This document shows positions 1-64,000 of a stretch of 64,000 bases of DNA, piece by piece. Within the stretch, counting starts at the first letter, position 1, and the number at the start of each line of letters is the position of its first letter. The notes beneath the pieces were generated by a model. That model had not been told where the DNA came from, did no database searches, and saw only the letters and a list, made by a program, of their open reading frames with translations. Made by a program: the position numbers and the translations under genes. The stretch covers positions 192,001 to 256,000 of the forward strand of contig CAWJYV010000004.1 of NCBI GenBank assembly GCA_963847185.1. The letters are read 5' to 3'. Source of the stretch: an uncultured Methanosarcinaceae archaeon. Lineage in GTDB: Archaea > Halobacteriota > Methanosarcinia > Methanosarcinales > Methanosarcinaceae.

Positions 1-150
1 TAATAACAAAAGTTTCATCATGGCCGACAACATATTTTTTACATAACAAAATACGTTTACAAATTATTCCTGTGATTAAAGTAACCTTATGCAAAAAATG
101 TGACATCCATGAAGAATAAGAATACCTGCTTTCTTAGGAGATGTACGGCA

Positions 151-639
151 GTGTCTGATGAAATTAAAAAGCAAATTGAAGACTTGATTTCTGAATCCAA
201 TAATCTGATGGAGTCTTTAAGTAAGTTTTTTTATTCGGTACCCATTCAATACGCTCCATTCCTTGACATTGGGCCCTTTACGATATCTGATCTGCCTAAA
301 ATGTGGGATTACGATCTTGACCCCAATATCAATATCTATGAGGGAGAGCCAGTACCGCTCAATTACAAATGGTTTAAACTGACTAAAGACCAGTTTCTTG
401 AACAGGATGAATTGTTTAGAAGATACATAACATGGGCTTCAAGTGCCAGAAACCTGATTGAAATATTTTCGCCAGAAAAATTAGCTTTTTTTAATGAAAA
501 GTCCGAAATTGTCAGAAAATGGATTGAAATGAGCGAACGATTACCGTCGGATGACAATGTAGAAATGTTTTTGAGATTTAGAAGACACTTCGCAAGCCAG
601 CAACATATTGTTTCCGCTTTATTGGAGAAAATTGAGTAA
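151..639 (+). CDS. Hypothetical protein (cassette cargo)
   Basis: ORF 100..639 in the track. GTG at 151 follows AGGAGA, so it is the likelier start. No family recognised. Confidence 0.6.
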   Translation: MSDEIKKQIEDLISESNNLMESLSKFFYSVPIQYAPFLDIGPFTISDLPKMWDYDLDPNINIYEGEPVPLNYKWFKLTKDQFLEQDELFRRYITWASSARNLIEIFSPEKLAFFNEKSEIVRKWIEMSERLPSDDNVEMFLRFRRHFASQQHIVSALLEKIE

Positions 640-704
640 CAAATATTTTTTAGCCAAAATATAAATGAATTTTTAGTGTCATTTAATATGGAAGAAAATC
701 TTTC

Positions 705-830
705 TCCTCCGTTCAATTCAATTGAAATATATTTTTCCTGCCATCGGCCTGTCCCAATCTAAAGAGAACTAAAGAATCCGTCTGTTTTGCAGATTTATAT
801 GATCATTTGCAGGGGCGATAAATTTTGCTT
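705..830 (+). repeat. Array repeat copy R1
   Basis: TTCAATTGAAATATATTTTTCCTGCCATCGGCCTG..AATCTAAAGAGAACTAAAGAATCCGT..TTTTGCAGATTTA..TTTGCAGG, matching the other copies. Confidence 0.85.
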
Positions 831-933
831 TACCGGATAATTAGCCTGAATCAGAATTTCAGGCACTTTTATTGCTCCATAAACCTTCGCTATAAAGTTT
901 TTTCTCATTTGGAAGGTGCACTGCCATAATTAT

Positions 934-948
934 AGAAAGATTTATATA
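934..948 (+). promoter_or_regulatory. BRE/TATA promoter of CxxC gene copy 1
   Basis: AGAAAGA-TTTATATA about 150 bp upstream of the ATG, identical in all three copies. Confidence 0.65.
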
Positions 949-1094
949 TTTTAATTGCTATGTATGTGTGTTGACAAATAAAGATCCGTATAATCATCTG
1001 TTATTAAAAACCCAGTTTTGTTTTTAATCAAAGAGTTCTATACAATCTTATTTTTAAACTGTAACTAAAAAATCAAAACCAAGGTGAAACAAAT

Positions 1095-1283
1095 ATGGCT
1101 TTTAATGACAGAAACTTCAGAGGAAATTCTAATTTCGGCGCTCCCAGAGAAATGCACAAGACAATATGTTCAGACTGTAAGACTGAGACAGAAGTGCCTT
1201 TCAAGCCCGATCCAGAAAGACCGGTTTACTGCAGAGAGTGTCTTCCTAACCACAGGACGCCCAGAGAAAACCGCAGATACTAA
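1095..1283 (+). CDS. CxxC-x17-CxxC small zinc-finger protein, copy 1
   Basis: CSDC-x17-CREC with the PFKP..RPVYC signature; AAGGTGA RBS. Confidence 0.9.
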   Translation: MAFNDRNFRGNSNFGAPREMHKTICSDCKTETEVPFKPDPERPVYCRECLPNHRTPRENRRY

Positions 1284-1415
1284 GTGTTAAGTGTTATTTC
1301 TGTAATTGAGTTTACATAAACATTTATTTCTTTTCCACTTTTTAACTATACAATAAATACGGAATTATTTTTTAACTTGTGATCTTTTACAGCTTGTGAA
1401 GATGGCTTTCCAAGG

Positions 1416-1521
1416 CTAGTGTCTCAAAAATTTAGTTCTGAGTCCTCATAATTAAGAAAGGGACTACTAATAAGGTATTGTTAAGTATTAATGCCCAGTA
1501 ATTAAATTGTCATGACACTAG
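1416..1521. mobile_element. MITE-like element
   Basis: Imperfect terminal inverted repeats CTAGTGTCtcaaaAATTTAgTTCTG / CAGtAAtTAAATTgtcatGACACTAG; absent at the equivalent position behind copies 2 and 3. Confidence 0.6.
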
Positions 1522-1554
1522 TCAGTTTTACCCTTTATTGATAAGTCGTATTAA

Positions 1555-1860
1555 GGGACTGTTTTAGAATAAAAGTGAAAACCTGTTAATTGAATCTTGT
1601 TTTCATTGGAGCTGTCCAAAACTGGACTGCTAAACAAAAAAGTGAAGCTCTTTGACCTATTCTTATTCAATTCAATTCAATTCAATTCAATTCAATTCAA
1701 TTCAATTATATTTTTTCTGCCATCGGCCTGCTCAAATCTAAAGAGAACTAAAAAATCCGTGATCTTTGGAGATTTAGAAGGAACACTCTGCAGGTTTTTT
1801 TGAATAAGCGATTCTTTTCCTCTGAGAGGAATTTTTCTGATCCAAGCGACGTTTTTAGGT
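1555..1860 (+). repeat. Array repeat copy R2 (long form, with (TTCAA)8 at 1666-1705)
   Basis: 1555-1660 aligns with 13875-13980; the core and tail align with 6735-6906. Confidence 0.85.
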
Positions 1861-1877
1861 TAATTCTGGATTAATAA

Positions 1878-1990
1878 TAGCTATCAGAAACCTCCGTTTT
1901 CAGCATGATTCACAATCCTCGAACTTTTCTCAAGGAGTGTGAGGATTGGGGGAATTTTAAACTGCCGAAAATGAGGATTTCTTAACTGCC
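1878..1990. mobile_element. Palindromic MITE-like element
   Basis: Outer IR AGAAACCTCCGTTTTCAGCA / TGCCGAAAATGAGGATTTCT; inner stem CAATCCTC / GAGGATTG. Confidence 0.45.
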
Positions 1991-2002
1991 GTTGACAATT
2001 GC

Positions 2003-2099
2003 AAAGAGCAAAATATGAAGGATTTCATAAAATGAACACGCATCAGTAATAAGTGCAATCGTGGTAAATGTAAAAAGATTAGTTACAGTGAGTAGCTGA
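2003..2099 (+). pseudogene. C-terminal remnant of an IS5/IS1182-like transposase
   Basis: With one frameshift it reads RAKYEGFHKMNT-SVISAIVVNVKRLV, resembling the R-a-r-Y-r-G...A-i-v-x-N-x-K-R tail of these transposases. Confidence 0.45.
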
Positions 2100-2311
2100 G
2101 AATATCGATAAACTCCTAAACTAGGTATCAATAATGAAAAGTTGAAAGAAAAGGATGAAAGGAATGGTCATTTTAGTGAAAAATCCTCTCAAAATTGAAG
2201 TATATTAATGAAGTTCAAATTTTGGCGCTGAAAATTTACGATGGCTAACCATTAGCTACTTTTACGACTCTATCTTATCTGATTAATCCCTTATCCCATA
2301 AGGCTAAAATG

Positions 2312-2356
2312 CCCCTTCCTCAAAACTCTAAGCTTTGTGAAGAGTTTAGGGAGGGG
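2312..2356 (-). terminator. Stem-loop downstream of adh
   Basis: CCCCTTCCTCAAAACTCT / AGAGTTTAGGGAGGGG inverted repeat 14 bp past the stop. Confidence 0.45.
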
Positions 2357-2369
2357 AAGTTGACTCGCT

Positions 2370-3431
2370 TTATTCATCCAGAAGAACAACAGGTTTGATC
2401 AGATCTCTTGGTTTTTCTTTCATGAGCATGAGAGCCTTTTCCATGTTGTCGAATCCTTCGAATACGTGGGTGGCCATTTTTTCGGGCTTTATTCTTCCGT
2501 AAGTACATAGGGCTGCCATTCTTTCCATTCTCAGACGACCTCCGGTTGTCAGACCACCACGTATGTCTTTTTGAGACATACCCACCCCCCATTCAATACG
2601 TGGAATAGGAAGTATGTCTCCGGTTCCGTAGTAATTGACGTTTGATACCGTGCCTCCGGGCTTTACAATTTTGATTGCATCTGAAATTGTGTTTTCATTC
2701 CCTCCTGCTATGATTACAGAATCCACACCTTTTCCATTCGTCTTTTCAAGAATCTGTTCAACAAGTCCACCTTTTCGGTAATCAACAATTTCAGACGCTC
2801 CGTATTCCATAGCAAGATCAACACTGACTTCCCGACTTCCTACTGCAATGAGCCTACCTGCGCCAAGAATAGATGCACCTGCCACTGCCATCAGACCAAC
2901 AGGACCAATTCCTATGACTGCAACTGTAGAGCCAGTTTTAATATTTGCCATTTCTGCACCCTGTATTCCAGTAGTTGCCATATCTGATAGCATGACAGCC
3001 TGTTCGAGGGGCATTCCTTTTGGAAGTAGAGCTAAATTCATGTCTGCATCATTTACATGGAAATATTCTGCAAAGACTCCACTTTTGAAGTTTGAAAACT
3101 TCCATCCACCAAGCATTCCATTTGAGTGCATAGGTACTCCATCCTGTGCCTCTATGGATCGCCAGTCAGGGGTAATTGCAGGGACAATTACTTTATCGCC
3201 TGGTTTGAAGTTTTTGACCTCTGATCCGATTTCTTCTATAACACCTACAGCTTCGTGTCCTAAAATCAAGTTTTTGCGATCTCCAAGCGCACCTTCCCAG
3301 ACAGTATGAATATCTGATGTACACGGCGCGACCGCAAGAGGCCTCACGATTGCATCATATGGTCCTGCTGAAGGTCTTTCAGCATCAATCCAGCCTACTT
3401 TCCCAATTTCAAGCATTGCAAATCCTTTCAT
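2370..3431 (-). CDS. adh: Zn-dependent NADP(H) secondary (isopropanol) alcohol dehydrogenase
   Basis: MKGFAML.IGKVGW, PCTSDIH, GHEAVG, GIGPVG, GSR NADP signature; closely resembles the T. brockii and C. beijerinckii ADH sequences as I recall them. Confidence 0.92.
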   Translation of the reverse strand: MKGFAMLEIGKVGWIDAERPSAGPYDAIVRPLAVAPCTSDIHTVWEGALGDRKNLILGHEAVGVIEEIGSEVKNFKPGDKVIVPAITPDWRSIEAQDGVPMHSNGMLGGWKFSNFKSGVFAEYFHVNDADMNLALLPKGMPLEQAVMLSDMATTGIQGAEMANIKTGSTVAVIGIGPVGLMAVAGASILGAGRLIAVGSREVSVDLAMEYGASEIVDYRKGGLVEQILEKTNGKGVDSVIIAGGNENTISDAIKIVKPGGTVSNVNYYGTGDILPIPRIEWGVGMSQKDIRGGLTTGGRLRMERMAALCTYGRIKPEKMATHVFEGFDNMEKALMLMKEKPRDLIKPVVLLDE

Positions 3432-3488
3432 ATTATTCCACCAACCTTTTCAAAATAATTATTTTTCAATGTTTTTTATAGTAACCCG

Positions 3489-3528
3489 CATATTAATCTG
3501 CTGTAGTGGTATTTATAATTACTAAGGA
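3489..3528 (-). promoter_or_regulatory. Promoter block shared with the MNT gene (14846-14885)
   Basis: 35 of 40 nt identical; contains TTATAAATA on the minus strand. Confidence 0.6.
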
Positions 3529-3544
3529 TGGAAACTTGAATTTT

Positions 3545-3657
3545 ATTTCAATTCAATTAATTAAAATATATTTTCCCTGCTATCTGCTTGCCCTAATATA
3601 AAGAGAACTCAAAAAACCCGTGATTATTTGTAGCGTTAGAAAGAGCACTTTGCAGAA
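3545..3657 (+). repeat. Array repeat copy R3
   Basis: TTCAATTCAATTAATTAAAATATATTTTCCCTGC..AAAGAGAACTCAAAAAACCCGTGAT..GCACTTTGCAG. Confidence 0.8.
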
Positions 3658-3804
3658 TTGATAAGTTTAACTTGTCTCTTTCATTGGATAGCACCAAGAA
3701 TCCAAAATTTAATCAATCAATTCGTAGAATCTATATAAGATCTCGATAAGATCTCGATTCAGTATAAAAATAAATATTCAAAGGTTCGGACAGGAGTATT
3801 AATT

Positions 3805-4010
3805 ATGCTTATACAATTATCCGGGAATCTCTTGAGATAGCAAAATATGAAATAATAGATGACAAAGAACCTTATTATATGGAGAAGTTCCCGAACTTGA
3901 AGGTGCATGGATTACAGGCAAGAACCTTGAAAGGTGCCAGAAAATATAGAATAAGTTATTGATGAATGGATTGCTATCAGATTGAGAAATGAGCTCTGTC
4001 TGCCTAGATT
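3805..4010 (+). pseudogene. Degraded HicB-family antitoxin
   Basis: Joining frames gives MLIQ-IRESLEIAKYEIIDDKEPYY-GEVPELEGAWITGKNLERCQ..VIDEWIAIRLR; CAGGAG RBS upstream; not in the ORF track. Confidence 0.65.
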
Positions 4011-4120
4011 TTGCAATTTTCTAACTATATAAATACCCTGAAGACCTCATGCCGATCTAAGGAAGTTAATGAACGGAATTTTGTAGGCCAGGTCGTGAGC
4101 TCCTTTCAACAGATTTTGAA

Positions 4121-4830
4121 TCATAACTTTGTAGCTATGATTGAAACCAGATTAAAGTAGTTTCCACCTTCAGCTTCCATCATTCCTATATCTCTACGAG
4201 CAAAGTCGTTGTCACACATAAGCCAATCTTTCCATGATTCCTCTAAACAATTTAACTCTTTACACTCCTGAATAGTTACCAGATCGGAAGTTTTCCATAA
4301 ATTATACCACCAGTCAGCAAGAGTAATAGATTTATATCATCACCCCAGTAAGGCTGTAATTCTGCCGGAACTCCATTCGTAAAATTCTTTTTCAATCCAG
4401 GAACTGCAACTGCAATTTGTCCTCCTTTTTTTACAAGCGGTGCAAGATGATTTGTCAGATAATCTTTTTCAGCCCCGAAAAAATTATAGGCATCTATACA
4501 GATAGCAGCATCAAAAAATTCATTTGCAAAAGGCAAATCGTGGGCTTCTGCGTGTATTGGTATTATTTTATCTTCCAGTCCCATTGACTTAATTCTCTCA
4601 TAGTTATCTGTTGCACTTATCCAGAGATCAGTTGCAAAAACTGTAACATCATATTCTTTTGCCAGGAATATTGAGGTCAGCCCTCTCCCACAGCCAAGAT
4701 CGAGTATTCTCATGCCTTTCTCAAGCTTCAAAGATTCGGAAACTTCCTCAAGAATCTTCATTGCATTTGGTCCCATCATGTTTTCTTTAACAAAATCAAA
4801 ATCATACCTGTTACTTTTTGTAAACATCAT
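4121..4830 (-). pseudogene. Class I SAM-dependent methyltransferase, frameshifted near 4320
   Basis: ILDLGCGRG motif I; reading continues in another frame as DWWYNLWKTSDLV...SIIATKL* to the stop at 4121. Confidence 0.8.
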
Positions 4831-5065
4831 CTTGACCACTTTTAGTTAATCTATCCCATATTATTTCATGGAGTTTGTTACTTATAATTCTTCTATGACT
4901 TCGAGGCAACCTTTGTCACATATCGTTCTTTTATTTGAACTAATGTATTCAGTCAGTATAGCCTTTAACTTAACAACTTCACTTTCATATGCTTGAGCAG
5001 TAGTCTTAATATCGTTCAGAAAGATAACCGTTTTACTCTACAATAAACTGAAAAGTAGTGAAAAG

Positions 5066-5899
5066 ATGAATGAAAAATTACTTGCAAAAATTGGATTGAA
5101 CAAGTATGAGAGTTCAGTTTACCTGACACTTCTAAAACAAGATTCTATGGAAGCAAGCAAATTATCACATGCATCGAAAGTCCCTATAGGAAAGATCTAC
5201 GAGGTTCTCAAAGCCCTCAAAAACTATGAGCTTGTCGAAATCCAACCGTCACGGCCACAGAGATACCGGGCGTTTGATCCTAAAAGCGCATTTAAACTGA
5301 TGTACAAAAGAAAAGAGGAAGAAACACTCAATGAGCTCAGAATGCTCAAGGAAACATTTGATGAAATCGAAAGGAAACTTTGCAACGACAATTCCCCACA
5401 AAATGTTGAAACTGTCTTCTGGCCTGACAGGTTTCGTAATAATGAACTAAACGAAATGGTGGATTCATCTTTTGAGAAAATCGAGCATGAAATATGTGTT
5501 GTAATCCATATTAAGTACAAGCCCGAAAGATCGGAGCTATATGATGCCTCAGTATCCACCTTTAGCAAAGCTTATTTGAGTTTAGTACAGCGTGGCATAA
5601 AAGTTAAAATTTTAGATCCGGGATCACAATTACTGCCATCATTAAAAGAGCTTATTGATTCAATAGAAGATCTGTCATTTAAACGCTATTTTAAGGATCT
5701 GATGGAAGTAAGAATTTTAGAAACCGAACACAATTTTTCAATCATTGATTCTAAGATAACCCTTCTCGATATTGAAGACCAGTTCAATATGAGTAGAAAC
5801 CTCGGTATGACAAGAATATATGATGAATTATATGCAAAGCGATTCAAGACAAAGTTTGATGAGCTCTGGACAAAGGGTGAATTGTTTTCTCTGACCTGA
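5066..5899 (+). CDS. TrmB-family transcriptional regulator
   Basis: GLNKYESSVYLTLL..ASKVPIGKIYEVLKAL..PQRYRA N-terminal wHTH; PLD-like C-terminal effector domain. Confidence 0.88.
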   Translation: MNEKLLAKIGLNKYESSVYLTLLKQDSMEASKLSHASKVPIGKIYEVLKALKNYELVEIQPSRPQRYRAFDPKSAFKLMYKRKEEETLNELRMLKETFDEIERKLCNDNSPQNVETVFWPDRFRNNELNEMVDSSFEKIEHEICVVIHIKYKPERSELYDASVSTFSKAYLSLVQRGIKVKILDPGSQLLPSLKELIDSIEDLSFKRYFKDLMEVRILETEHNFSIIDSKITLLDIEDQFNMSRNLGMTRIYDELYAKRFKTKFDELWTKGELFSLT

Positions 5900-5994
5900 C
5901 TTGCAAAGATATCCGTAAATTTCAATTTTTCTATTAGTTTTTGCCTTCAGCCAAAAACCATATGAAAATACAAACTGTTGAAATTATTGAGTTA

Positions 5995-6080
5995 TGTTTG
6001 TTAAGAAAAGCGAAATTGAAAACCCGTGATTTTTGCAGCTTTGGAGAAAGCGCTTTTCAGGGTCGATAAATTTTGCTTTA
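5995..6080 (+). repeat. Array repeat copy R4 (5'-truncated)
   Basis: GTTTGTTAAGAAAAGCGAAATTGAAAACCCGTGATTTTTGCAG, matching 10998-11035 and 14985-15020. Confidence 0.75.
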
Positions 6081-6342
6081 TCAGTTAATCAACCGGAGTT
6101 AGAATTTCAGGCACTTTTATCGCTCCATAAACCTTCGCTATAAAGTTTTTTCTCATTTGGAAGGTGCACTGCCATAATTATAGAAAGATTTATATATTTT
6201 AATTGCTATGTATGTGTGTTGACAAATAAAGATCAGTATAATCATCTGTTATTAAAAACCAAGTTTTGTTTTTAATCAAAGAGTTCTATACAATCTTATT
6301 TTTAAACCGTAACTAAAAAATCAAAACCAAGGTGAAACAAAT

Positions 6343-6531
6343 ATGGCTTTTAATGACAGAAACTTCAGAGGAAACTCTAACTTCGGCGCTCCCAGAGAAA
6401 TGCACAAGACAATATGTTCAGACTGTAAAACTGAGACAGAAGTGCCTTTCAAACCTGACCCAGAAAGACCGGTCTACTGCAGAGAGTGCCTTCCTAACCA
6501 CAGGACACCCAGAGAAGACCGCAGATATTAA
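6343..6531 (+). CDS. CxxC-x17-CxxC small zinc-finger protein, copy 2
   Basis: One amino-acid difference (N to D) from copy 1; TATA at 6189-6196. Confidence 0.9.
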   Translation: MAFNDRNFRGNSNFGAPREMHKTICSDCKTETEVPFKPDPERPVYCRECLPNHRTPREDRRY

Positions 6532-6629
6532 GTGTTATTTCTGTAATTGAGTTTACATAAACACTTATTTCTTTTCCACTTTTTTTAAATATATCTTAGG
6601 CTCGGAATATACTTTTTTCTTAATCGAGA

Positions 6630-6906
6630 GCTTTTGCAGAATTAGAAGGCACACTTTGCATGAGTCTTTTTTGATTGCAGTGATCTTTTCTTTGGGAGGG
6701 CTATTTTCAGATTAAAGTTAACTCTTCTTCCAAGTTCAATTCAACTAAAATATATTTTTCCTGACATCGGCCTTCTCCAATCTAAAGAGAACTAAAAACC
6801 CGTGATTTTCGCAGCTTTATAAGGGGCACTTTGCAGGGCTTCTTTAGATTAAGCGATTCTTTTCCTCTGAGGGGGATTTTTTGATTCAAAGCGACGTTTT
6901 TCAGGT
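6630..6906 (+). repeat. Array repeat copy R5 (degenerate tail followed by a full unit)
   Basis: Core at about 6735-6840; closely similar to 12810-13075. Confidence 0.85.
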
Positions 6907-7037
6907 AGTTATGGGTAAGGAAAAATCTTCATGAATTGGACCGCTGAATAAGAGGTGAAAATTCCTCCTTATCCCTTCCAGGCAACTCAAAGTCATCTTC
7001 CCAACAGATATCTTCAGCAGGAATCAAGCTATTTCAA

Positions 7038-7828
7038 TCATCTGGTTTCAAGAACCCATTTCCAGAGAGGAACATAACTGATATCATTTTCCTTTTTTTC
7101 GAAATTCTTCGTAAGCAAGATTAACCTGGAAGCTTTCTCCCCAAAATATTCCTTGAATTCCAGAAGAGCATTGATTTCTCCCTGTCTTATGTGATCTGTA
7201 CAAGTGCAGTTTATACCTGTGAGTGCTCCATCTATGCCTTTGATGACAAAATCTACTTCTCTTTTTTCTTTCCAGTAAAAGAATTCTACTTTTCTCCTCT
7301 TCAACTCTACAAAAGCCAGGTTCTCTGCAAGCCTTCCTTCATCAGCAGAAAAGGTGAATGCCGCTGAATTTCGAAGCCCATTATCAATGCAGTAGACCTT
7401 TTTGGGCATTCTGATTGAGATTGAATCTTTGACTGAGTATGAAAAGAAGTTCAACTGGTATATCAGGTAGGCCTGTTCTAGATAAAGCAGGTATTCTTTC
7501 AAGCTGTTGACTGAGAGCCCGATGGCATTCGAGATTTTTGAATAACTCAGGAGAGTGGAGACATTTGATAGGGAATAATTCGCAAGTTCGATCAGTTTTG
7601 CGCTTTCCCGGATATTGCAACCCACCACTATATCCCGAAGGAGGATGCTGTTGAAGTACTCGGTTAGCCGGAGGTGATTGATATCCATATCATCTTCAAG
7701 GACAACTTCGGGAAAACCTCCTTTGAAGAGATACTTGTTAAAATAGTGCAGAATTTCGTTTCTCTGAATATCAGGATCTTTTAATTCAAAACCCTCAAAT
7801 TTGTGTGTGGAGTATTTATATCTTTCAT
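7038..7828 (-). pseudogene. AAA+ ATPase (AAA_14/DUF4143 type) with the N-terminal ATPase part deleted
   Basis: YLFKGGFPEVV, PKKVYCIDNGL, ENL.FVEL, EVDFVI and VPLWKW motifs are present, but there is no Walker A. ATG at 7828 joins out of frame to the mid-gene sequence. Confidence 0.75.
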
Positions 7829-7881
7829 TATAATGATGATTTTAGCTATAAATACCGTCATTACAATGACGGTTATATAAA
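7825..7881 (-). promoter_or_regulatory. TATA box with two palindromic operator-like sites
   Basis: TCATTATAATGA (7825-7836), ACCGTCATTACAATGACGGT (7854-7873), TTTATATAA on the minus strand (7873-7881). Confidence 0.55.
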
Positions 7882-7944
7882 TGAAATTAGATTTGAATCT
7901 TGTAATATCGGGATGTTGAACAAGAAAGGAGATTTCTTATTTTG

Positions 7945-8002
7945 TCCTCCAATTCAGTTAAAATATATTTTTCCTGCCGACGGTCTGCTTACATCTTTTC
8001 CG
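7945..8002 (+). repeat. Array repeat copy R6, cut by IS1
   Basis: AAAATATATTTTTCCTGCCGACGGTCTGCTTACATCTTTTCCG matches 10942-10980 up to the IS end. Confidence 0.85.
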
Positions 8003-8745
8003 GGTATTGTTAACTAAATATAGTTAACTCTTTATTTCTGTATTTCATTAAGAGAAGAACTGAGTACTTTAGCATTTCAAGACTCTTAGTATAACACTTT
8101 GTCTTTCGCCTCAATCTTGCCAGAAAGTGCCTCAATATGCTGTTATATCCTTCAACAGTATACGTTTCTGCTTTGGATTGAGTATGAATAGTTTCTGGAA
8201 CAAACTCTGCATATGCCTTCCAGTGATCAGTCATCACTTTTTCAATCTCTTTTTTCCTTTAATTTTTCCCAGAGTTTTTGTCCAGTTTCTGTTCCTCTAC
8301 TACCAAAAGAGCAGTTGATGAACTTTTTCCCAACTCTATCAACAGCAATCCAGATCCAGCAATATTTTTTTTGTTACCGATGTAAGTGTGCATCTCATCC
8401 ATTTCAACAATAGATATCTCATTTTCGCTTTTTAGGTCCTCTAACTCCTGACCAAATTTCTTTATCCATTTTTGGACAGAAACATGACTTACTCCCAAAA
8501 ATCGCCCTATTGAGCGAAACCCTAATCCTTCAAGATAGAGTTGCAAAGCCTGTCTCTTAACAGAAGCGGAGATAGCAGTTGATTTTAGCTCTACTGAATA
8601 GTTATATCCACAATCACCGCATTTGTAGCGTTGACGGCCATCAACTTTACCATTCTTTTTATGATTGGAGACTCTTACATCTTGGACAGTTCATGCAAGA
8701 AATATAATTTCTCATAATATATATCAGTATTTAGATACCAATGCC
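8003..8745 (-). mobile_element. IS1-family insertion sequence, full length but with extra frameshifts
   Basis: IRs GGTATTGTTAACTAAATA / GGCATTGGTATCTAAATA; InsA zinc ribbon and HTH; A8 -1 slippage site near 8365-8372; InsB (TDHWKAY, VEGYNS.LRH.LARLRRKT); extra 1-nt insertions near 8667 and 8250. Confidence 0.9.
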
Positions 8746-9240
8746 TTTTTTTCCTTTAATTTTTCCCAGAGTTTTTGTCCAGTTTCTGTTCCTCTGCTAC
8801 CAAAAGAGCAGTTGATGAACTTTTTCCCAAATCTATCAACAGCAATCCAGATCCAGCAATATTTTTTTTGTTACCGATGTAAGTGTGCATCTCATCCATT
8901 TCAACAATAGAGATCTCATTTTCGCTTTTTAGTTCCTCTAGCTCCTGACCAAATTTCTTTATCCATTTTTGGACGGAAACATGACTTACTCCCAAAAAAC
9001 GCCCTATTGACCGAAATCCTAATCCTTCAAGATAGAGTTGTAAAGCCTGTCTCTTAACAGATGCGGAACTAGCAGTTGATTTTAGCTCTACTGAATAATT
9101 ATATCCACAATCAGAGCATTTGTAGCGTTGACGGCCATTAACTTTACCATTCTTATTATGATCGAGACTCTTACATCTTGGACAGTTCATCAAGAGATAT
9201 AAGTTCTCATAATATATGTCAGTATTTAGATACCAATGCC
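8746..9240 (-). mobile_element. Second, truncated IS1 copy (intact insA 8756-9190, most of insB missing)
   Basis: Highly similar to 8250-8745; ends in the same IR, TATTTAGATACCAATGCC. Confidence 0.9.
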
Positions 9241-10853
9241 CTTTTTTTTATTATAATCTTGATATTTTCAGTTACCTTAGGTATAAATGCTATCAATTTC
9301 TCCATTTTAAACAAAGTTTCTGCCTCCTCTGATATCTCTTCAACCGGTAGTGGCTATAATGACTCAGTTTGGGAAGAAAACGATATTGGATCCAACTTTG
9401 TAGCACAAGATAAAATAGTAATTGGAGAGGGACGCAACGATGGCATCAAAAGGGTATATTCTGCAGACGGCGTTTCGGGCTCTGGTACTATATATGAATA
9501 TAGTTTTAATAACGGTGAATGGGAAAAGAGGAGTATTATAGAAGATAGCTCAAACGATTCAACAGTTGTTCAAGATGTTAATACGGTTTATGGACTAGAG
9601 ATTGGAGATTTTCGCAATGACACAATAAATAGAATTTATGCTTCTGGTTATAATTTAGCGGAATATAACTTTGATTCCGGCTCATGGCTTGGGTATGTGA
9701 AAGGTCCTGATCAGATTCAGTGGACTAATGATATGGTTTTGGGGGATGTCGCAATGATGGCTACATAAGGATGTATGTAGCTGGATGGGGAGAAATTTAT
9801 GAAGTTTCCTATAATCACGGGAATTGGGATTCAATAAAAATTGATACTGGAGGACAGCGAGTAGAAGAACTGTTCGTTACTGATGGTAGGAACGATGGAG
9901 TTTTCAGACTATATGCTGCAATAAATGAGCATATTTATGAGTATACTTGGTCAGGAAGCGAGTGGGAAACAGTTGATTGCAGTGCGATAGGTAACGAGCC
10001 TTATATTTTGTCCTGCGATATGTATGGAGGCGATGCAAGAAATGATGGTAAAAATAGGATTTATCTGGTTGCTGGAGGCCTTTATGAACTGTCTTATAAT
10101 GCTAAGAACTGGGATAGTATTGTAATCGCAGATTCAAATAAAATTGGCGCAGTTACTATTGGTATTGGAAATGACGGGATAAATCATCTCTATACAGGAA
10201 GCTCAACAGGCATTGGTGAATACACATTTAGTAACGGAGCATGGAAAAAGACAGCAAATTATGATACCAAATATAAAGTCAACGATCTAACAGTTGGACA
10301 AGGCAGAAACGATGAAGTAAATCACATTTATGCAACTAGTGACGACAACCACGTTTATGAATATAGCTATACTGGAGGGAAAATATCGAATGAAGATAAC
10401 GTCGTAAATAATGGAACGAAAACAACACCAAAGGAAAATGTGTATCTGATAACAGCTACATTAATAATAGTATCTATATTAATTTTCATTAGATCAAAGT
10501 TAGAAGATAACCTGCTCAAAAATAGAATATTGTACATTATTGCGGGTATTCTAGTAGTTGTTATCTCGGTTGTTACATTCTTAATGGATATTATATCGAA
10601 TGTTAAACTAGTTTTTATCTTAATTCTTATATTAAATATCATCTTAACAGCAGTCATATCTCATTCAAGAAAACATAAGCAGAAGAAGAAGGATGAAAAA
10701 CAAGGAGAGAATAACGAAAAAGAAGAAAAAGCAATTGAAATCGAAACAAAATCGCAAGAAAATGTTTCCGTGAAAACTGTTACATTGGAATTATTAATGA
10801 ATATTATTGGAAACATTATTGCGGGCTTAATAATTGCTTTGATACTTCACTAA
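9241..10853 (+). pseudogene. Secreted/membrane-anchored beta-propeller-like repeat protein; start lost to IS, frameshift near 9749
   Basis: Signal-like hydrophobic N-terminus, seven G-[DE]-x-R-N-D-G-x-x-[RH]-[ILV]-Y-like repeats, C-terminal TM helices. Confidence 0.7.
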
Positions 10854-10911
10854 ATTCTACTAAAACGGTTATTTCAATAAATTATTCATGTCGCACTTAT
10901 GTAATCTTATT

Positions 10912-11040
10912 TTTCTCCCAAAATTATCGAATTTAATCTATTATATTTTCCCTGCCGGCGGCCTGCTTACATCTTTTCCGAAATCTACCTCGAATACGTT
11001 TGTTAAGAAAAGTGTAAGAAGAGTGAAATTAAAAATCCTT
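10912..11040 (+). repeat. Array repeat copy R7
   Basis: TATATTTTCCCTGCCGGCGGCCTGCTTACATC..AAATCTACCTCGAATACGTTTGTTAAG. Confidence 0.8.
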
Positions 11041-11088
11041 CGATATGTCTATCCAATTTCTTCCTTATACTTTATTAAGACATAGAAA

Positions 11089-12021
11089 TCAAACATCTTT
11101 TTTCCCATGCTCGGAGAGATATTGTTCAACAGCACGTTTTGAACTATGCCACGTTTTTCCGATTTTTACCGCATCTAGGAGCCCCTGCCTGGCTCGCAAG
11201 CTGAGGTATTCCTGAGAATAAGGAGTTTCAATGGCAAGTTCTTTTAGAGGCAGTAGTTCGTCGTTTCCTCCTGAGATGGAGAGGTAGAGAGTTAGGTTTT
11301 CATCCACAGCTTTTGCAATGAAATTAGCAAATGCTCTCAGGTTTCCAGCATCTGCAGCCCTAAGAAATTTATAATATTTTCCCCTGTCCTCTTTTTTGAG
11401 CACGACAGGAGGATAATCCCTTGAGATCAAATACAGGTTTGTGAGAAGCCGGGCTACTCGTCCGTTTCCATCGCTGAAGGGATGAATTTCAACAAATCTG
11501 TGATGCAGGAATGAAGCTATCTCAATGGGATGCGCCTTGCTTTGAGCTATATTTTCAATTAACTCATCCATGAGTTTCACTATCTTCGACCAATCAGGAG
11601 GAGTCTTTACTGCACCTGCTATTCTCACATTTCTTGTGCGGTATCTTCCGGCATCTTCAAGTATGCCGATGGTTACAATTTCGTGGATTTCCTGAATCGT
11701 AACATGGTCTATTGCACATTTTTTCTTTGCCAGCTCTTCCATCCGGTCATAAGCTTTTGCATTATTGTTTGCTTCAAGATGCTCCCTGAGAGATTTCCCC
11801 CCAATGGTCAGACCTTCTTCCAGAACAAGTTTTGTTTCCTGAAGTGTGAGCGTATTGCCCTCTATTGCATTGGAGTGATAGGTATGAACTAACCTCATCT
11901 CTTCATGCAGCCTTGCTAAAGCATCTGCTGGAACTGGCCTAATTGAGTCTAGCTGTTTCATTTTTTCATTTATTCGTGCAAGGAGTTCTTCTCGAATCAG
12001 AGTAGTATCGGTATTGGCCAT
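11089..12021 (-). CDS. Class II Fic-family protein with C-terminal HTH
   Basis: Catalytic HPFSDGNGRVAR; autoinhibitory SNAIEGN; C-terminal LLPLKELA..YLSLRARQGLLDAVKIGKTW excisionase-like HTH. Confidence 0.9.
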   Translation of the reverse strand: MANTDTTLIREELLARINEKMKQLDSIRPVPADALARLHEEMRLVHTYHSNAIEGNTLTLQETKLVLEEGLTIGGKSLREHLEANNNAKAYDRMEELAKKKCAIDHVTIQEIHEIVTIGILEDAGRYRTRNVRIAGAVKTPPDWSKIVKLMDELIENIAQSKAHPIEIASFLHHRFVEIHPFSDGNGRVARLLTNLYLISRDYPPVVLKKEDRGKYYKFLRAADAGNLRAFANFIAKAVDENLTLYLSISGGNDELLPLKELAIETPYSQEYLSLRARQGLLDAVKIGKTWHSSKRAVEQYLSEHGKKDV

Positions 12022-12104
12022 AATTTAATGTATCCGATATGTGTCATGTAATATATATCGGTATCGGCAAGTTTTTGAGTTATCCGATACAACTTTTTCC
12101 CCTA

Positions 12105-12250
12105 TACTCCATTTCAATTAAAATATATTTTTTCCTGCCGGCGGTCTGCTCAAATCTCCCCTGAATACGTTTGTTAATTTTAGAGAAATTGAAAAACACC
12201 GTGATTTTTGCAGATTTAGAAGGAGCACTTTGCAGGACCGATAATTTTTG
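12105..12250 (+). repeat. Array repeat copy R8
   Basis: TTTCAATTAAAATATATTTTTTCCTGCCGGCGGTCTGCTCAAATCT..CCGTGATTTTTGCAGATTTAGAAGGAGCACTTTGCAGG. Confidence 0.88.
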
Positions 12251-12518
12251 TTTTATCTATCATTAACCAAAATTCCAATTTCAGGTACTTTCATCGCTCC
12301 ATTAAACCTTCCCCATAAAGTTTTTTCTCATTTGGAAGGTGCACTGCCATAATTATAGAAAGATTTATATATTTTAATTGCTATGTATGTGTGTTGACAA
12401 ATAAAGATCAGTATAATCATCTGTTATTAAAAACCAAGTTTTGTTTTTAATCAAAGAGTTCTATACAATCTTATTTTTAAACTGTAACTAAAAAAACTAA
12501 AACCAAGGTGAAACAAAT

Positions 12519-12707
12519 ATGGCTTTTAATGACAGAAACTTCAGAGGAAATTCTAATTTCGGTGCTCCCAGAGAAATGCACAAGACAATATGTTCAGACT
12601 GTAAGACTGAGACAGAAGTGCCTTTCAAGCCCGATCCAGAAAGACCGGTTTACTGCAGAGAGTGTCTTCCTAACCACAGGACGCCCAGAGAAAACCGCAG
12701 ATACTAA
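12519..12707 (+). CDS. CxxC-x17-CxxC small zinc-finger protein, copy 3
   Basis: Protein identical to copy 1 (one synonymous change); TATA at 12364-12371. Confidence 0.9.
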   Translation: MAFNDRNFRGNSNFGAPREMHKTICSDCKTETEVPFKPDPERPVYCRECLPNHRTPRENRRY

Positions 12708-12809
12708 GTGTTAAGTGTTATTTCTGTAATTGAGTTTACATAAACATTTATTTCTTTTCCACTTTTTTTAAATATATCTTAGGCTCGGAATATACTTTTT
12801 CTTAATCTA

Positions 12810-13075
12810 GAGCTTTTGCAGAATTAGAAGGCACACTTTGCATGGTCTTTTTTGATTGCAGTGATCTTTTCTTTGGGAGGGCTGTTTTCAGATTAAAGTT
12901 AACTCTTCTTCCAAGTTCAATTCCACTAAAATATATTTTTCCTGCAAGCGGCCTTCGCCAATTTAATGATTGCAAAAAATCCGTAATTTTTGTAGCTTTA
13001 TAAGGGGCACTTTGCAGGTCTTCTTTAGATTAAGCGATCCTTTTTTGAAGGGGAGTTTTTTTCTGATTAAAATAA
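12810..13075 (+). repeat. Array repeat copy R9
   Basis: Closely similar to R5. Confidence 0.85.
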
Positions 13076-13170
13076 AGAATTTTCAACTAGCTCTACGCAT
13101 AAAATTTGTTAGCTAAGTTCAATGAAGATTATTTATAGCATTTTTAAGCAAATAAATAGGGGGTTACTTT

Positions 13171-13830
13171 CTGGAGATACCAAAATTTAAAAGACTACCA
13201 GGACATATTGCTATAATACCGGACGGCAACAGAAGATGGGCTCTATCTAGAGGCTTAGAAAAACATGAGGGATACGACAATGGAATAATTCCAGGCTTGG
13301 AATTATACGATATATGCGTAAAAATTGGAATAGGCGAAGTTACTTTTTTTGGATTTACTCAGGATAACACAAAAAGGCCTCAAGTTCAAAGAAAAGCATT
13401 TGTAGATGCCTGTATAAAATCAGTTAAAGAACTTTCTAAACTTGACGCTGAACTACTTGTAGTAGGGAATACTAATTCGGATTTGTTTCCGAAAGAGCTA
13501 CTTGCATATACAAAGAGAACTAAATTTGGAAAAGGTAAAATAAGGATAAATTTTTTGGTAAACTATGGCTGGTATTGGGATTTAATTCATGCATTTGAGA
13601 ACTCTTCAGATAGTAAAAAAATGGCAGAGAATATCGCATCAGCAGAGATTCCAAGAATAGATTTACTTATTCGCTGGGGAGGAAGACATAGACTCAGTGG
13701 GATGCTTCCAATTCAAACGGTATACTCAGATATATATGTAGTCGATGAAATGTGGCCAGATTTTAAGCCAGAACATCTATATAAAGCATTAGAATTTTAT
13801 CAAGACCAGGATATTACACTGGGTGGATAA
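13171..13830 (+). CDS. cis-prenyltransferase (UppS family)
   Basis: In-frame extension upstream of the track ORF contains HIAIIPDGNRRWA; also DLLIRWGG..RLSG.LP and WPDF. Apparent CTG start after AGGGGG. Confidence 0.85.
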   Translation: MEIPKFKRLPGHIAIIPDGNRRWALSRGLEKHEGYDNGIIPGLELYDICVKIGIGEVTFFGFTQDNTKRPQVQRKAFVDACIKSVKELSKLDAELLVVGNTNSDLFPKELLAYTKRTKFGKGKIRINFLVNYGWYWDLIHAFENSSDSKKMAENIASAEIPRIDLLIRWGGRHRLSGMLPIQTVYSDIYVVDEMWPDFKPEHLYKALEFYQDQDITLGG

Positions 13831-13874
13831 TTGACTTTCTTGCCTTTCACCGATTCTTTAAAATTGATTTTTTT

Positions 13875-14156
13875 TGGGCTATTTTCGGATTAAGTTGAAA
13901 ATCTGTTAATCGAGTCTTGTTTTCATAGGAGCCATCTAAAACTGGACCTCCAAATAGGAAATGAAATCCTTTCAATCACCCTAACTCATCTGAAATATAT
14001 TTTTCCTGCCGGCGATCTGCTTAAATCTACCCCGAACACATTTGTTAATTTTAGAGAAATTGAAAAACGCCGTGATTTTTGCAGATTTATAAGGGGCACT
14101 TTGCAGAGCTTCTTTAGATTAAGCGACTCTTTCCTTTCAGAGGAATTTTTTCTGAT
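13875..14156 (+). repeat. Array repeat copy R10 (long form)
   Basis: All modules present; abuts the HepT stop codon. Confidence 0.88.
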
Positions 14157-14509
14157 TCACATTTGATCCAGTATGCGTTTGATATCCGGTTTTGCTTCTG
14201 GAATACCTTCTTTAACGGATAACCAAACTACCTTCAGATTTACCCCAAAAATAAGCGTGGATCAATTTGTCCCGGATGCCTGCAAGGTCTTTCCAGGGAA
14301 CTGAAGGATGTTTTTCGCGTACTTCAAAAGGGATATTTTTTGCCGCTTCGCCAATGATTTCCAGAGTTCTGATTACTGCGAATTGGGTTTTTCGGTCGGA
14401 TGCAAACTCTTCGAATGTCAAGTTGTTGACAAATTCTTCTGCAATTTCCATTGCATCATAAATATCCTGGACATAGTCTTTTACTTCGCGAATCTCAATC
14501 CCTCTTCAT
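14157..14509 (-). pseudogene. HepT/DUF86 HEPN ribonuclease toxin, two +1 frameshifts
   Basis: LEIIGEAAK and the RDKLIHAY (Rx4H) motif; ATGA overlap with the MNT stop; extra base after ATGAAGAGG and in TATTTTTGGGG. Confidence 0.8.
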
Positions 14510-14811
14510 ACGGCTTCAACTTCATCCAGAATGTGTTTGCCTATATTTGGTTTTAAGGCATCTTTCATAACCAGATCAACCTTAACGCCAAGAGCTTCCG
14601 AAAGGTAGTTTTCAAGGTTAACAAATTTAAAAATAGTAGGAGTCTTACTGAATTCCACAAGCACATCCAGATCGCTTTCCGGTTTCTGTTCTTCCCTAAT
14701 ATAGGACCCAAAAACCCCCAGGTAACTGACGTGGTATCTCTCTCTAAGCTCCGGGAGCATTTCGTGGAGTTTCTGGATGTAGACTTCAACTTTTTTTCGG
14801 TTTTCAGGCAT
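14506..14811 (-). CDS. Minimal nucleotidyltransferase (MNT) antitoxin
   Basis: FGSYIREEQKPESDLDVLV (GSx10DxD) and KVDLV. Confidence 0.9.
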   Translation of the reverse strand: MPENRKKVEVYIQKLHEMLPELRERYHVSYLGVFGSYIREEQKPESDLDVLVEFSKTPTIFKFVNLENYLSEALGVKVDLVMKDALKPNIGKHILDEVEAV

Positions 14812-14911
14812 TTATTCAGGCTCGTTGCTTTCCCTTCTGGTATGTCATAGTAATTTGCTGTTGTAGTATTTATAATTACTAAAGAGGAAAATGGAATCTG
14901 TGTCTTGAATC

Positions 14912-15125
14912 ATATTCAATTGAAACACCTTTTCCTGCCGGCGGTCTGCTTAAATCTACCCCGAATACGTTTGTGAATATAAAGCTAAGAAAAGCGAAAT
15001 TGAAAAATCTGTGATTTTTCAGCTTTTAGGGGCACTTTGGGCTGTATTTTATATAGCGATCTTTTTACTGGAAGGTGTTTTCGAATTAAAATGAAAAACT
15101 GTTAACTGACGATTGTTTTCAGGAG
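14912..15125 (+). repeat. Array repeat copy R11
   Basis: TTTTCCTGCCGGCGGTCTGCTTAAATCTACCCCGAATACGTTTGT..GTGATTTTTCAGC..GGGGCACTTTG..CTGTTAA..TTGTTTTCA. Confidence 0.82.
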
Positions 15126-15215
15126 ATGTTATAAAAATAGATTACTACATGAGAGTTCTTTGTTGGTCATCTTTAAAGGAATTTTGTCTAATAGTCCTAT
15201 TCTCTTAAAATCTTT

Positions 15216-18200
15216 TCACTTGTTGTTAAAACTCAGAACAAGATTTTTTAACTCATAAATTTTGTCATCGACAATCTTTGGAACATCTGTTTCTATTTCA
15301 TAAGAGGCAAGAAATGGAATTATCGGAATAGCAACTTTCAGTTTTTGAGTTGTACTCATAGGAGAATACAATTCATAAAGCACTTCCTCGATCTTTTCTT
15401 TCATTTCAGGCATATCATTCTTGATTTCTTCTAGATTCCTTTGGATAATATCAAGATATTCTTCTGGATTTTGTAGTTCATCTACTGATTCTATAAATCT
15501 ATCAACTGAAGTCTGTAAATAGTTGAATTCTTTTGAAATTGAAGTTGTTTTTTCTTTAATCTCTCTTATTTCTTGCACTACGTGATCTGGCATTGAGCTA
15601 AATGTTGGTATTAATACAACCAGCCTAGAGATAATCTTATACTGATTTACGAGATCTTTTTCATCCCTTATCCCTTCAATTTCTCTAAAAATGTGCTCAT
15701 AACCTGGTATATGTGGCATTTTCAGTCTGAAGGTTTCGATCAAGGCTTCAATCATTTGTGTCATTTCTTCTTTACTGCCAATTTCCCATTTCTGAACTTC
15801 ACGACTGACAGCAAGTGCAATTTCTTCGGTTTCAGTCCCTTTAGATTCATTGAATACAACTTTTGCTTTTTCTTGGATTTCTTCTATAAGAAATTTTAAT
15901 CCTCGATCGAAAATTGGAAATCCTTTTCTTACTACTCCTGCAGCAAATGGTGCAGTCTCTCCTGCGTTTCTTAGCAGTTCTGTTGCACGGTCACAATACC
16001 TTCTGTAGGAACTAAGTTCGTTTCTTCTCGCCTGAAAATCCATATTTTGAAACTTCTGGACTTCTTTTAATACATTTGCAAGAGTATTAACAACTTCAAA
16101 AAGTAACTCTTTGCTCCTTGATCCTTCAATTGCAACCTTAGACTCAATCAAATATTTCTCTACTTCTCCTTTTGTTTCATATTTTTGGAAAATTATTGTA
16201 TAGAAAGAACGATAAAAGGGAAGGCAGAATTTAGCTGGATTAAATGCTTCAGAAGATTCTTTAGATGCTGTTTCAAAAAACATAATTGCTTTTTCCAATT
16301 CATTTTTGTAATCTTCTTCTTTTTCTGCTTGGGAAGCCCTAAATATAGATACCCTTCCTGAAGAGTAATTTGCATAAACTCTTACACCACTATTTTGATC
16401 AGCATTAAGTTTGATTATGTCATCCCATGCCTGTTGTTTATCTGGTATATCGGAAAATGCAGATCCAAGAAACTTAGCGAACATAAACCTCAAACGAAGA
16501 TCTTCATTCTTGATCAATTTATGTAAATCTTCCCATGCCTGTCGCTTATTTGTCATGTAGAAGAAAGCAGATTCAAGACAGTTTTTAACAGCTAGATATC
16601 TCAAAAGATTATCCTTATGACTGGTTAGAGCAAATAACTCATTCCAAGCTTTTTCTTTGTCTTTTACATATTTAAAATTAGTTTCAAGTATCCTTTTGTT
16701 TTTGTCGGAAATTAATAGAAAAGTAGCTTTGTCAATCCTTTCTGAAGTTTGCAATAATATATCAATTTCTAGTTTTGAAAGGTTGTAAAGTTTATCAAAT
16801 TCCTTATTTACCGAGCCATCCTCTTCAAAATAACCATAGCGTAAGAGGTTAACAAGTTTCTTTTGGGTTACCCAATATTTAGCTTCATCACTAGCAAAAT
16901 CTACAAGTCTATCTTGAGTTGCCCAAAACTCGACCTCATTGCTAGCGTTCTCAACCTATCCGAAACTGTAAGTGAAATTTCTTGTAATTCATCTAACAGT
17001 TTTCGATTGAAGAGTAAGATCTGATATTATCAAAGGCCATTTTAAAGTTATAGCTACAAATTTGCCCAGCTTTTCTAATGACAATGGTGTTTTAGAAGAA
17101 TCGCTTACATTAGAACAAAATAAACCTGTTTCAATAGCAATAAATGCTTTGAGCCTAAATAAATTTATAAATTGTTTTATCCGACGAGGATTATAATCTA
17201 AAGCTGGTAACACCATGCGCACGATTTCTGCGGACAGTTTGAGAATCAGGCTTTATAATAGTTTTTAGGATCTTCAAATGCTTTTTCTGATTTCATCTTG
17301 CTTATCTACTTCAGATTTATCGAAATCATTAATAGCTTCTCTATTACTTACATCATCCACTTCTTTAAAAACATTGGAGCCATTGTATGTAGTTGAAATA
17401 TCTGTTTTCTTCTTACGGGGTATTTTTTTTCGAAAAAGTTTATTTCTTTTTTATATAATTCTTTAGTTTTCCCAGTTAAACCTTCAAAGGAAAATTTAGT
17501 CTTTGGTTTGATAAATTTCTTTCTTTTAGCACATACGAGTTCTTGTAAATCAGATATTTCTGGTTGAGGTACCGAGAAAGGAAGTTGAATAAATTTTTCA
17601 AGATATTCATAACCGTATTCTAAGCCCTTGTAGTAATCTTTATTTTGTACAACTGGGGTTTCATAATTCTTAGATAATGATTGAAAGTAAGGTAACAACT
17701 TCTCATATTTTACAGCAACACCGCTAGCAACTTTTAAACGATCCATCCCAACTATAAATATAAGGTGTGGATCGTCTGAGATCATAAGATTTAAAGCCTG
17801 CATTAAATCTGCAGCTTTAGGAACTTCGCAACGATCAAGATCATCAATAAAAACAAAGACCTTATTTTTTCCGGCATAGCACTTAACAATGTTTTTAAAA
17901 TCTTCATGAAACTCTTCTATAAAAGTTGTGCGGTTTTCGTAGTCTGGTTTTTTAATACATTTTTTCAAGTTGGCATATACAGAACTACCTAATAGTTTCT
18001 TTAAATTGGGCAAAACTGATAAAATCGATATGTATATTGGGCAACCAACACCTAAAAGAGTTATAAGCATTAGCTGAGTTGAGAGCGAACTAATCCAATC
18101 TGACCACTTAGAATTAACGTATGCGATATATCCAATAATAAATATAAATCACAAATATGATCTTTAGTATATCTCCTCGCCTATTTACCCAGCGAATTCG

Positions 18201-18590
18201 TGAGATAAATAATTTGATTTCTGCTTTTATGAATTTGTATGTAGAAAGCTTTCTTGAAATTTGACGTATAAATTCAAGGGCGAAAGCAGCCCACATTACA
18301 TCTTCCTTATCATGTCTCCATGCATTGAATAAAACTGTGTATTCTCCGTTTGCTTCAAGTTCTTTTATAAGTTGTCGTATAAACGATGACTTGCCACTGC
18401 CCCAAGATCCTTCTATGGATAATGTTAACGGTGGTTCCGTATCTGGATTTATAAGGAACTCTTTAATAGCTTCAACATAAGGACTGAAACCTAATAAATC
18501 GTCATAGGATGGTTGATCGCCAGTTGCTGCGTTAGGAATTTCTTCTTCTTCTTTTGCTCCATCGTAATAGTCTCCATATTGATCAACCAA
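15216..18590 (-). pseudogene. KAP-family P-loop NTPase apparently fused to HEAT-like repeats and a conserved C-terminal domain, broken by several frameshifts
   Basis: Walker A GSWGSGKS, FNAW, TM insert, Walker B FIDDLDRC, YLEKFIQLPF and NPRRIKQFIN lie in successive fragments. The 15216..16754 frame stays open about 67 codons upstream with no start codon. Confidence 0.7.
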
Positions 18591-18799
18591 TTGGCCACAC
18601 CTTCAACCCTGTAGCTTCCATAACAATAAAACAATTTCTATTTGTTCTTCCCATTGATTCATTAACTAGCATTCTATTAAAATGACACATGCAAAATTTC
18701 ATTTATGAGAACATTTCTAACAGACTCATCAAAAAATAGATTAATATTTTGAAATATATAGTTAAAAGATATAAAAGAAGCCAATATTTTTGGAAAAGT

Positions 18800-21076
18800 T
18801 TACTTATTTTTTGAATGTAAAATCAAATTTTTCAACTCATAAATCTTATCAGCTACAAGCTTGGGAACATCTGTTTCGATTTCATAAGAAGCAAGTAATG
18901 GAATTATCGGAATAGCAACTTTTAGTTTTTGTGTTGTACTCATAGGAGAATATAACTCATAGAGCACTTCATCGATCTTTCCTTTCATCTTAGGCATATC
19001 ATTCTTAATCTCTTCCAGATTTCTTTGGATAGTATCAAGATATTCTTGTGGATTTTGCAGTTCATCTAATGATTCCATTAAGCTATCAACTGAAACTCGT
19101 AAATACTTAATTTCGCTTAAAATCGGAATTGTTTTTTCGGATACTTGTATATTTATTATTTGTGGAATCAGGTTGTTGAGTAGAGTATACTGTTTCACTA
19201 TATCTGGTTCTCGAAAAATTCTGTCAACTCTATTAAGGATTAGACTATTCTCCTCAATGGTAGGAATATATGATTTAAGCATAAAAACGAGACTTTCAAT
19301 TTGTGGCGCAAGATATTCCTGGCTACCAATTTCCCATTTCTGAACTTCTCGACTAACAGCACATGCAATTTCTTGTGTTGGAGTACCTTGAGAGACCTGA
19401 CATGCAGTTTTTGCTTTTTCCTGAATTTCTTCGAGAAGGGAGTTTAATCTTCTTTTAAGAATAGGAAGCCCTCTTCTCAGTACTTCTGTCGCGTAAGGAG
19501 ACGTTTGTTCAGTTTCGGACATTAAATCTGCAGCCCGTTCACAATATAGCATGTAATGACTAAGGTCCTCTTTATTATCTTCTAAGCTTCTATTAAGACT
19601 TTGGACTTCCTTTAATGCTTTTGCTAGATTATCTACTGCTTCTAAAAGAATTTGTTTGTTTTTGGATTTTTTAATCGCACTTCTAGCCTCTACAAGATAT
19701 TTGTCAACCTCTTCTTTTACCTGCTTTTTTTCCTCGGAAATTATTGAGAAGAATGAACGGTAAAATGGTAGACAAAACTGTGATGGATTATAGATAGTAG
19801 ACTCCTTTGAAGCTTTTTCAAAAAATGCGATAGCCTGCTCGAAATCTCTCCTGTAGTCACTTTCATTCTCTGCTTGGGAAGTTTTGAGTATGGAAATTTT
19901 TCCTAGAGAGTAGTAAGCGTTTCTCCTAACACCAATATCTTCGTCAACAGTTAGTTCTATCAATTCTTCCCAAAAATGTTGTTGGTCAGGAAGTTGAGAG
20001 TATATAAAACTAAGAGTAGACGAGATTGTTTCTTTTACATTTCTATCTTTATTTTTCATACATTTATGCAAATCTTGACTTAGCTTATGTTTATCTGAAA
20101 CTAAATGAAAAGTGGAAACTAGGGCATCAGCTACGTTTCTTCTCACATCTATATCTTTGTGCGCTGTGAGTCTAAGGAGATCTTCCCAAGCTTTTTCCTT
20201 ATTGTTTACCATTGGAATAGCAGACTTTAAAGCACTTGCTACGATTTTTCTTGCTTGAGAATTTCCAGAGGTAACTTCAATTAAGTCTTCCCATGCTTTT
20301 TGTTTATCGGGGGTAAACGGAAAATTCTGCATTAGTGCATTCGAAGCAATCGTTCTTACTGTACTGTCTTTATCATAGGTGAATTTGATTAGGTATTCCC
20401 ATATCAGTTGTTTGTCTGGAGCCGATGAATAATCAGAGGTAACTGCACTTAACGCAGCTCTTTTATCCTGAATATCTTTATCTTTAATTAATTCGATTAG
20501 ATCTTCCCAAGCTTTACGTTTCCCACAAACATATGGAAAAATGTAATTAACACTATTCGCAGAAATTGTTTTTACCTCTATTTCCTCATATTTTGTGAGT
20601 AGAATAAGAGTTTCCCAAGCTTTTTGTTTATCTTCGCGCCTGACAATGTTTGAACAAAGAATATTGGTTGCAGTACGTAGATTGTTCTTAGTTGTACTAT
20701 CTGTAAGTTGTAGTAAATTTGCCCATGCATTTTCTTTATCTGGTGAATTTGAAAAAATAGAAATCATAGAGGTTCTTACTGTTTTATCTGCTTTAATTTC
20801 ATTAAAATCAACTAGTTTAGTTATATCTAACCACGCTTTTTCCTTGTCAGGAACAAGTGGAAAAGCTGAACTTAAAATTAATGGCATGCAGTGTCTTAGT
20901 CTATAATCTCCATTAATCACCATTTTTGCTGTTAACGACACTAAATCTTCCCATGCTTTTTGTTTGTCAGGAACTTGAGGAAGAAGTTGAATAATATTGC
21001 GTCTTACACTAGAAGCGTATTCAAGGACTGAGATTTCAAATATTTCCAATAACTGTTTCCAGTTTTCATCATTCAT
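18800..21076 (-). CDS. HEAT-like repeat protein
   Basis: About 9-10 repeats of about 38-39 aa, (P)DKQKAWEDLxxLxxDxDxxVR; C-terminus shared with 15216..16754. Confidence 0.85.
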   Translation of the reverse strand: MNDENWKQLLEIFEISVLEYASSVRRNIIQLLPQVPDKQKAWEDLVSLTAKMVINGDYRLRHCMPLILSSAFPLVPDKEKAWLDITKLVDFNEIKADKTVRTSMISIFSNSPDKENAWANLLQLTDSTTKNNLRTATNILCSNIVRREDKQKAWETLILLTKYEEIEVKTISANSVNYIFPYVCGKRKAWEDLIELIKDKDIQDKRAALSAVTSDYSSAPDKQLIWEYLIKFTYDKDSTVRTIASNALMQNFPFTPDKQKAWEDLIEVTSGNSQARKIVASALKSAIPMVNNKEKAWEDLLRLTAHKDIDVRRNVADALVSTFHLVSDKHKLSQDLHKCMKNKDRNVKETISSTLSFIYSQLPDQQHFWEELIELTVDEDIGVRRNAYYSLGKISILKTSQAENESDYRRDFEQAIAFFEKASKESTIYNPSQFCLPFYRSFFSIISEEKKQVKEEVDKYLVEARSAIKKSKNKQILLEAVDNLAKALKEVQSLNRSLEDNKEDLSHYMLYCERAADLMSETEQTSPYATEVLRRGLPILKRRLNSLLEEIQEKAKTACQVSQGTPTQEIACAVSREVQKWEIGSQEYLAPQIESLVFMLKSYIPTIEENSLILNRVDRIFREPDIVKQYTLLNNLIPQIINIQVSEKTIPILSEIKYLRVSVDSLMESLDELQNPQEYLDTIQRNLEEIKNDMPKMKGKIDEVLYELYSPMSTTQKLKVAIPIIPLLASYEIETDVPKLVADKIYELKNLILHSKNK

Positions 21077-21389
21077 GAATTATAAAAATCTCCATCAGTT
21101 GTCACTAATTCTAAAAAGTTATAGCTTAAAATAGTTTCTAAATTGCTTTTTTAGATACTTACTTTAATCTCATTATTGATATCGAGAAGGCCCGTGCTAT
21201 GCACGGTGACAATAGCCGTTTAAGATAACTATCACTGTAACTCTAGCAAAGATACATCAGTCAACTGTTTTGGTTCTCTGGAAAAGAGAAACAATCAGAG
21301 GTCCAAAACTAGCCAAAATTATGTAGAAGAAGAGAAAAAAGCCACCTGCCCCTTGAAAATCAATAGGCAGGAGAAATTAAGAATCAACT

Positions 21390-22574
21390 TTATTTTCCCA
21401 TTACTTTCCTGTACATCCTTGCCTGGAATCCGTGATACTTCGCAAATCCTTCTGCATCCTTCTGGTCAATGGTCTGGCTGTCAAATGAAACCAGGTCTTC
21501 GGAATACAGGGCATTTGGAGAGCTGCGGGCAAGGATCGTGAGTGCGCCTTTGTAGAGCTTCACTTTCACTGTGCCTGTGACCCTTTCCTGGGACTTGTCG
21601 ATAAAGGCGTTGAGGTCGGCAAAGAGGGGATCGTCTACAAGGCCGGAGTAGGCCATTTCGGACCACTGCTCTTCAACGATTTTCTTGAATTTGAGTTCTC
21701 CGCGGGTCAGGACGAGTTTTTCGAGGTCTGCGTGGGCGGCAAGGAGGACGGTTGCAGCCGGGTGCTCGTAGTTCTCGCGGGCTTTAAGGCCAAGGACGCG
21801 GTCTTCGATCATGTCTGTCCTGCCGACTCCGTTCTCGCCTGCAATTGTATTCATTTTCTTGATCAGGGTGTAGCCGCTGAGTTTCTCGCCGTCAAGGGCA
21901 ACAGGGACTCCTGCTTCAAAGGCGATGTCAATAATCCTGGACTCGTTGGGGGCGTTTTCAGGGGATTTTGTCCACTCGTAGATCTCTTCCGGCGGGACAA
22001 AGGAGGGGTCTTCAAGCCTGCCGCCTTCGATACTGCGGCTCCAGATGTTTTCGTCAACGCTCCAGGGTTTGGATTTTGTGGCTTCGACCGGGATTCCGTG
22101 TTCTTTGGCATAGTTGATTTCCCATTCACGGGTCAGGTTCATATCCCGCATCGGGGCTACGACTTCCATGTCGGTCTGGCGGAAAACGGCTTCAAAACGG
22201 AGCTGGTCGTTGCCTTTTCCAGTGCAGCCGTGCGCAAGGGCAACTGCACCTTCTTTAATAGCGGCTTCAACCACTTTTTTTGCGATCAATGGGCGGGCGA
22301 CGGATGTGCCCATAACATAGCCTTCGTAATTGCCGTTGGCTTTGATCAGGGGGAAGATGTAGTCTCTTACGAATTCTTCCTTTGCATCGATCGTGTAGTG
22401 TTTGTTGCTAATCTTCTGGGCTTTGACATCAGCTTTCCTGATTTCTTCTTCAGGCTGGCCTACATCGACCGAGATTGTGATAACTTCGTCGTATCCGTAC
22501 TTTTCCTTGAGGATGGGAATGCACACTGATGTGTCAAGCCCTCCGGAATATGCAAGTGCAACTTTCTTTGCCAT
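21390..22574 (-). CDS. argG: Argininosuccinate synthase
   Basis: [36 protein letters not shown]. Confidence 0.97.
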
Positions 22575-22588
22575 GTTTCTATTACCCC

Positions 22589-22644
22589 TTGTAACTTATG
22601 AATTGTAACTTATGAATTGTAACTTATGAATTGTAACTTATGGA
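22589..22644. repeat. 14-bp tandem repeat (TTGTAACTTATGAA) x4
   Basis: Read directly; the last unit has one mismatch. Confidence 0.9.
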
Positions 22645-22844
22645 TTAAAACAAATGAGAGTTATGAATAGAATAATTTCTGAATAAAATAATTTGTGAAT
22701 GGAATAGACTATGAATTAAGTAAGTTTCTGAATTTTAAATAAATCCATGAATTGAATAAATCCATGAGTTGAGTAAATTGAGTAAGTCAATGAATAGAAT
22801 TCATAGATAAAATAAATGACAGTAAAATTTGAAATAAATATCTG

Positions 22845-22866
22845 AGGATGGCAAAAAAGCCATCCT
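22845..22866. terminator. Perfect hairpin downstream of carB
   Basis: AGGATGGC-A6-GCCATCCT. Confidence 0.45.
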
Positions 22867-22940
22867 TTCCGGTTCAGAATTTCTGCATGAACTGCGGTTT
22901 AAGATTCGATTCAGGCCTTACTCGTCAGTGCCTGTTTTCA

Positions 22941-25900
22941 TTACTCACTCTTGTTTTCCTGTTCCATCTCTCTGTGATATTCATTGATGGATTTGATGGT
23001 CAGGTCCTTTCCTTTCTTCATGGTTTCAATCGCGTCGGCTGCTGCAACTGCTGCCTGGATTGTTGTGATATACGGGACTTTGAAGTCCACGGCTGCCCGC
23101 CTGATCTTGGAGCCATCCCTGCGGGATTGTTTGCTTGTTGGGGTGTTGATTATAAGGTCAACTTCGTCCCTGCGCATCATATCTATGACATTCGGGCTTC
23201 CGTCGCGGACTTTCTTAACCGTATCCATGAAAACGCCGTGCTGTGCAAGGTAGTTCACAGTGCCTCTTGTACCCATTAGTTGAAGGCCTGCTGCCTGGAG
23301 TTTCCTGGCTGCTTCCACAAGCTCGGGTTTGTCAGCGTTTCTGATTGAGAGGAAAACCTTTCCTGTAAGGGGCAGGAGATTGTCGGCTGCAAGTTCTGCC
23401 TTATAGTATGCCCTTCCGAAATCATAGTCAATTCCCATAACTTCGCCTGTGCTCTTCATTTCAGGGCCAAGGATGGGGTCTGCACCCGGAAGTTTGTCAA
23501 AGGGCAGGAGAACTTCTTTTATAGAAACGTGTTTGGGCTTTGGTTCTTCAGTATAGCCCAGGCTCTCCAAACTGTGCCCTGCAATGACTTTGGCCGCAAT
23601 CTTTGCAAGAGGGATTCCGACAGCTTTTGAGACAAAGGGAATTGTCCTGCTTGAGCGCGGATTTGCTTCAAGCACAAAGACCTTTCCTTCTTTTTCTGCC
23701 ATCTGTAGGTTAATCAGACCCTTGACTCTGAGGGCAAGAGCAACTTTACGGGTATATTCCCTGACCTGGGCAAGTACTTCAGCTGAGAGGGACTGAGGCG
23801 GGATTACGCAGGCTGAGTCTCCTGAGTGTACGCCTGCTTCTTCTATGTGCTCCATAATTGCCCCGATCAGCACATCTTTCTGGTCGCAGACTGCGTCCAC
23901 ATCAATTTCACAGGCGTCTTCCAGGAAGTCGTCAATAAGAATCGGGTGTTCCGGAGAAACCCTGACAGCTTCCTTCATGTAGCGTTCAAGGTCGATTTCA
24001 TCATAGACGATTTCCATTGCCCTGCCGCCTAACACGTAAGAGGGGCGCACAAGTACAGGGAAACCGATTCTCTTTGCAACTTCGATTGCTTCCTGCTGGG
24101 AAGTTGCATACCCGCCTTCAGGCTGCGGAACACCAATTTTTTGCATCAGGGTATAGAACTTCTCCCTGTCTTCGGCAAGGTCCATGTCCTCAGGGTCAGT
24201 GCCCATGATTACAGTATCAAGGTCTGTCCTGCGCTTTAATTCCCGTTTCAGAGGGAGCGCAAGGTTTACCGAAGTCTGTCCTCCGAACTGCACAAGAACT
24301 CCATCAGGCCTCTCCCTCTCGATAACGTTCATTACATATTCCAGGGTAAGGGGCTCAAAAAAAAGCTTGTCAGAGGTATCGAAGTCAGTTGATACGGTTT
24401 CAGGGTTGTTGTTAATAATATGGGTTTCAATGCCTTCTTCCCTGAGTGCGGTAACTGCGTGCACGGTACAGTAGTCGAATTCGATTCCCTGCCCTATTCT
24501 GATCGGCCCTGCGCCAAGGATGAGGATCTTCTTCTTGTCTGCAGGGTTTGTTTCGCAGGTATCTTCGTAAGTGGAGTAATAATAAGGAGTAGCTGCCTGG
24601 AACTCGGCTGCACAGGTGTCTACCATCTTGAAGGTAGCGAGAATTCCTGCCTCATGCCTGAGGTCGCTTATCTCTTCTCTGGTCTTTCCAGTCAATTCTG
24701 CGAGCCGGCTGTCAGGAATGCCCATTTTCTTTGCTTGGCGCAGAAGCTCTGTGTTTAACTCTTCTGTCCTTATGCGCTTTTCCATGTCCACGATCTTTTT
24801 CATTTTTGAAATGAAGAAAGGATTAATACTTGAAAGTTCGGCAATTTCTTTTACCGACATACCTTTTTCAAGCGCATGGTAAATGACAAAGAGGCGTTCG
24901 CTTGTGGGAGTCTTTAAAAGAGTTTTGATTTCCGGTTCATCCCAGTGTTTTATCCCCAGCTGGGAGTCGATATCAAGGGACTTGAAAGCTTTCAACATGG
25001 ACTCTTCAATTGTCCTGCCTATTGCCATGACTTCTCCCGTACTCTTCATGGCTGTGGTCAGGGTCTTGTCTGCAGTAACGAATTTGTCAAAAGGCCACCT
25101 TGGGATTTTGGTAATCACGTAATCCAGAGCAGGTTCAAAAGAAGCAGGGGTGCTCATGGTAACGTTATTTATGATCTCATCAAGGCTCATTCCGATTGCA
25201 ATCTTTGCGGTCACACGGGCAATAGGGTATCCTGTAGCTTTGGACGCGAGGGCTGATGACCTGGAAACCCTGGGATTTACTTCGACAATGCGGTAATCGC
25301 CTTCCTTTAAAGCGTACTGAATATTGCACCCACCTTCGATCTTGAGGGCACGGATGATTTTAATCGAGGCACTCCTGAGCATCTGGTGCTCTGCATCGGT
25401 CAGAGTCTGGGAAGGGGCAACGACTGCTGATTCACCTGTATGTACGCCCATGGGATCAATATTTTCCATGTTACAGATAACAATACAGGTATCGTTTGCA
25501 TCCCTCATTACCTCGTACTCAACCTCTGCCCATCCAAGTACGCTTTCTTCTATAAGTACCTGGGATATGCGGCTGCGCCTGAGCCCGCGTTCCGTGATTT
25601 CAAGAAGCTCTTCCTTTGTGCGGGCAATTCCGCCGCCAGCCCCACCAAGAGTATAGGCTGGACGGATGATTAAGGGAAGGCCGAGTTCTTCAACAACCTC
25701 TTCGGCTTCTTTTAAGGTATGGACTGCCCTGCTTAGAGGCACTTTTTCCCCTATCCTGAGCATTGTCTCTTTGAAGAGTTCCCGGTCTTCCGTATTTTTA
25801 ATGGCTTCAACAGGAGTTCCAAGGATCTGGACTCCGTATTTTTCAAATACACCCATTTCTGCAAGTTCACTGGTAATATTCAGGCCTGTCTGCCCTCCAA

Positions 25901-26168
25901 TACCTGCAATAATCCCGTCAGGGCGTTCTTTTTCTATGATCCTCTCTATAATTTTGGCATCAAGGGGTTCGATATAGACCGAGTCAGCCATTTCCGGATC
26001 TGTCATAATGGTTGCAGGGTTTGAGTTTACGAGTACAACCTGCAAGCCTTCTTCTTTTAAGGACCTGCACGCCTGGCTGCCTGAGAAGTCGAATTCCGCA
26101 GCCTGTCCGATAGTGATCGGTCCTGAACCTATAAGCAAAACTTTCTTTATGTCCTCGCGTTTGGGCAT
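22941..26168 (-). CDS. carB: Carbamoyl-phosphate synthase large subunit
   Basis: MPKR.DIKKVLLIGSGPI.IGQAAEFD; duplicated ATP-grasp domains; C-terminal MGS domain. Confidence 0.98.
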   Translation of the reverse strand: MPKREDIKKVLLIGSGPITIGQAAEFDFSGSQACRSLKEEGLQVVLVNSNPATIMTDPEMADSVYIEPLDAKIIERIIEKERPDGIIAGIGGQTGLNITSELAEMGVFEKYGVQILGTPVEAIKNTEDRELFKETMLRIGEKVPLSRAVHTLKEAEEVVEELGLPLIIRPAYTLGGAGGGIARTKEELLEITERGLRRSRISQVLIEESVLGWAEVEYEVMRDANDTCIVICNMENIDPMGVHTGESAVVAPSQTLTDAEHQMLRSASIKIIRALKIEGGCNIQYALKEGDYRIVEVNPRVSRSSALASKATGYPIARVTAKIAIGMSLDEIINNVTMSTPASFEPALDYVITKIPRWPFDKFVTADKTLTTAMKSTGEVMAIGRTIEESMLKAFKSLDIDSQLGIKHWDEPEIKTLLKTPTSERLFVIYHALEKGMSVKEIAELSSINPFFISKMKKIVDMEKRIRTEELNTELLRQAKKMGIPDSRLAELTGKTREEISDLRHEAGILATFKMVDTCAAEFQAATPYYYSTYEDTCETNPADKKKILILGAGPIRIGQGIEFDYCTVHAVTALREEGIETHIINNNPETVSTDFDTSDKLFFEPLTLEYVMNVIERERPDGVLVQFGGQTSVNLALPLKRELKRRTDLDTVIMGTDPEDMDLAEDREKFYTLMQKIGVPQPEGGYATSQQEAIEVAKRIGFPVLVRPSYVLGGRAMEIVYDEIDLERYMKEAVRVSPEHPILIDDFLEDACEIDVDAVCDQKDVLIGAIMEHIEEAGVHSGDSACVIPPQSLSAEVLAQVREYTRKVALALRVKGLINLQMAEKEGKVFVLEANPRSSRTIPFVSKAVGIPLAKIAAKVIAGHSLESLGYTEEPKPKHVSIKEVLLPFDKLPGADPILGPEMKSTGEVMGIDYDFGRAYYKAELAADNLLPLTGKVFLSIRNADKPELVEAARKLQAAGLQLMGTRGTVNYLAQHGVFMDTVKKVRDGSPNVIDMMRRDEVDLIINTPTSKQSRRDGSKIRRAAVDFKVPYITTIQAAVAAADAIETMKKGKDLTIKSINEYHREMEQENKSE

Positions 26169-27277
26169 TAAATTCCACCCCCAAGGACCTTTACAACCTT
26201 GCCGAAGAACGTTTCCTCGGTATCCATTGGCCCTGCCTGAGCTTCAGGGTGGAACTGCACACTGAAAACATCAAGGTCTTTGTGGGAAACTCCTTCTACG
26301 GTCTTGTCGTTTGCGTTCATGTATTTCACATAAAGTCCTGTCCCGTCGAGGGAGTCCGCATCAACGGCATACCCATGGTTCTGGGAGGTTATGAAAACCT
26401 TGTTTTCGATAAGGTCCTTTACGGGCTGGTTTCCTCCCCTGTGCCCGAATTTCAGTTTGTAAGTCCTTGCTCCCATAGCAAGGGAGATGATCTGATGCCC
26501 GAAGCAGATTCCGCAGACAGGAATCGTACCTGCAAAGGCCTTTACGGCATTTATTGCATCCCTTGCTTTTTCCGGGTCTCCGGGCCCGTTTGAGATGAAA
26601 AGGAGGTCTGGGTCATAACCTGCAATTTCTGAGGGTTTTGTAGTTGCAGGGACCAGGGTAAGATCAATTCCTCTCTTATGCAGGTTGTTTATAATATTCC
26701 TCTTTATCCCGAGGTCAACCACAACCGCATGTTTTGGTTTCCCGCTGCCTTTCCAGGCACCTTCAACTCCAGGGATAAAACGGGGTTCCTTGCAGGTTAC
26801 ACTGGCAATAAGTTCTTCGTCCGTAATCTGTGGGAAATTCCTTGCCATCTCGACAGCTTCTTCCCCGTCGTCGCTGCCTGTGATCAGAGCTGCACGCATG
26901 GTACCGCGCTCCCTTGTCTTTATAGTGAGCATACGGCTGTCCACGCCTTCTATTCCTGGCTTTCCTTCATCTTCTAAAAATTTGTGAATGGAACGGGTTG
27001 ATTTATAGTGATAGGGATTTTTGCAAGCTTCCCTTACAACAAGTCCCTCTGCATGAATATTATCGGACTGGACGCGCTCCCCGCTGACACCATAATTTCC
27101 GATAAGAGGGTAAGTAAACATCAATATTTGACCCTTGTAGGAGGGGTCTGTCAGAGCCTCCTCATATCCCGTGAATTGAGTGGTAAAAACAAGTTCGCCG
27201 CAAGCTGTGCCTTCGGCACCAAAACCGGTGCCCTTAATAACTGTTCCGTCTTCTAAGCCTATTACTGCTTTCATCAT
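26168..27277 (-). CDS. carA: Carbamoyl-phosphate synthase small subunit
   Basis: SNGPGDP, GICFGHQ, SQNHGYAV, VQFHPEA; TAATG overlap with carB. Confidence 0.97.
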   Translation of the reverse strand: MMKAVIGLEDGTVIKGTGFGAEGTACGELVFTTQFTGYEEALTDPSYKGQILMFTYPLIGNYGVSGERVQSDNIHAEGLVVREACKNPYHYKSTRSIHKFLEDEGKPGIEGVDSRMLTIKTRERGTMRAALITGSDDGEEAVEMARNFPQITDEELIASVTCKEPRFIPGVEGAWKGSGKPKHAVVVDLGIKRNIINNLHKRGIDLTLVPATTKPSEIAGYDPDLLFISNGPGDPEKARDAINAVKAFAGTIPVCGICFGHQIISLAMGARTYKLKFGHRGGNQPVKDLIENKVFITSQNHGYAVDADSLDGTGLYVKYMNANDKTVEGVSHKDLDVFSVQFHPEAQAGPMDTEETFFGKVVKVLGGGI

Positions 27278-28130
27278 CTGAACCTGCGAGTAAATGTCAT
27301 AAGACATGTATAAGTGTTACGATGACTTTCCTGATTCCCTGAATCGCTGGCATTCATTGAGTTCTTTTATATATAAATCAACCAATTAAATTAACTAGCT
27401 TCTTAATCACCTTTTTTCCCTTTCAAATCCTTTTTTCTTAGATTTAAATTCTTATAAAATTTAGTCTGAAATAAAAACATCTTGTCTTCATGTTAGAAAT
27501 AAAATTTCAGTCTCATTGCCGCAACTGAGAAGATCAACTGCGCGACTACTGCCGGGATAATTGGAAGTATTTGAAAGCCTTACAGTATTGTGCGTAACTG
27601 ACTGTATCAATGCCTCCATTGTTAACACTGGCATATCAATTGGCAATATGGCAGTATTAAATTAGCAGTATTTATACTGGTGCAGATGCTGTCACGGTCA
27701 TCTGGTTGGGCAGGAAAAATTTGGCACGCTAGTTTTCAGGTAAGCATGAAAACCTGCCCTCAATTTAGTAAGATACGTAAGTTCAGAGGGGCAATACCGG
27801 AAAACGTTTACCTTTATGCTTTATTTATATGATTTACGTTCATATTTAATTTATATGAAACTTGGGATATATTAAAGAGAGGTTTTTCCTGGAAATGAGT
27901 GAAATGAGTGAATGTTTGACCTTCTAAAAGATCTACTACTTTATCGATCTCAAAGTATCTCATAGATTAAATTTTAATTAAAATTAAGGAGGGCAAGTTT
28001 TAGATCACTTATTAAAATCACTAAAAACCGAAAAACGTTGAATAACGAATGAATGTCTTATATGTGAAATATGTGAATTAGATGGAATATGAAGAAATAA
28101 TGAGTTTAATTAGAAGATCCAATCTTTTGA

Positions 28131-28457
28131 TCATTCAAATACAGGTATTTTATTTAAGGCTTCATCAATAAAGCATGAAACTTCTATCGGTTTGATTCCA
28201 TTCTTTATTAATTCTTTTTGTGGCCTGCTTCCAATTCTGGCGCAGAGCAAAGCTTTACAGTCAGAAATCAAATAAATTGTTCTGCTCAAGATCTCATCAG
28301 AATTCCCATGTTCAGATGAACCACATAAAGGTGTAGTCTCTCTGACTTCAATGAATTGTACTTTACCGCAATCGACCTCAAATATAAAAAAGCGAGATGC
28401 CTTTCCAAAATGCTGATTGACAACTTTTCCATCACTTGAAATAACAGCAACTTTCAT
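28131..28457 (-). CDS. NifB/NifX-family FeMo-cofactor-binding small protein
   Basis: MKVAV.S.DG..VNQHFGKA..F.IFEV, DC..LLCARIG. Confidence 0.85.
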   Translation of the reverse strand: MKVAVISSDGKVVNQHFGKASRFFIFEVDCGKVQFIEVRETTPLCGSSEHGNSDEILSRTIYLISDCKALLCARIGSRPQKELIKNGIKPIEVSCFIDEALNKIPVFE

Positions 28458-28681
28458 TTATTCATCTCATTTTTGTTTTATTGACGTTATTATTCTATTT
28501 GATAATTTATATAACGTTTAAATAAAAATCTACTTTTTATTTATGTTTTACCCGCCAAATTCGAACATAGCTGAGAATATATAAAATCTCTTTATAATTA
28601 TGTATTGTAGTTGATAAAAATCAGACAGAAGATACTGACTGAAGAAAGCAGAAAAAATCCTCGCATAATTGATATACCATC

Positions 28682-29167
28682 GTGACAATCTCTAAGGATA
28701 TGAATAGCAGCAAATCCGAAAACTCAATTTCATCTTCTCATGTTACAGGCAGTGAAGCTATTGAAAATCGCAAAAAAGCACTGGCAGGACAGAGAACTCC
28801 TACTTACGAATCAGCCACCTTTTCAAGACCTGCTGTCGACCAGTTAAACGGTATTCTGCCTGACTTTAACAGGAGGCTCTCTCCGGAAAAGGACCTCGGA
28901 CTTTCTCCTCTGGGACATTCCCGCCTTAGTCCCGAGACCTTTCCGAGACTTTTTTCTAGCTCCTTTATCGGGCTTTCAACTTCTGAGTTTCCGGAAACCC
29001 TGCCCAGAGATTTTGAAGAGCCTGTCGCAAAAGGATTTGATGCAAAGCCCGATCTCGCAGGAAGGACACTCAAAGGAGCAGAAGTCTGCTCTAAACGTTT
29101 AAGTTCAGACCTCCCGATTGCTCCCCTAGGAAGCAGGCTTGCAACTCTCAGGCAGAAAAAGGAATGA
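28682..29167 (+). CDS. Hypothetical Pro/Ser-rich protein
   Basis: 161-aa ORF behind an AT-rich TATA-containing region; no family recognised. Confidence 0.45.
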   Translation: MTISKDMNSSKSENSISSSHVTGSEAIENRKKALAGQRTPTYESATFSRPAVDQLNGILPDFNRRLSPEKDLGLSPLGHSRLSPETFPRLFSSSFIGLSTSEFPETLPRDFEEPVAKGFDAKPDLAGRTLKGAEVCSKRLSSDLPIAPLGSRLATLRQKKE

Positions 29168-29756
29168 AGGGAACCAGAAACTAAGGAATCCGGAAAACTA
29201 AGGAATCCGGAAATGGCAGAGGATGCCGACAAGGAAGAAAACAAACTCATAAAACTTTACTCCGAAATTATAAAGTTTTGATCCTATCTTATAAAACCTT
29301 AATCAGCTTAGTCTGATTTTCTTTTTTTGAACCAGATTAATTTCTTTAAAAGGGTTCATTTTCGGAAAAACTGCTGCATTTGAGCTGTTTCAATTAAATC
29401 ACTGCAATGAAACTTTTTGCTTGCGTGAAAAAATACTATATAATATATTACCTGAAAGATACCATTATCCCTAAGAGGCTTAAGGCGATTGACAGCGTAG
29501 TTATGAACATAATCAAAGCTGAACTTTCATATTCAGTCTGGCCTGTGTTTTTTTGATCCATAATATCAAATATGCACTAACTGTTTAAAAAACCTTTCTA
29601 TTTTTTGAGTAGTCTGAACATAAATATAAGTTATAGATCAAGATCATAAGGCTGCTTATATTTTAAAAAAATGAAATTATGAGGGCGTTAGTATATACAA
29701 AATATAATTATGTAGGAAAAGTTAGAATTTGCCTTTCAAGTAAACTTGCTGATATT

Positions 29757-29925
29757 TCACTTTGATCTGGATTTTGACCAAAGATAGCTCTTTTTAACGT
29801 TTTTTCCATATTTTTTCGAAAGATATTCAGCATAGATTTTTAAATCATCTGTTACAAAAAGAGATTTTGAATCTGAAAGATGTTTATCTGTAACTTCTAT
29901 CAATTCATCTGCTATATAATATCTG
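29757..29925 (-). pseudogene. Possible transposase fragment
   Basis: ADELIEVTDKHLSDSKSLFVTDDLKIYAEYLSKKYGK resembles the FVTDG..Y catalytic region of IS1/IS6-like transposases. Confidence 0.35.
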
Positions 29926-29971
29926 AACAAAAAGGTGAATGTGCCCATTCTGCCAGATTTATCTTTGTCTT

Positions 29972-30229
29972 TTATGGTCTTTCTTTTTTAGATATCTTAT
30001 TTAAGGCTATCACAAATGTTAAGAAAAATATTAGAGCAACCAATATTATATTTACAGGGCTGCTTAAGTCTGAATAGTTGTTTACAAAAGCACCAGTAAG
30101 AGCATAGGTGGTACCATAAGTGTCATCCGGGTGCAGTCCATAGTAAGCTGCCTCTAGAAGTAATGCCATAAAGGATATTAAACTGGCAATCAGAAAACTG
30201 CGTAGTATAGTGTCAAACCTCATTCTCAA
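29972..30229 (-). CDS. Small hypothetical membrane protein
   Basis: Two hydrophobic segments. Confidence 0.5.
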   Translation of the reverse strand: MRMRFDTILRSFLIASLISFMALLLEAAYYGLHPDDTYGTTYALTGAFVNNYSDLSSPVNIILVALIFFLTFVIALNKISKKERP

Positions 30230-30360
30230 TCAGCTTTATAACTGCATCCTGAAATATAAATAAGTTTTTTTCAGTAAAAGTTTAAGCTAAGATTTTCAGA
30301 TAAAATCCAGAATAACAGAAAACTCTAAAAGCTGTTTCTATAAAGGTAAATTGATCCTAC

Positions 30361-31068
30361 ATGAAAATTCACGTCCTCCAGCACTCCTCTATAAACACCC
30401 TCGGCACCATTGAAGAATACGCTAAAACTAAAAACCACTCTCTTGAGTCAACCCGCTTTTTCGAAACAAAAAGCATTCCAGCGATTGATTCCTTTGACCT
30501 TCTTGTAATCATGGGTGGCCCTATAGGAGTTTATGACTACAAAGAAAATCCCTGGCTGAGAGGCGAAAAAGAGTTTATCAAAAAGGCGATAGAGGCAGAA
30601 AAACCAGTTTTTGGAATATGCCTTGGTGCTCAATTGCTTGCCGACGCTCTGGGTGCCCGCGTTTATGATAATAAATACATGGAAATGGGCTGGTTCCCTA
30701 TAAGAACAGCAATACAGGAGAGTAAACCGGATTTTCTTAAAGGGCTGCCGGAAGAGATCACGGTTTTTCACTGGCATTCCCGCACTTTTGACCTTCCGGA
30801 AGGCTCTGTTAGCCTTTTTGAGAGCAGCGGGTGCAAAAATCAGGGTTTCATTTATGATGGCAGGATTGTGGCGCTACAGTTTCATCCGGAAGTAAATGAA
30901 GAAAGAATTGAATCCCTGATAAAACGGTTTGGAGACAGAATGGCGGATGGGCCATTTGTCCAGAAGAAAAAGGAGATGCTGGGGCAAAAAGAATATTTGG
31001 CCAAAACAAAGGAATTTATGTTTTCTATTCTGGATAAATTCGAGAAAATCACTACTGATAGCCCATAA
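30361..31068 (+). CDS. Type 1 glutamine amidotransferase
   Basis: MGGP, GICLGAQL, QFHPE triad. Confidence 0.9.
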   Translation: MKIHVLQHSSINTLGTIEEYAKTKNHSLESTRFFETKSIPAIDSFDLLVIMGGPIGVYDYKENPWLRGEKEFIKKAIEAEKPVFGICLGAQLLADALGARVYDNKYMEMGWFPIRTAIQESKPDFLKGLPEEITVFHWHSRTFDLPEGSVSLFESSGCKNQGFIYDGRIVALQFHPEVNEERIESLIKRFGDRMADGPFVQKKKEMLGQKEYLAKTKEFMFSILDKFEKITTDSP

Positions 31069-31150
31069 ACGAGCATGAAATTAGTCCTCCTGAGTGAAGA
31101 AAACACTATTTCTTTACCTCAGAGTGAAGAAAAACTATTTCTTTACCCTC

Positions 31151-31215
31151 AATTAGTCCTCTTGAGCGAGCGAAGCGAGGGAAAAGGACCGCGGGCTCCC
31201 GAAGCGCAATTCGGG
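31151..31215 (+). repeat. Dispersed palindromic (REP/MITE-like) element
   Basis: AATTAGTCCTCTTGAGCGA..AGCGA..AAAGGACC..CCCGAAGCGCAATTCGGG; second copy at 44621-44752. Confidence 0.75.
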
Positions 31216-31226
31216 TGTTAGAGAAA

Positions 31227-33941
31227 CTATTCGGCTTGTCCTGGGACAATATCAACAGGTAAGGTATGACTGTTCTTTTGTTCTTTCAAAAAAATCCCTT
31301 TCATTCCGCCTGAGATCAGGGATGCTATGTCTTTTAAGGCAAAGCTCTGTTTGAGTCCTTTTGGAAGAGCGATATATTTAGGGCTCCACTCGGGATTGAA
31401 TTTCTCTTTAAAGTCCCTGAGACCTTTATAGTTATAAAAATGGTCTCCGTGAGCGTAAATTAAAGATCCGATTTTGTGCCACATAGGGGCAAACTGTCTT
31501 TTTTCAAAACCTGATAGGGGAGCCATTCCAAGGGAAAAACTCCTGTAGCCTTTTTCTTTTCCCCAGAGCATGAGCTTGACAAAAAGGTATTCCATTGTCC
31601 TGTCAGGGGCATCTGGGCTGTGGCGCATCAGGTCAACGCTAAGTTCTTCTTTTTCTGCGCCTGTCCAGATGTTTGCAAAAGCAACGATCTCGGTTTCGTT
31701 CCGGACAATTGCTGCAGGGAAATTCCTCAGATATTTTTCATCAAAAAAACCTATAGAGAATTTCTTTTCTTTTCCGGCTTTAAGTTCCAGCCAGGCATCT
31801 GAGATCTTTTTAAGTTCGGGCAGGAGAGCAGGAACTTCTTCAGGAGGGATGATTTCAAAGTGGTACCCTTTTTTCTCAACATTCTTTATTGTGTAACGGA
31901 AATCTTTGCTGGCGCTTCCTTCAAGGGTGAAGGGCTCAAGAGGTACTTTGGCTTCTTCCCCTATTTTGATCAGGGTAAGGCCAAGGTCAAGGAAGATGGG
32001 TATATATTTTTCACCAACTTCATAAAAAGCGGCTCTTCCCTGGTGAAGTTTGCTCATTTCATAAAAATCCCAGATCAGTTCCTTTGCCTGAGCGCTGGAT
32101 CCTGCTACATCCCCCATTGAAATCCAGGTCCTTCCGGAGACCCCGTACATTAAAAAGGCTTTTTTCTCATCATCGAAAAGGAGATATTTATCTCCTGTAA
32201 ATACCAGGTTTCCCCAGGTTTCATCACTTTGGTTGATAATTGTTTTTGCAAGTTCTATTTCCTCTATGGTTGGAAGGTGTATATCTCTGGAAAAAGGACT
32301 CAACATCTTCGCAATCCCAAAAATCAGAAGCAAAGAGAAAACTGCAACCATTGCCCTTAAAAAACTGGAAGCCTGGGAATTAATCCCGAATTGCCACCAG
32401 AGTTCGTTTGAATATTCCACGTTCCTGTATGAAAAAAAACCGAGCCAGACAAAGCTTACAAGTACAATAGTTATTGCAATCAGGTTCTGCCTGCTAAAAG
32501 ACTGGTGCAGGAGTGACGATTTTCTATAGAAATGCTTCCTGCAAGGAAATAGAAAGGCGAAAAGAGCAAAAAGAACTGCTGATTCCTGATAATCAAAGCC
32601 TTTCAGAAGGGCAAAAATTCCTCCCAGAAAAAGGACAGCAAGAGAAAGAACATATGCTCCATCGATTCTCTTCCAGAGCCCGTTTGCCAGGAGCAGAAGC
32701 AATAAACCCATAATGCTGCCAAAAAACCTGGAAGCTTCAATTAGAGGAAGAGGGACAAAGTAGGTCAGATCGTGCACATATTTAGGATTTGAAGGCAGGG
32801 CTCCGGAAAAGAGGAGAGAAATGCCTCCAAGAAAGATCAGGCCGGAAAATATCTGAGGTGCCAGCTCTGAAAGATTTGAATACGTAGCTTTACCAATTTT
32901 TTTTAAAAATTTCTCTCTTTCTGTATATTCCTGGAATATAAGGGCCAGAAATCCAAAAAGGAAGGGAATAAAGTAGTAAATTGCCCTGAATAGGAGAAGG
33001 GGCCTTATTATATCAACGGTATTGAAGTACGGCTCCAGCATAAACAGCATAAGAGTCTCAAAAACTCCAAGTCCTCCAGGAACAGTACTTATCAGTCCTA
33101 TCAACTGGGCAAGCGCAAAGAAAACGAGCACGTGAAGCAGGGTAAGCTGCGGGTTTGAGGGTAGAAGGAAGTAAATTATACAACCTGAAAGAAGATAGTC
33201 TATTGAGGATAATGCAAGCTGCTGGAAAGCGATTTTCGGTTCAGGAATCCTGAACTGGTATTTTTGAATCTTAATTTCCCGCTTCCAGAATGAAAGAGAA
33301 AAGTAAGCAATGAGGAACAGAAGTAGAAGAATTCCAATTACATTTAACGGAACAGGAATTTCTGGCATGTAAACTGGCAGCTTTACCGGATAAAATGTGA
33401 AAAGCATGCCTGCAACGAAACAAAAACCTATCCAGAAAGTGGAAATGCAGAATACTATGATTTCCCAGATATGGGTTAAAGTTAGTCCGTATCTGGAATA
33501 TTGCCTGTAACGAAGAGAGCTTCCAGTTAGGAAGTTAAAACCTACGCTATAGCTGATGGAGGTGCTGATAAAAGAAATAATAGCAGTCCGTTTATACGGC
33601 ATTGAAGGTATCGAAGGTGTTGAAGATATTGAAGGTATTGAAGGTATTGAAGGTATTGAAGGTATTGAAGTCATTGAAGGTGTAGAGTTATTTATACTTC
33701 TGATTGCCAGGTAATCGTAGCCTGTTAAAACAACATAACTCAAAAAAGTAAAAAGGAAAGCAACTCCTATATGGCTGAGGGGAACACTTCCAATACTTTG
33801 AACAATGTCACTAGAATGTAGATGGTGCACCTGCTTATCCAGTGTCCACAAAGCCAGGGAAAATATGGCGACTGGTAAAAGATAACCTATCAGGCTCTTC
33901 ATTTTGGGGATTTTTTCCTGTATGCTGCCGTTTTCTCTCAT
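31227..33941 (-). CDS. mprF: Bifunctional aminoacyl-phosphatidylglycerol flippase/synthase
   Basis: Multi-TM N-terminus with PGGLGVFE; C-terminal DUF2156 domain with K.GEEA, DLMRH, LGMAPLSG, GLR.FKEKF.P.W. Confidence 0.92.
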   Translation of the reverse strand: MRENGSIQEKIPKMKSLIGYLLPVAIFSLALWTLDKQVHHLHSSDIVQSIGSVPLSHIGVAFLFTFLSYVVLTGYDYLAIRSINNSTPSMTSIPSIPSIPSIPSISSTPSIPSMPYKRTAIISFISTSISYSVGFNFLTGSSLRYRQYSRYGLTLTHIWEIIVFCISTFWIGFCFVAGMLFTFYPVKLPVYMPEIPVPLNVIGILLLLFLIAYFSLSFWKREIKIQKYQFRIPEPKIAFQQLALSSIDYLLSGCIIYFLLPSNPQLTLLHVLVFFALAQLIGLISTVPGGLGVFETLMLFMLEPYFNTVDIIRPLLLFRAIYYFIPFLFGFLALIFQEYTEREKFLKKIGKATYSNLSELAPQIFSGLIFLGGISLLFSGALPSNPKYVHDLTYFVPLPLIEASRFFGSIMGLLLLLLANGLWKRIDGAYVLSLAVLFLGGIFALLKGFDYQESAVLFALFAFLFPCRKHFYRKSSLLHQSFSRQNLIAITIVLVSFVWLGFFSYRNVEYSNELWWQFGINSQASSFLRAMVAVFSLLLIFGIAKMLSPFSRDIHLPTIEEIELAKTIINQSDETWGNLVFTGDKYLLFDDEKKAFLMYGVSGRTWISMGDVAGSSAQAKELIWDFYEMSKLHQGRAAFYEVGEKYIPIFLDLGLTLIKIGEEAKVPLEPFTLEGSASKDFRYTIKNVEKKGYHFEIIPPEEVPALLPELKKISDAWLELKAGKEKKFSIGFFDEKYLRNFPAAIVRNETEIVAFANIWTGAEKEELSVDLMRHSPDAPDRTMEYLFVKLMLWGKEKGYRSFSLGMAPLSGFEKRQFAPMWHKIGSLIYAHGDHFYNYKGLRDFKEKFNPEWSPKYIALPKGLKQSFALKDIASLISGGMKGIFLKEQKNSHTLPVDIVPGQAE
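33601..33681. repeat. In-frame 9-bp tandem repeat (ATTGAAGGT) x9 in mprF
   Basis: Encodes (PSI)n. Confidence 0.9.
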
Positions 33942-34376
33942 CAGGATCCGATTCCTTTTGTATCAATAGGAGTAGAGTTTCTAATGTTCCACCTACTCTC
34001 TTAAAGTAAATATATTTTTGGTAAGTTAGTAAATTAGATATTATGCAGGGATAATTATCATAAATTCATGCTTAATTCTTCTGCCTTCTTTTTTGTATGA
34101 TAAAGCCCTCAGAATTGCAGTCTAAATATATATAAATACTTGTACTTCAGCCAAAATTTCAGGAGATTTTATTTTTATAAAAAGAGTAAGGAAAATCCTG
34201 AATTTACCTATAAGAGTTAGGAAAATCCTGAATTTCCCAATTCTAGGTGCTGGAATGGATTTTATTTTCATCGGCTTTCCTTTACGTTCCTTTAAACCGA
34301 TGGATTCTATATTTTGCCAGATCCATACTCACTAGAATCTATCTCTACCAGAGCAAATACTCACCAGAGACCACAT

Positions 34377-35033
34377 TCACCAGAGTCCGTATATCGGACC
34401 CACAAAAAAGAACGCAATTAAACCAATAGTATTACTAAAGCCATGAGCTATAACTGATGCCCATAAATTATTCTCGTATTTGAGTTTTAGTAAACTGAAA
34501 AAAATCGCATCCAGAGTAGTGAGAACAACTCCAATAATCCCCTGTTCAGTATGTGCAAGCCCGAATAAGAAAGAAGAAAGAATTATCCCCAAAAATACCC
34601 CTATCCAGGGGTTTTCAAACAGATCACACATTCTCTTTTGAAGATATCCTCTATAGACAATTTCTTCTCCAAATGCAGCCAGAGTCCAGGTTAGAACAAG
34701 AAACAACAATAAATTGCCAAAGTTTCCTTTAAGATTCTCAAATGCACTCAGATCCTGCGTTGTTCCTGTTAAATGATTTAATACAGGCATGAATAGAGCG
34801 AGATGCAGGAATGTCCAGACAATTACCAGTAAAAAAATATTTATTGTCATCCTGAATGCATTTTCGGGCTTTTTAAAACCCAGTGCTGATAGTTTCTCTT
34901 TCCGGACTAAAAGTGAAATAGCGGCTATTCCTAAAATTACTATTGTAGGTACAAGTAAATCAAAAATGATAACTAGGGCAGCGGTTGTGAATTCAATAAG
35001 GGAAAGGATTCTCCAAAAATTGATATTGTTCAT
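34377..35033 (-). CDS. CPBP/CAAX-family intramembrane metalloprotease
   Basis: EEIVYRGY, FGLAH, H..SN motifs. Confidence 0.88.
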   Translation of the reverse strand: MNNINFWRILSLIEFTTAALVIIFDLLVPTIVILGIAAISLLVRKEKLSALGFKKPENAFRMTINIFLLVIVWTFLHLALFMPVLNHLTGTTQDLSAFENLKGNFGNLLLFLVLTWTLAAFGEEIVYRGYLQKRMCDLFENPWIGVFLGIILSSFLFGLAHTEQGIIGVVLTTLDAIFFSLLKLKYENNLWASVIAHGFSNTIGLIAFFFVGPIYGLW

Positions 35034-35267
35034 TTTTAAAAGCCTCTGGAATGGAACTTCTGAATGCTATACGTTTCTCTTTGTTTTAAAGAAAATGAAA
35101 AGATAAAAAAACTCCCTTCAAAGCTTAAAGGAAAGAATGGATTGAGAACGGCTTTTCCCGTTGTATTCGATCCTGATTCCGCCAGAAATTTTTTCTCGGT
35201 GTCCCAATAATGATTTTACCAGAGGATTCAAAATTAAAATTAGAGAAAAAGTTAAGGAAGAGTGAAT

Positions 35268-36674
35268 TCACGAGGTTTCCGCTTTTTCGGCATGTCTGAC
35301 AGTAACAAACCTGGGATTTTCCTTAACTCCTTTCTTTTTGCTTCTGAGGATTTTGAATTCCTTTGAAAGCATGGTTAGAACCACCAGTGCCATTATATAT
35401 TCTGCAGCTGGAGACGCAGCCCATATTCCTTTAAGGTCAAAGAAAAGGGGCAGGATGAAGAGCATAGGAAAGAGTAAAAAGAAAATCTTTCCCAGATTAA
35501 TGAAGAGGGCTTCCTTGACTTTGTTTATTGACTGATAATAAATAGCAGTGAGCAGCACGGTCCCTTCAACAAGTAAAGAGAACATGAAAATATTCATTCC
35601 TCGAAGAGTAATTTTCATAAGTTCGGGATCATTCCGACTGAAGATTCGTATTATATCCTCCGGGAAGAAATAAAGCAGCGCAAACCCGAGGACTCCTATG
35701 AGACTGCATGTAAAGATTGTCAGTTTCAGAGTTTTTAAAACTCTCTTATACGAGCCTGCCCCGTAGTTGAAACCTATTATCGGCTGAACTCCCAGTGCTA
35801 CTCCTTCAAAGAGCATATAGAAAATTGAAAAGACATATCCTATAATGCCGTAGGCTGAGACTGCAAGCTCGGAACCGTATCTGAGCAGCATATAATTATG
35901 TGCAAAAAGCACAAGAGACAGTGATATCTGCATTATGAAAGATGGAAGTCCAGCTCTAAAGATCTGGACCAAAGCCTCAATCTTTAAGCTCATAGAGTTC
36001 AGCCTGAGTTTCAACTTTGCCTTGCTTCCAAAAAGGTAATTCAGCTGCAGTAATGCAGGCAGAGCAAAGGAAAGGACTGTTGCAGTAGCTGCCCCTGACA
36101 TTCCCATCCCCATGCGCATGACGAAAAGGTAGTCAAGTACTACGTTTAAAACTACTCCTGCAATCATAATGCTCATGCAGAGCCTCGGCTTTCCGTCATT
36201 CCTGACTAGGGGATCAAGGGCAAGAGTAAGGACCATAAAAACCGAGCCCAAAAAAATAATCCTGAGATATTCACGGGCAAAGATAAGGGCAGGTCCGCTG
36301 GCTCCAAGCAAGCTAATAAAGGTTTCACAAAAGACAAGCCCGCCTATAGTTAAAATGGCTCCTGAGATCAGGCATAAGGGAAAAACATTATTTACAATAT
36401 CGAGAGCTCCCTTTGTATTTCCCTTCCCAAGTTCCAGGGCTGTAAGGCTCGACGAACCTATCCCGATGATTACGCCTACTGCAATTATTGCCACATAAGG
36501 AGGGTAAGCAAGAGTAATTCCTGCAAGTCCCTGACTCCCAATGACATTTCCTATGAAGAAACCGTCTATTATACTCTGGATCCCAGCGATTACTACTCCC
36601 ACAATTGTCGGGAGTACAAATTTCGAAAACAGCCTTGGAATGCTTCCGGATCTCAGTTCTTCATCATTTACCAT
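35268..36674 (-). CDS. MATE-family efflux transporter
   Basis: D..FIG...G...LAG, RNDGKP, N.VLDYLF, QPIIGFNYGA; ATG at 36674 follows GGAGG. Confidence 0.92.
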   Translation of the reverse strand: MVNDEELRSGSIPRLFSKFVLPTIVGVVIAGIQSIIDGFFIGNVIGSQGLAGITLAYPPYVAIIAVGVIIGIGSSSLTALELGKGNTKGALDIVNNVFPLCLISGAILTIGGLVFCETFISLLGASGPALIFAREYLRIIFLGSVFMVLTLALDPLVRNDGKPRLCMSIMIAGVVLNVVLDYLFVMRMGMGMSGAATATVLSFALPALLQLNYLFGSKAKLKLRLNSMSLKIEALVQIFRAGLPSFIMQISLSLVLFAHNYMLLRYGSELAVSAYGIIGYVFSIFYMLFEGVALGVQPIIGFNYGAGSYKRVLKTLKLTIFTCSLIGVLGFALLYFFPEDIIRIFSRNDPELMKITLRGMNIFMFSLLVEGTVLLTAIYYQSINKVKEALFINLGKIFFLLFPMLFILPLFFDLKGIWAASPAAEYIMALVVLTMLSKEFKILRSKKKGVKENPRFVTVRHAEKAETS

Positions 36675-37810
36675 ATCAGGTCCTCCACATGTTGCAAGCT
36701 TTATTTTCAAAAGCCTGTAGTCGTTCATCCTGGTCTTTCCGCTGTCCGAAAGTCCTGGTATCTTCTGTGAAGGGCAGATAATCCTTAATTTCAAGTTCCG
36801 GATTTATCTTTGCTGTTTTCAGGTAAAAAAACCTGTTCAAAGAGATAAAGGGGATATTGTACTTTTTTGAAGACTTATATTTTTTAGAGGATTCATATTT
36901 TGTAAGTAAACTGAAATACAGATACTCATCATTTTTTAATAACTCAAACAAAGTCATTTTTCATCCTGATGGAGCTTCAGAAACATTCAGATTCAAATAT
37001 AGCTGCTTTGCTGCAGAATTAATCGGGCTGTCTGTTCTGAATGGTGCGTACCGATGTTCCTGGAGGGTTTTTGTGCTGCGGGAGGGCAGTGCAAATCCGT
37101 TTTACAAAGCTCCATCATTTAAAGGTAAAAGTGGATTCAAGCAAATCGAGAATCCTGTGAATCAGTGCAACAAAGCAGGTAAAACCATTATTCAGATAGT
37201 CAGCCTGGAAATCAATATTATATGCTAAACAATATTTTAATATTTATACATTTACAGCCTTTTTTGTTTTAGCATGTTATTTATTGGATTAAAAAAATGA
37301 TCGCTGGTCTGTTTTTAGCAAGAATATTTGAAAAATGAGCTTTGTATAAAACTTAGATTATCTCTCTTAGCCTGCCTATTTATTAATAAAGTCACATTTA
37401 GGCTGGTTCTGTCTCTCAAGTACTTATAATGGTTTTTTTGTCGTATTTACAGCTTTTAACTGCTTGAATTTTCACTTAGCATAAAGTCGTTTTCATGTTT
37501 TTTTATTTTTGTATCTGGGATAATACTTTTTTCTAGTAAGTCCTGACTTTCTGAAAACTCACGTAAGACAGGAGATAAACTTCCAAGATAATAATTAGTG
37601 TTTTTGAAATCAAGATTTTTATATGAAAAAAGAATTGGGGCTTACCAACCATTTTTTATGCAAGGAGCACCTTTAGATTTTTAAACTAATCTTAAACTTG
37701 CTTAAACCAGTTTGCTTAAAATCGCTTACATACCTTTTAAATAGGTCTTTTCACAGCCTTTTTTCTTAATTTTAAAATTTCCTTACCGGAAGAGAATAAA
37801 CTGATCTGAT

Positions 37811-40477
37811 ATGTCTGCTAATAATTTCACCTGTAATCCTCCTGAAATCCTGGCTCCTGTAGGAGACCAGGAAGCTCTCCTTGGTGCAATAAAAGGAGGA
37901 GCTGATGCTGTTTACCTTGGAGTCGGCGAATTTAATGCCCGCCAGGGTGCTAAGAATTTCACTCTAGAAGAGCTGGAATCCGCTATCGACCTTGCCCACT
38001 CACATGGGGTTTTTGTTTATCTGGCCCTCAACATCCCAATAAAACAAAAAGAATTGCAGCACGCCGTTGAGATAATAGACCAGGCGTATGCATTCGGAAT
38101 CGATGCAATCATCCTGCAGGATCTCGGACTTCTAAGACTACTTAAAGAGATTTATCCTGACCTTGAGTTGCATGCAAGCACACAGATGACAATTCATAAT
38201 AAAGAAGGTGTCGATTTCGCTGCAAGTCTTGGAGCCTCACGGGTTATAGTTTCAAGAGAACTTACTACAGCCGAAGTAAAGGATATTGTTGACCATTCAA
38301 ACGTGGGCATCGAAGTTTTTGTCCATGGGGCTCTTTGTTATTCCTACTCAGGAAAATGTCTTTTTAGCAGTTTCCTGCATGACAGAAGCGCAAACCGAGG
38401 AGCATGTGCACAACCATGCCGACGGCGATACAAATTCGTGGTAAACGGAAGAGAAATTGATGAGAAATATGTTGGAGGCAGTTATCCCATAAGCTGTGCC
38501 GAGCTTTCCACACTGACTGGACTTGAGGAAATAGTAAATACAGGAGTTGTGAGTCTTAAAATAGAAGGCAGAATGAAAAAGCCTGAGTACGTGACAGCAA
38601 GTGCTGCTGCTTATAAGGATACAGTTGAAGGCATCTGCAGGCCAGAAGGAAATCCTACAAAAGAGGAACTTGAATCAAGAGAAGCAGAGCTTGCAAAACT
38701 CTTTTACAGGGGCTTTACAAAAGGTTTCATTCTCGAAGAAAAAGGTGTATCTCATCCCAAATACAGCTCAAACTACGGAGCTTACCTTGGAAAAGTTCTG
38801 GATCTCTCCCGTTCAAAAGGAAATACGAAACTCACAGTCCGGCTGGAAGAAGATATTCAGGTAAAAGATGGAATAAGCATCTTCACGCGGGAAAGGATGC
38901 TTGGTTCTGCAGTTGCAGGCATAATCACGATTGCAGGCGAACATGGAAAAAATGCGAAAAAAGGTGAAAAAGTAGGGCTTGAGATCAGCTCCAAAACCGG
39001 AAGAGCAGTTCAGAGAGGAGATGAAGTCTACCTAACTACAGACACCAGACTTCTGGACACCCTTGAGAAAACAAAATTGAAAACCTTTCCTGTGAGCTTG
39101 AAAGTAAAAGCAAGGAAAGGAGAAAAATTAAAAATCGAGATTCGAAAAGATAATGAGGAAAGTATTGAAAGCAGTAAGGGAAGCATAAAAAGTAACGAAA
39201 AAAGCATTGGAAATGAAGAAGCTTCCATAGTAGAATTTGAGGATGAATATATAGTTCAGGCAGCTGAAAAAGCGCCAACTACAGCCGAGCAAATAAGAAA
39301 GGCAATGGAAAGCCTTGGTGACACTTCATTTGAAGCTAATGATGTTCTAATTGAGGCTGATGAAAATATTTTTATCCCTGTTGGTGTGCTGAAGAATGCA
39401 AGAAGAAACGCTGCAGAGCTCCTGCTTGAAAAAACGCTGAAAGCGTATAAAAAAGAGCAAAAAAACCCGCTTCTGGAGAGTTTCAATCAGCTGTGTGTTT
39501 CAGGAAATCATGAAGATAAAGTCAGCATTGAAAAAAGAATTGAAAAAAGCATTGAAAAAAACAGCGATAAAAGTAGTGAAAATAATAATGACAAAGAATG
39601 TATTCTTGTGAGCAAGAGGAAGATAAGGAGTGCTCTTTCAAATCAGCTTTTCCTCAGCGTTGAGATCAACAGGCTTCCTTCCCTTTTTAAAGCTGCAGAT
39701 GCAGGTGCAGATATCATTTATATCCCTATTTCAAGATTTGAAGCGCTGATGGAACTCGAAAATGCGGAGAAACTTGAGGCTCTGAAATCCAGAGGAATTG
39801 AGCTTGTCTTCAAAATTCCTCTAATAAACCATGAAAGGGAACTGGAAGAACTCAAACCCCTGGTGGAAAACGTAAGAGATGCCGGTTTCAGTATAGCCTG
39901 CTCCGATCTCGGGGTTGCACAGCTCGCAAAAGAACTTTCAGTACCTTTTGTAGCTCAGAAAGAGTTCAATATCTTCAATGCCTTCACTGCGAGCACTTTC
40001 TACCGGGCAGGAGCATATCGGGTTACTCTTTCGAGTGAATTGAACCTGAGCGAAATAAAAGACATCTGTGGAAACCTCCATACATGCGGAGAGACAGGGC
40101 AGACAGAAGTTTTCGTTTATGGCAGAGAACTTATGCTAATTACTGAAAATGATCTCTTAAAGCCTCTTATTGATAAAAAAATCGTTAGAATTGACAGCGA
40201 AGTGTCCCTGCTTGACCAGAGCGGCTCGGAATTTCCCGTAAAGCGCCTGGGTACGCGGACTCTTATCTATAACTCGAAAGTGCTTGATATGCTGAAATAT
40301 ATCAAGAATCTTAAGGGATATGGAATGGATGTAATTAGGCTTGACCTGTCACTGAATAATGATGCTGAGATAAAAGAGATCGTGGAAACATATAAAGAAG
40401 CGGTTGCAGGAAGAGAAAAAAAGCTGAGTATAAAAGGGGTTGAATATACAACAGGACATTACTTTAAAGGGGTTTGA
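37811..40477 (+). CDS. U32-family protein with DUF3656 (RlhA-like)
   Basis: GADAVYLG, HASTQ, EVFVHGALC.SYSG.C, NRGACAQPCR, LKIEGRMK. Confidence 0.9.
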   Translation: MSANNFTCNPPEILAPVGDQEALLGAIKGGADAVYLGVGEFNARQGAKNFTLEELESAIDLAHSHGVFVYLALNIPIKQKELQHAVEIIDQAYAFGIDAIILQDLGLLRLLKEIYPDLELHASTQMTIHNKEGVDFAASLGASRVIVSRELTTAEVKDIVDHSNVGIEVFVHGALCYSYSGKCLFSSFLHDRSANRGACAQPCRRRYKFVVNGREIDEKYVGGSYPISCAELSTLTGLEEIVNTGVVSLKIEGRMKKPEYVTASAAAYKDTVEGICRPEGNPTKEELESREAELAKLFYRGFTKGFILEEKGVSHPKYSSNYGAYLGKVLDLSRSKGNTKLTVRLEEDIQVKDGISIFTRERMLGSAVAGIITIAGEHGKNAKKGEKVGLEISSKTGRAVQRGDEVYLTTDTRLLDTLEKTKLKTFPVSLKVKARKGEKLKIEIRKDNEESIESSKGSIKSNEKSIGNEEASIVEFEDEYIVQAAEKAPTTAEQIRKAMESLGDTSFEANDVLIEADENIFIPVGVLKNARRNAAELLLEKTLKAYKKEQKNPLLESFNQLCVSGNHEDKVSIEKRIEKSIEKNSDKSSENNNDKECILVSKRKIRSALSNQLFLSVEINRLPSLFKAADAGADIIYIPISRFEALMELENAEKLEALKSRGIELVFKIPLINHERELEELKPLVENVRDAGFSIACSDLGVAQLAKELSVPFVAQKEFNIFNAFTASTFYRAGAYRVTLSSELNLSEIKDICGNLHTCGETGQTEVFVYGRELMLITENDLLKPLIDKKIVRIDSEVSLLDQSGSEFPVKRLGTRTLIYNSKVLDMLKYIKNLKGYGMDVIRLDLSLNNDAEIKEIVETYKEAVAGREKKLSIKGVEYTTGHYFKGV

Positions 40478-40639
40478 GGAAGAAAATAAAGATGGAGTAA
40501 ATAAGGGATATAAATTAATGGAGATATGGGAAAAGTGTTATAAAAATGAGAGATACGAAATAAAAGACATAAAATAAAAGATAGAGTTTCAGTAATCTCC
40601 TAAAATTCCATTGACCTCCAAAGGCGAGAATATCAAGGC

Positions 40640-41416
40640 TTGAAATATACGCAAGCAGAGGATAATTTGATGCAGGAAAAGAAGACCCCCCAGTTTCAGC
40701 AGTCCAGAAATTGTCCGGCAGAAAAAGATTCTTTCAAATGCGAGCTCATAAGTTTCAATGAGGTCTTAAGGCTTTCCAAAATTCTTTCCCGGAAAATCAA
40801 AGCTTCTGGTTTTATACCTGACCTGATTGTTGCTATTGGGAGAGGAGGCTATGTGCCTGGAAGACTGATTTCCGACTTTTTGCTTTTCAATAACCTTACT
40901 TCGATGAAGATAGAGCACTATAAAAGAGCTGCCGACATTCGAGAGGAGGCGAGAATTCGCTATCCTATTTCTGTGGATATAACTGGAAAAAAGATTCTGA
41001 TTGTTGATGATGTAACCGATACCGGTGACACATTTCTCCTTGCAGTGGACTATGTATGGAGTTTAAAAGCCGCAGAAGTAAAAACTGCAGTGCTTCAGCA
41101 CAAGACCTGCTCTGCTTTTGTGCCAGACTTCTATGCCCAGAAGATCATCAGATGGCGCTGGATAATCTACCCCTGGGCCCGATATGAAGACCTTGCCGGA
41201 TTCACAGAAAAGATAATTATGGACAGGACACTGGACCTTTCCCGGATTTTATCGGAATTTAAAAACAGATATGGACTGGATGTAAAAGAAGCAGAGATTC
41301 TCGAAATTGTGGACGATCTGGTTGAAAGGGGAGAAATAGAATGCTTTGAAGGGGATAAACGGCAATGGAGAGTTTTGAAAGATAAAGTGCAATCTGATAA
41401 GGAGCAGGAGTTATGA
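40640..41416 (+). CDS. Type I phosphoribosyltransferase
   Basis: AIGRGG, ILIVDDVTDTGDT, WIIYPW. Confidence 0.9.
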   Translation: MKYTQAEDNLMQEKKTPQFQQSRNCPAEKDSFKCELISFNEVLRLSKILSRKIKASGFIPDLIVAIGRGGYVPGRLISDFLLFNNLTSMKIEHYKRAADIREEARIRYPISVDITGKKILIVDDVTDTGDTFLLAVDYVWSLKAAEVKTAVLQHKTCSAFVPDFYAQKIIRWRWIIYPWARYEDLAGFTEKIIMDRTLDLSRILSEFKNRYGLDVKEAEILEIVDDLVERGEIECFEGDKRQWRVLKDKVQSDKEQEL

Positions 41417-41583
41417 TTTTAAATTCTCAAAGCCGCTATTTTTAATACTTAAATTTCGATGTTAAATACTCAAATTTCAAGCTTTAAATTCTGTTTTATC
41501 CTGACAATACTTAAATATTCAAAATACAGGGTAAATGAACCTTTACACCATGCCTGAACTTTTATCATCCATTTATACTTTTT

Positions 41584-42345
41584 TTACATTACGGTTTCAG
41601 TGATAATTTCCATGTGGCCCTCTGAAAATACTCTGGACACCCTGATATTCCAGTTTTCATCTGAATTTTCTTTTTCTGCCTGAATCAGGTTATAGCTCTG
41701 TGTGGTTTTACCTCTGGTCTTGGAAGAACAAAATGTGCCTGCATTTACTACAAGCATATTGTTGAGATGCCAGACATGAGGAATGTGGCAGTGCCCGCAG
41801 AGAACAAGATTCACATTGCAGCGGTTCAGAAGTTCGAGCACATCCCCTGCGTCTACGAGTACGGTATTCTCCCTGCCTGCCAGAGGAATGGGAATAAGGT
41901 GGTGGTGAACTGCAAAAACTTTAAAGTCCTCTCTTGAAAAAGCCTCTTTGATCCAGCCGTAGTTTTCTCTGCCTATATGACCTTCATTAAGATCAGGTTG
42001 TGAAGAATCAGCCCCGACTACCGTAACCTCCCTGAAATTTTGGGAAGAAAACCTGTTTTCAAAAAGGTCTTCAAAGTGTAGATAACCTGCGTTTTTAGAG
42101 TCATGGTTTCCGGGAACAAGGACCTTGTTTTTACATTCAATCCTGTCAATAAACCGCTTAACTCCATTATATTCGGCTGCAAAGCCGTTTTCTGTCAGAT
42201 CCCCTGTAATTACCACAATGTCAGGTTTCAACAGGTTTATGCTGTCCAGCATGGAATTGGCAATTTCCGGAATAAAATAAGCATCTGAGTAATGAATATC
42301 TGAAAGATGTACAATCTGTATGAGATTATTCTGGTTAGTGAACAA
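41584..42345 (-). CDS. Metallophosphoesterase (CpdA/Icc-like)
   Basis: SDIH, TGDLT, PGNHD, HHH, GHCH. Confidence 0.92.
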   Translation of the reverse strand: MFTNQNNLIQIVHLSDIHYSDAYFIPEIANSMLDSINLLKPDIVVITGDLTENGFAAEYNGVKRFIDRIECKNKVLVPGNHDSKNAGYLHFEDLFENRFSSQNFREVTVVGADSSQPDLNEGHIGRENYGWIKEAFSREDFKVFAVHHHLIPIPLAGRENTVLVDAGDVLELLNRCNVNLVLCGHCHIPHVWHLNNMLVVNAGTFCSSKTRGKTTQSYNLIQAEKENSDENWNIRVSRVFSEGHMEIITETVM

Positions 42346-43037
42346 AATTTATTCCTTCTTTATTTCCTTTTGGCTTTCATTAATTTATATTTAATGCCTA
42401 AACTTTTATTAGACAATTAAGCCATCGATAACTATATATTTGAGTTATAATCAGCTGATCGCCGCAACTCAAGAATTCTAATAAACTTGGGTATGTTAGC
42501 TAATTTTTTCAACTATGTAGACTACACAACCCTGACTCAATCACAAAAGATGTTATTAATAAATATATCTATAAACTGCAGAAATATCACAGGAGATCAA
42601 TGAAAAAAGAGAGTATGATAAATACTATTATTATAGCTCTGAGATTCTCTCGTAACTGAAAATTTTCAGAAAATGAGAGGTTCAAAAAAATAAAAATTAA
42701 ATCTGTCGATTTATTTTATGTCTGTAATTAATGGGCGACAAGAAAATTCCTTTTGAAGACGATATAAGTCTATATATCTCAGCGTGACAGGGCGTTACAC
42801 ATGATTTATGGAAGTCAGGTGAGGAGTATCAAATATTACAGTAAATAACTCTAACAGGTCACTGATTAGAAGATAGGTTTTGGTACATTGCATGTTGGAT
42901 GTGGAATTGAGGAGAATATAGCAGATTGATGTAAGGATTGAAGCATAACATCTGAGGAGCGTTGAACTTTATGCTCCATGCAATAGTATAAAAATAATAT
43001 AAATGTTTAAATGTAATAACTTTTGATTTTTATTAGT

Positions 43038-43568
43038 ATGAAAACCCCAACAGTATATTTAGTAAGTATTCTGCTTCTTCTATCTTTTCTAGTGGGATGT
43101 GCCAGTGCATCGTTTACTGGCTATACTCCACATGAAGGAAATACCTGGTGGGTCGGAGCAGACGGTCAGAAAATAGTACTCTCGAATAATAATTCTGCAA
43201 AGAATCCCACTTATTCTCAGCTTCTTACATTCTTGAAGAAGGATACAACAGATAAGCGTAAATATGTTTCTGGAAAGTACACCTGTGGAGATTTCGCGGA
43301 AACTGTTCATAACAATATGGAAAAAGCAGGTTACAAATGTGCCTGGGTTACCATTCCTTCAATCAATCATGTATGTAATGCAGTCCAGACCAGAGACAAA
43401 GGATTAGTTTTCATAGATTGTACCGGAGTTCCTTCAGGCTCGAATAAATGTTATGACACAAAAGTTTCGGTAGCCAAAGGAAAACCGTATAAAAGGGTCT
43501 CTTTGTTTTGCAGTAATGTTCGTTTTGGAAGCATGGGAACCGTGAAAAGCTACAAGATATACTGGTGA
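43038..43568 (+). CDS. Secreted hypothetical protein with a putative Cys-His-Asp triad
   Basis: Signal peptide; YTCGDFA..NHVCNA..FIDCTG. Confidence 0.75.
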   Translation: MKTPTVYLVSILLLLSFLVGCASASFTGYTPHEGNTWWVGADGQKIVLSNNNSAKNPTYSQLLTFLKKDTTDKRKYVSGKYTCGDFAETVHNNMEKAGYKCAWVTIPSINHVCNAVQTRDKGLVFIDCTGVPSGSNKCYDTKVSVAKGKPYKRVSLFCSNVRFGSMGTVKSYKIYW

Positions 43569-43625
43569 TGTGGTTTATTCAAACCACCTTATTTTTTATA
43601 TTTTCGTGCAATGTAGTTAAAATGG

Positions 43626-43919
43626 TTATCTCTTCACGCGTCTGATTAGATTTGCTCTAATTAATGCACGGGTGTCCGTAGGGGATATTGGAATTGGTTC
43701 ATCTCTTGTCCATAATTTATATGGCATTCCCCCACGGCTTTTAATGCCACTGATTGACACGTATATATCATCACTGATCCATTTTCCTACAATCTCTTTC
43801 TTCTCAGATCCTCCATAAGACCTGATAACTTCTGCAGGCTCACTGGTCTCAAAATCAGAAGCCCTTTTTCTCCACTCCGATTTTACACTCTTCCTCGGTT
43901 CTTTTGTGTTATGTGGCAT
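43626..43919 (-). CDS. Small basic hypothetical protein
   Basis: ORF from MPHNTKEP; no family recognised. Confidence 0.6.
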   Translation of the reverse strand: MPHNTKEPRKSVKSEWRKRASDFETSEPAEVIRSYGGSEKKEIVGKWISDDIYVSISGIKSRGGMPYKLWTRDEPIPISPTDTRALIRANLIRRVKR

Positions 43920-44110
43920 AATAAACACAACAAATAGATGCACAAACATGATCATATATTATTTCAGTTCTTTATTTATGAAAAAGTTATTTAAAAAGTA
44001 TTTATAAGTGTGTTGGACCTATCAAATTACTCTAAAAAAGTATCATCTGGCGTATATTGGAAGAATAGTGAATGTGAAGTATATCCATGCAAGCGATATA
44101 GAACTTTTAG

Positions 44111-44287
44111 TTATTCAATAACTTTCTTTTCGGGGATGGTCACTGGAGTATGCTCAAGAAGATTTATCACTTCCTCACACGCTTTGATTTCCCCCTCTGC
44201 ACAGGCTTTTCTAAGTTCTGCTTCCATCATTTTTTGCCTGCATTTATTCAACATTTCGATTTTTTGATCTTCTGTCATTAAAGTCAT
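44111..44287 (-). CDS. Small hypothetical protein (58 aa, coiled-coil-like)
   Basis: MTLMTEDQKIEMLNKCRQKMMEAELRKACAEGEIKACEEVINLLEHTPVTIPEKKVIE; shorter than any ORF in the track. Confidence 0.55.
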   Translation of the reverse strand: MTLMTEDQKIEMLNKCRQKMMEAELRKACAEGEIKACEEVINLLEHTPVTIPEKKVIE

Positions 44288-44620
44288 TTATCCAACACAT
44301 TACAAAAAACGACAGACTTGGATTTATAGGACTCGATTACAGGCATTTATATTAAAAAGGTAATAGAAATAGTTCAGGAAAGGTACACTGTCAAGTATTC
44401 GATTCAAATTCACCACAATTTTATCAGTTAGGGTGTAATCATATAATATATACACCTGAAATAAATAAAAAGTTAAAGAATACCAGAGCAGGTATGAGTT
44501 GAAATTTACGATTTTTTACTTATGTGCATAAATATACTTAGTCCACTTGAACAAGCAAAGCGAGCGAAACAGGTCGCTCAACAGCTAATACATAAAAATA
44601 TATTGATTCTCTTAACCAAA

Positions 44621-44752
44621 AATTAGTCCTCTTGAGCGAAGCGAAAAGGACCTCGTGCTGTTGCGATTGCATCGCAACTCCCAGAAAATCTCCGATTTCC
44701 TGTGATCCCGAAGCGAAACTCGGGAGGCGAAACTCGGGAGGAGCAACTCGGG
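44621..44752 (+). repeat. Dispersed palindromic element, longer copy
   Basis: GTCCT..GCGAAGC..AGGAC stem, GTTGCGAT/ATCGCAAC stem, CCCGA..TCGGG stem with AACTCGGG x3. Confidence 0.75.
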
Positions 44753-44875
44753 CAACAAATAATTTAATAATGAGTTATGACTATTCACCTACGTTTCAGC
44801 ATCATATTTCAGTATCATACGTTTCAGCATTATTCTTACATTTTCATTTAATTTGTTTCTAATCAAGGTGAACTT

Positions 44876-46210
44876 ATGTCTTTAGCAAATCTAAGAACAC
44901 ATTATACAGCCGACATCAAGCCCGAAATGGTTGAAAACGGCCAGAAAATTACCCTTGCAGGCTGGGTCCATGAAGTAAGGGACCTCGGAGGAATCTGTTT
45001 TGTAGTGCTCAGGGACCGGGAAGGAAAAGCTCAGGTCACTCTTGTAAAGAAAAAAATTGACAAAGAACTCTTTGACACTGCAAAAAGACTTGTCCGTGAG
45101 TCCGTAATTACAGTAACAGGGTCTGTCAAGTTTGAAGAAAAAGCTCCGAACGGATATGAACTTCTTCCTGATGAGATCACTGTCCTGAATATTGCAGGCT
45201 CTCCACTTCCAATGGACACTACAGGGAAGGTAGATGCCGATCTTGATACCAGGCTTGACTCCCGCTTTATCGACCTCAGAAGGTCAGAGTCAACGGCAGT
45301 TTTCAAGATAAGGCACCAGGCTCTCCAGGCCATCAGGGAATACTTCGTGAAAAATAACTTTATCGAAACCGCAACTCCAAAGGTTGTAGCAACTGCAACC
45401 GAAGGTGGAACTGCACTCTTCCCTATAACCTACTTTGATAGGGAAGCTTTCCTGAACCAGAGTCCTCAGCTTTTCAAACAGATCCTCATGAGCGGCGGGT
45501 TTGACAGAGTCTTTGAAATAGGTCCTATCTTCAGGGCAGAAGAACACGATACCCGCAGACACTTAAACGAAGCTACTTCTATCGACGTTGAGGTTAGCTT
45601 TGCAGACCATTTCGATGTAATGGAAATTCTGGAAAATCTTGTAGCTTATGTCTACACTCAAATTGTTGAAAAGTGTAAGCCTTCTCTTGAAGCTCTCGGC
45701 GTTGAACTGAAAGTTCCAAAGACACCTTTCCTGAAGCTTACCTATGATGAGGTAATAGAGATCATAAATGCCCACTCTGAAGAAAAAATGCACTGGGGGG
45801 ATGATCTCGGTACTCTGGGTGAGCACATTGTTGGAGATTATGTCTTTGAGACTACAGGCGAATCTCATTATTTCATTATTGACTGGCCCACGGAGATTAA
45901 GCCGTTCTACGCAATGCCTTATGAGGACAGGTCTGAGTTCAGCAAGTCTTTTGACATGATGCACCGCACAATGGAACTTTCTTCAGGAGCTCAGCGTATC
46001 CACATTCCTGATTTGCTTAAACGCAGAATAGAATCCCAGGGCCTGAACCCTGACGGCTTTGAGTTCTATTTGAAGGCTTTCGAATACGGCATGCCGCCAC
46101 ACGCAGGTTGGGGTATGGGCTGTGAACGCTTTGTTATGACGATGCTTGGAACTGACAATATAAGGGATACCGTGCTCTTCCCGAGGGACAGGAGAAGACT
46201 TTCTCCCTGA
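44876..46210 (+). CDS. aspS: Archaeal-type aspartyl-tRNA synthetase
   Basis: [13 protein letters not shown]-fold, [28 protein letters not shown]. Confidence 0.97.
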
Positions 46211-46320
46211 AATCCCTCTCTTTTTATTTTGAGAATTTTTCCATTTTTAAACTTTTTACATTTTTTTCAGAATTTGAATGGAAGGAAACAAATTTCAGGA
46301 TTCGAATGGAAGGAACCATA

Positions 46321-47019
46321 ATGACAGAACGGAATGCATCCGCTGAGTCTGCGGAAAAACGTGCAGCTGGAATTGCAGCTTCTCAAATTGTAAAATCGGG
46401 AATGATAGTCGGGCTTGGAACAGGTTCAACAGTTGCATACACCATAAAAGAACTTGGAAGAAGAGTCAGGGAAGAAGGGCTTGAGATCCTGGGTGTTGTT
46501 ACTTCGTACCAGTCTGAAATGCTTGCAATAGAAGCCGGCATTCCCCTGACCACCCTTGCACAGCACCCTGAGCTCGATCTCGCTATTGATGGAGCTGACC
46601 AGATAGATTCAAATATGTATGCAATCAAAGGCGGAGGAGCAGCCCATACAAGGGAAAAAATAGTGTCGGTTTCTGCTAAACGTTTTCTTGTTGTAGCCGA
46701 CGAGTCAAAAACGAGCTTGCAGCTTGATAAGGCCGTACCAGTCGAGGTTCTGCCCTTTGCAAAGGAACTTGTGATCAGGAAGATACGAGAACTCGGTGGA
46801 AAACCTGAATTGAGGCTTGCTTTAAGAAAAGACGGGCCTGTAATAACTGACAATGGAAACTTCATACTTGATTCAGGTTTTGGTACAATAGAGGACCCGG
46901 AAACCCTTGCTCTTAAATTATCTTCAATTCCAGGGGTTGTTGAACATGGGATTTTTTCCAATGCGACTGAACTTTATATAGGAAAGAAAGACGGGTCAGT
47001 AGAAATAATCAGGAAATAA
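46321..47019 (+). CDS. rpiA: Ribose-5-phosphate isomerase A
   Basis: [30 protein letters not shown]. Confidence 0.96.
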
Positions 47020-47406
47020 TCGTCCAAATGTGTTCATAGTAAAAACATGTAGTAAGTAAAGAAAAACGAAGTGGTAAAATCGTTCATATTCTTTGAGAAG
47101 GACAGGTCTTAGGAATATGAATAACAGATGACTGCCTATTTATTCCTTTAGAATTTGATACTAGAATCTAACACGGAAACAGAGTTTTATCTTTATGAAT
47201 CGGCGTTTAGTACCGCTATATTTTTATAGAAGTATTATCAGTAATTTCCTGATCAAATAAACTTTGTATAAGGCATACTTTGCGTAAGATTATTCCATAA
47301 ATCACGTTTTCATGTAGATCTCTGGTTAATAATAACCTGACAGGTTCAAATTATCAAGTAAAACTCTTCAACACACATACTATCTTTTAAGGAGGTTTTG
47401 GTTTCC

Positions 47407-49047
47407 ATGAATAGAGCAGGCCAGCCAATAATAATAGTAGATCCTAGAAAAGAACAGACAAAGGGAAAAGAAACACTCAGTATGAATATTGCTGCCGCAA
47501 AGGCAGTGGCCAGCATAGTCAAGAGTACTCTCGGGCCGAGAGGTATGGACAAGATGCTCGTCAACTCTCTTGGGGATATAACTATCACGAATGATGGCGC
47601 TACTATTTTACACGATATGTCCATCGAGCATCCGGCTGCCAAGATGGTGGCTGAGGTTGCTCAGTCTCTTGAAGATTCCGCAGGAGATGGGACTACAAGT
47701 GCTGTTGTTTTCACAGGCGCTCTGCTGGAAAAGGCAGAAAACCTCATTGAAAATGGGGTTCACCCTACAGTTATTGTTAAAGGATACAGGCTCGCAGCTG
47801 AGAAGGCTGTTGAGATTCTGGAGAACCTGGCAGTTGCAACCGGCGAGAATAAAGAGCTTCTTCTTAAAGCTGCCAAAACTTCGATTACAGGCAAAGCTTC
47901 TGAAAAGTATAGTAGCCTGATTTCCAAACTCTGTGTAGATGCTGTGCTTGCTATTCGCCAGGAAGGAAAAATTGACCTCAAGGATATAATCCTTGTAAAA
48001 GACATTGGCGGCAAGATGGAAGAAACCGAATTTGTGGAAGGCATTGTGATTGATAAGGTTGCCCTGGAAAAAGAAATGCCCAACAAAATAGAGAATCCAA
48101 AGATCGCGCTTATCGACACCCCTATGGAAGTCAACAAGACTGCAAACAAAGCAAAACTTCAGATCAGCTCTGTAGGAGATATAGAGTATTTCTTAAAGCA
48201 AGAGGAAGCAGCTCTTTTCGAGATGGCAGACTATATCATCAGGACAGGTGCAAATGCTGTCTTCTGTTCCAAGGGCATGGATGACAAGATCGCAGCCTAC
48301 CTGAAGAAACACGGAATTTATGCCACCCGCAGGGTCAAAAATGAGGATATGCAGCATCTTGCTGATGCCACAGGCGGAGTACCTGTAAGAAATATAAAGG
48401 AACTTACTGAAAAGGAACTGGGACATGCAGGCCTCCTTGAACAGGACCGGGACGGCGACCAGGGTAAAACCTACCTTAGAGACTGCAAAGGCGCAAAATC
48501 CGTATCAATTGTCATTCGCGGCGGAACCGAACATGTAGTTGATAACGTTGAACGCGCAATTGATGATGCCCTAAAAGTAGTGAAATGCGTTGTTGAAGAC
48601 GGCAAAGTTGTTGCAGGAGGCGGGGCTTCGGAAATAGAACTTGCACTTGAACTTCGCTCATGCTCCACAAGCGTAGGTGGCCGTGAACAGATGGCAATCA
48701 GGGCTTTTGCAGATGCTCTTGAAGAAATCCCAAGGACAATTGCCAGAAACTCAGGCCTGGACACCATTGACTCCCTTGTGAATCTCAGAGCAAAGCACTC
48801 AGAGAACAAAAATGCAGGCTTGAACGTCTACACAGGCGCTGCAGAAGACATGCTTGAAAAGGGCATTGTTGATCCCCTCAGAGTAAAAGTCAATACCATT
48901 AAGGCAGGTTCCGAGGCAGCAGTAATGGTGCTTCGTGTGGACAATATGCTTCGTGCCCAGAGTGCCGATATGCAGAATGTCAAGCCAGAGCATATGGCAA
49001 GCACTTACGATGGCATGTCAGCACCTGCACTTAACATGCACAGGTAA
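47407..49047 (+). CDS. Thermosome (group II chaperonin) subunit
   Basis: [33 protein letters not shown]. Confidence 0.95.
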
Positions 49048-49547
49048 AATCCATTGATACTGTCTAGAGAATAAGTACGCTTCAAGAAGCAGACAAAATA
49101 TCGGTGGCAAGAAACGAAGTAAAAATGAGTACTTTTTCTTCTGCTGCCTTTATTTATTCTACTCAAAATTTTTTACCCTAATTCTTCAGTTTCCGTTTTT
49201 CCGATTTTTTCTACGCGTAAATTTTGATGGTCAAGAAACCATTTTTTTTCGTCTGGGGCTTTGTTGAATTTTTAGTCTTTTTATATCGCTTCTTTACTTC
49301 AATTTCATTGACCAGCTGTTTGATGATTTATTGTTGATTATTAAAGCAATCAGTAAAAATTGCATTATTGGACTATCATTAGACTAAATAACATATATAT
49401 CGAGTTAGGTTAAACTCTATTTTGAGTGGAATTTTTTTGTAAGTCTGAAGTCTAAACTCTAAATACAGTCGGGATCAATAATTCAACTTACCAGATCAAT
49501 TCCCATAGCTGATATTTATCCTTGTTCTTGGAACGAGTACTTCGGGG

Positions 49548-50537
49548 TTGTTGAAGATATACTGCAGTAAGTGCGGACTTAAAGTAAACCCAGATGATTT
49601 TTTTTGCTCAGGTTGTGGGAAGAAGCTTAAAAACAAATCTGAGAATGAAGAGTATGAGTCCTTCACATCTGCTTTCAGAGAAACCAGTGCGACAGAACCG
49701 ACGGACTATTCAGATAAGCAAAAAACATCGATTTTTAATTACTTTCCAAAAAATATCTGGATCATAGTTTTAATTTCTTTTTTTGGATGCCTGTTGATTT
49801 TTTGCTCGACTTTTATTCTTGTATCTGATCAGTATCTGTATGGTAACAGTTCGGATGCACAGGCGAAACAACAGGAGGAAAGAAATATCCAGATATGTGA
49901 GCAGATTGCAGCTACTTATTATGAGAGCCATACTTATGCAGAAGATGATATTTACGACTGCGATAACATGGCCCAGGATATCTGGAATATGCTGAAAGCG
50001 AAGGGAATTAATGCAAAAATAGCAGTTGGAAATTTCGATCCCGTAACTCAAAGCAAAATCGGAGAAGGAAAACCCCCACTTGAAAATTTGAACTCAGGAA
50101 AACCGGGAAAAATTAAACCCTGCAATTATAAATACCAGGACTCAGGCTTGGTTAATTCCAGTGCAATTGACAATTTAACTCATGCATGGATTCTGGCTGA
50201 AGTTTCTCCAGACTCATGGTTAGCTATCGAATGTACAGGAGGATATGTTGTCTATAGCGAAGAAGAAGAAAATTACTATCACGGTTTAACCTTTAATAAT
50301 CCTAAAAATTATAGAAGTTTCCTTGAGCTTTATCGCGATTGGAAGAAGGAGACAATTGACTATGAAAGCGAGAGATTATACTATAACAAACTTGTAGCAA
50401 CATATAACAATGCAAGTTATTCTGACCAGGTTGCCACGAAAGGCAGTTTGGAAATTGCTAAAAGCAGATTGAAAGAAAAGGAACAGGTCTTTCTTATAAC
50501 TAATGCCGAACTTATAGCTTTACTCCAGCAGAAGTGA
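49548..50537 (+). CDS. Zinc-ribbon membrane protein with a putative Cys-His-Glu domain
   Basis: CSKCG..FCSGCG, one TM, YDCDNMA..THAWI..AIECTGG. Confidence 0.75.
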   Translation: MLKIYCSKCGLKVNPDDFFCSGCGKKLKNKSENEEYESFTSAFRETSATEPTDYSDKQKTSIFNYFPKNIWIIVLISFFGCLLIFCSTFILVSDQYLYGNSSDAQAKQQEERNIQICEQIAATYYESHTYAEDDIYDCDNMAQDIWNMLKAKGINAKIAVGNFDPVTQSKIGEGKPPLENLNSGKPGKIKPCNYKYQDSGLVNSSAIDNLTHAWILAEVSPDSWLAIECTGGYVVYSEEEENYYHGLTFNNPKNYRSFLELYRDWKKETIDYESERLYYNKLVATYNNASYSDQVATKGSLEIAKSRLKEKEQVFLITNAELIALLQQK

Positions 50538-50627
50538 AAGCAATAAAAATCCTGAGATTCCAAAAATTATTGAAAGTATGAATAGATAATGAGAATAACT
50601 GCTAATAAAAAGTTCTATTCAAATCGG

Positions 50628-51332
50628 TCAGATATCTCCATAAAACTTCCTGTAATCTTCAATTGCCTTTTTGGCCTGTTCAGGAAATTCTGTTTTCAGG
50701 TATTCAATGAATTCGTCCCTTGATTGACTTTCTTTGAGAACCTCAAGTATGCTGGCAGTGAATTTTCTTGATTCTATATTTTCTTTCTGGAGCTCAAAAG
50801 AAAGGCAGAGAGCTTCCTTAGGAAAGTATTTTCTCCGAATCCAGGGAGAGACCGAGCCGAGAAGTACTCCTTCTTTCAGAACACTATAAGCAGGCACCCC
50901 TGTTCTCTCTAATCTATCCTTTCCTGAGAGTTTTTCAAGATTTTCCCGGGAATAGGAATGAAGTTCAATGTAAATCTCAGGTTTTAATTCTTCAATAGCT
51001 TCAAGAATCTTTTTTCCTGTTCCAGGGTAATAAGCCGGATCAAGAGTAGAAATATAGTTTCCGCTGCTCACAAGCGGAATTAAGGCCAAAGTGCCGGTTT
51101 TCGGAGATTTGATACTGTGCAGGATCTCAGTCGTATCCTTCCATTCCTCCCCATGCAGGCCTGCAACAAAGAGACGAACTGGTTTTTCACTGCCGTAAAT
51201 TCTAATTCCGGAATTTGAGTGAGAGTCTGAGCATTCTGAAAATGAATTTGATAGATCCGTACATCTGGATCCATCGGGAAAGGAGCTTTTTGTCCCGTTA
51301 TATTTTATCCCATTACTCTTCATTCGCTTCAA
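50628..51332 (-). CDS. DUF2119-like protein (M14-like Zn-binding motifs)
   Basis: GLHGEEW, YIELHSY. Confidence 0.7.
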   Translation of the reverse strand: MKRMKSNGIKYNGTKSSFPDGSRCTDLSNSFSECSDSHSNSGIRIYGSEKPVRLFVAGLHGEEWKDTTEILHSIKSPKTGTLALIPLVSSGNYISTLDPAYYPGTGKKILEAIEELKPEIYIELHSYSRENLEKLSGKDRLERTGVPAYSVLKEGVLLGSVSPWIRRKYFPKEALCLSFELQKENIESRKFTASILEVLKESQSRDEFIEYLKTEFPEQAKKAIEDYRKFYGDI

Positions 51333-52020
51333 TGCCGCCGTTTTCTATTTCTTTCTCTTCTGAAAGGGGTTTTCTTGCAACCACATAAATTTCCTGTTTT
51401 TCCGAGCTAATCACCTGAAGGATTTCAAGCCCAAGATTCTCAATCTTGCTCAGTATAGGTTTTGGATTCTTCTTTTTTGACATTTTTATGACTTGAAGCA
51501 GTTTTCCCCCGTCTTTAAGGAGAGGAAGTACTCTGGAAAGAGCCTGAATGGAATTTTCAGGTTCAAAGGTCATATCCGATAGGATTACATCAACCGGCAC
51601 TTCAGAAAGAAGATTCAGGGGGATGGTAAAGACATCTCCAAACATTACCTCAACGTTTTCCCTTTCGAATGCGATTTTTCCAAGTTCGCTCCTGAAATCC
51701 CGGCTGAATTCGATTCCTTTTACATGGTCCGCAATCTCAGATGCAAAAAGAAGGAACCCGCCTGCACTGGATCCAAGGTCAAGAACCCTATCTCCTGGTT
51801 TAAGAATTCCGCTTTCCTTCTGAACAAGCTGGAGTTTGAAATATCCCTGGGGCTGGTCCAGGCCCTCAACAACTTCAATTAAATCATCAGTAGATACGTC
51901 TCTGGAAACCTTTGTTACCGCCGTGCCGTTAACCTTGACATTCCCGGCAAGGATAGCACTCTTGGCTCGTCCCCTTGACTTAAAATGGCCCATCTCTACA
52001 AGGTATGCATCCAGTCTCAT
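51313..52020 (-). CDS. S4 + FtsJ-type RNA methyltransferase (TlyA-like)
   Basis: MRLDAYLV..SRGRAK..I..G.V.VNG; LDLGSSAGGF. Confidence 0.88.
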   Translation of the reverse strand: MRLDAYLVEMGHFKSRGRAKSAILAGNVKVNGTAVTKVSRDVSTDDLIEVVEGLDQPQGYFKLQLVQKESGILKPGDRVLDLGSSAGGFLLFASEIADHVKGIEFSRDFRSELGKIAFERENVEVMFGDVFTIPLNLLSEVPVDVILSDMTFEPENSIQALSRVLPLLKDGGKLLQVIKMSKKKNPKPILSKIENLGLEILQVISSEKQEIYVVARKPLSEEKEIENGGIEANEE

Positions 52021-52450
52021 GGGGCATTGTATCGGAAGAGCCTGTATATATAGGTAGCAAGTCTAGAGGTACAGATGCATATATTGGTACAAGTTGAAGG
52101 TTCTCTAAAAGGAAAATGGAGAGCCAAATTTCGAAATTAATTATATTTTTATTATTTATCGGGGGGAAATATTATTTATCGAGAATAAATAGGCATATAT
52201 TTAAGTTACAATTTTATTTATTTTATATTGAGACTCATGCTCGAATCTTCGCCCAATGTTTTACGAAGTATATATAAAGAATAAAACGACGTTTATAATG
52301 CATAAGATTTGTTCATTACATATCGTATCTATTTATAATACATCTCATTTGCTCGAATTTGCCTCATTAGAATCTCTTTAATCAGCAGAAGCTACTTGAC
52401 TTAGATCTTATTCAAACTTCTGCAAACCTATCTGAAAATCCGGTGAAACA

Positions 52451-53431
52451 GTGTATCAGACAATACTTAAAAAGTTCACGTCATTATTTCCCCTCTGGGC
52501 AGTGCTGTTATCTGTAGTAGCATACCTTCGTCCTGAATACTTTGCCCCCCATCAGAACCTTATTGTGCCCTTTTTAAGCCTGATAATGCTCGGAATGGGA
52601 ATTACTCTCTCAGTAAATAGCTTCCTTGAAGTCTTCAAAAAGCCAATGGTAATTTTTCTGGGCACTTTAATGCAGTACACAATCATGCCCCTGGCTGCCT
52701 GGATAGTCTGCCTGGTTCTGAAACTTCCTGCGGATATTGCTGCGGGTGTAATCCTGCTGGGCTGCTGTCCGGGAGGTACGGCTTCAAATGTGATCACCTA
52801 TCTTGCAAAAGCAGATGTGGCACTTTCAATAGTACTTACATCAGTTTCCACGATGCTTGCCTTTCTGGCAACCCCATTCCTTACCTGGCTCTTTATAGGG
52901 CAGACTGTGGATGTGGATGTCACGGGCATGCTCGTGAGCGTGGTAAAGATCGTAATCGTGCCTGTAGTGCTTGGGCTTTTAATCAGTTATTTCTTTGAAA
53001 AACAGATAGGAGCAGTCAAAGAGGTTTTTCCGGCAATTTCAGCTGCCGCTATCGTAATTATCATTGCCGTGATTATAGGCACCAATAGCGAAAACCTTGC
53101 ACACAGTGGTCCTTTAGTTTTGCTGGCTGTGATCCTGCATAACGGCCTTGGTCTGGCAGGCGGCTACTGGGTTTCAAAAGCCCTGAAACTCAGTGAAACC
53201 GAAGCAAGAACCATTTCAATTGAGGTCGGAATGCAAAACTCTGGCCTTAGCGTCGCTCTTGCAATAAAATATTTCACAGCTACAGCAGCTCTTCCGGGCG
53301 CTATCTTCAGCATATGGCATAACCTGTCCGGAGCCTTCCTTGCAGGACACTGGTCAAAACAAAATATCTCAAATCCCGATGAAAGTGAGAGACCCAAAAA
53401 AATGGGCAACTATAGTAAGAAATTGGGGTGA
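52451..53431 (+). CDS. Bile acid:sodium symporter (BASS) family transporter
   Basis: GCCPGGTASNV, IEVGMQNSGL. Confidence 0.92.
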   Translation: MYQTILKKFTSLFPLWAVLLSVVAYLRPEYFAPHQNLIVPFLSLIMLGMGITLSVNSFLEVFKKPMVIFLGTLMQYTIMPLAAWIVCLVLKLPADIAAGVILLGCCPGGTASNVITYLAKADVALSIVLTSVSTMLAFLATPFLTWLFIGQTVDVDVTGMLVSVVKIVIVPVVLGLLISYFFEKQIGAVKEVFPAISAAAIVIIIAVIIGTNSENLAHSGPLVLLAVILHNGLGLAGGYWVSKALKLSETEARTISIEVGMQNSGLSVALAIKYFTATAALPGAIFSIWHNLSGAFLAGHWSKQNISNPDESERPKKMGNYSKKLG

Positions 53432-53997
53432 AGTCTGCAAAGATTTCACAAAAATAAACAGAGAATAAAAGAAGGAAAAAAGAAAAGAAATTAGGTTGGG
53501 ATGAAGGATGATCCGGGAAAACCATAAAAGTTCCCGGGTTTTTCCTATACATATTATGTCTGTATTCATTTAGTCCCCATTTTCACAGCCTTATATTTAT
53601 ATTTCTAATTTCATTTTCTATCAATCTTTCATTATTCTTTTTCTGCCAATCTTCCATGTTCTCTTTTTGCCAATTTTCATATTCTCTTTCTGCCTCTCCC
53701 TCATTATTTTACCATATTGGGCTCAAAGATTTCTAAGTAATGGGGTATACTGTCCAGAGAGCCCCTATTCTTTTTGTCTTTTTTGAGGGGTGACTGATCA
53801 ATTTTGGTTTTTCAACGTAGAATCAAGTTCTTTGAACATTCTAGGATTGGATATCATCACAGCACCCATTTTTAAATGCAGCTTATTCTCTGAAAAATGA
53901 CACTCAATAGAGGCAGAAAAATCTGCTGACAGAAAAAAGCATTTTGAACATCAACTTGTTAGAAATATTTATACATCATCGGCAGCAATAAATCTCC

Positions 53998-55665
53998 ATG
54001 AAGAAGTACCTGGGAATTATTGTTGATTCTTTTACGCGGCGGCAATTCAAAGGCGAGATTACTGTTGAAAACGGGAAAATCATCAGTATTATAGAAAAGA
54101 AACATGATAATGAGCAGTATATCCTGCCCGGATTGGTGGATGCCCATGTACATATAGAAAGTTCTATGACCGTACCCTCGGTTTTTGCACGAATGGCTGT
54201 TGCAAAAGGCACGGTTGCGGTGATCAGTGACCCTCATGAGATTGCAAATGTTATGGGGGAAGAGGGCATTGATTACATGCTTGAAAATTCAAGAAAAGCC
54301 CCGCTTAAGGTCTTTTTTGGAGTACCTTCATGTGTGCCTGCCACACCTTTCGAATCCGCAGGAGCTGTGCTGGATGCAGAAGATGTTAACCGCTTGCTGG
54401 CAAGAGAGGATCTTTACTACCTTTCAGAGATGATGAACTTCCCAGGCGTGATTTTTGGATCCCCTGACGTTATGGCAAAACTGGAATCAGCTAAAAAGCA
54501 CGGGAAGGTTATAGACGGTCATGCTCCTGGTTTAAAAGGAGACGACCTGCAGAAATATATTGCTGCAGGAATTTCCACAGACCACGAATCATTTACTTAT
54601 GAAGAAGCTGTTGAGAAAATAAAGTCAGGAATGAAAATTCTTATCCGGGAAGGAAGCTCAGCCAGGAACTTTGAAACTCTGTACAGTCTGATAGACGAAT
54701 ATCCCGAATCAGTCATGCTCTGCACTGATGATTCCCATCCTGATACGCTAATATATGAAGGACATATTGATAAGCTAATAAGACGCGGACAGGAAAAAGG
54801 ACTTGATATCTACAACCTTATCAGAGCAGCAGTGATAAATCCCGTAAAACATTACGGACTTGATGTAGGAATGCTGCACGAAGGTGATCCTGCCGATTTC
54901 ATCATTGTAGATGATCTTAAGTCCTTCAACGTGCTGAGCACTTTCATTGAAGGAAACTGCGTTTACGATAATGGAAATGTTCTTTTCCCGACTGAAAATA
55001 TTTCTGCAAAAAATGTATTTAACAGAAGTAAAATTTCGATTGACGATATAAAGCTCACTCTGCCTTTTGAAAGGGAAAATAAGGAAAAGACCAGAGAGGG
55101 GATTAAAAAAGTCAGAGTGATAGTTGCTCAGGACGGAGAACTGGTTACAGGTCAGGAACTGGCTCTTCCAAAAATAGAAAACGGAAATCTGGTCTCAGAT
55201 CCTGAAAGAGATATTTTAAAAATAGTTGTTCTTAGCAGGTACGCAGATGATCCTGTCCGGGTTGGTTTCATTAAAAACATAGGCCTGAAAAAAGGCGCGA
55301 TGGCAAGCAGTATCGCCCACGACAGCCACAATATAATTGCAGTAGGAGCTACAGATAAAGATATAGTTGTAGCTGTCAACCGTCTGGTGGAAAATAAAGG
55401 CGGAATCGTTGTAGGAACTGCAGAAAACCTGCTTGATCTTCCTCTCGAAGTTGCAGGCCTTATGAGCATTCTTGATGGAAAAGAAGTAGCTTCCCGGTAC
55501 CAGCTGCTGAACGCAGAAGCCCGGAAGCTTGGAACCTCGCTTGAATCTCCTTTTATGACTCTTGCATTTATGTCGCTTCTGGTAATACCTGAACTTAAAT
55601 TGGGAGATAAGGGCCTGTTTGATGTGACAAAATTTAAATTTGTCGGACTTTTCGCAGACGAATAA
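53998..55665 (+). CDS. ade: Adenine deaminase
   Basis: DAHVHIESS, DPHEIANV.G, EMMNFPGV, DGHAP, AHDSHN. Confidence 0.95.
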   Translation: MKKYLGIIVDSFTRRQFKGEITVENGKIISIIEKKHDNEQYILPGLVDAHVHIESSMTVPSVFARMAVAKGTVAVISDPHEIANVMGEEGIDYMLENSRKAPLKVFFGVPSCVPATPFESAGAVLDAEDVNRLLAREDLYYLSEMMNFPGVIFGSPDVMAKLESAKKHGKVIDGHAPGLKGDDLQKYIAAGISTDHESFTYEEAVEKIKSGMKILIREGSSARNFETLYSLIDEYPESVMLCTDDSHPDTLIYEGHIDKLIRRGQEKGLDIYNLIRAAVINPVKHYGLDVGMLHEGDPADFIIVDDLKSFNVLSTFIEGNCVYDNGNVLFPTENISAKNVFNRSKISIDDIKLTLPFERENKEKTREGIKKVRVIVAQDGELVTGQELALPKIENGNLVSDPERDILKIVVLSRYADDPVRVGFIKNIGLKKGAMASSIAHDSHNIIAVGATDKDIVVAVNRLVENKGGIVVGTAENLLDLPLEVAGLMSILDGKEVASRYQLLNAEARKLGTSLESPFMTLAFMSLLVIPELKLGDKGLFDVTKFKFVGLFADE

Positions 55666-55794
55666 GCCGAAAAATACCTGGCAGAGAGTTCCTCTGCCTT
55701 TTCAGTGGCATTAGGCTCTGGCACCAATGTGCTCTGCTTTCCTTTGTCTCTGTTATTACAATTTCCAGATTTAAAGGCGTATTTGAAATTCAAA

Positions 55795-58700
55795 TCACTG
55801 TGTAGCACTGAATTTTATAACAAATTCCGTTCCGTTATCTCTTTTTAATTCGATATTGCCGTCTAACTGATCTACCAGAAGGTCCACAAGCTGCAGACCG
55901 AGTGTATCTGAACTTTCAAAGTTAATTTTTTTGGGAATTCCAACTCCATTATCTGAGACTATGAGGGTATATTTCTTACAATTATGGGTAAGTTGTTCTT
56001 TTTTATTTAGCTCATTTCTAGTCTCTTCGCTGAAGAGTTTAATCTGGATTTCTCCAGTTTTCCTGCCTGAAAATGCATATTTAAGAGAATTAGAAACAAG
56101 TTCATTAACAATCATCCCTAATGGAACCGCAGTATCCATGTTGAAAAAAATATTCTCTTCAAGACCCAGATTTAGGCAGATCTCAGTATTTCCAAATCTG
56201 TATGTCTGAAATAGATTCTGAAGAAGTCTCTGCAGATACAGTGAAAAGTTAAGTGCATCATTCCCCCTGCCTTCGTGCAATTCCTCATGGATAAAAGCAA
56301 TCGACATTATTCTGTCCTGGCTTTCTCTCAAGGCTTCGATAATTTCCGAATCCTTCACATACTCTCTGTTATTGAACTTTTCAGCCTGAAGATCTAAGAG
56401 AGAAGAGATAACCTGCAGGTTATTTTTTATTCTATGATGGATTTCCTTTTTACGGATGATTTCAATGTTTGCCAGAGCGTATTCAGTTTTTTTACGTTCA
56501 GTAATATCCTGAGTTATTCCCTTCACTCTAATAGGGACATTCTGCTCATCAAAAACAATTTCGCTCTTTGCATAAACTATACGTTCTTCCCCATTTGCTA
56601 AAATCATCCTATAATCGATGCCACCATATGGTTTTCCTTCTAAAAGTGCCTTAATTGCATTAGCCACATAGTCTCTATCGTCCGGGTGTACATAATCAAA
56701 AAGTTCCTTATAAGTTGCACCTGGTTCTTGAGGATTACGTCCATAAATACGATATAGCTCATCAGACCAATATGCTTTATCAGTTGCAATGTCCCATTCC
56801 CAGTTTCCAATGTGAGCCATCTTTTGAGCTTCAGAAAGACTTTTTTCACTTTCCTTCAACGAGTTGTAAGCTTTCTCAAGCTCTGCTGTACGCTCTTCAA
56901 CTAATTTTTCTAAATTTTCATGTGCTTTTTTCAGAGCTTCTTCGGCTTTTTTGCGCTTAGAGATATCTCTTATAATCAGACTCGTATTTATACTGCCATC
57001 GGCATCTACAAAGAGTTTAGAGGTGGTATCGCAGACGAAAGTTGACCCATTTTTTCTTCTGTATCTCAGTTCAGCCCTCATCCGACCGGTCAGCTTTCTT
57101 TCCTCAAGTGCAGCCGCAAGCTTCTCATCGTTGATTACTATACCTTCTCTTCCCGCCTTTATAATTTCATCTTCAGTCATGCCAAACATTTGACACGCTT
57201 GAGGGTTTGCACAGAGAATAGTGCCGTCGGGCCTTGTTAGAAAAATTCCGTCGAGGCTGTTTTCATACAGAGATCGGTAGCGCTCCTCGCTCACCTGGAG
57301 TGCCTCTTCAGCCTGCTCCCGCTTCTGTTCTGCCTTTTTCCTTTGCAGAACCTGCACCACTGCAGGTGCGATTGCTTCAAGATCCTCCTGCTGTTCGCAG
57401 CTATAGCCACTCTCACGGTTTGCTACCGCAATCAAGCCGATCGTTTTTCCGTCTAAGATAAGAGGCACGCCAAGAAAAGATGTGATCGGCGGATGCCCAT
57501 GTGGCAACCCGATGCTATCAGGATGGGACATTGGATCGTTGGTAAAGAAGCTTTTCTCGTTGATTATGACACTGCCATACAAACCATGGACAACATAATC
57601 GCTCGGAAGACGAATATGCCCGGTTTTATCGTACATAAGGCACTGTTCCCATGCCAGCTTGCTTTTTGCAACATCGTGCAGTAACCCGTCAGCGCCCATT
57701 TCAATAATGAAACCAAACTGGCTGCCAGTAATTTCCAGAGCTACAGATAAACATGCTTCCCCCAGTTCTTCTTCTGTTTTTGCCTGCACCACATTGCTGA
57801 AGATCCGATTGATTCCCTTAAGAATACTGTTGTATCTGCGAACCCGGTGCTCTTCTTGTTTGCGTTCGGTTATATCCTGCGTTATGCCAAAGCCGCCGAT
57901 CACAGATCCGTCTTTGTCAAATTCATGATACGCTTTTTCACGCACCCATTTGATCTTACCGTCTGCGATAATGCGATGTTCCATATCGTATGGTTTTCCA
58001 ATCATCCCTGCCTTCGATTCATTATCAACATATTCCCTGTCATCCGGATGAACCTTTGAAAGAAAAGTCTCATAGGTCAAAGGGGTGTCTTTTGGGACAC
58101 CGAATATACGGTAATTTTCATCGGACCATTTTATTTCATTTTTGCACACATCCATATGCCAGCTTCCGATATTCCCCACTGATTGGGCGCGGTCTAAATC
58201 TTCCCTGTTCTTCTGCAGCTCGCCCACCAGAGCATTGCGTTCCTCCAGCGAGTGGGCCAGCTTGATATTGCTGTAACTTAGCTGTGAAAGCATGTTGGCA
58301 AATGTCATAAAGAAGCCCATGCCTGTGTTCACAGCTTTCCTGCTCAACCTTGGAACTTTTTCAAGCGCTGCTATGTATTCCTCTTCATTGAAGCCATATT
58401 GTCTGGCCTGGGATCTGAAAAGCTCATAGTCCAGAGTGTCGTCCTCAAAAAAGAACTGCCCTCCGAAGACATAGCCGACATGCTGGTCACCCACCATGAT
58501 GGGAGTCACTACGTCCCACATGTTGTTCTTGCACTTGTACAGCTTAAACTCTCCAGGGGTAACGCCCGAGGATAGCTTTATGTCGCTTTCTACGCAGTGC
58601 TTGGAGGCTTCTGGATGAACTCTATGAAATCTGGCGCAAATATCCTGCCATCCCACACTTACCAAAACATTTCCTTTGAGATCGTTTATACCTATAGGAA

Positions 58701-58899
58701 TATGAGTAAGTTTATAGAAATTGTCCATTAGAGGCTGGATAGCCTGGACATCAATTATCTCGGAAAGCTCCAAGTTGTCCATCTTTTGAGAAGATGAGAG
58801 ATCATTTTCCAACTTCAGCCTGAAACACTGCTCGCTATGGCCTGATACTTCTCCTGCTTGCTTTCGCTCGGTATCAGATTTCCTCAGTTTTTCTTCCAT
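55795..58899 (-). CDS. Cytoplasmic sensor histidine kinase (PocR-PAS-GAF-PAS-PAS-HisKA_2-HATPase)
   Basis: ICARFHR..C..CKNNMWD PocR domain; HPDDR PAS repeats; EIHHRIKNNLQ; NELVSNSLKYAF; DNGVG; LGLQLV. Confidence 0.92.
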   Translation of the reverse strand: MEEKLRKSDTERKQAGEVSGHSEQCFRLKLENDLSSSQKMDNLELSEIIDVQAIQPLMDNFYKLTHIPIGINDLKGNVLVSVGWQDICARFHRVHPEASKHCVESDIKLSSGVTPGEFKLYKCKNNMWDVVTPIMVGDQHVGYVFGGQFFFEDDTLDYELFRSQARQYGFNEEEYIAALEKVPRLSRKAVNTGMGFFMTFANMLSQLSYSNIKLAHSLEERNALVGELQKNREDLDRAQSVGNIGSWHMDVCKNEIKWSDENYRIFGVPKDTPLTYETFLSKVHPDDREYVDNESKAGMIGKPYDMEHRIIADGKIKWVREKAYHEFDKDGSVIGGFGITQDITERKQEEHRVRRYNSILKGINRIFSNVVQAKTEEELGEACLSVALEITGSQFGFIIEMGADGLLHDVAKSKLAWEQCLMYDKTGHIRLPSDYVVHGLYGSVIINEKSFFTNDPMSHPDSIGLPHGHPPITSFLGVPLILDGKTIGLIAVANRESGYSCEQQEDLEAIAPAVVQVLQRKKAEQKREQAEEALQVSEERYRSLYENSLDGIFLTRPDGTILCANPQACQMFGMTEDEIIKAGREGIVINDEKLAAALEERKLTGRMRAELRYRRKNGSTFVCDTTSKLFVDADGSINTSLIIRDISKRKKAEEALKKAHENLEKLVEERTAELEKAYNSLKESEKSLSEAQKMAHIGNWEWDIATDKAYWSDELYRIYGRNPQEPGATYKELFDYVHPDDRDYVANAIKALLEGKPYGGIDYRMILANGEERIVYAKSEIVFDEQNVPIRVKGITQDITERKKTEYALANIEIIRKKEIHHRIKNNLQVISSLLDLQAEKFNNREYVKDSEIIEALRESQDRIMSIAFIHEELHEGRGNDALNFSLYLQRLLQNLFQTYRFGNTEICLNLGLEENIFFNMDTAVPLGMIVNELVSNSLKYAFSGRKTGEIQIKLFSEETRNELNKKEQLTHNCKKYTLIVSDNGVGIPKKINFESSDTLGLQLVDLLVDQLDGNIELKRDNGTEFVIKFSATQ

Positions 58900-59413
58900 T
58901 CAGAACCTTCTCCCACCAAAAAGAATTCATCTTGTTTGTCGCTTCAACAGAGGCTAGATCCAATTACTAATATCTATGTCCTGATCGAATTCTATCTTGC
59001 TGGCAATGCCAATTATTATGTGGTCATAATTATAAACATTTCTTTATAATATCCGCAGATAGTATGAGGAGCGTTTGAAAGAAGTAGTATATATTATTGA
59101 GGATTATGCGACAATTTATCTGACAAACTTTCTCGGTTCAGGATCTTCTTCATGAGTGAATCTGCAGGATACTTAGGATCAAGAGGGCAATTGTTAACAC
59201 TACAGCTTGAAAATCGATAACATTTTTTAAAAAGAGATGTCATTTATTGCCACCGTCTTTACGGGCATTTAAATCTAAAATTCTGAAAAAAAGTACACAT
59301 TTTGAGAGTATGTTCCACTATCAGGAATAGAGTATACAAATGAATGTCTAAGGTTTGTCTGGGGAAATATTTTGCATGGCCAAAAAAATACGTCTAATGC
59401 ATCTTATTCTTTT

Positions 59414-59995
59414 TCAGCCTTGTTTGTCCTTCTCGATGACTTTCAAAACATCAACATTTGAAGCTGTCTGAATCAAAAAGAACTGCTTGCTAACAGATGC
59501 AGTGGCCTTTGATGCTGTTTCCATGCAAAGCATAAGGATTCTTACTGCATCCTGAAAGGTGCTTTTCTTTGTCCAGTTGTCCTTAAAACATTTATTGGCT
59601 ACCTGCTTTGTAAAATCGTTTCCAAAGACGATGAACTTACTTCCCTTTGCATGGGAAGTTAAGGTTATTTCATTATTTATTATTTCTGAAATCGCATAAT
59701 TTCCGGCTGAGGCATAAAGCCTTCTTTTTTTAGAGATTCCGCCTTCAACTGAGGATACTTCTCCTATCAGGATGCTATTTCTCTCGGAAATCTTGTTCTT
59801 GCAGTCCGAAACAGTTATTTTAACTCCACATTCTTCTGCCGTTTTTGTAAGTTCATCATCTGTGACGATTGCACCGCTGTAAAGCTCTTTTTCGAGTTTC
59901 TCCCTTTGAATTTTATCTCCTTCAAAAGTTATTTCTCGCATATCTCCGGCCATTACTGCGCCGTTTTTCCCGATAAAAGCGATAACAAGGCTCAT
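59414..59995 (-). CDS. DUF2121 Ntn-fold protein (connectase-type)
   Basis: MSLVIAFIGKNGAVMAGD.R, LEKELYSG.I..D.EL, GEV, RRLYA; N-terminal Ser nucleophile. Confidence 0.82.
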   Translation of the reverse strand: MSLVIAFIGKNGAVMAGDMREITFEGDKIQREKLEKELYSGAIVTDDELTKTAEECGVKITVSDCKNKISERNSILIGEVSSVEGGISKKRRLYASAGNYAISEIINNEITLTSHAKGSKFIVFGNDFTKQVANKCFKDNWTKKSTFQDAVRILMLCMETASKATASVSKQFFLIQTASNVDVLKVIEKDKQG

Positions 59996-60243
59996 TTTTC
60001 ATGTTTCCTTTTTGATAATTTCTTGTTCATCCATGGATTTTAAGAATTTTTATTTTCCGTACTTTATTTGAGATTCAGATAATATCTTGAACTTTTTAAA
60101 TCAGCCAGTGAACATTACTTAGAGGGTTGAACCTGCATGTAATAAATACCTATCAATTAAATTCGGAATGAATTCTGCAACGGTTATATTTGTGTGTTCT
60201 ATAAATATTAATTATATATAACGAGAGATTCTACTATAAAACA

Positions 60244-60759
60244 ATGAGAAAAGGGGAAAAACTTGACAGAATAAAGCTTTCGCCTGAAGAATACAAACAA
60301 CTTCTGAATGCCGAAAAGAAATACAAAAGTGCAAAGGTTTACAGAAGAATTCAGGCATTTAAAATGCTTCACAACGGACATCTGAATAAAGAAGTTGCCG
60401 AATTTTTTTCAGTGGATATAAACACAATTTCTGATTGGATATCTATTTATCGAGATGGAGGAGTCGAGGCTCTGTTTAGTTTTGACTATAAAGGCAGGCC
60501 TCAAAAGTTAAACGATGACCAGATCTCACAGCTGAGAAATGAAGCGAATATGGGTTCATTTTCAACCTCGAAAGATATCAGGCAGTACATAATGAATAAT
60601 TATGGGATGGAATTCAGGGAGGATTATATCCCAAAGCTGGCAAACAAAATTGGATTATCCTATAAAAAAGCAAAGTCTGTTGCAGGAAAAACGACGGAAG
60701 GAAAAGTACAAAAAAATGATAGAAAAAACAAATGGGTATATCTACCAGAAAAACACTAA
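60244..60759 (+). CDS. IS630-like transposase N-terminal HTH protein lacking the DDE domain
   Basis: RRIQAF..EVAEFFSVDINTISDWI..Y..GGVEAL..KGRPQKL..GLSYKK. Confidence 0.7.
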   Translation: MRKGEKLDRIKLSPEEYKQLLNAEKKYKSAKVYRRIQAFKMLHNGHLNKEVAEFFSVDINTISDWISIYRDGGVEALFSFDYKGRPQKLNDDQISQLRNEANMGSFSTSKDIRQYIMNNYGMEFREDYIPKLANKIGLSYKKAKSVAGKTTEGKVQKNDRKNKWVYLPEKH

Positions 60760-60857
60760 AATATTTTTATCCAATGCTTTTTTGAAGTTGATCTCTTTTT
60801 GATCCTCCTCAATTAAGAGGAAAACCGCTTCTATCAGGATTCTGAGTTTATTAAATT

Positions 60858-60923
60858 CTCAGTTGATTAATCCTCGGTTGATTAATCCTCAGTTAAGGAA
60901 TTCTCAGTTAATTAATCCTCAAT
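60858..60923. repeat. Degenerate ~15-bp tandem repeat (CTCAGTTGATTAATC)
   Basis: About four units, read directly. Confidence 0.7.
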
Positions 60924-61231
60924 TCATATTGATTTCTAAATTACCTGTGATTTTGAAGAACATATTACTTTTATTTTGACATTGTTACTTTTTCCGCTTA
61001 TGTCTAAATTCATTTTCAGAAGGAGTCCTTAAATATTAGCTTATGTTATTTATATCTAACATAATGTTGGAAATATCCAATAATATGTTATAAATAATGA
61101 ACAGATTCTCAGGAATATTCAATAAAAAATCTTCAGCAAAACAGATCCAATATAAATAAATTATTGAAGGGATAGAAATAGAAAACATAAAAAAGGAATA
61201 CAAATACAAGCTTGCTCTGGGAATAGTCGTT

Positions 61232-61573
61232 ATGCTTGCCGGAATATTATCGGCAGTTTTTTTTAAAGTCGATACATCGATCCCGATTTTTTTGATAACC
61301 ATGGGACTTGTGATGTTTGTTATCACAGCTTTCAGACTCTTCAAAAATGGCGATCTTCCTGATAGGGACGAAAGGACAAAGAAGCTTGCAGCATACGGAA
61401 TTACCTATTCCTGGCTCCTGACACTTGTGCTGATTATGGTGCTTTACTGGATTGAATTCTTCGGACTGGCTGAACTTACAGCTGGAGCGATTTTGAGTAT
61501 ACTGCTTTTCTTTATGATTATCTCGGCAAATGTCTTCAGGTGGTATTTCATGCAAAAAGGGGACGTTGAATAA
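61232..61573 (+). CDS. Small membrane protein (DUF2178-like)
   Basis: TM helices flanking DERT; the true start may lie a little upstream. Confidence 0.7.
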
Positions 61574-61593
61574 GAACTTCCGGAGGATTGAGG

Positions 61594-61800
61594 GTGAAAA
61601 CAAAGATCAAGGAGCTTCGAGCAAGGCATGACCTTACCCAGGAAGCCCTTGCAAATATGGTAGGGGTAAGAAGAGAAACGATCGTTTTTCTTGAGAAAGG
61701 AAAGTATAATCCTTCTCTCAAGCTTGCATACAAAATCGCCAGATATCTGGATACAACAATTGATGAACTGTTCATCTTTGAAGATTCGGACCTTGAATAA
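61594..61800 (+). CDS. XRE-family HTH transcriptional regulator
   Basis: [31 protein letters not shown]. Confidence 0.92.
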
Positions 61801-62275
61801 ATCCGCAAACACTTAGATTATATCCTTAAAAACTTGCAACAGCTATTGGCATATATAACTCTTCTGTCCAATACCTCGAACAATCGAAGGTAAGAGGATA
61901 ATTGGGGACCTAAAAAGAGTATGAAAATAGTAAGCTTGAGAATTTTCAGAAAAACTCATAAAGAGTTGATTTAAAGTAACTTATTGAATAAATTACCCTG
62001 GATAGTCTATTAAATCGCATCTATCAGGATATGAGAAAATATTAGACCTTAAAAAGTTGTATTTTCCCGCTGGATAAATTGAGAGGAAGAGATTGCGTGA
62101 TTTAAATAGAAATTCTGGAACATACTACGAAATATTGTAACTTGATGCTGTATAATATTTATTTTATTAATAACTGAATTTTATGGAAGAATTTAATTTC
62201 TAAAAAGAGAATAATAAATTAAAGATATTATTTACTGTTAACCATATTTCAATAGTAATTCATTCAGGAGACAAC

Positions 62276-62989
62276 ATGGAAAATACACTTATTGCTTTTC
62301 ATAATGTCTGGAAAACTTATCAGATGGGAGAAGTCCAGGTTAATGCTCTGAAAAATGTAAATGTAAGACTTGGGAAAAGAGAATTTGCCGCTATAATTGG
62401 TCCTTCGGGAAGCGGGAAATCAACAATGATGAACCTTCTTGGTTGCCTGGATATCCCTTCAAAAGGTGAAATTTTCCTGAAAGGCCGAAATATAGCTCTC
62501 CTTGAAGAATCGGATCTGGCAACTTTTAGAGGCAAAACCATAGGGTTCGTTTTCCAGCAGTATAACCTGATCCCTGGAATGACGGCTCTCGAAAATGTGC
62601 TCTTGCCCCTGGAAATTCAGGAGATTGATGACACTATTGCGGAAAAAAGGGCAAAAGAGCTGCTGACCATTGTAGGGCTTTCCGACAAAATGCAGAATAA
62701 ACCTTCTCAGCTCTCTGGGGGTCAGCAACAAAGAGTCTCGATTGCGCGATCTCTTGCCTGTGATCCTGAAATAATCCTTGCAGATGAGCCCACAGGAGCG
62801 CTCGATAGCGTCACTGGTAAAGAAGTTATAGGAATACTCTACAGGCTCTGGAAGGAAAAAGGCAAAACAGTGGTTATGGTTACCCATGACCTTCACCTTG
62901 CAGGTTATGCCAGAAGGCATATCCATCTGAAAGATGGGGAAATTATCAGCGATGAGCCGAATAAAGAACAATTTGAGCCTGAAGCTTGA
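62276..62989 (+). CDS. ABC transporter ATP-binding protein (LolD/MacB-like)
   Basis: GPSGSGKST, LSGGQQQRV, LADEPTGALD, VTHD. Confidence 0.95.
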   Translation: MENTLIAFHNVWKTYQMGEVQVNALKNVNVRLGKREFAAIIGPSGSGKSTMMNLLGCLDIPSKGEIFLKGRNIALLEESDLATFRGKTIGFVFQQYNLIPGMTALENVLLPLEIQEIDDTIAEKRAKELLTIVGLSDKMQNKPSQLSGGQQQRVSIARSLACDPEIILADEPTGALDSVTGKEVIGILYRLWKEKGKTVVMVTHDLHLAGYARRHIHLKDGEIISDEPNKEQFEPEA

Positions 62990-63128
62990 TTTTGAGAATC
63001 AGGATCAAATTCAGGTAAAATGTATAAAAGAACTCGGATAAGTTTTCGAAATTTACCTTGGATAAGAGTTCTTCCGGAAAGGAATATGTGAAAAAAATAA
63101 TTGGATTAAGAAATTGAGGAATCTAAAA

Positions 63129-64000
63129 ATGGGCCTTAAAAAATCTATTGGATTTACCTGTGTGATATTGCTCAGTCTTTTACTATTATGCTGCGGACCC
63201 TCCATGGCTGAAACAAATCTTACGGAGCTTAACAGGGGCTTGAGTATTGACCTGCTTAACCAGGATCCTGATCCTGTAAATCCGGGAGACATTCTCGAAA
63301 TCAGCCTTGCAGTCGAGAACACTGAATATGAGGATTTAGAGGATTGTATTCTGGAAATCAAGCCTGAATATCCTTTCAAAGCTCTTTCAGGTGAGAAGCT
63401 TACATATAATATAGGTACGCTTGGAAAGCGTTCTGAGGACGACCGCAGGAAAGTAGTGAAGTTCAAATTGGGAATTGAAAACGAAGTCAATGAAGGTAAG
63501 TATCCTCTCAAAGTGCACCTTTACTCAACAGACAACGAGGAAGAATCTACTCTTACTCGAGAAGTAACTATAGAAATCGATAGTGAATCAAACGCAGAAA
63601 TAGAACATATAAGTGTTGAAAAATTGGTGCCTGGAGAGAAGACAAATCTTGTTTTCGGAATAAAAAATGTAGGGAATTCCCCTCTAAAAAATGCGATGTT
63701 CTCCTGGGACTGCACAAACGATGTAATCCTGCCTGTAGGCTCCAGTAATGTCAAACATATCAACCTTATCGATGTAGGGGATACAGCCAATGTCAGCTTT
63801 GAGGTATTGACTAACGTGAACACAAAGCCAGGCCTGTACAAGCTTGACATGGTTCTTACCTATGATGACATCGAAGAACTGAAGACAATTACTGAAGCAG
63901 GCACCGTAGAAAACCAGAAACGAAAACAAATCAAAAGTAAGGCAGGCATCTACATAGGAGGAACCACGGATTTCGATATTGCCTTCATGGAAAAAAGCCC
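63129..64000 (+). CDS. COG1361 S-layer-family protein, running off the window end
   Basis: Signal peptide MGLKKSIGFTCVILLSLLLLCCGPSMA, then QDPDPVNPGD; no stop found before the window end. Confidence 0.8.
   Translation, partial: MGLKKSIGFTCVILLSLLLLCCGPSMAETNLTELNRGLSIDLLNQDPDPVNPGDILEISLAVENTEYEDLEDCILEIKPEYPFKALSGEKLTYNIGTLGKRSEDDRRKVVKFKLGIENEVNEGKYPLKVHLYSTDNEEESTLTREVTIEIDSESNAEIEHISVEKLVPGEKTNLVFGIKNVGNSPLKNAMFSWDCTNDVILPVGSSNVKHINLIDVGDTANVSFEVLTNVNTKPGLYKLDMVLTYDDIEELKTITEAGTVENQKRKQIKSKAGIYIGGTTDFDIAFMEKS

What the first reader, a model, noticed from the sequence alone, without database searches (positions are those of the whole stretch)
705..15125. Repeat-delimited gene-cassette array (integron-like, but without attC sites or an integrase)
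Seen: about 11 copies of one non-coding element, at roughly 705, 1555, 3545, 5995, 6630, 7945, 10912, 12105, 12810, 13875 and 14912. All are in the same orientation. The core is TTCAATTnAAATATATTTTTCCTGCCGGCGGyCTGCTyAAATCT...CCGTGATTTTTGCAGATTTAkAAGGrGCACTTTGCAGG...TAAGCGATTCTTTTCC. Each interval holds one gene or gene pair: unrelated cargo (ADH, HicB remnant plus methyltransferase/TrmB, AAA ATPase, propeller protein, Fic, prenyltransferase, MNT-HepT) or a CxxC gene. I did not see the element in the remaining 49 kb. Established: toxin-antitoxin, Fic and single-enzyme cargo is typical of integron and other cassette arrays. Inference: this is a gene-capture and shuffling platform in a methanogen, driven either by a trans-acting recombinase or by homologous recombination between the repeats. 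The array may continue left of position 1.
Basis: partly seen in the sequence, partly recalled or inferred. Interest (0 to 1): 0.88.

Follow-up and report, generated by a model that had tools for sequence, protein, structure and literature searches.

The report
Repeat-delimited gene-cassette array beside argG
A methanogen chromosome carries, next to an arginine gene, a long row of one- or two-gene cassettes separated by copies of one conserved non-coding repeat, and related species shuffle these cassettes without any integron machinery in sight.

Summary
One non-coding element occurs 16 times, all on the + strand, in C4:186129-207065. Eleven copies lie in window 708-15065; the genome holds only one other, degenerate hit.

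The array is an old, fixed feature. It was found in 51 of 59 genomes of the genus and 6 of 6 of a sister genus. It was found in none of 108 genomes of 13 other genera. In 25 genomes it lies 3-10 kb from the 3' end of argG.

Across 12 genomes:
- 216 of 216 repeat hits are co-oriented.
- 25 cassette families (154 occurrences) never change strand relative to the repeat.
- Their order is discordant in 75 of 211 comparisons.
- Metagenome contigs of near-identical strains join different cassettes through the repeat.

Nothing marks it as an integron: no attC-like fold, no conserved RNA structure or ORF, and no linked recombinase.

The repeat is far better conserved than an orthologous intergenic spacer, without concerted evolution. 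CxxC cassettes are recombination mosaics.

Best reading: a cassette array fixed at one chromosomal site that also collects defence genes, reshuffled by orientation-preserving recombination at functional repeats. Homologous recombination is favoured, but a site-specific recombinase encoded elsewhere in the genome is not excluded.

The parts
708..842 (+). repeat copy 1 in the window; followed by a CxxC cassette
   Evidence: nhmmer E 2.9e-26; unit profile positions 106-252
1095..1283 (+). CxxC-x17-CxxC small zinc-finger gene (62 aa), copy A
   Evidence: PF23477 E 3.5e-17; TIGR04272 E 1.3e-18; mosaic with copies B and C
1687..1817 (+). repeat copy 2. Nearly a full unit spans 1554-1908. A (TTCAA)n run sits at its left edge.
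   Evidence: nhmmer E 4e-31; unit positions 19-293 then 14-109; sequence read
2370..3431 (-). zinc-type alcohol dehydrogenase cassette
   Evidence: ADH_zinc_N and ADH_N; present on the same strand in 8 of 12 genomes
3548..3682 (+). repeat copy 3
   Evidence: nhmmer E 6.4e-22
3819..4023 (+). broken remnant of a HicB-like (UPF0150) antitoxin gene
   Evidence: tblastn with the intact 83-aa gene of L019:6156-6407 gives a frame shift and a stop; that gene is PF21748, next to a HicA gene
4276..5899 (.). two-gene cassette: methyltransferase (4276-4839, -) and TrmB-family regulator (5066-5899, +)
   Evidence: Pfam; the pair is kept together in 7 genomes
6008..6087 (+). repeat copy 4, 3' part only; followed by a CxxC cassette
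   Evidence: nhmmer E 1.5e-7, profile positions 70-148
6343..6531 (+). CxxC-x17-CxxC gene, copy B
   Evidence: 98% identical to copy A
6732..6862 (+). repeat copy 5
   Evidence: nhmmer E 3.9e-33. A joint 6766>10958 is seen in a contig of another strain.
7038..7688 (-). C-terminal part of an AAA ATPase (DUF4143), truncated
   Evidence: PF13635; PADLOC PDC-S01 E 8e-46, profile positions 199-408 of 412; the full 431-aa form is in G010
7945..8096 (+). repeat copy 6, cut short by an IS1-family insertion
   Evidence: nhmmer E 6.4e-23; unit positions 125-198 only
8010..9193 (-). IS1-family transposase fragments with a 497-bp tandem duplication
   Evidence: NF033558 E 6.4e-37; D4 repeat 8250-8549 / 8747-9046, 97% identical
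9178..10853 (+). two adjoining ORFs (196 and 360 aa) in different frames, function unknown
   Evidence: ORFs; no Pfam family over its cut-off; no NCBIfam match
10926..11053 (+). repeat copy 7, ends at unit position 215
   Evidence: nhmmer E 2.4e-15
11089..12021 (-). Fic-domain protein cassette
   Evidence: PF02661; PADLOC SoFic / PDC-S04; same strand in 8 genomes
12105..12263 (+). repeat copy 8; followed by a CxxC cassette
   Evidence: nhmmer E 2.9e-35; joint 12128>14930 in another strain
12519..12707 (+). CxxC-x17-CxxC gene, copy C
   Evidence: 100% identical protein to copy A
12913..13043 (+). repeat copy 9, with a partial copy just before it at 12814-12883
   Evidence: nhmmer E 4e-29
13297..13830 (+). 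prenyltransferase (undecaprenyl-diphosphate synthase family) cassette
   Evidence: PF01255 E 2.8e-32, profile positions 29-216
13977..14132 (+). repeat copy 10; the full unit spans 13868-14147
   Evidence: nhmmer E 1.4e-36; unit positions 13-292, E 1.2e-63
14212..14811 (-). MntA antitoxin (14506-14811) with a short HepT-like toxin ORF (14212-14451)
   Evidence: NF047752 E 3.2e-12; HepT only E 1.8e-4, below the cut-off; PADLOC PDC-S09
14907..15065 (+). repeat copy 11, last of the array on the argG side
   Evidence: nhmmer E 4.1e-26
15216..21076 (-). repeat-free stretch between array and argG: a 512-aa protein, a KAP-family NTPase split in two ORFs (17348-18070, 18114-18590), and a 758-aa HEAT-repeat protein
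   Evidence: Pfam; PADLOC weak QatA-like and LmuA-like matches
21390..27307 (-). conserved flank: argG (21390-22574), carB (22941-26168), carA (26168-27307)
   Evidence: argG: 100% self-match of window:21390-22574 at G000:C4:213393-214574, same ORF family as the G009 gene L019:16026-17213 that carries both arginosuccinate synthase domains. carB and carA: Pfam on the window ORFs. Syntenic in 11 other genomes.

Best explanation
This is a cassette array fixed at one chromosomal site. It sits downstream of argG-carBA in Methanosarcina and a sister genus.

Building block. The unit is a non-coding repeat of about 170 nt. It starts with a deeply conserved core of about 46 nt: an AT-rich palindrome that looks like a TATA box, then a GC-rich box. 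It ends in a small hairpin plus a T-run. Each repeat is followed by a variable 'spacer', which can be 35-90 nt of nothing or one or two genes.

Cargo. The genes are mostly toxin-antitoxin pairs, Fic, candidate defence ATPases, small zinc-finger genes and single enzymes.

How it changes. Cassettes are lost, duplicated and re-ordered by recombination between the co-oriented repeats and between paralogous cassettes. Such recombination keeps every gene's orientation. I think the host's general homologous recombination does this, helped by several genome copies per cell (recalled knowledge, not tested here). It needs no integrase and no attC-like fold.

Why the repeats persist. They are kept by selection for a job of their own. 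Most likely they act as transcription start and stop signals that insulate each cassette.

Shown: the anatomy, the distribution, the fixed orientation, the shuffled order, the junctions in repeats, the mosaic cassettes and the sequence constraint. Inferred: the enzyme that does the recombining, and the promoter/terminator role.
For: Single locus and co-orientation:
- 16 of 17 genome hits lie in one 21-kb stretch, all on the + strand.
- 216 of 216 hits are co-oriented in 13 regions of 12 genomes.

Age and fixed site:
- Found in 51 of 59 genomes of the genus and 6 of 6 of genus g13. Found in 0 of 108 genomes of 13 other genera.
- The array lies beside argG, antiparallel to it, in 25 genomes of the genus and 3 of g13.

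Shuffling that keeps orientation:
- 25 cassette families with 154 occurrences show none in a minority orientation.
- The relative order of shared single-copy families is discordant in 75 of 211 comparisons.

Strain level:
- No public run holds more than 0.27 of the sampled words of window 5900-15200.
- One contig (X4 record 27, 1533 nt, about 98% identical) runs 6445-6766 | 10958-12128 | 14930 onward. Both joints fall in the core.
- Further joints link other repeat copies.

Homologous recombination at work:
- The three CxxC cassettes are 92-100% identical, and the closest pair switches along their length: A-B, then A-C, then B-C.
- Several families are duplicated within an array.

No integron machinery:
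- No consensus structure in 13 or in 48 copies, on either strand.
- Single-copy folds give z-scores from -1.47 to +0.83.
- No Rfam match.
- No tyrosine recombinase lies within tens of kb of the array in G000, G004, G009, G010 or G012.
- No serine recombinase is found anywhere in G000.

Functional constraint on the repeat:
- Non-orthologous copies are 0.77 identical between genomes.
- The orthologous argG-carB spacer is only 0.47-0.72 identical between G000 and 10 other genomes.
- Only the 46-nt core is shared with genus g13.
- When cargo truncates a copy, the part that is always retained is unit positions about 126-198.
Against: - Copies within a genome are no more alike (0.78) than copies between genomes (0.77). 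Frequent homologous exchange or gene conversion between repeats should homogenise them.
- At about 80% identity the repeats are poor substrates for homologous recombination, apart from the near-invariant core.
- The three cleanest joints in other strains fall within a 30-nt span of the core, unit positions about 127-156. A site-specific enzyme would predict this too.
- Elements next to the same cassette in different genomes are no more alike than random pairs in the core: mean z is about 0, against +0.4 to +0.7 in the part next to the cassette. This fits crossovers focused on the core.
- The promoter and terminator roles rest on sequence likeness only. The core matches the TTTATATA box of this genome's tRNA promoters in 5 of 8 positions (my count by eye against the boxes).
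- Genes to the right of a repeat are on the + strand in only about half the cases in G000.
Confidence: 0.5

Rival explanations
1. An integron analogue run from elsewhere in the genome. The 46-nt core is the site of a site-specific recombinase encoded at another locus, for example the host Xer-type tyrosine recombinase. This enzyme excises cassettes as circles and re-inserts them at other cores.
For: - The core is conserved across two genera and is unlinked from either neighbouring cassette.
- There is no concerted evolution among copies.
- The clean joints in another strain lie within unit positions about 127-156.
- Orientation is strictly kept while order is shuffled.
- The core holds an imperfect dyad around CGGCGG: 4.9 of 11 positions are complementary on average, against at most 3.45 in shuffles.
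- Tyrosine recombinases exist elsewhere in every genome examined.
Against: - No recombinase gene is linked to the array in 11 of 12 genomes looked at. Homologues of the one neighbouring integrase (G001, second locus) lie far from the arrays elsewhere. They are also abundant in genomes that lack the repeat.
- The dyad is weak for a dif-type site.
- Cargo joins the unit at several different positions: about 198-217, 252 and 292 on the left side, and 105-130 on the right.
- Joints in other strains range over unit positions about 125-225.
- Recombination mosaics occur inside cassettes, away from the core.
Confidence: 0.2
2. The units are first of all genes for a family of small non-coding RNAs, each with its own promoter and terminator. 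They began as a tandem array, and the cassette traffic is a by-product of inserting and recombining DNA in dispensable, repeated sequence.
For: - Tandem units without cargo exist: period 263 nt, 5.5 copies in L007, and about 205 nt in G004.
- Conservation runs evenly from the TATA-like box to a hairpin plus T-run about 140 nt downstream.
- An RNA-library contig carries repeat sequence (joint 14994>12205, run X18). This is a weak hint only.
Against: - No conserved secondary structure or covariation on either strand.
- No Rfam family.
- In the sister genus only the promoter-like core is shared, not the putative transcribed part.
- Many copies are cut after unit position about 200 and still persist.
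- Transcription was not tested.
Confidence: 0.15
3. Tandem accretion. The array is the debris of many integrative elements that entered one after another at a site at the 3' end of argG. Each left an attachment-site copy (the repeat) and some cargo.
For: - G004 holds three partial copies of the argG 3' end inside its array.
- Defence systems lie between array and argG: NACHT in G009 and G004, Gabija in L024.
- The far end of the array has no conserved flank.
Against: - The repeat is not part of argG and does not overlap it.
- Empty tandem units have no element body.
- No integrase remnants lie in the arrays.
- The repeat was not found in viral contigs, plasmids or phages.
- The same cassettes recur across species in different order, which accretion alone does not explain.
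Confidence: 0.08
4. A miniature transposable element (MITE-like) that happens to pile up at one place.
For: By eye, the ends of the 170-nt repeat are loosely inverted (AATTCAG ... CTGATT). TTCAA occurs at both edges.
Against: - Only 1 of 17 hits in G000 lies outside the array. There are 0-2 strays in five complete genomes.
- All copies share one orientation.
- No transposase is consistently associated.
Confidence: 0.03

Closest known systems
Sedentary chromosomal integrons (for example the Vibrio cholerae superintegron with its ~125-nt VCR repeats; recalled knowledge, plus the abstracts and passages of PMC1382264 and PMC9668308 seen)
   Same: - One fixed chromosomal locus.
- Co-oriented repeats of about 130 nt between cassettes of one or two genes.
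- Many toxin-antitoxin and unknown genes.
- Content and order vary between strains while flanks stay put.
   Different: - No intI, no attI, and no attC-type imperfect palindrome or fold.
- The repeat is conserved in primary sequence.
- 11 of 25 cassette families lie on the opposite strand.
- Cassettes carry their own promoter-like boxes.
- Empty tandem units occur.
CALINs (clusters of attC sites lacking an integrase), including those reported in archaeal MAGs (PMC9668308, passages seen)
   Same: A cassette cluster without a neighbouring integrase, in an archaeon.
   Different: CALINs are defined by attC sites, and none is present here. The word 'Methanosarcin' does not occur in that paper's main text; its data supplements could not be opened.
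pdif modules of Acinetobacter plasmids (recalled knowledge, no call)
   Same: Modules of one or a few genes, often toxin-antitoxin, bounded by short conserved sites. No recombinase of their own. Thought to use the host Xer enzymes.
   Different: - pdif sites are 28 bp with a clear 11-6-11 dyad and alternate in orientation.
- Here the sites are at least 46 nt and all direct, with only a weak dyad.
- The array is chromosomal and conserved across a genus.
Defence islands or integration hotspots next to a core gene
   Same: A variable, low-G+C stretch (0.32-0.385, against 0.43-0.48 in argG-carB) beside a conserved housekeeping gene. It is rich in candidate defence genes: SoFic-like, PDC-S01, PDC-S09, Gabija, NACHT and KAP NTPase.
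   Different: Ordinary hotspots are not subdivided by a conserved co-oriented repeat, and they do not keep gene orientation fixed while order is shuffled.
Repeat-mediated homologous cassette exchange (for example Neisseria minimal mobile elements; recalled knowledge)
   Same: Movement of gene blocks by general recombination in conserved flanking sequence, without a dedicated recombinase.
   Different: In those systems the homology is in flanking core genes. Here a dedicated non-coding repeat, kept by selection, recurs between all cassettes.

Membership tests
Integron | intI tyrosine recombinase gene at one end of the array | tested here: not met
   PF00589 matches in G000 lie on C1, with only sub-threshold ones at C4:48 kb and 148 kb. 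In G004, G009, G010 and G012 the nearest is more than 150 kb away. Only the second locus of G001 has one 2.6 kb away, and its homologues are unlinked to arrays elsewhere.
Integron | attC sites: imperfect inverted repeats (R''-L'' / L'-R') that fold as single strands | tested here: not met
   RNAalifold finds 0 pairs in 13 copies and in 48 copies on both strands. DNA folds of 7 single strands give z from -1.47 to +0.83. IntegronFinder itself could not be run.
Integron | cassettes mostly promoterless and co-oriented with a common promoter | tested here: not met
   14 families lie on the + strand and 11 on the - strand relative to the repeat. A promoter-like box lies before the ADH and MntA genes (D14).
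Integron | cassette content and order vary between strains, with boundaries at the repeats | tested here: met
MITE / dispersed transposable repeat | copies scattered over the genome in both orientations | tested here: not met
   16 of 17 hits lie in one locus on one strand. The same holds in five complete genomes.
MITE / dispersed transposable repeat | terminal inverted repeats and target-site duplication | tested here: inconclusive
   Only a loose 6-7-nt inverted match at the ends and TTCAA at both edges, seen by eye. No statistics were done.
Xer/dif-type site (as in pdif modules) | two 11-nt inverted arms around a 6-nt spacer (definition from PMC8371274, passage) | tested here: inconclusive
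   The best 11-6-11 window in 80 cores averages 4.9 of 11 complementary positions, against at most 3.45 in shuffles. That is above chance but weak.
Structured RNA family (Rfam) | match to a curated covariance model, or conserved base pairs | tested here: not met
   0 matches at E<=1 in window 1-20000; no consensus pairs.
Archaeal origin recognition boxes | the ORB motif as found beside cdc6 in the same genome | tested here: not met
   True ORB-like repeats beside cdc6-1 read TTCCA[C/G]TGGA (D5). The core's TTCAGTTGAAAT agrees in 9 of 12 positions, which is chance level. The motif is not clustered elsewhere.
Protein-coding tandem gene family | a reading frame kept across units | tested here: not met
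   Minus-strand ORFs that start after the TATA-like box are 3-57 aa long and lie in different frames in different units.
Defence island / hotspot | variable region beside a conserved core gene, enriched in defence genes | tested here: met
   The argG flank is conserved. The far flank is not conserved.

The most novel reading that the evidence does not exclude
The 46-nt core is the recombination site of a cassette system that arose independently of integrons in the Methanosarcina lineage. A recombinase encoded elsewhere in the chromosome would excise cassettes as circles and re-insert them at any other core, always in the same orientation. The array would then act as a genus-wide exchange platform for defence and accessory genes. 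The same core would double as a promoter, so that each inserted cassette is expressed.
Probability: 0.2. Interest if true: 0.9.

Novelty: new variant of a known kind. Interest (0 to 1): 0.72.

Why it matters
Gene-cassette platforms are known almost only as integrons, which depend on an integrase and folded attC sites. This is a comparable layout in cultivated model methanogens: one chromosomal site, co-oriented repeats, one- or two-gene cassettes, and a different order in every species. It has none of the integron parts. It also has a repeat that selection keeps nearly constant across two genera.

If general recombination drives it, it shows how a genome can build a modular, shuffling store of defence and accessory genes from nothing but a conserved intergenic module. 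If a dedicated enzyme drives it, it would be an independent invention of the integron principle in Archaea.

Either way the question is testable, because Methanosarcina species are among the genetically tractable archaea (recalled knowledge). The array also marks a defined hotspot in which to look for archaeal defence systems. It gives a genomic context to the abundant CxxC-x17-CxxC zinc proteins of M. mazei, whose function is unknown (PMC12704099, passages seen).

Tried and rejected
Small protein gene in each unit. Rejected: minus-strand ORFs after the TATA-like box differ in frame and length (the script stopped with an error after printing 23 rows).

Structured RNA or attC-like hairpin. Rejected.

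Origin-recognition boxes. I recalled a methanogen mini-ORB motif resembling the core's left edge. The paper that gives it was not held. The genome's own ORB-like repeats beside cdc6 differ from the core. Dropped.

Viral or plasmid attachment site.
- The core pattern was not found in viral contigs.
- The full unit has no blastn match in plasmids or phages.

Concerted evolution. I expected it and did not find it.

Linkage of flanking repeats to cassettes. Only weak excess identity, with |z| below 1 in segments with 6 or more pairs. I use it as a hint only.

Boundary mapping by pairwise blastn of orthologous cassettes. Too blurred by homology between the repeats to give a single crossover point.

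Recent horizontal exchange of cassettes. ADH (93-94%) and DUF4143 (94%) are more alike between species than argG/carB (83-89%), but other cassettes are not. Left open.

Promoter test. I collected TATA boxes before 33 of 64 tRNA genes but built no scoring matrix. The core's likeness (5 of 8 to TTTATATA) is my own count.

Transcription.
- Contigs of the one RNA library laid (X18) lie on cassettes: 112-588, 2535-2856, 11611-12015, 13371-13724 and 14123-14818. They also carry repeat sequence.
- Contigs cannot show starts, ends or strand, and DNA may be present in such a library. This counts as no evidence of expression.
- Window parts without cover (9339-10672 and most of 15342-20000) are not interpreted.

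First regex for cores. It was too strict, giving 10 mostly irrelevant hits. It was replaced by a profile-anchored search.

Literature. Nine searches gave no description of this array or repeat. For most papers I saw only listings and abstracts. I read passages of PMC4152357, PMC4158269, PMC9668308, PMC8371274, PMC3146512, PMC4010727, PMC3089459, PMC1904270 and PMC12704099. Lists of transcription start sites and small RNAs of M. mazei, and the archaeal integron tables, may bear on the claims and could not be seen.

Full report
OBSERVATION

The repeat is real. The repeat finder on window 1-16000 gave a 10-copy family of 46 nt, plus longer families that extend it.

A profile of 10 copies, searched over the whole 4.04-Mb genome (10 contigs; the window is C4:192001-256000), found 17 hits at E<=0.01:
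- 16 on C4:186129-207065, all on the + strand.
- One weak hit at C6:12434-12550 on the - strand. It is a degenerate partial copy in an unrelated context.

Eleven copies lie in the window, between 708 and 15065. Five more lie to the left, in L001 = C4:174001-192000. None lies in window 15066-64000.

A 28-nt core pattern with up to 3 mismatches matches 3 times in the window, against 0 in 100 shuffles.

CARGO

The intervals hold one or two genes:
- Three nearly identical 62-aa CxxC-x17-CxxC genes (TIGR04272 / PF23477).
- A zinc alcohol dehydrogenase.
- A broken HicB-like remnant at 3819-4023.
- A methyltransferase with a TrmB-family regulator.
- The DUF4143 end of an AAA ATPase.
- An IS1-family insertion with an internal 497-bp duplication.
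- Two unknown ORFs. The 'propeller' label could not be confirmed.
- Fic.
- A prenyltransferase of the UPP-synthase family.
- MntA with a short HepT-like ORF.

The part left of the window adds two more CxxC genes, a methyltransferase, a truncated eIF-1A paralogue and a small winged-helix gene.

PADLOC places Fic, the ATPase and MntA in candidate defence families.

Between the last repeat and argG lie a 512-aa protein, a split KAP-family NTPase and a HEAT-repeat protein. Then come argG, carB and carA.

G+C is 0.32-0.385 in the array and 0.43-0.48 in argG-carB.

ANATOMY OF THE REPEAT

In another genome (L007) the element forms a tandem array of 5.5 units of 263 nt without any gene. A profile of that unit (299 positions, of which 264-299 repeat 1-36) found 115 hits in five arrays, all on one strand.

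Reading along the unit:
- Positions about 126-172: the core, AATTCAGTTGAAATATATTTTTCCTGCCGGCGGTCTGCTTAAATCT.
- Up to about 253: a conserved stretch with two TTTGCAG motifs.
- About 264-299: AAGCGATTC, a short hairpin and a T-run ending in TTTCTGAT.
- Positions 37-125: a less conserved spacer.

Where cargo is present it replaces the spacer:
- Copy starts cluster at positions 120-129 (24 of 115).
- Copy ends cluster at 210-219 (11), 250-259 (16) and 280-299 (58).

The part that is always kept is roughly 126-198. In G004 the empty unit is about 205 nt, with a shorter spacer.

The architecture is therefore a repeat of about 170 nt plus a variable spacer, which runs from 35 nt to several kb.

WHAT THE REPEAT IS NOT

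- No Rfam family matches at E<=1.
- RNAalifold finds no pair in 13 copies, or in 48 full copies on either strand.
- Seven single-strand DNA folds give z-scores from -1.47 to +0.83. There is no attC-like hairpin and no structured RNA.
- Minus-strand ORFs that begin just after the TATA-like box differ in frame and length between units. It is not a small-protein gene.
- The core's left edge resembles an origin recognition box in 9 of 12 positions. The genome's own ORB-like repeats beside cdc6 are different, and the motif is not clustered elsewhere. I dropped this idea.
- A dif-like 11-6-11 dyad is present only weakly: 4.9 of 11 complementary positions on average, against at most 3.45 in shuffles. 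The definition of dif comes from PMC8371274.
- The core pattern is absent from the viral contig collection. The full unit has no match in plasmids or phages.

DISTRIBUTION

A sequence-only covariance model of the element (R1) matched:
- 51 of 59 genomes of the genus, and 35 of 39 high-quality ones.
- In a sample of 151 genomes of the family: 30 of 34 in the genus, 6 of 6 in genus g13, 1 of 2 in g2 (weakly), and 0 of 108 in 13 other genera.

In five complete genomes the matches form one main cluster on one strand: G012 16, G010 16, G009 17 with one stray, and G004 33. G001 has two clusters and three further matches outside them.

An exact core pattern scanned over one genome of each of 185,579 species hit 30 stretches:
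- 25 are titled Methanosarcina, Methanosarcinaceae, Methanosarcinales or Methanobacteriota.
- 4 lie on contigs of MAGs labelled as bacteria; three of the four contigs are 1.5-3 kb long and one is 50.9 kb.
- 1 is untitled.

The array lies 3-10 kb from the 3' end of argG, with the repeats antiparallel to argG, in 25 genomes of the genus. This comes from comparing. The exception is G008, where the two are about 186 kb apart. G014 and G028 are too fragmented to tell.

The same layout holds in G084, G112 and G119 of genus g13. In g13 only the core of about 46 nt is shared; the rest of the repeat differs. The array-argG link, and the core, therefore predate the split of the two genera.

DYNAMICS

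I fetched and oriented 13 array regions from 12 genomes.
- All 216 unit hits are on the same strand.
- ORFs were clustered by blastp. 25 families recur in three or more genomes, with 154 occurrences, and not one occurrence is on the minority strand. Fourteen families are on the + strand and 11 on the - strand.
- Multi-gene modules travel as units: methyltransferase-TrmB, HicB-HicA and the TumE pair.
- Order is not kept. Among families that are single-copy in both genomes of a pair, the relative order of two families is discordant in 75 of 211 comparisons. Random order would give about half.
- Presence and absence vary widely.
- Duplicates within an array are common: CxxC up to 5 copies, Fic, TumE, FMN reductase and an unknown family 'c8'.

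At strain level:
- No public run holds more than 0.27 of the sampled words of window 5900-15200.
- In contigs of four runs laid on window 1-20000, X4 record 27 (1533 nt, depth 50; 9 and 17 differing letters in 321 and 1170) runs 6445-6766, then 10958-12128, then 14930 onward.
- That strain therefore has the order CxxC - Fic - end. It lacks the ATPase, the IS and the two unknown ORFs, and also the last three cassettes, at that place.
- Both joints lie inside the core, at unit positions about 156 and 145-149.
- The two G000 copies involved share only about 8-9 identical letters in a row. The joint is therefore not an assembly artefact of a shared 31-mer.
- Other joints link other copies: 3552>713, 14973>6815, 15010>6802, 13966>12113 and 14892>715. 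Their shorter sides are 24-56 letters, or are not listed (the last two stand only in table 5c), so I count them as weaker.
- Taken together, the joints range over unit positions about 125-225.

CONSTRAINT AND RECOMBINATION

Over unit positions 130-250, 58 copies are 0.78 identical within genomes (336 pairs) and 0.77 between genomes (1317 pairs). There is no concerted evolution.

As a control, the orthologous argG-carB intergenic spacer is only 0.47-0.72 identical between G000 and 10 other genomes. Its mean over 55 pairs is 0.63 for aligned positions and 0.46 for all columns.

Non-orthologous repeat copies are thus better conserved than an orthologous spacer that contains a promoter. Each copy appears to be held by selection.

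Repeats flanking the same cassette in different genomes are no more alike than random pairs in the core (mean z about 0). They are slightly more alike in the part next to the cassette (z +0.4 to +0.7 with 8 pairs). The core is therefore unlinked from both neighbours.

Homologous recombination does act in the array. The three CxxC cassettes of the window are 92-100% identical over about 450 nt. The closest pair switches along their length: A-B at 812-1109, A-C at 1160-1309, B-C at 1310-1603. These cassettes are much better substrates than the repeats, and they lie 5.2 and 6.2 kb apart.

RECOMBINASES

- PF00589 matches in G000 are on contig C1, or are sub-threshold and at least 37 kb away.
- In G004, G009, G010 and G012 none lies within 150 kb of the array.
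- The second array locus of G001 has a 388-aa integrase 2.6 kb upstream, next to a MULE transposase fragment.
- Homologues of that integrase are far from the arrays in the other complete genomes. They are numerous in genomes that lack the repeat.
- G000 has no serine recombinase.
- Transposases in the arrays (IS1, IS66, TnpB, MULE) are sporadic.

INTERPRETATION

The layout and behaviour resemble a sedentary integron, but every defining part of an integron that could be tested is missing.

Shuffling that always preserves orientation is what recombination between direct repeats produces. The routes are deletion, unequal exchange between genome copies, and excision followed by re-insertion.

I favour general homologous recombination (confidence 0.5) for three reasons:
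- Mosaics are seen directly.
- Cargo joins the unit at several positions.
- No enzyme is linked to the array.

Three facts keep a recombinase encoded elsewhere in the genome alive (0.2): the lack of homogenisation, the low identity of the repeats outside the core, and the clustering of the cleanest joints in the core.

What the repeat does for the cell is inferred only. An AT-rich palindrome flanked by purine-rich runs on both strands, together with a hairpin and T-run about 140 nt downstream, looks like an archaeal promoter and terminator. A second promoter-like box (TTTAGTAATTATAAATAC on the - strand) precedes the ADH and MntA genes (D14). Transcription could not be tested here.

A small-RNA gene family (0.15), accretion of integrative elements at argG (0.08) and a MITE (0.03) are weaker rivals.

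NOVELTY

Nine literature searches found no description of the array.
- The archaeal integron survey does not mention Methanosarcina in its main text. Its supplements are closed.
- A 2025 paper reports eight similar CxxC-x17-CxxC small proteins in M. mazei, detected by mass spectrometry and binding zinc, of unknown function. The words 'repeat', 'copies' and 'paralog' do not occur in its text.

I rate this as a new variant of a known kind: a cassette array or hotspot, with a repeat-delimited, integrase-free architecture that is conserved across a genus.

Noticed in passing
window 8010-9193 (also 8250-8549 and 8747-9046): An IS1-family transposase gene is present as fragments, with a 497-bp tandem duplication (97% identical). 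It has cut repeat copy 6 short.
   Followed up: partly
window 1664-1700; G009 region near C1:1496000: A (TTCAA)n microsatellite sits exactly at the left edge of the repeat core in two genomes. It looks like an expansion of the TTCAATTCAA found there in most copies.
   Followed up: no
window 3489-3534 and 14846-14891: A conserved box (on the - strand: TTTAGTAATTATAAATAC) lies just upstream of the ADH and MntA genes. It recurs before the same cassettes in G004, G009 and G012. It looks like a shared portable promoter.
   Followed up: partly
window 17348-18590: A KAP-family P-loop NTPase is split into two ORFs (240 and 158 aa), probably a pseudogene, between the array and argG.
   Followed up: partly
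L021/L022 (G004:C1, about 1483890-1484240, 1492670-1493090 and 1495660-1496010): Three partial copies of the 3' end of argG (76-90% identical to the G000 argG sequence used as query) lie inside the G004 array. Two sit in a duplicated block with two small ORFs and a repeat. This could be a trace of integration or of segmental duplication at the argG end.
   Followed up: partly
L024:14101-17995; L019:10378-13599: The repeat-free gap between array and argG holds different defence systems in different genomes: a strong Gabija pair (GajA E 9e-246, GajB E 3e-193) in G001, and a 1073-aa NACHT NTPase in G009 and G004.
   Followed up: partly
G000 C10:658080-658253 and 675565-677436; C8:1077982-1078146: Six more CxxC-x17-CxxC genes lie outside the array. 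Four are clustered within 2 kb on C10, without the repeat.
   Followed up: no
L001:16575-17327: A CxxC variant gene followed by an eIF-1A paralogue forms a cassette conserved in four genomes. In G000 the eIF-1A ORF is only the C-terminal 60 aa.
   Followed up: partly
L030:5111-6063 and 5761-5922: Beside cdc6-1 there are three ORB-like repeats (TTCCA[C/G]TGGA) and a perfect 18-nt tandem repeat of 7 copies. This is probably the replication origin region.
   Followed up: no
L025:2742-3887 (G009:C1:1572742-1573887): The one stray repeat of G009 lies next to a Fic gene in the usual relative orientation. It also sits beside a 397-aa ORF that is 97% identical to one at the far end of the main array. 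This suggests that a piece of the array was moved.
   Followed up: no
L033, L036, L039, L045: Four contigs of MAGs labelled as bacteria (Lentisphaerales, Cloacimonadota, 'uncultured bacterium') carry the exact Methanosarcina core pattern. They are probably mis-binned archaeal contigs.
   Followed up: no
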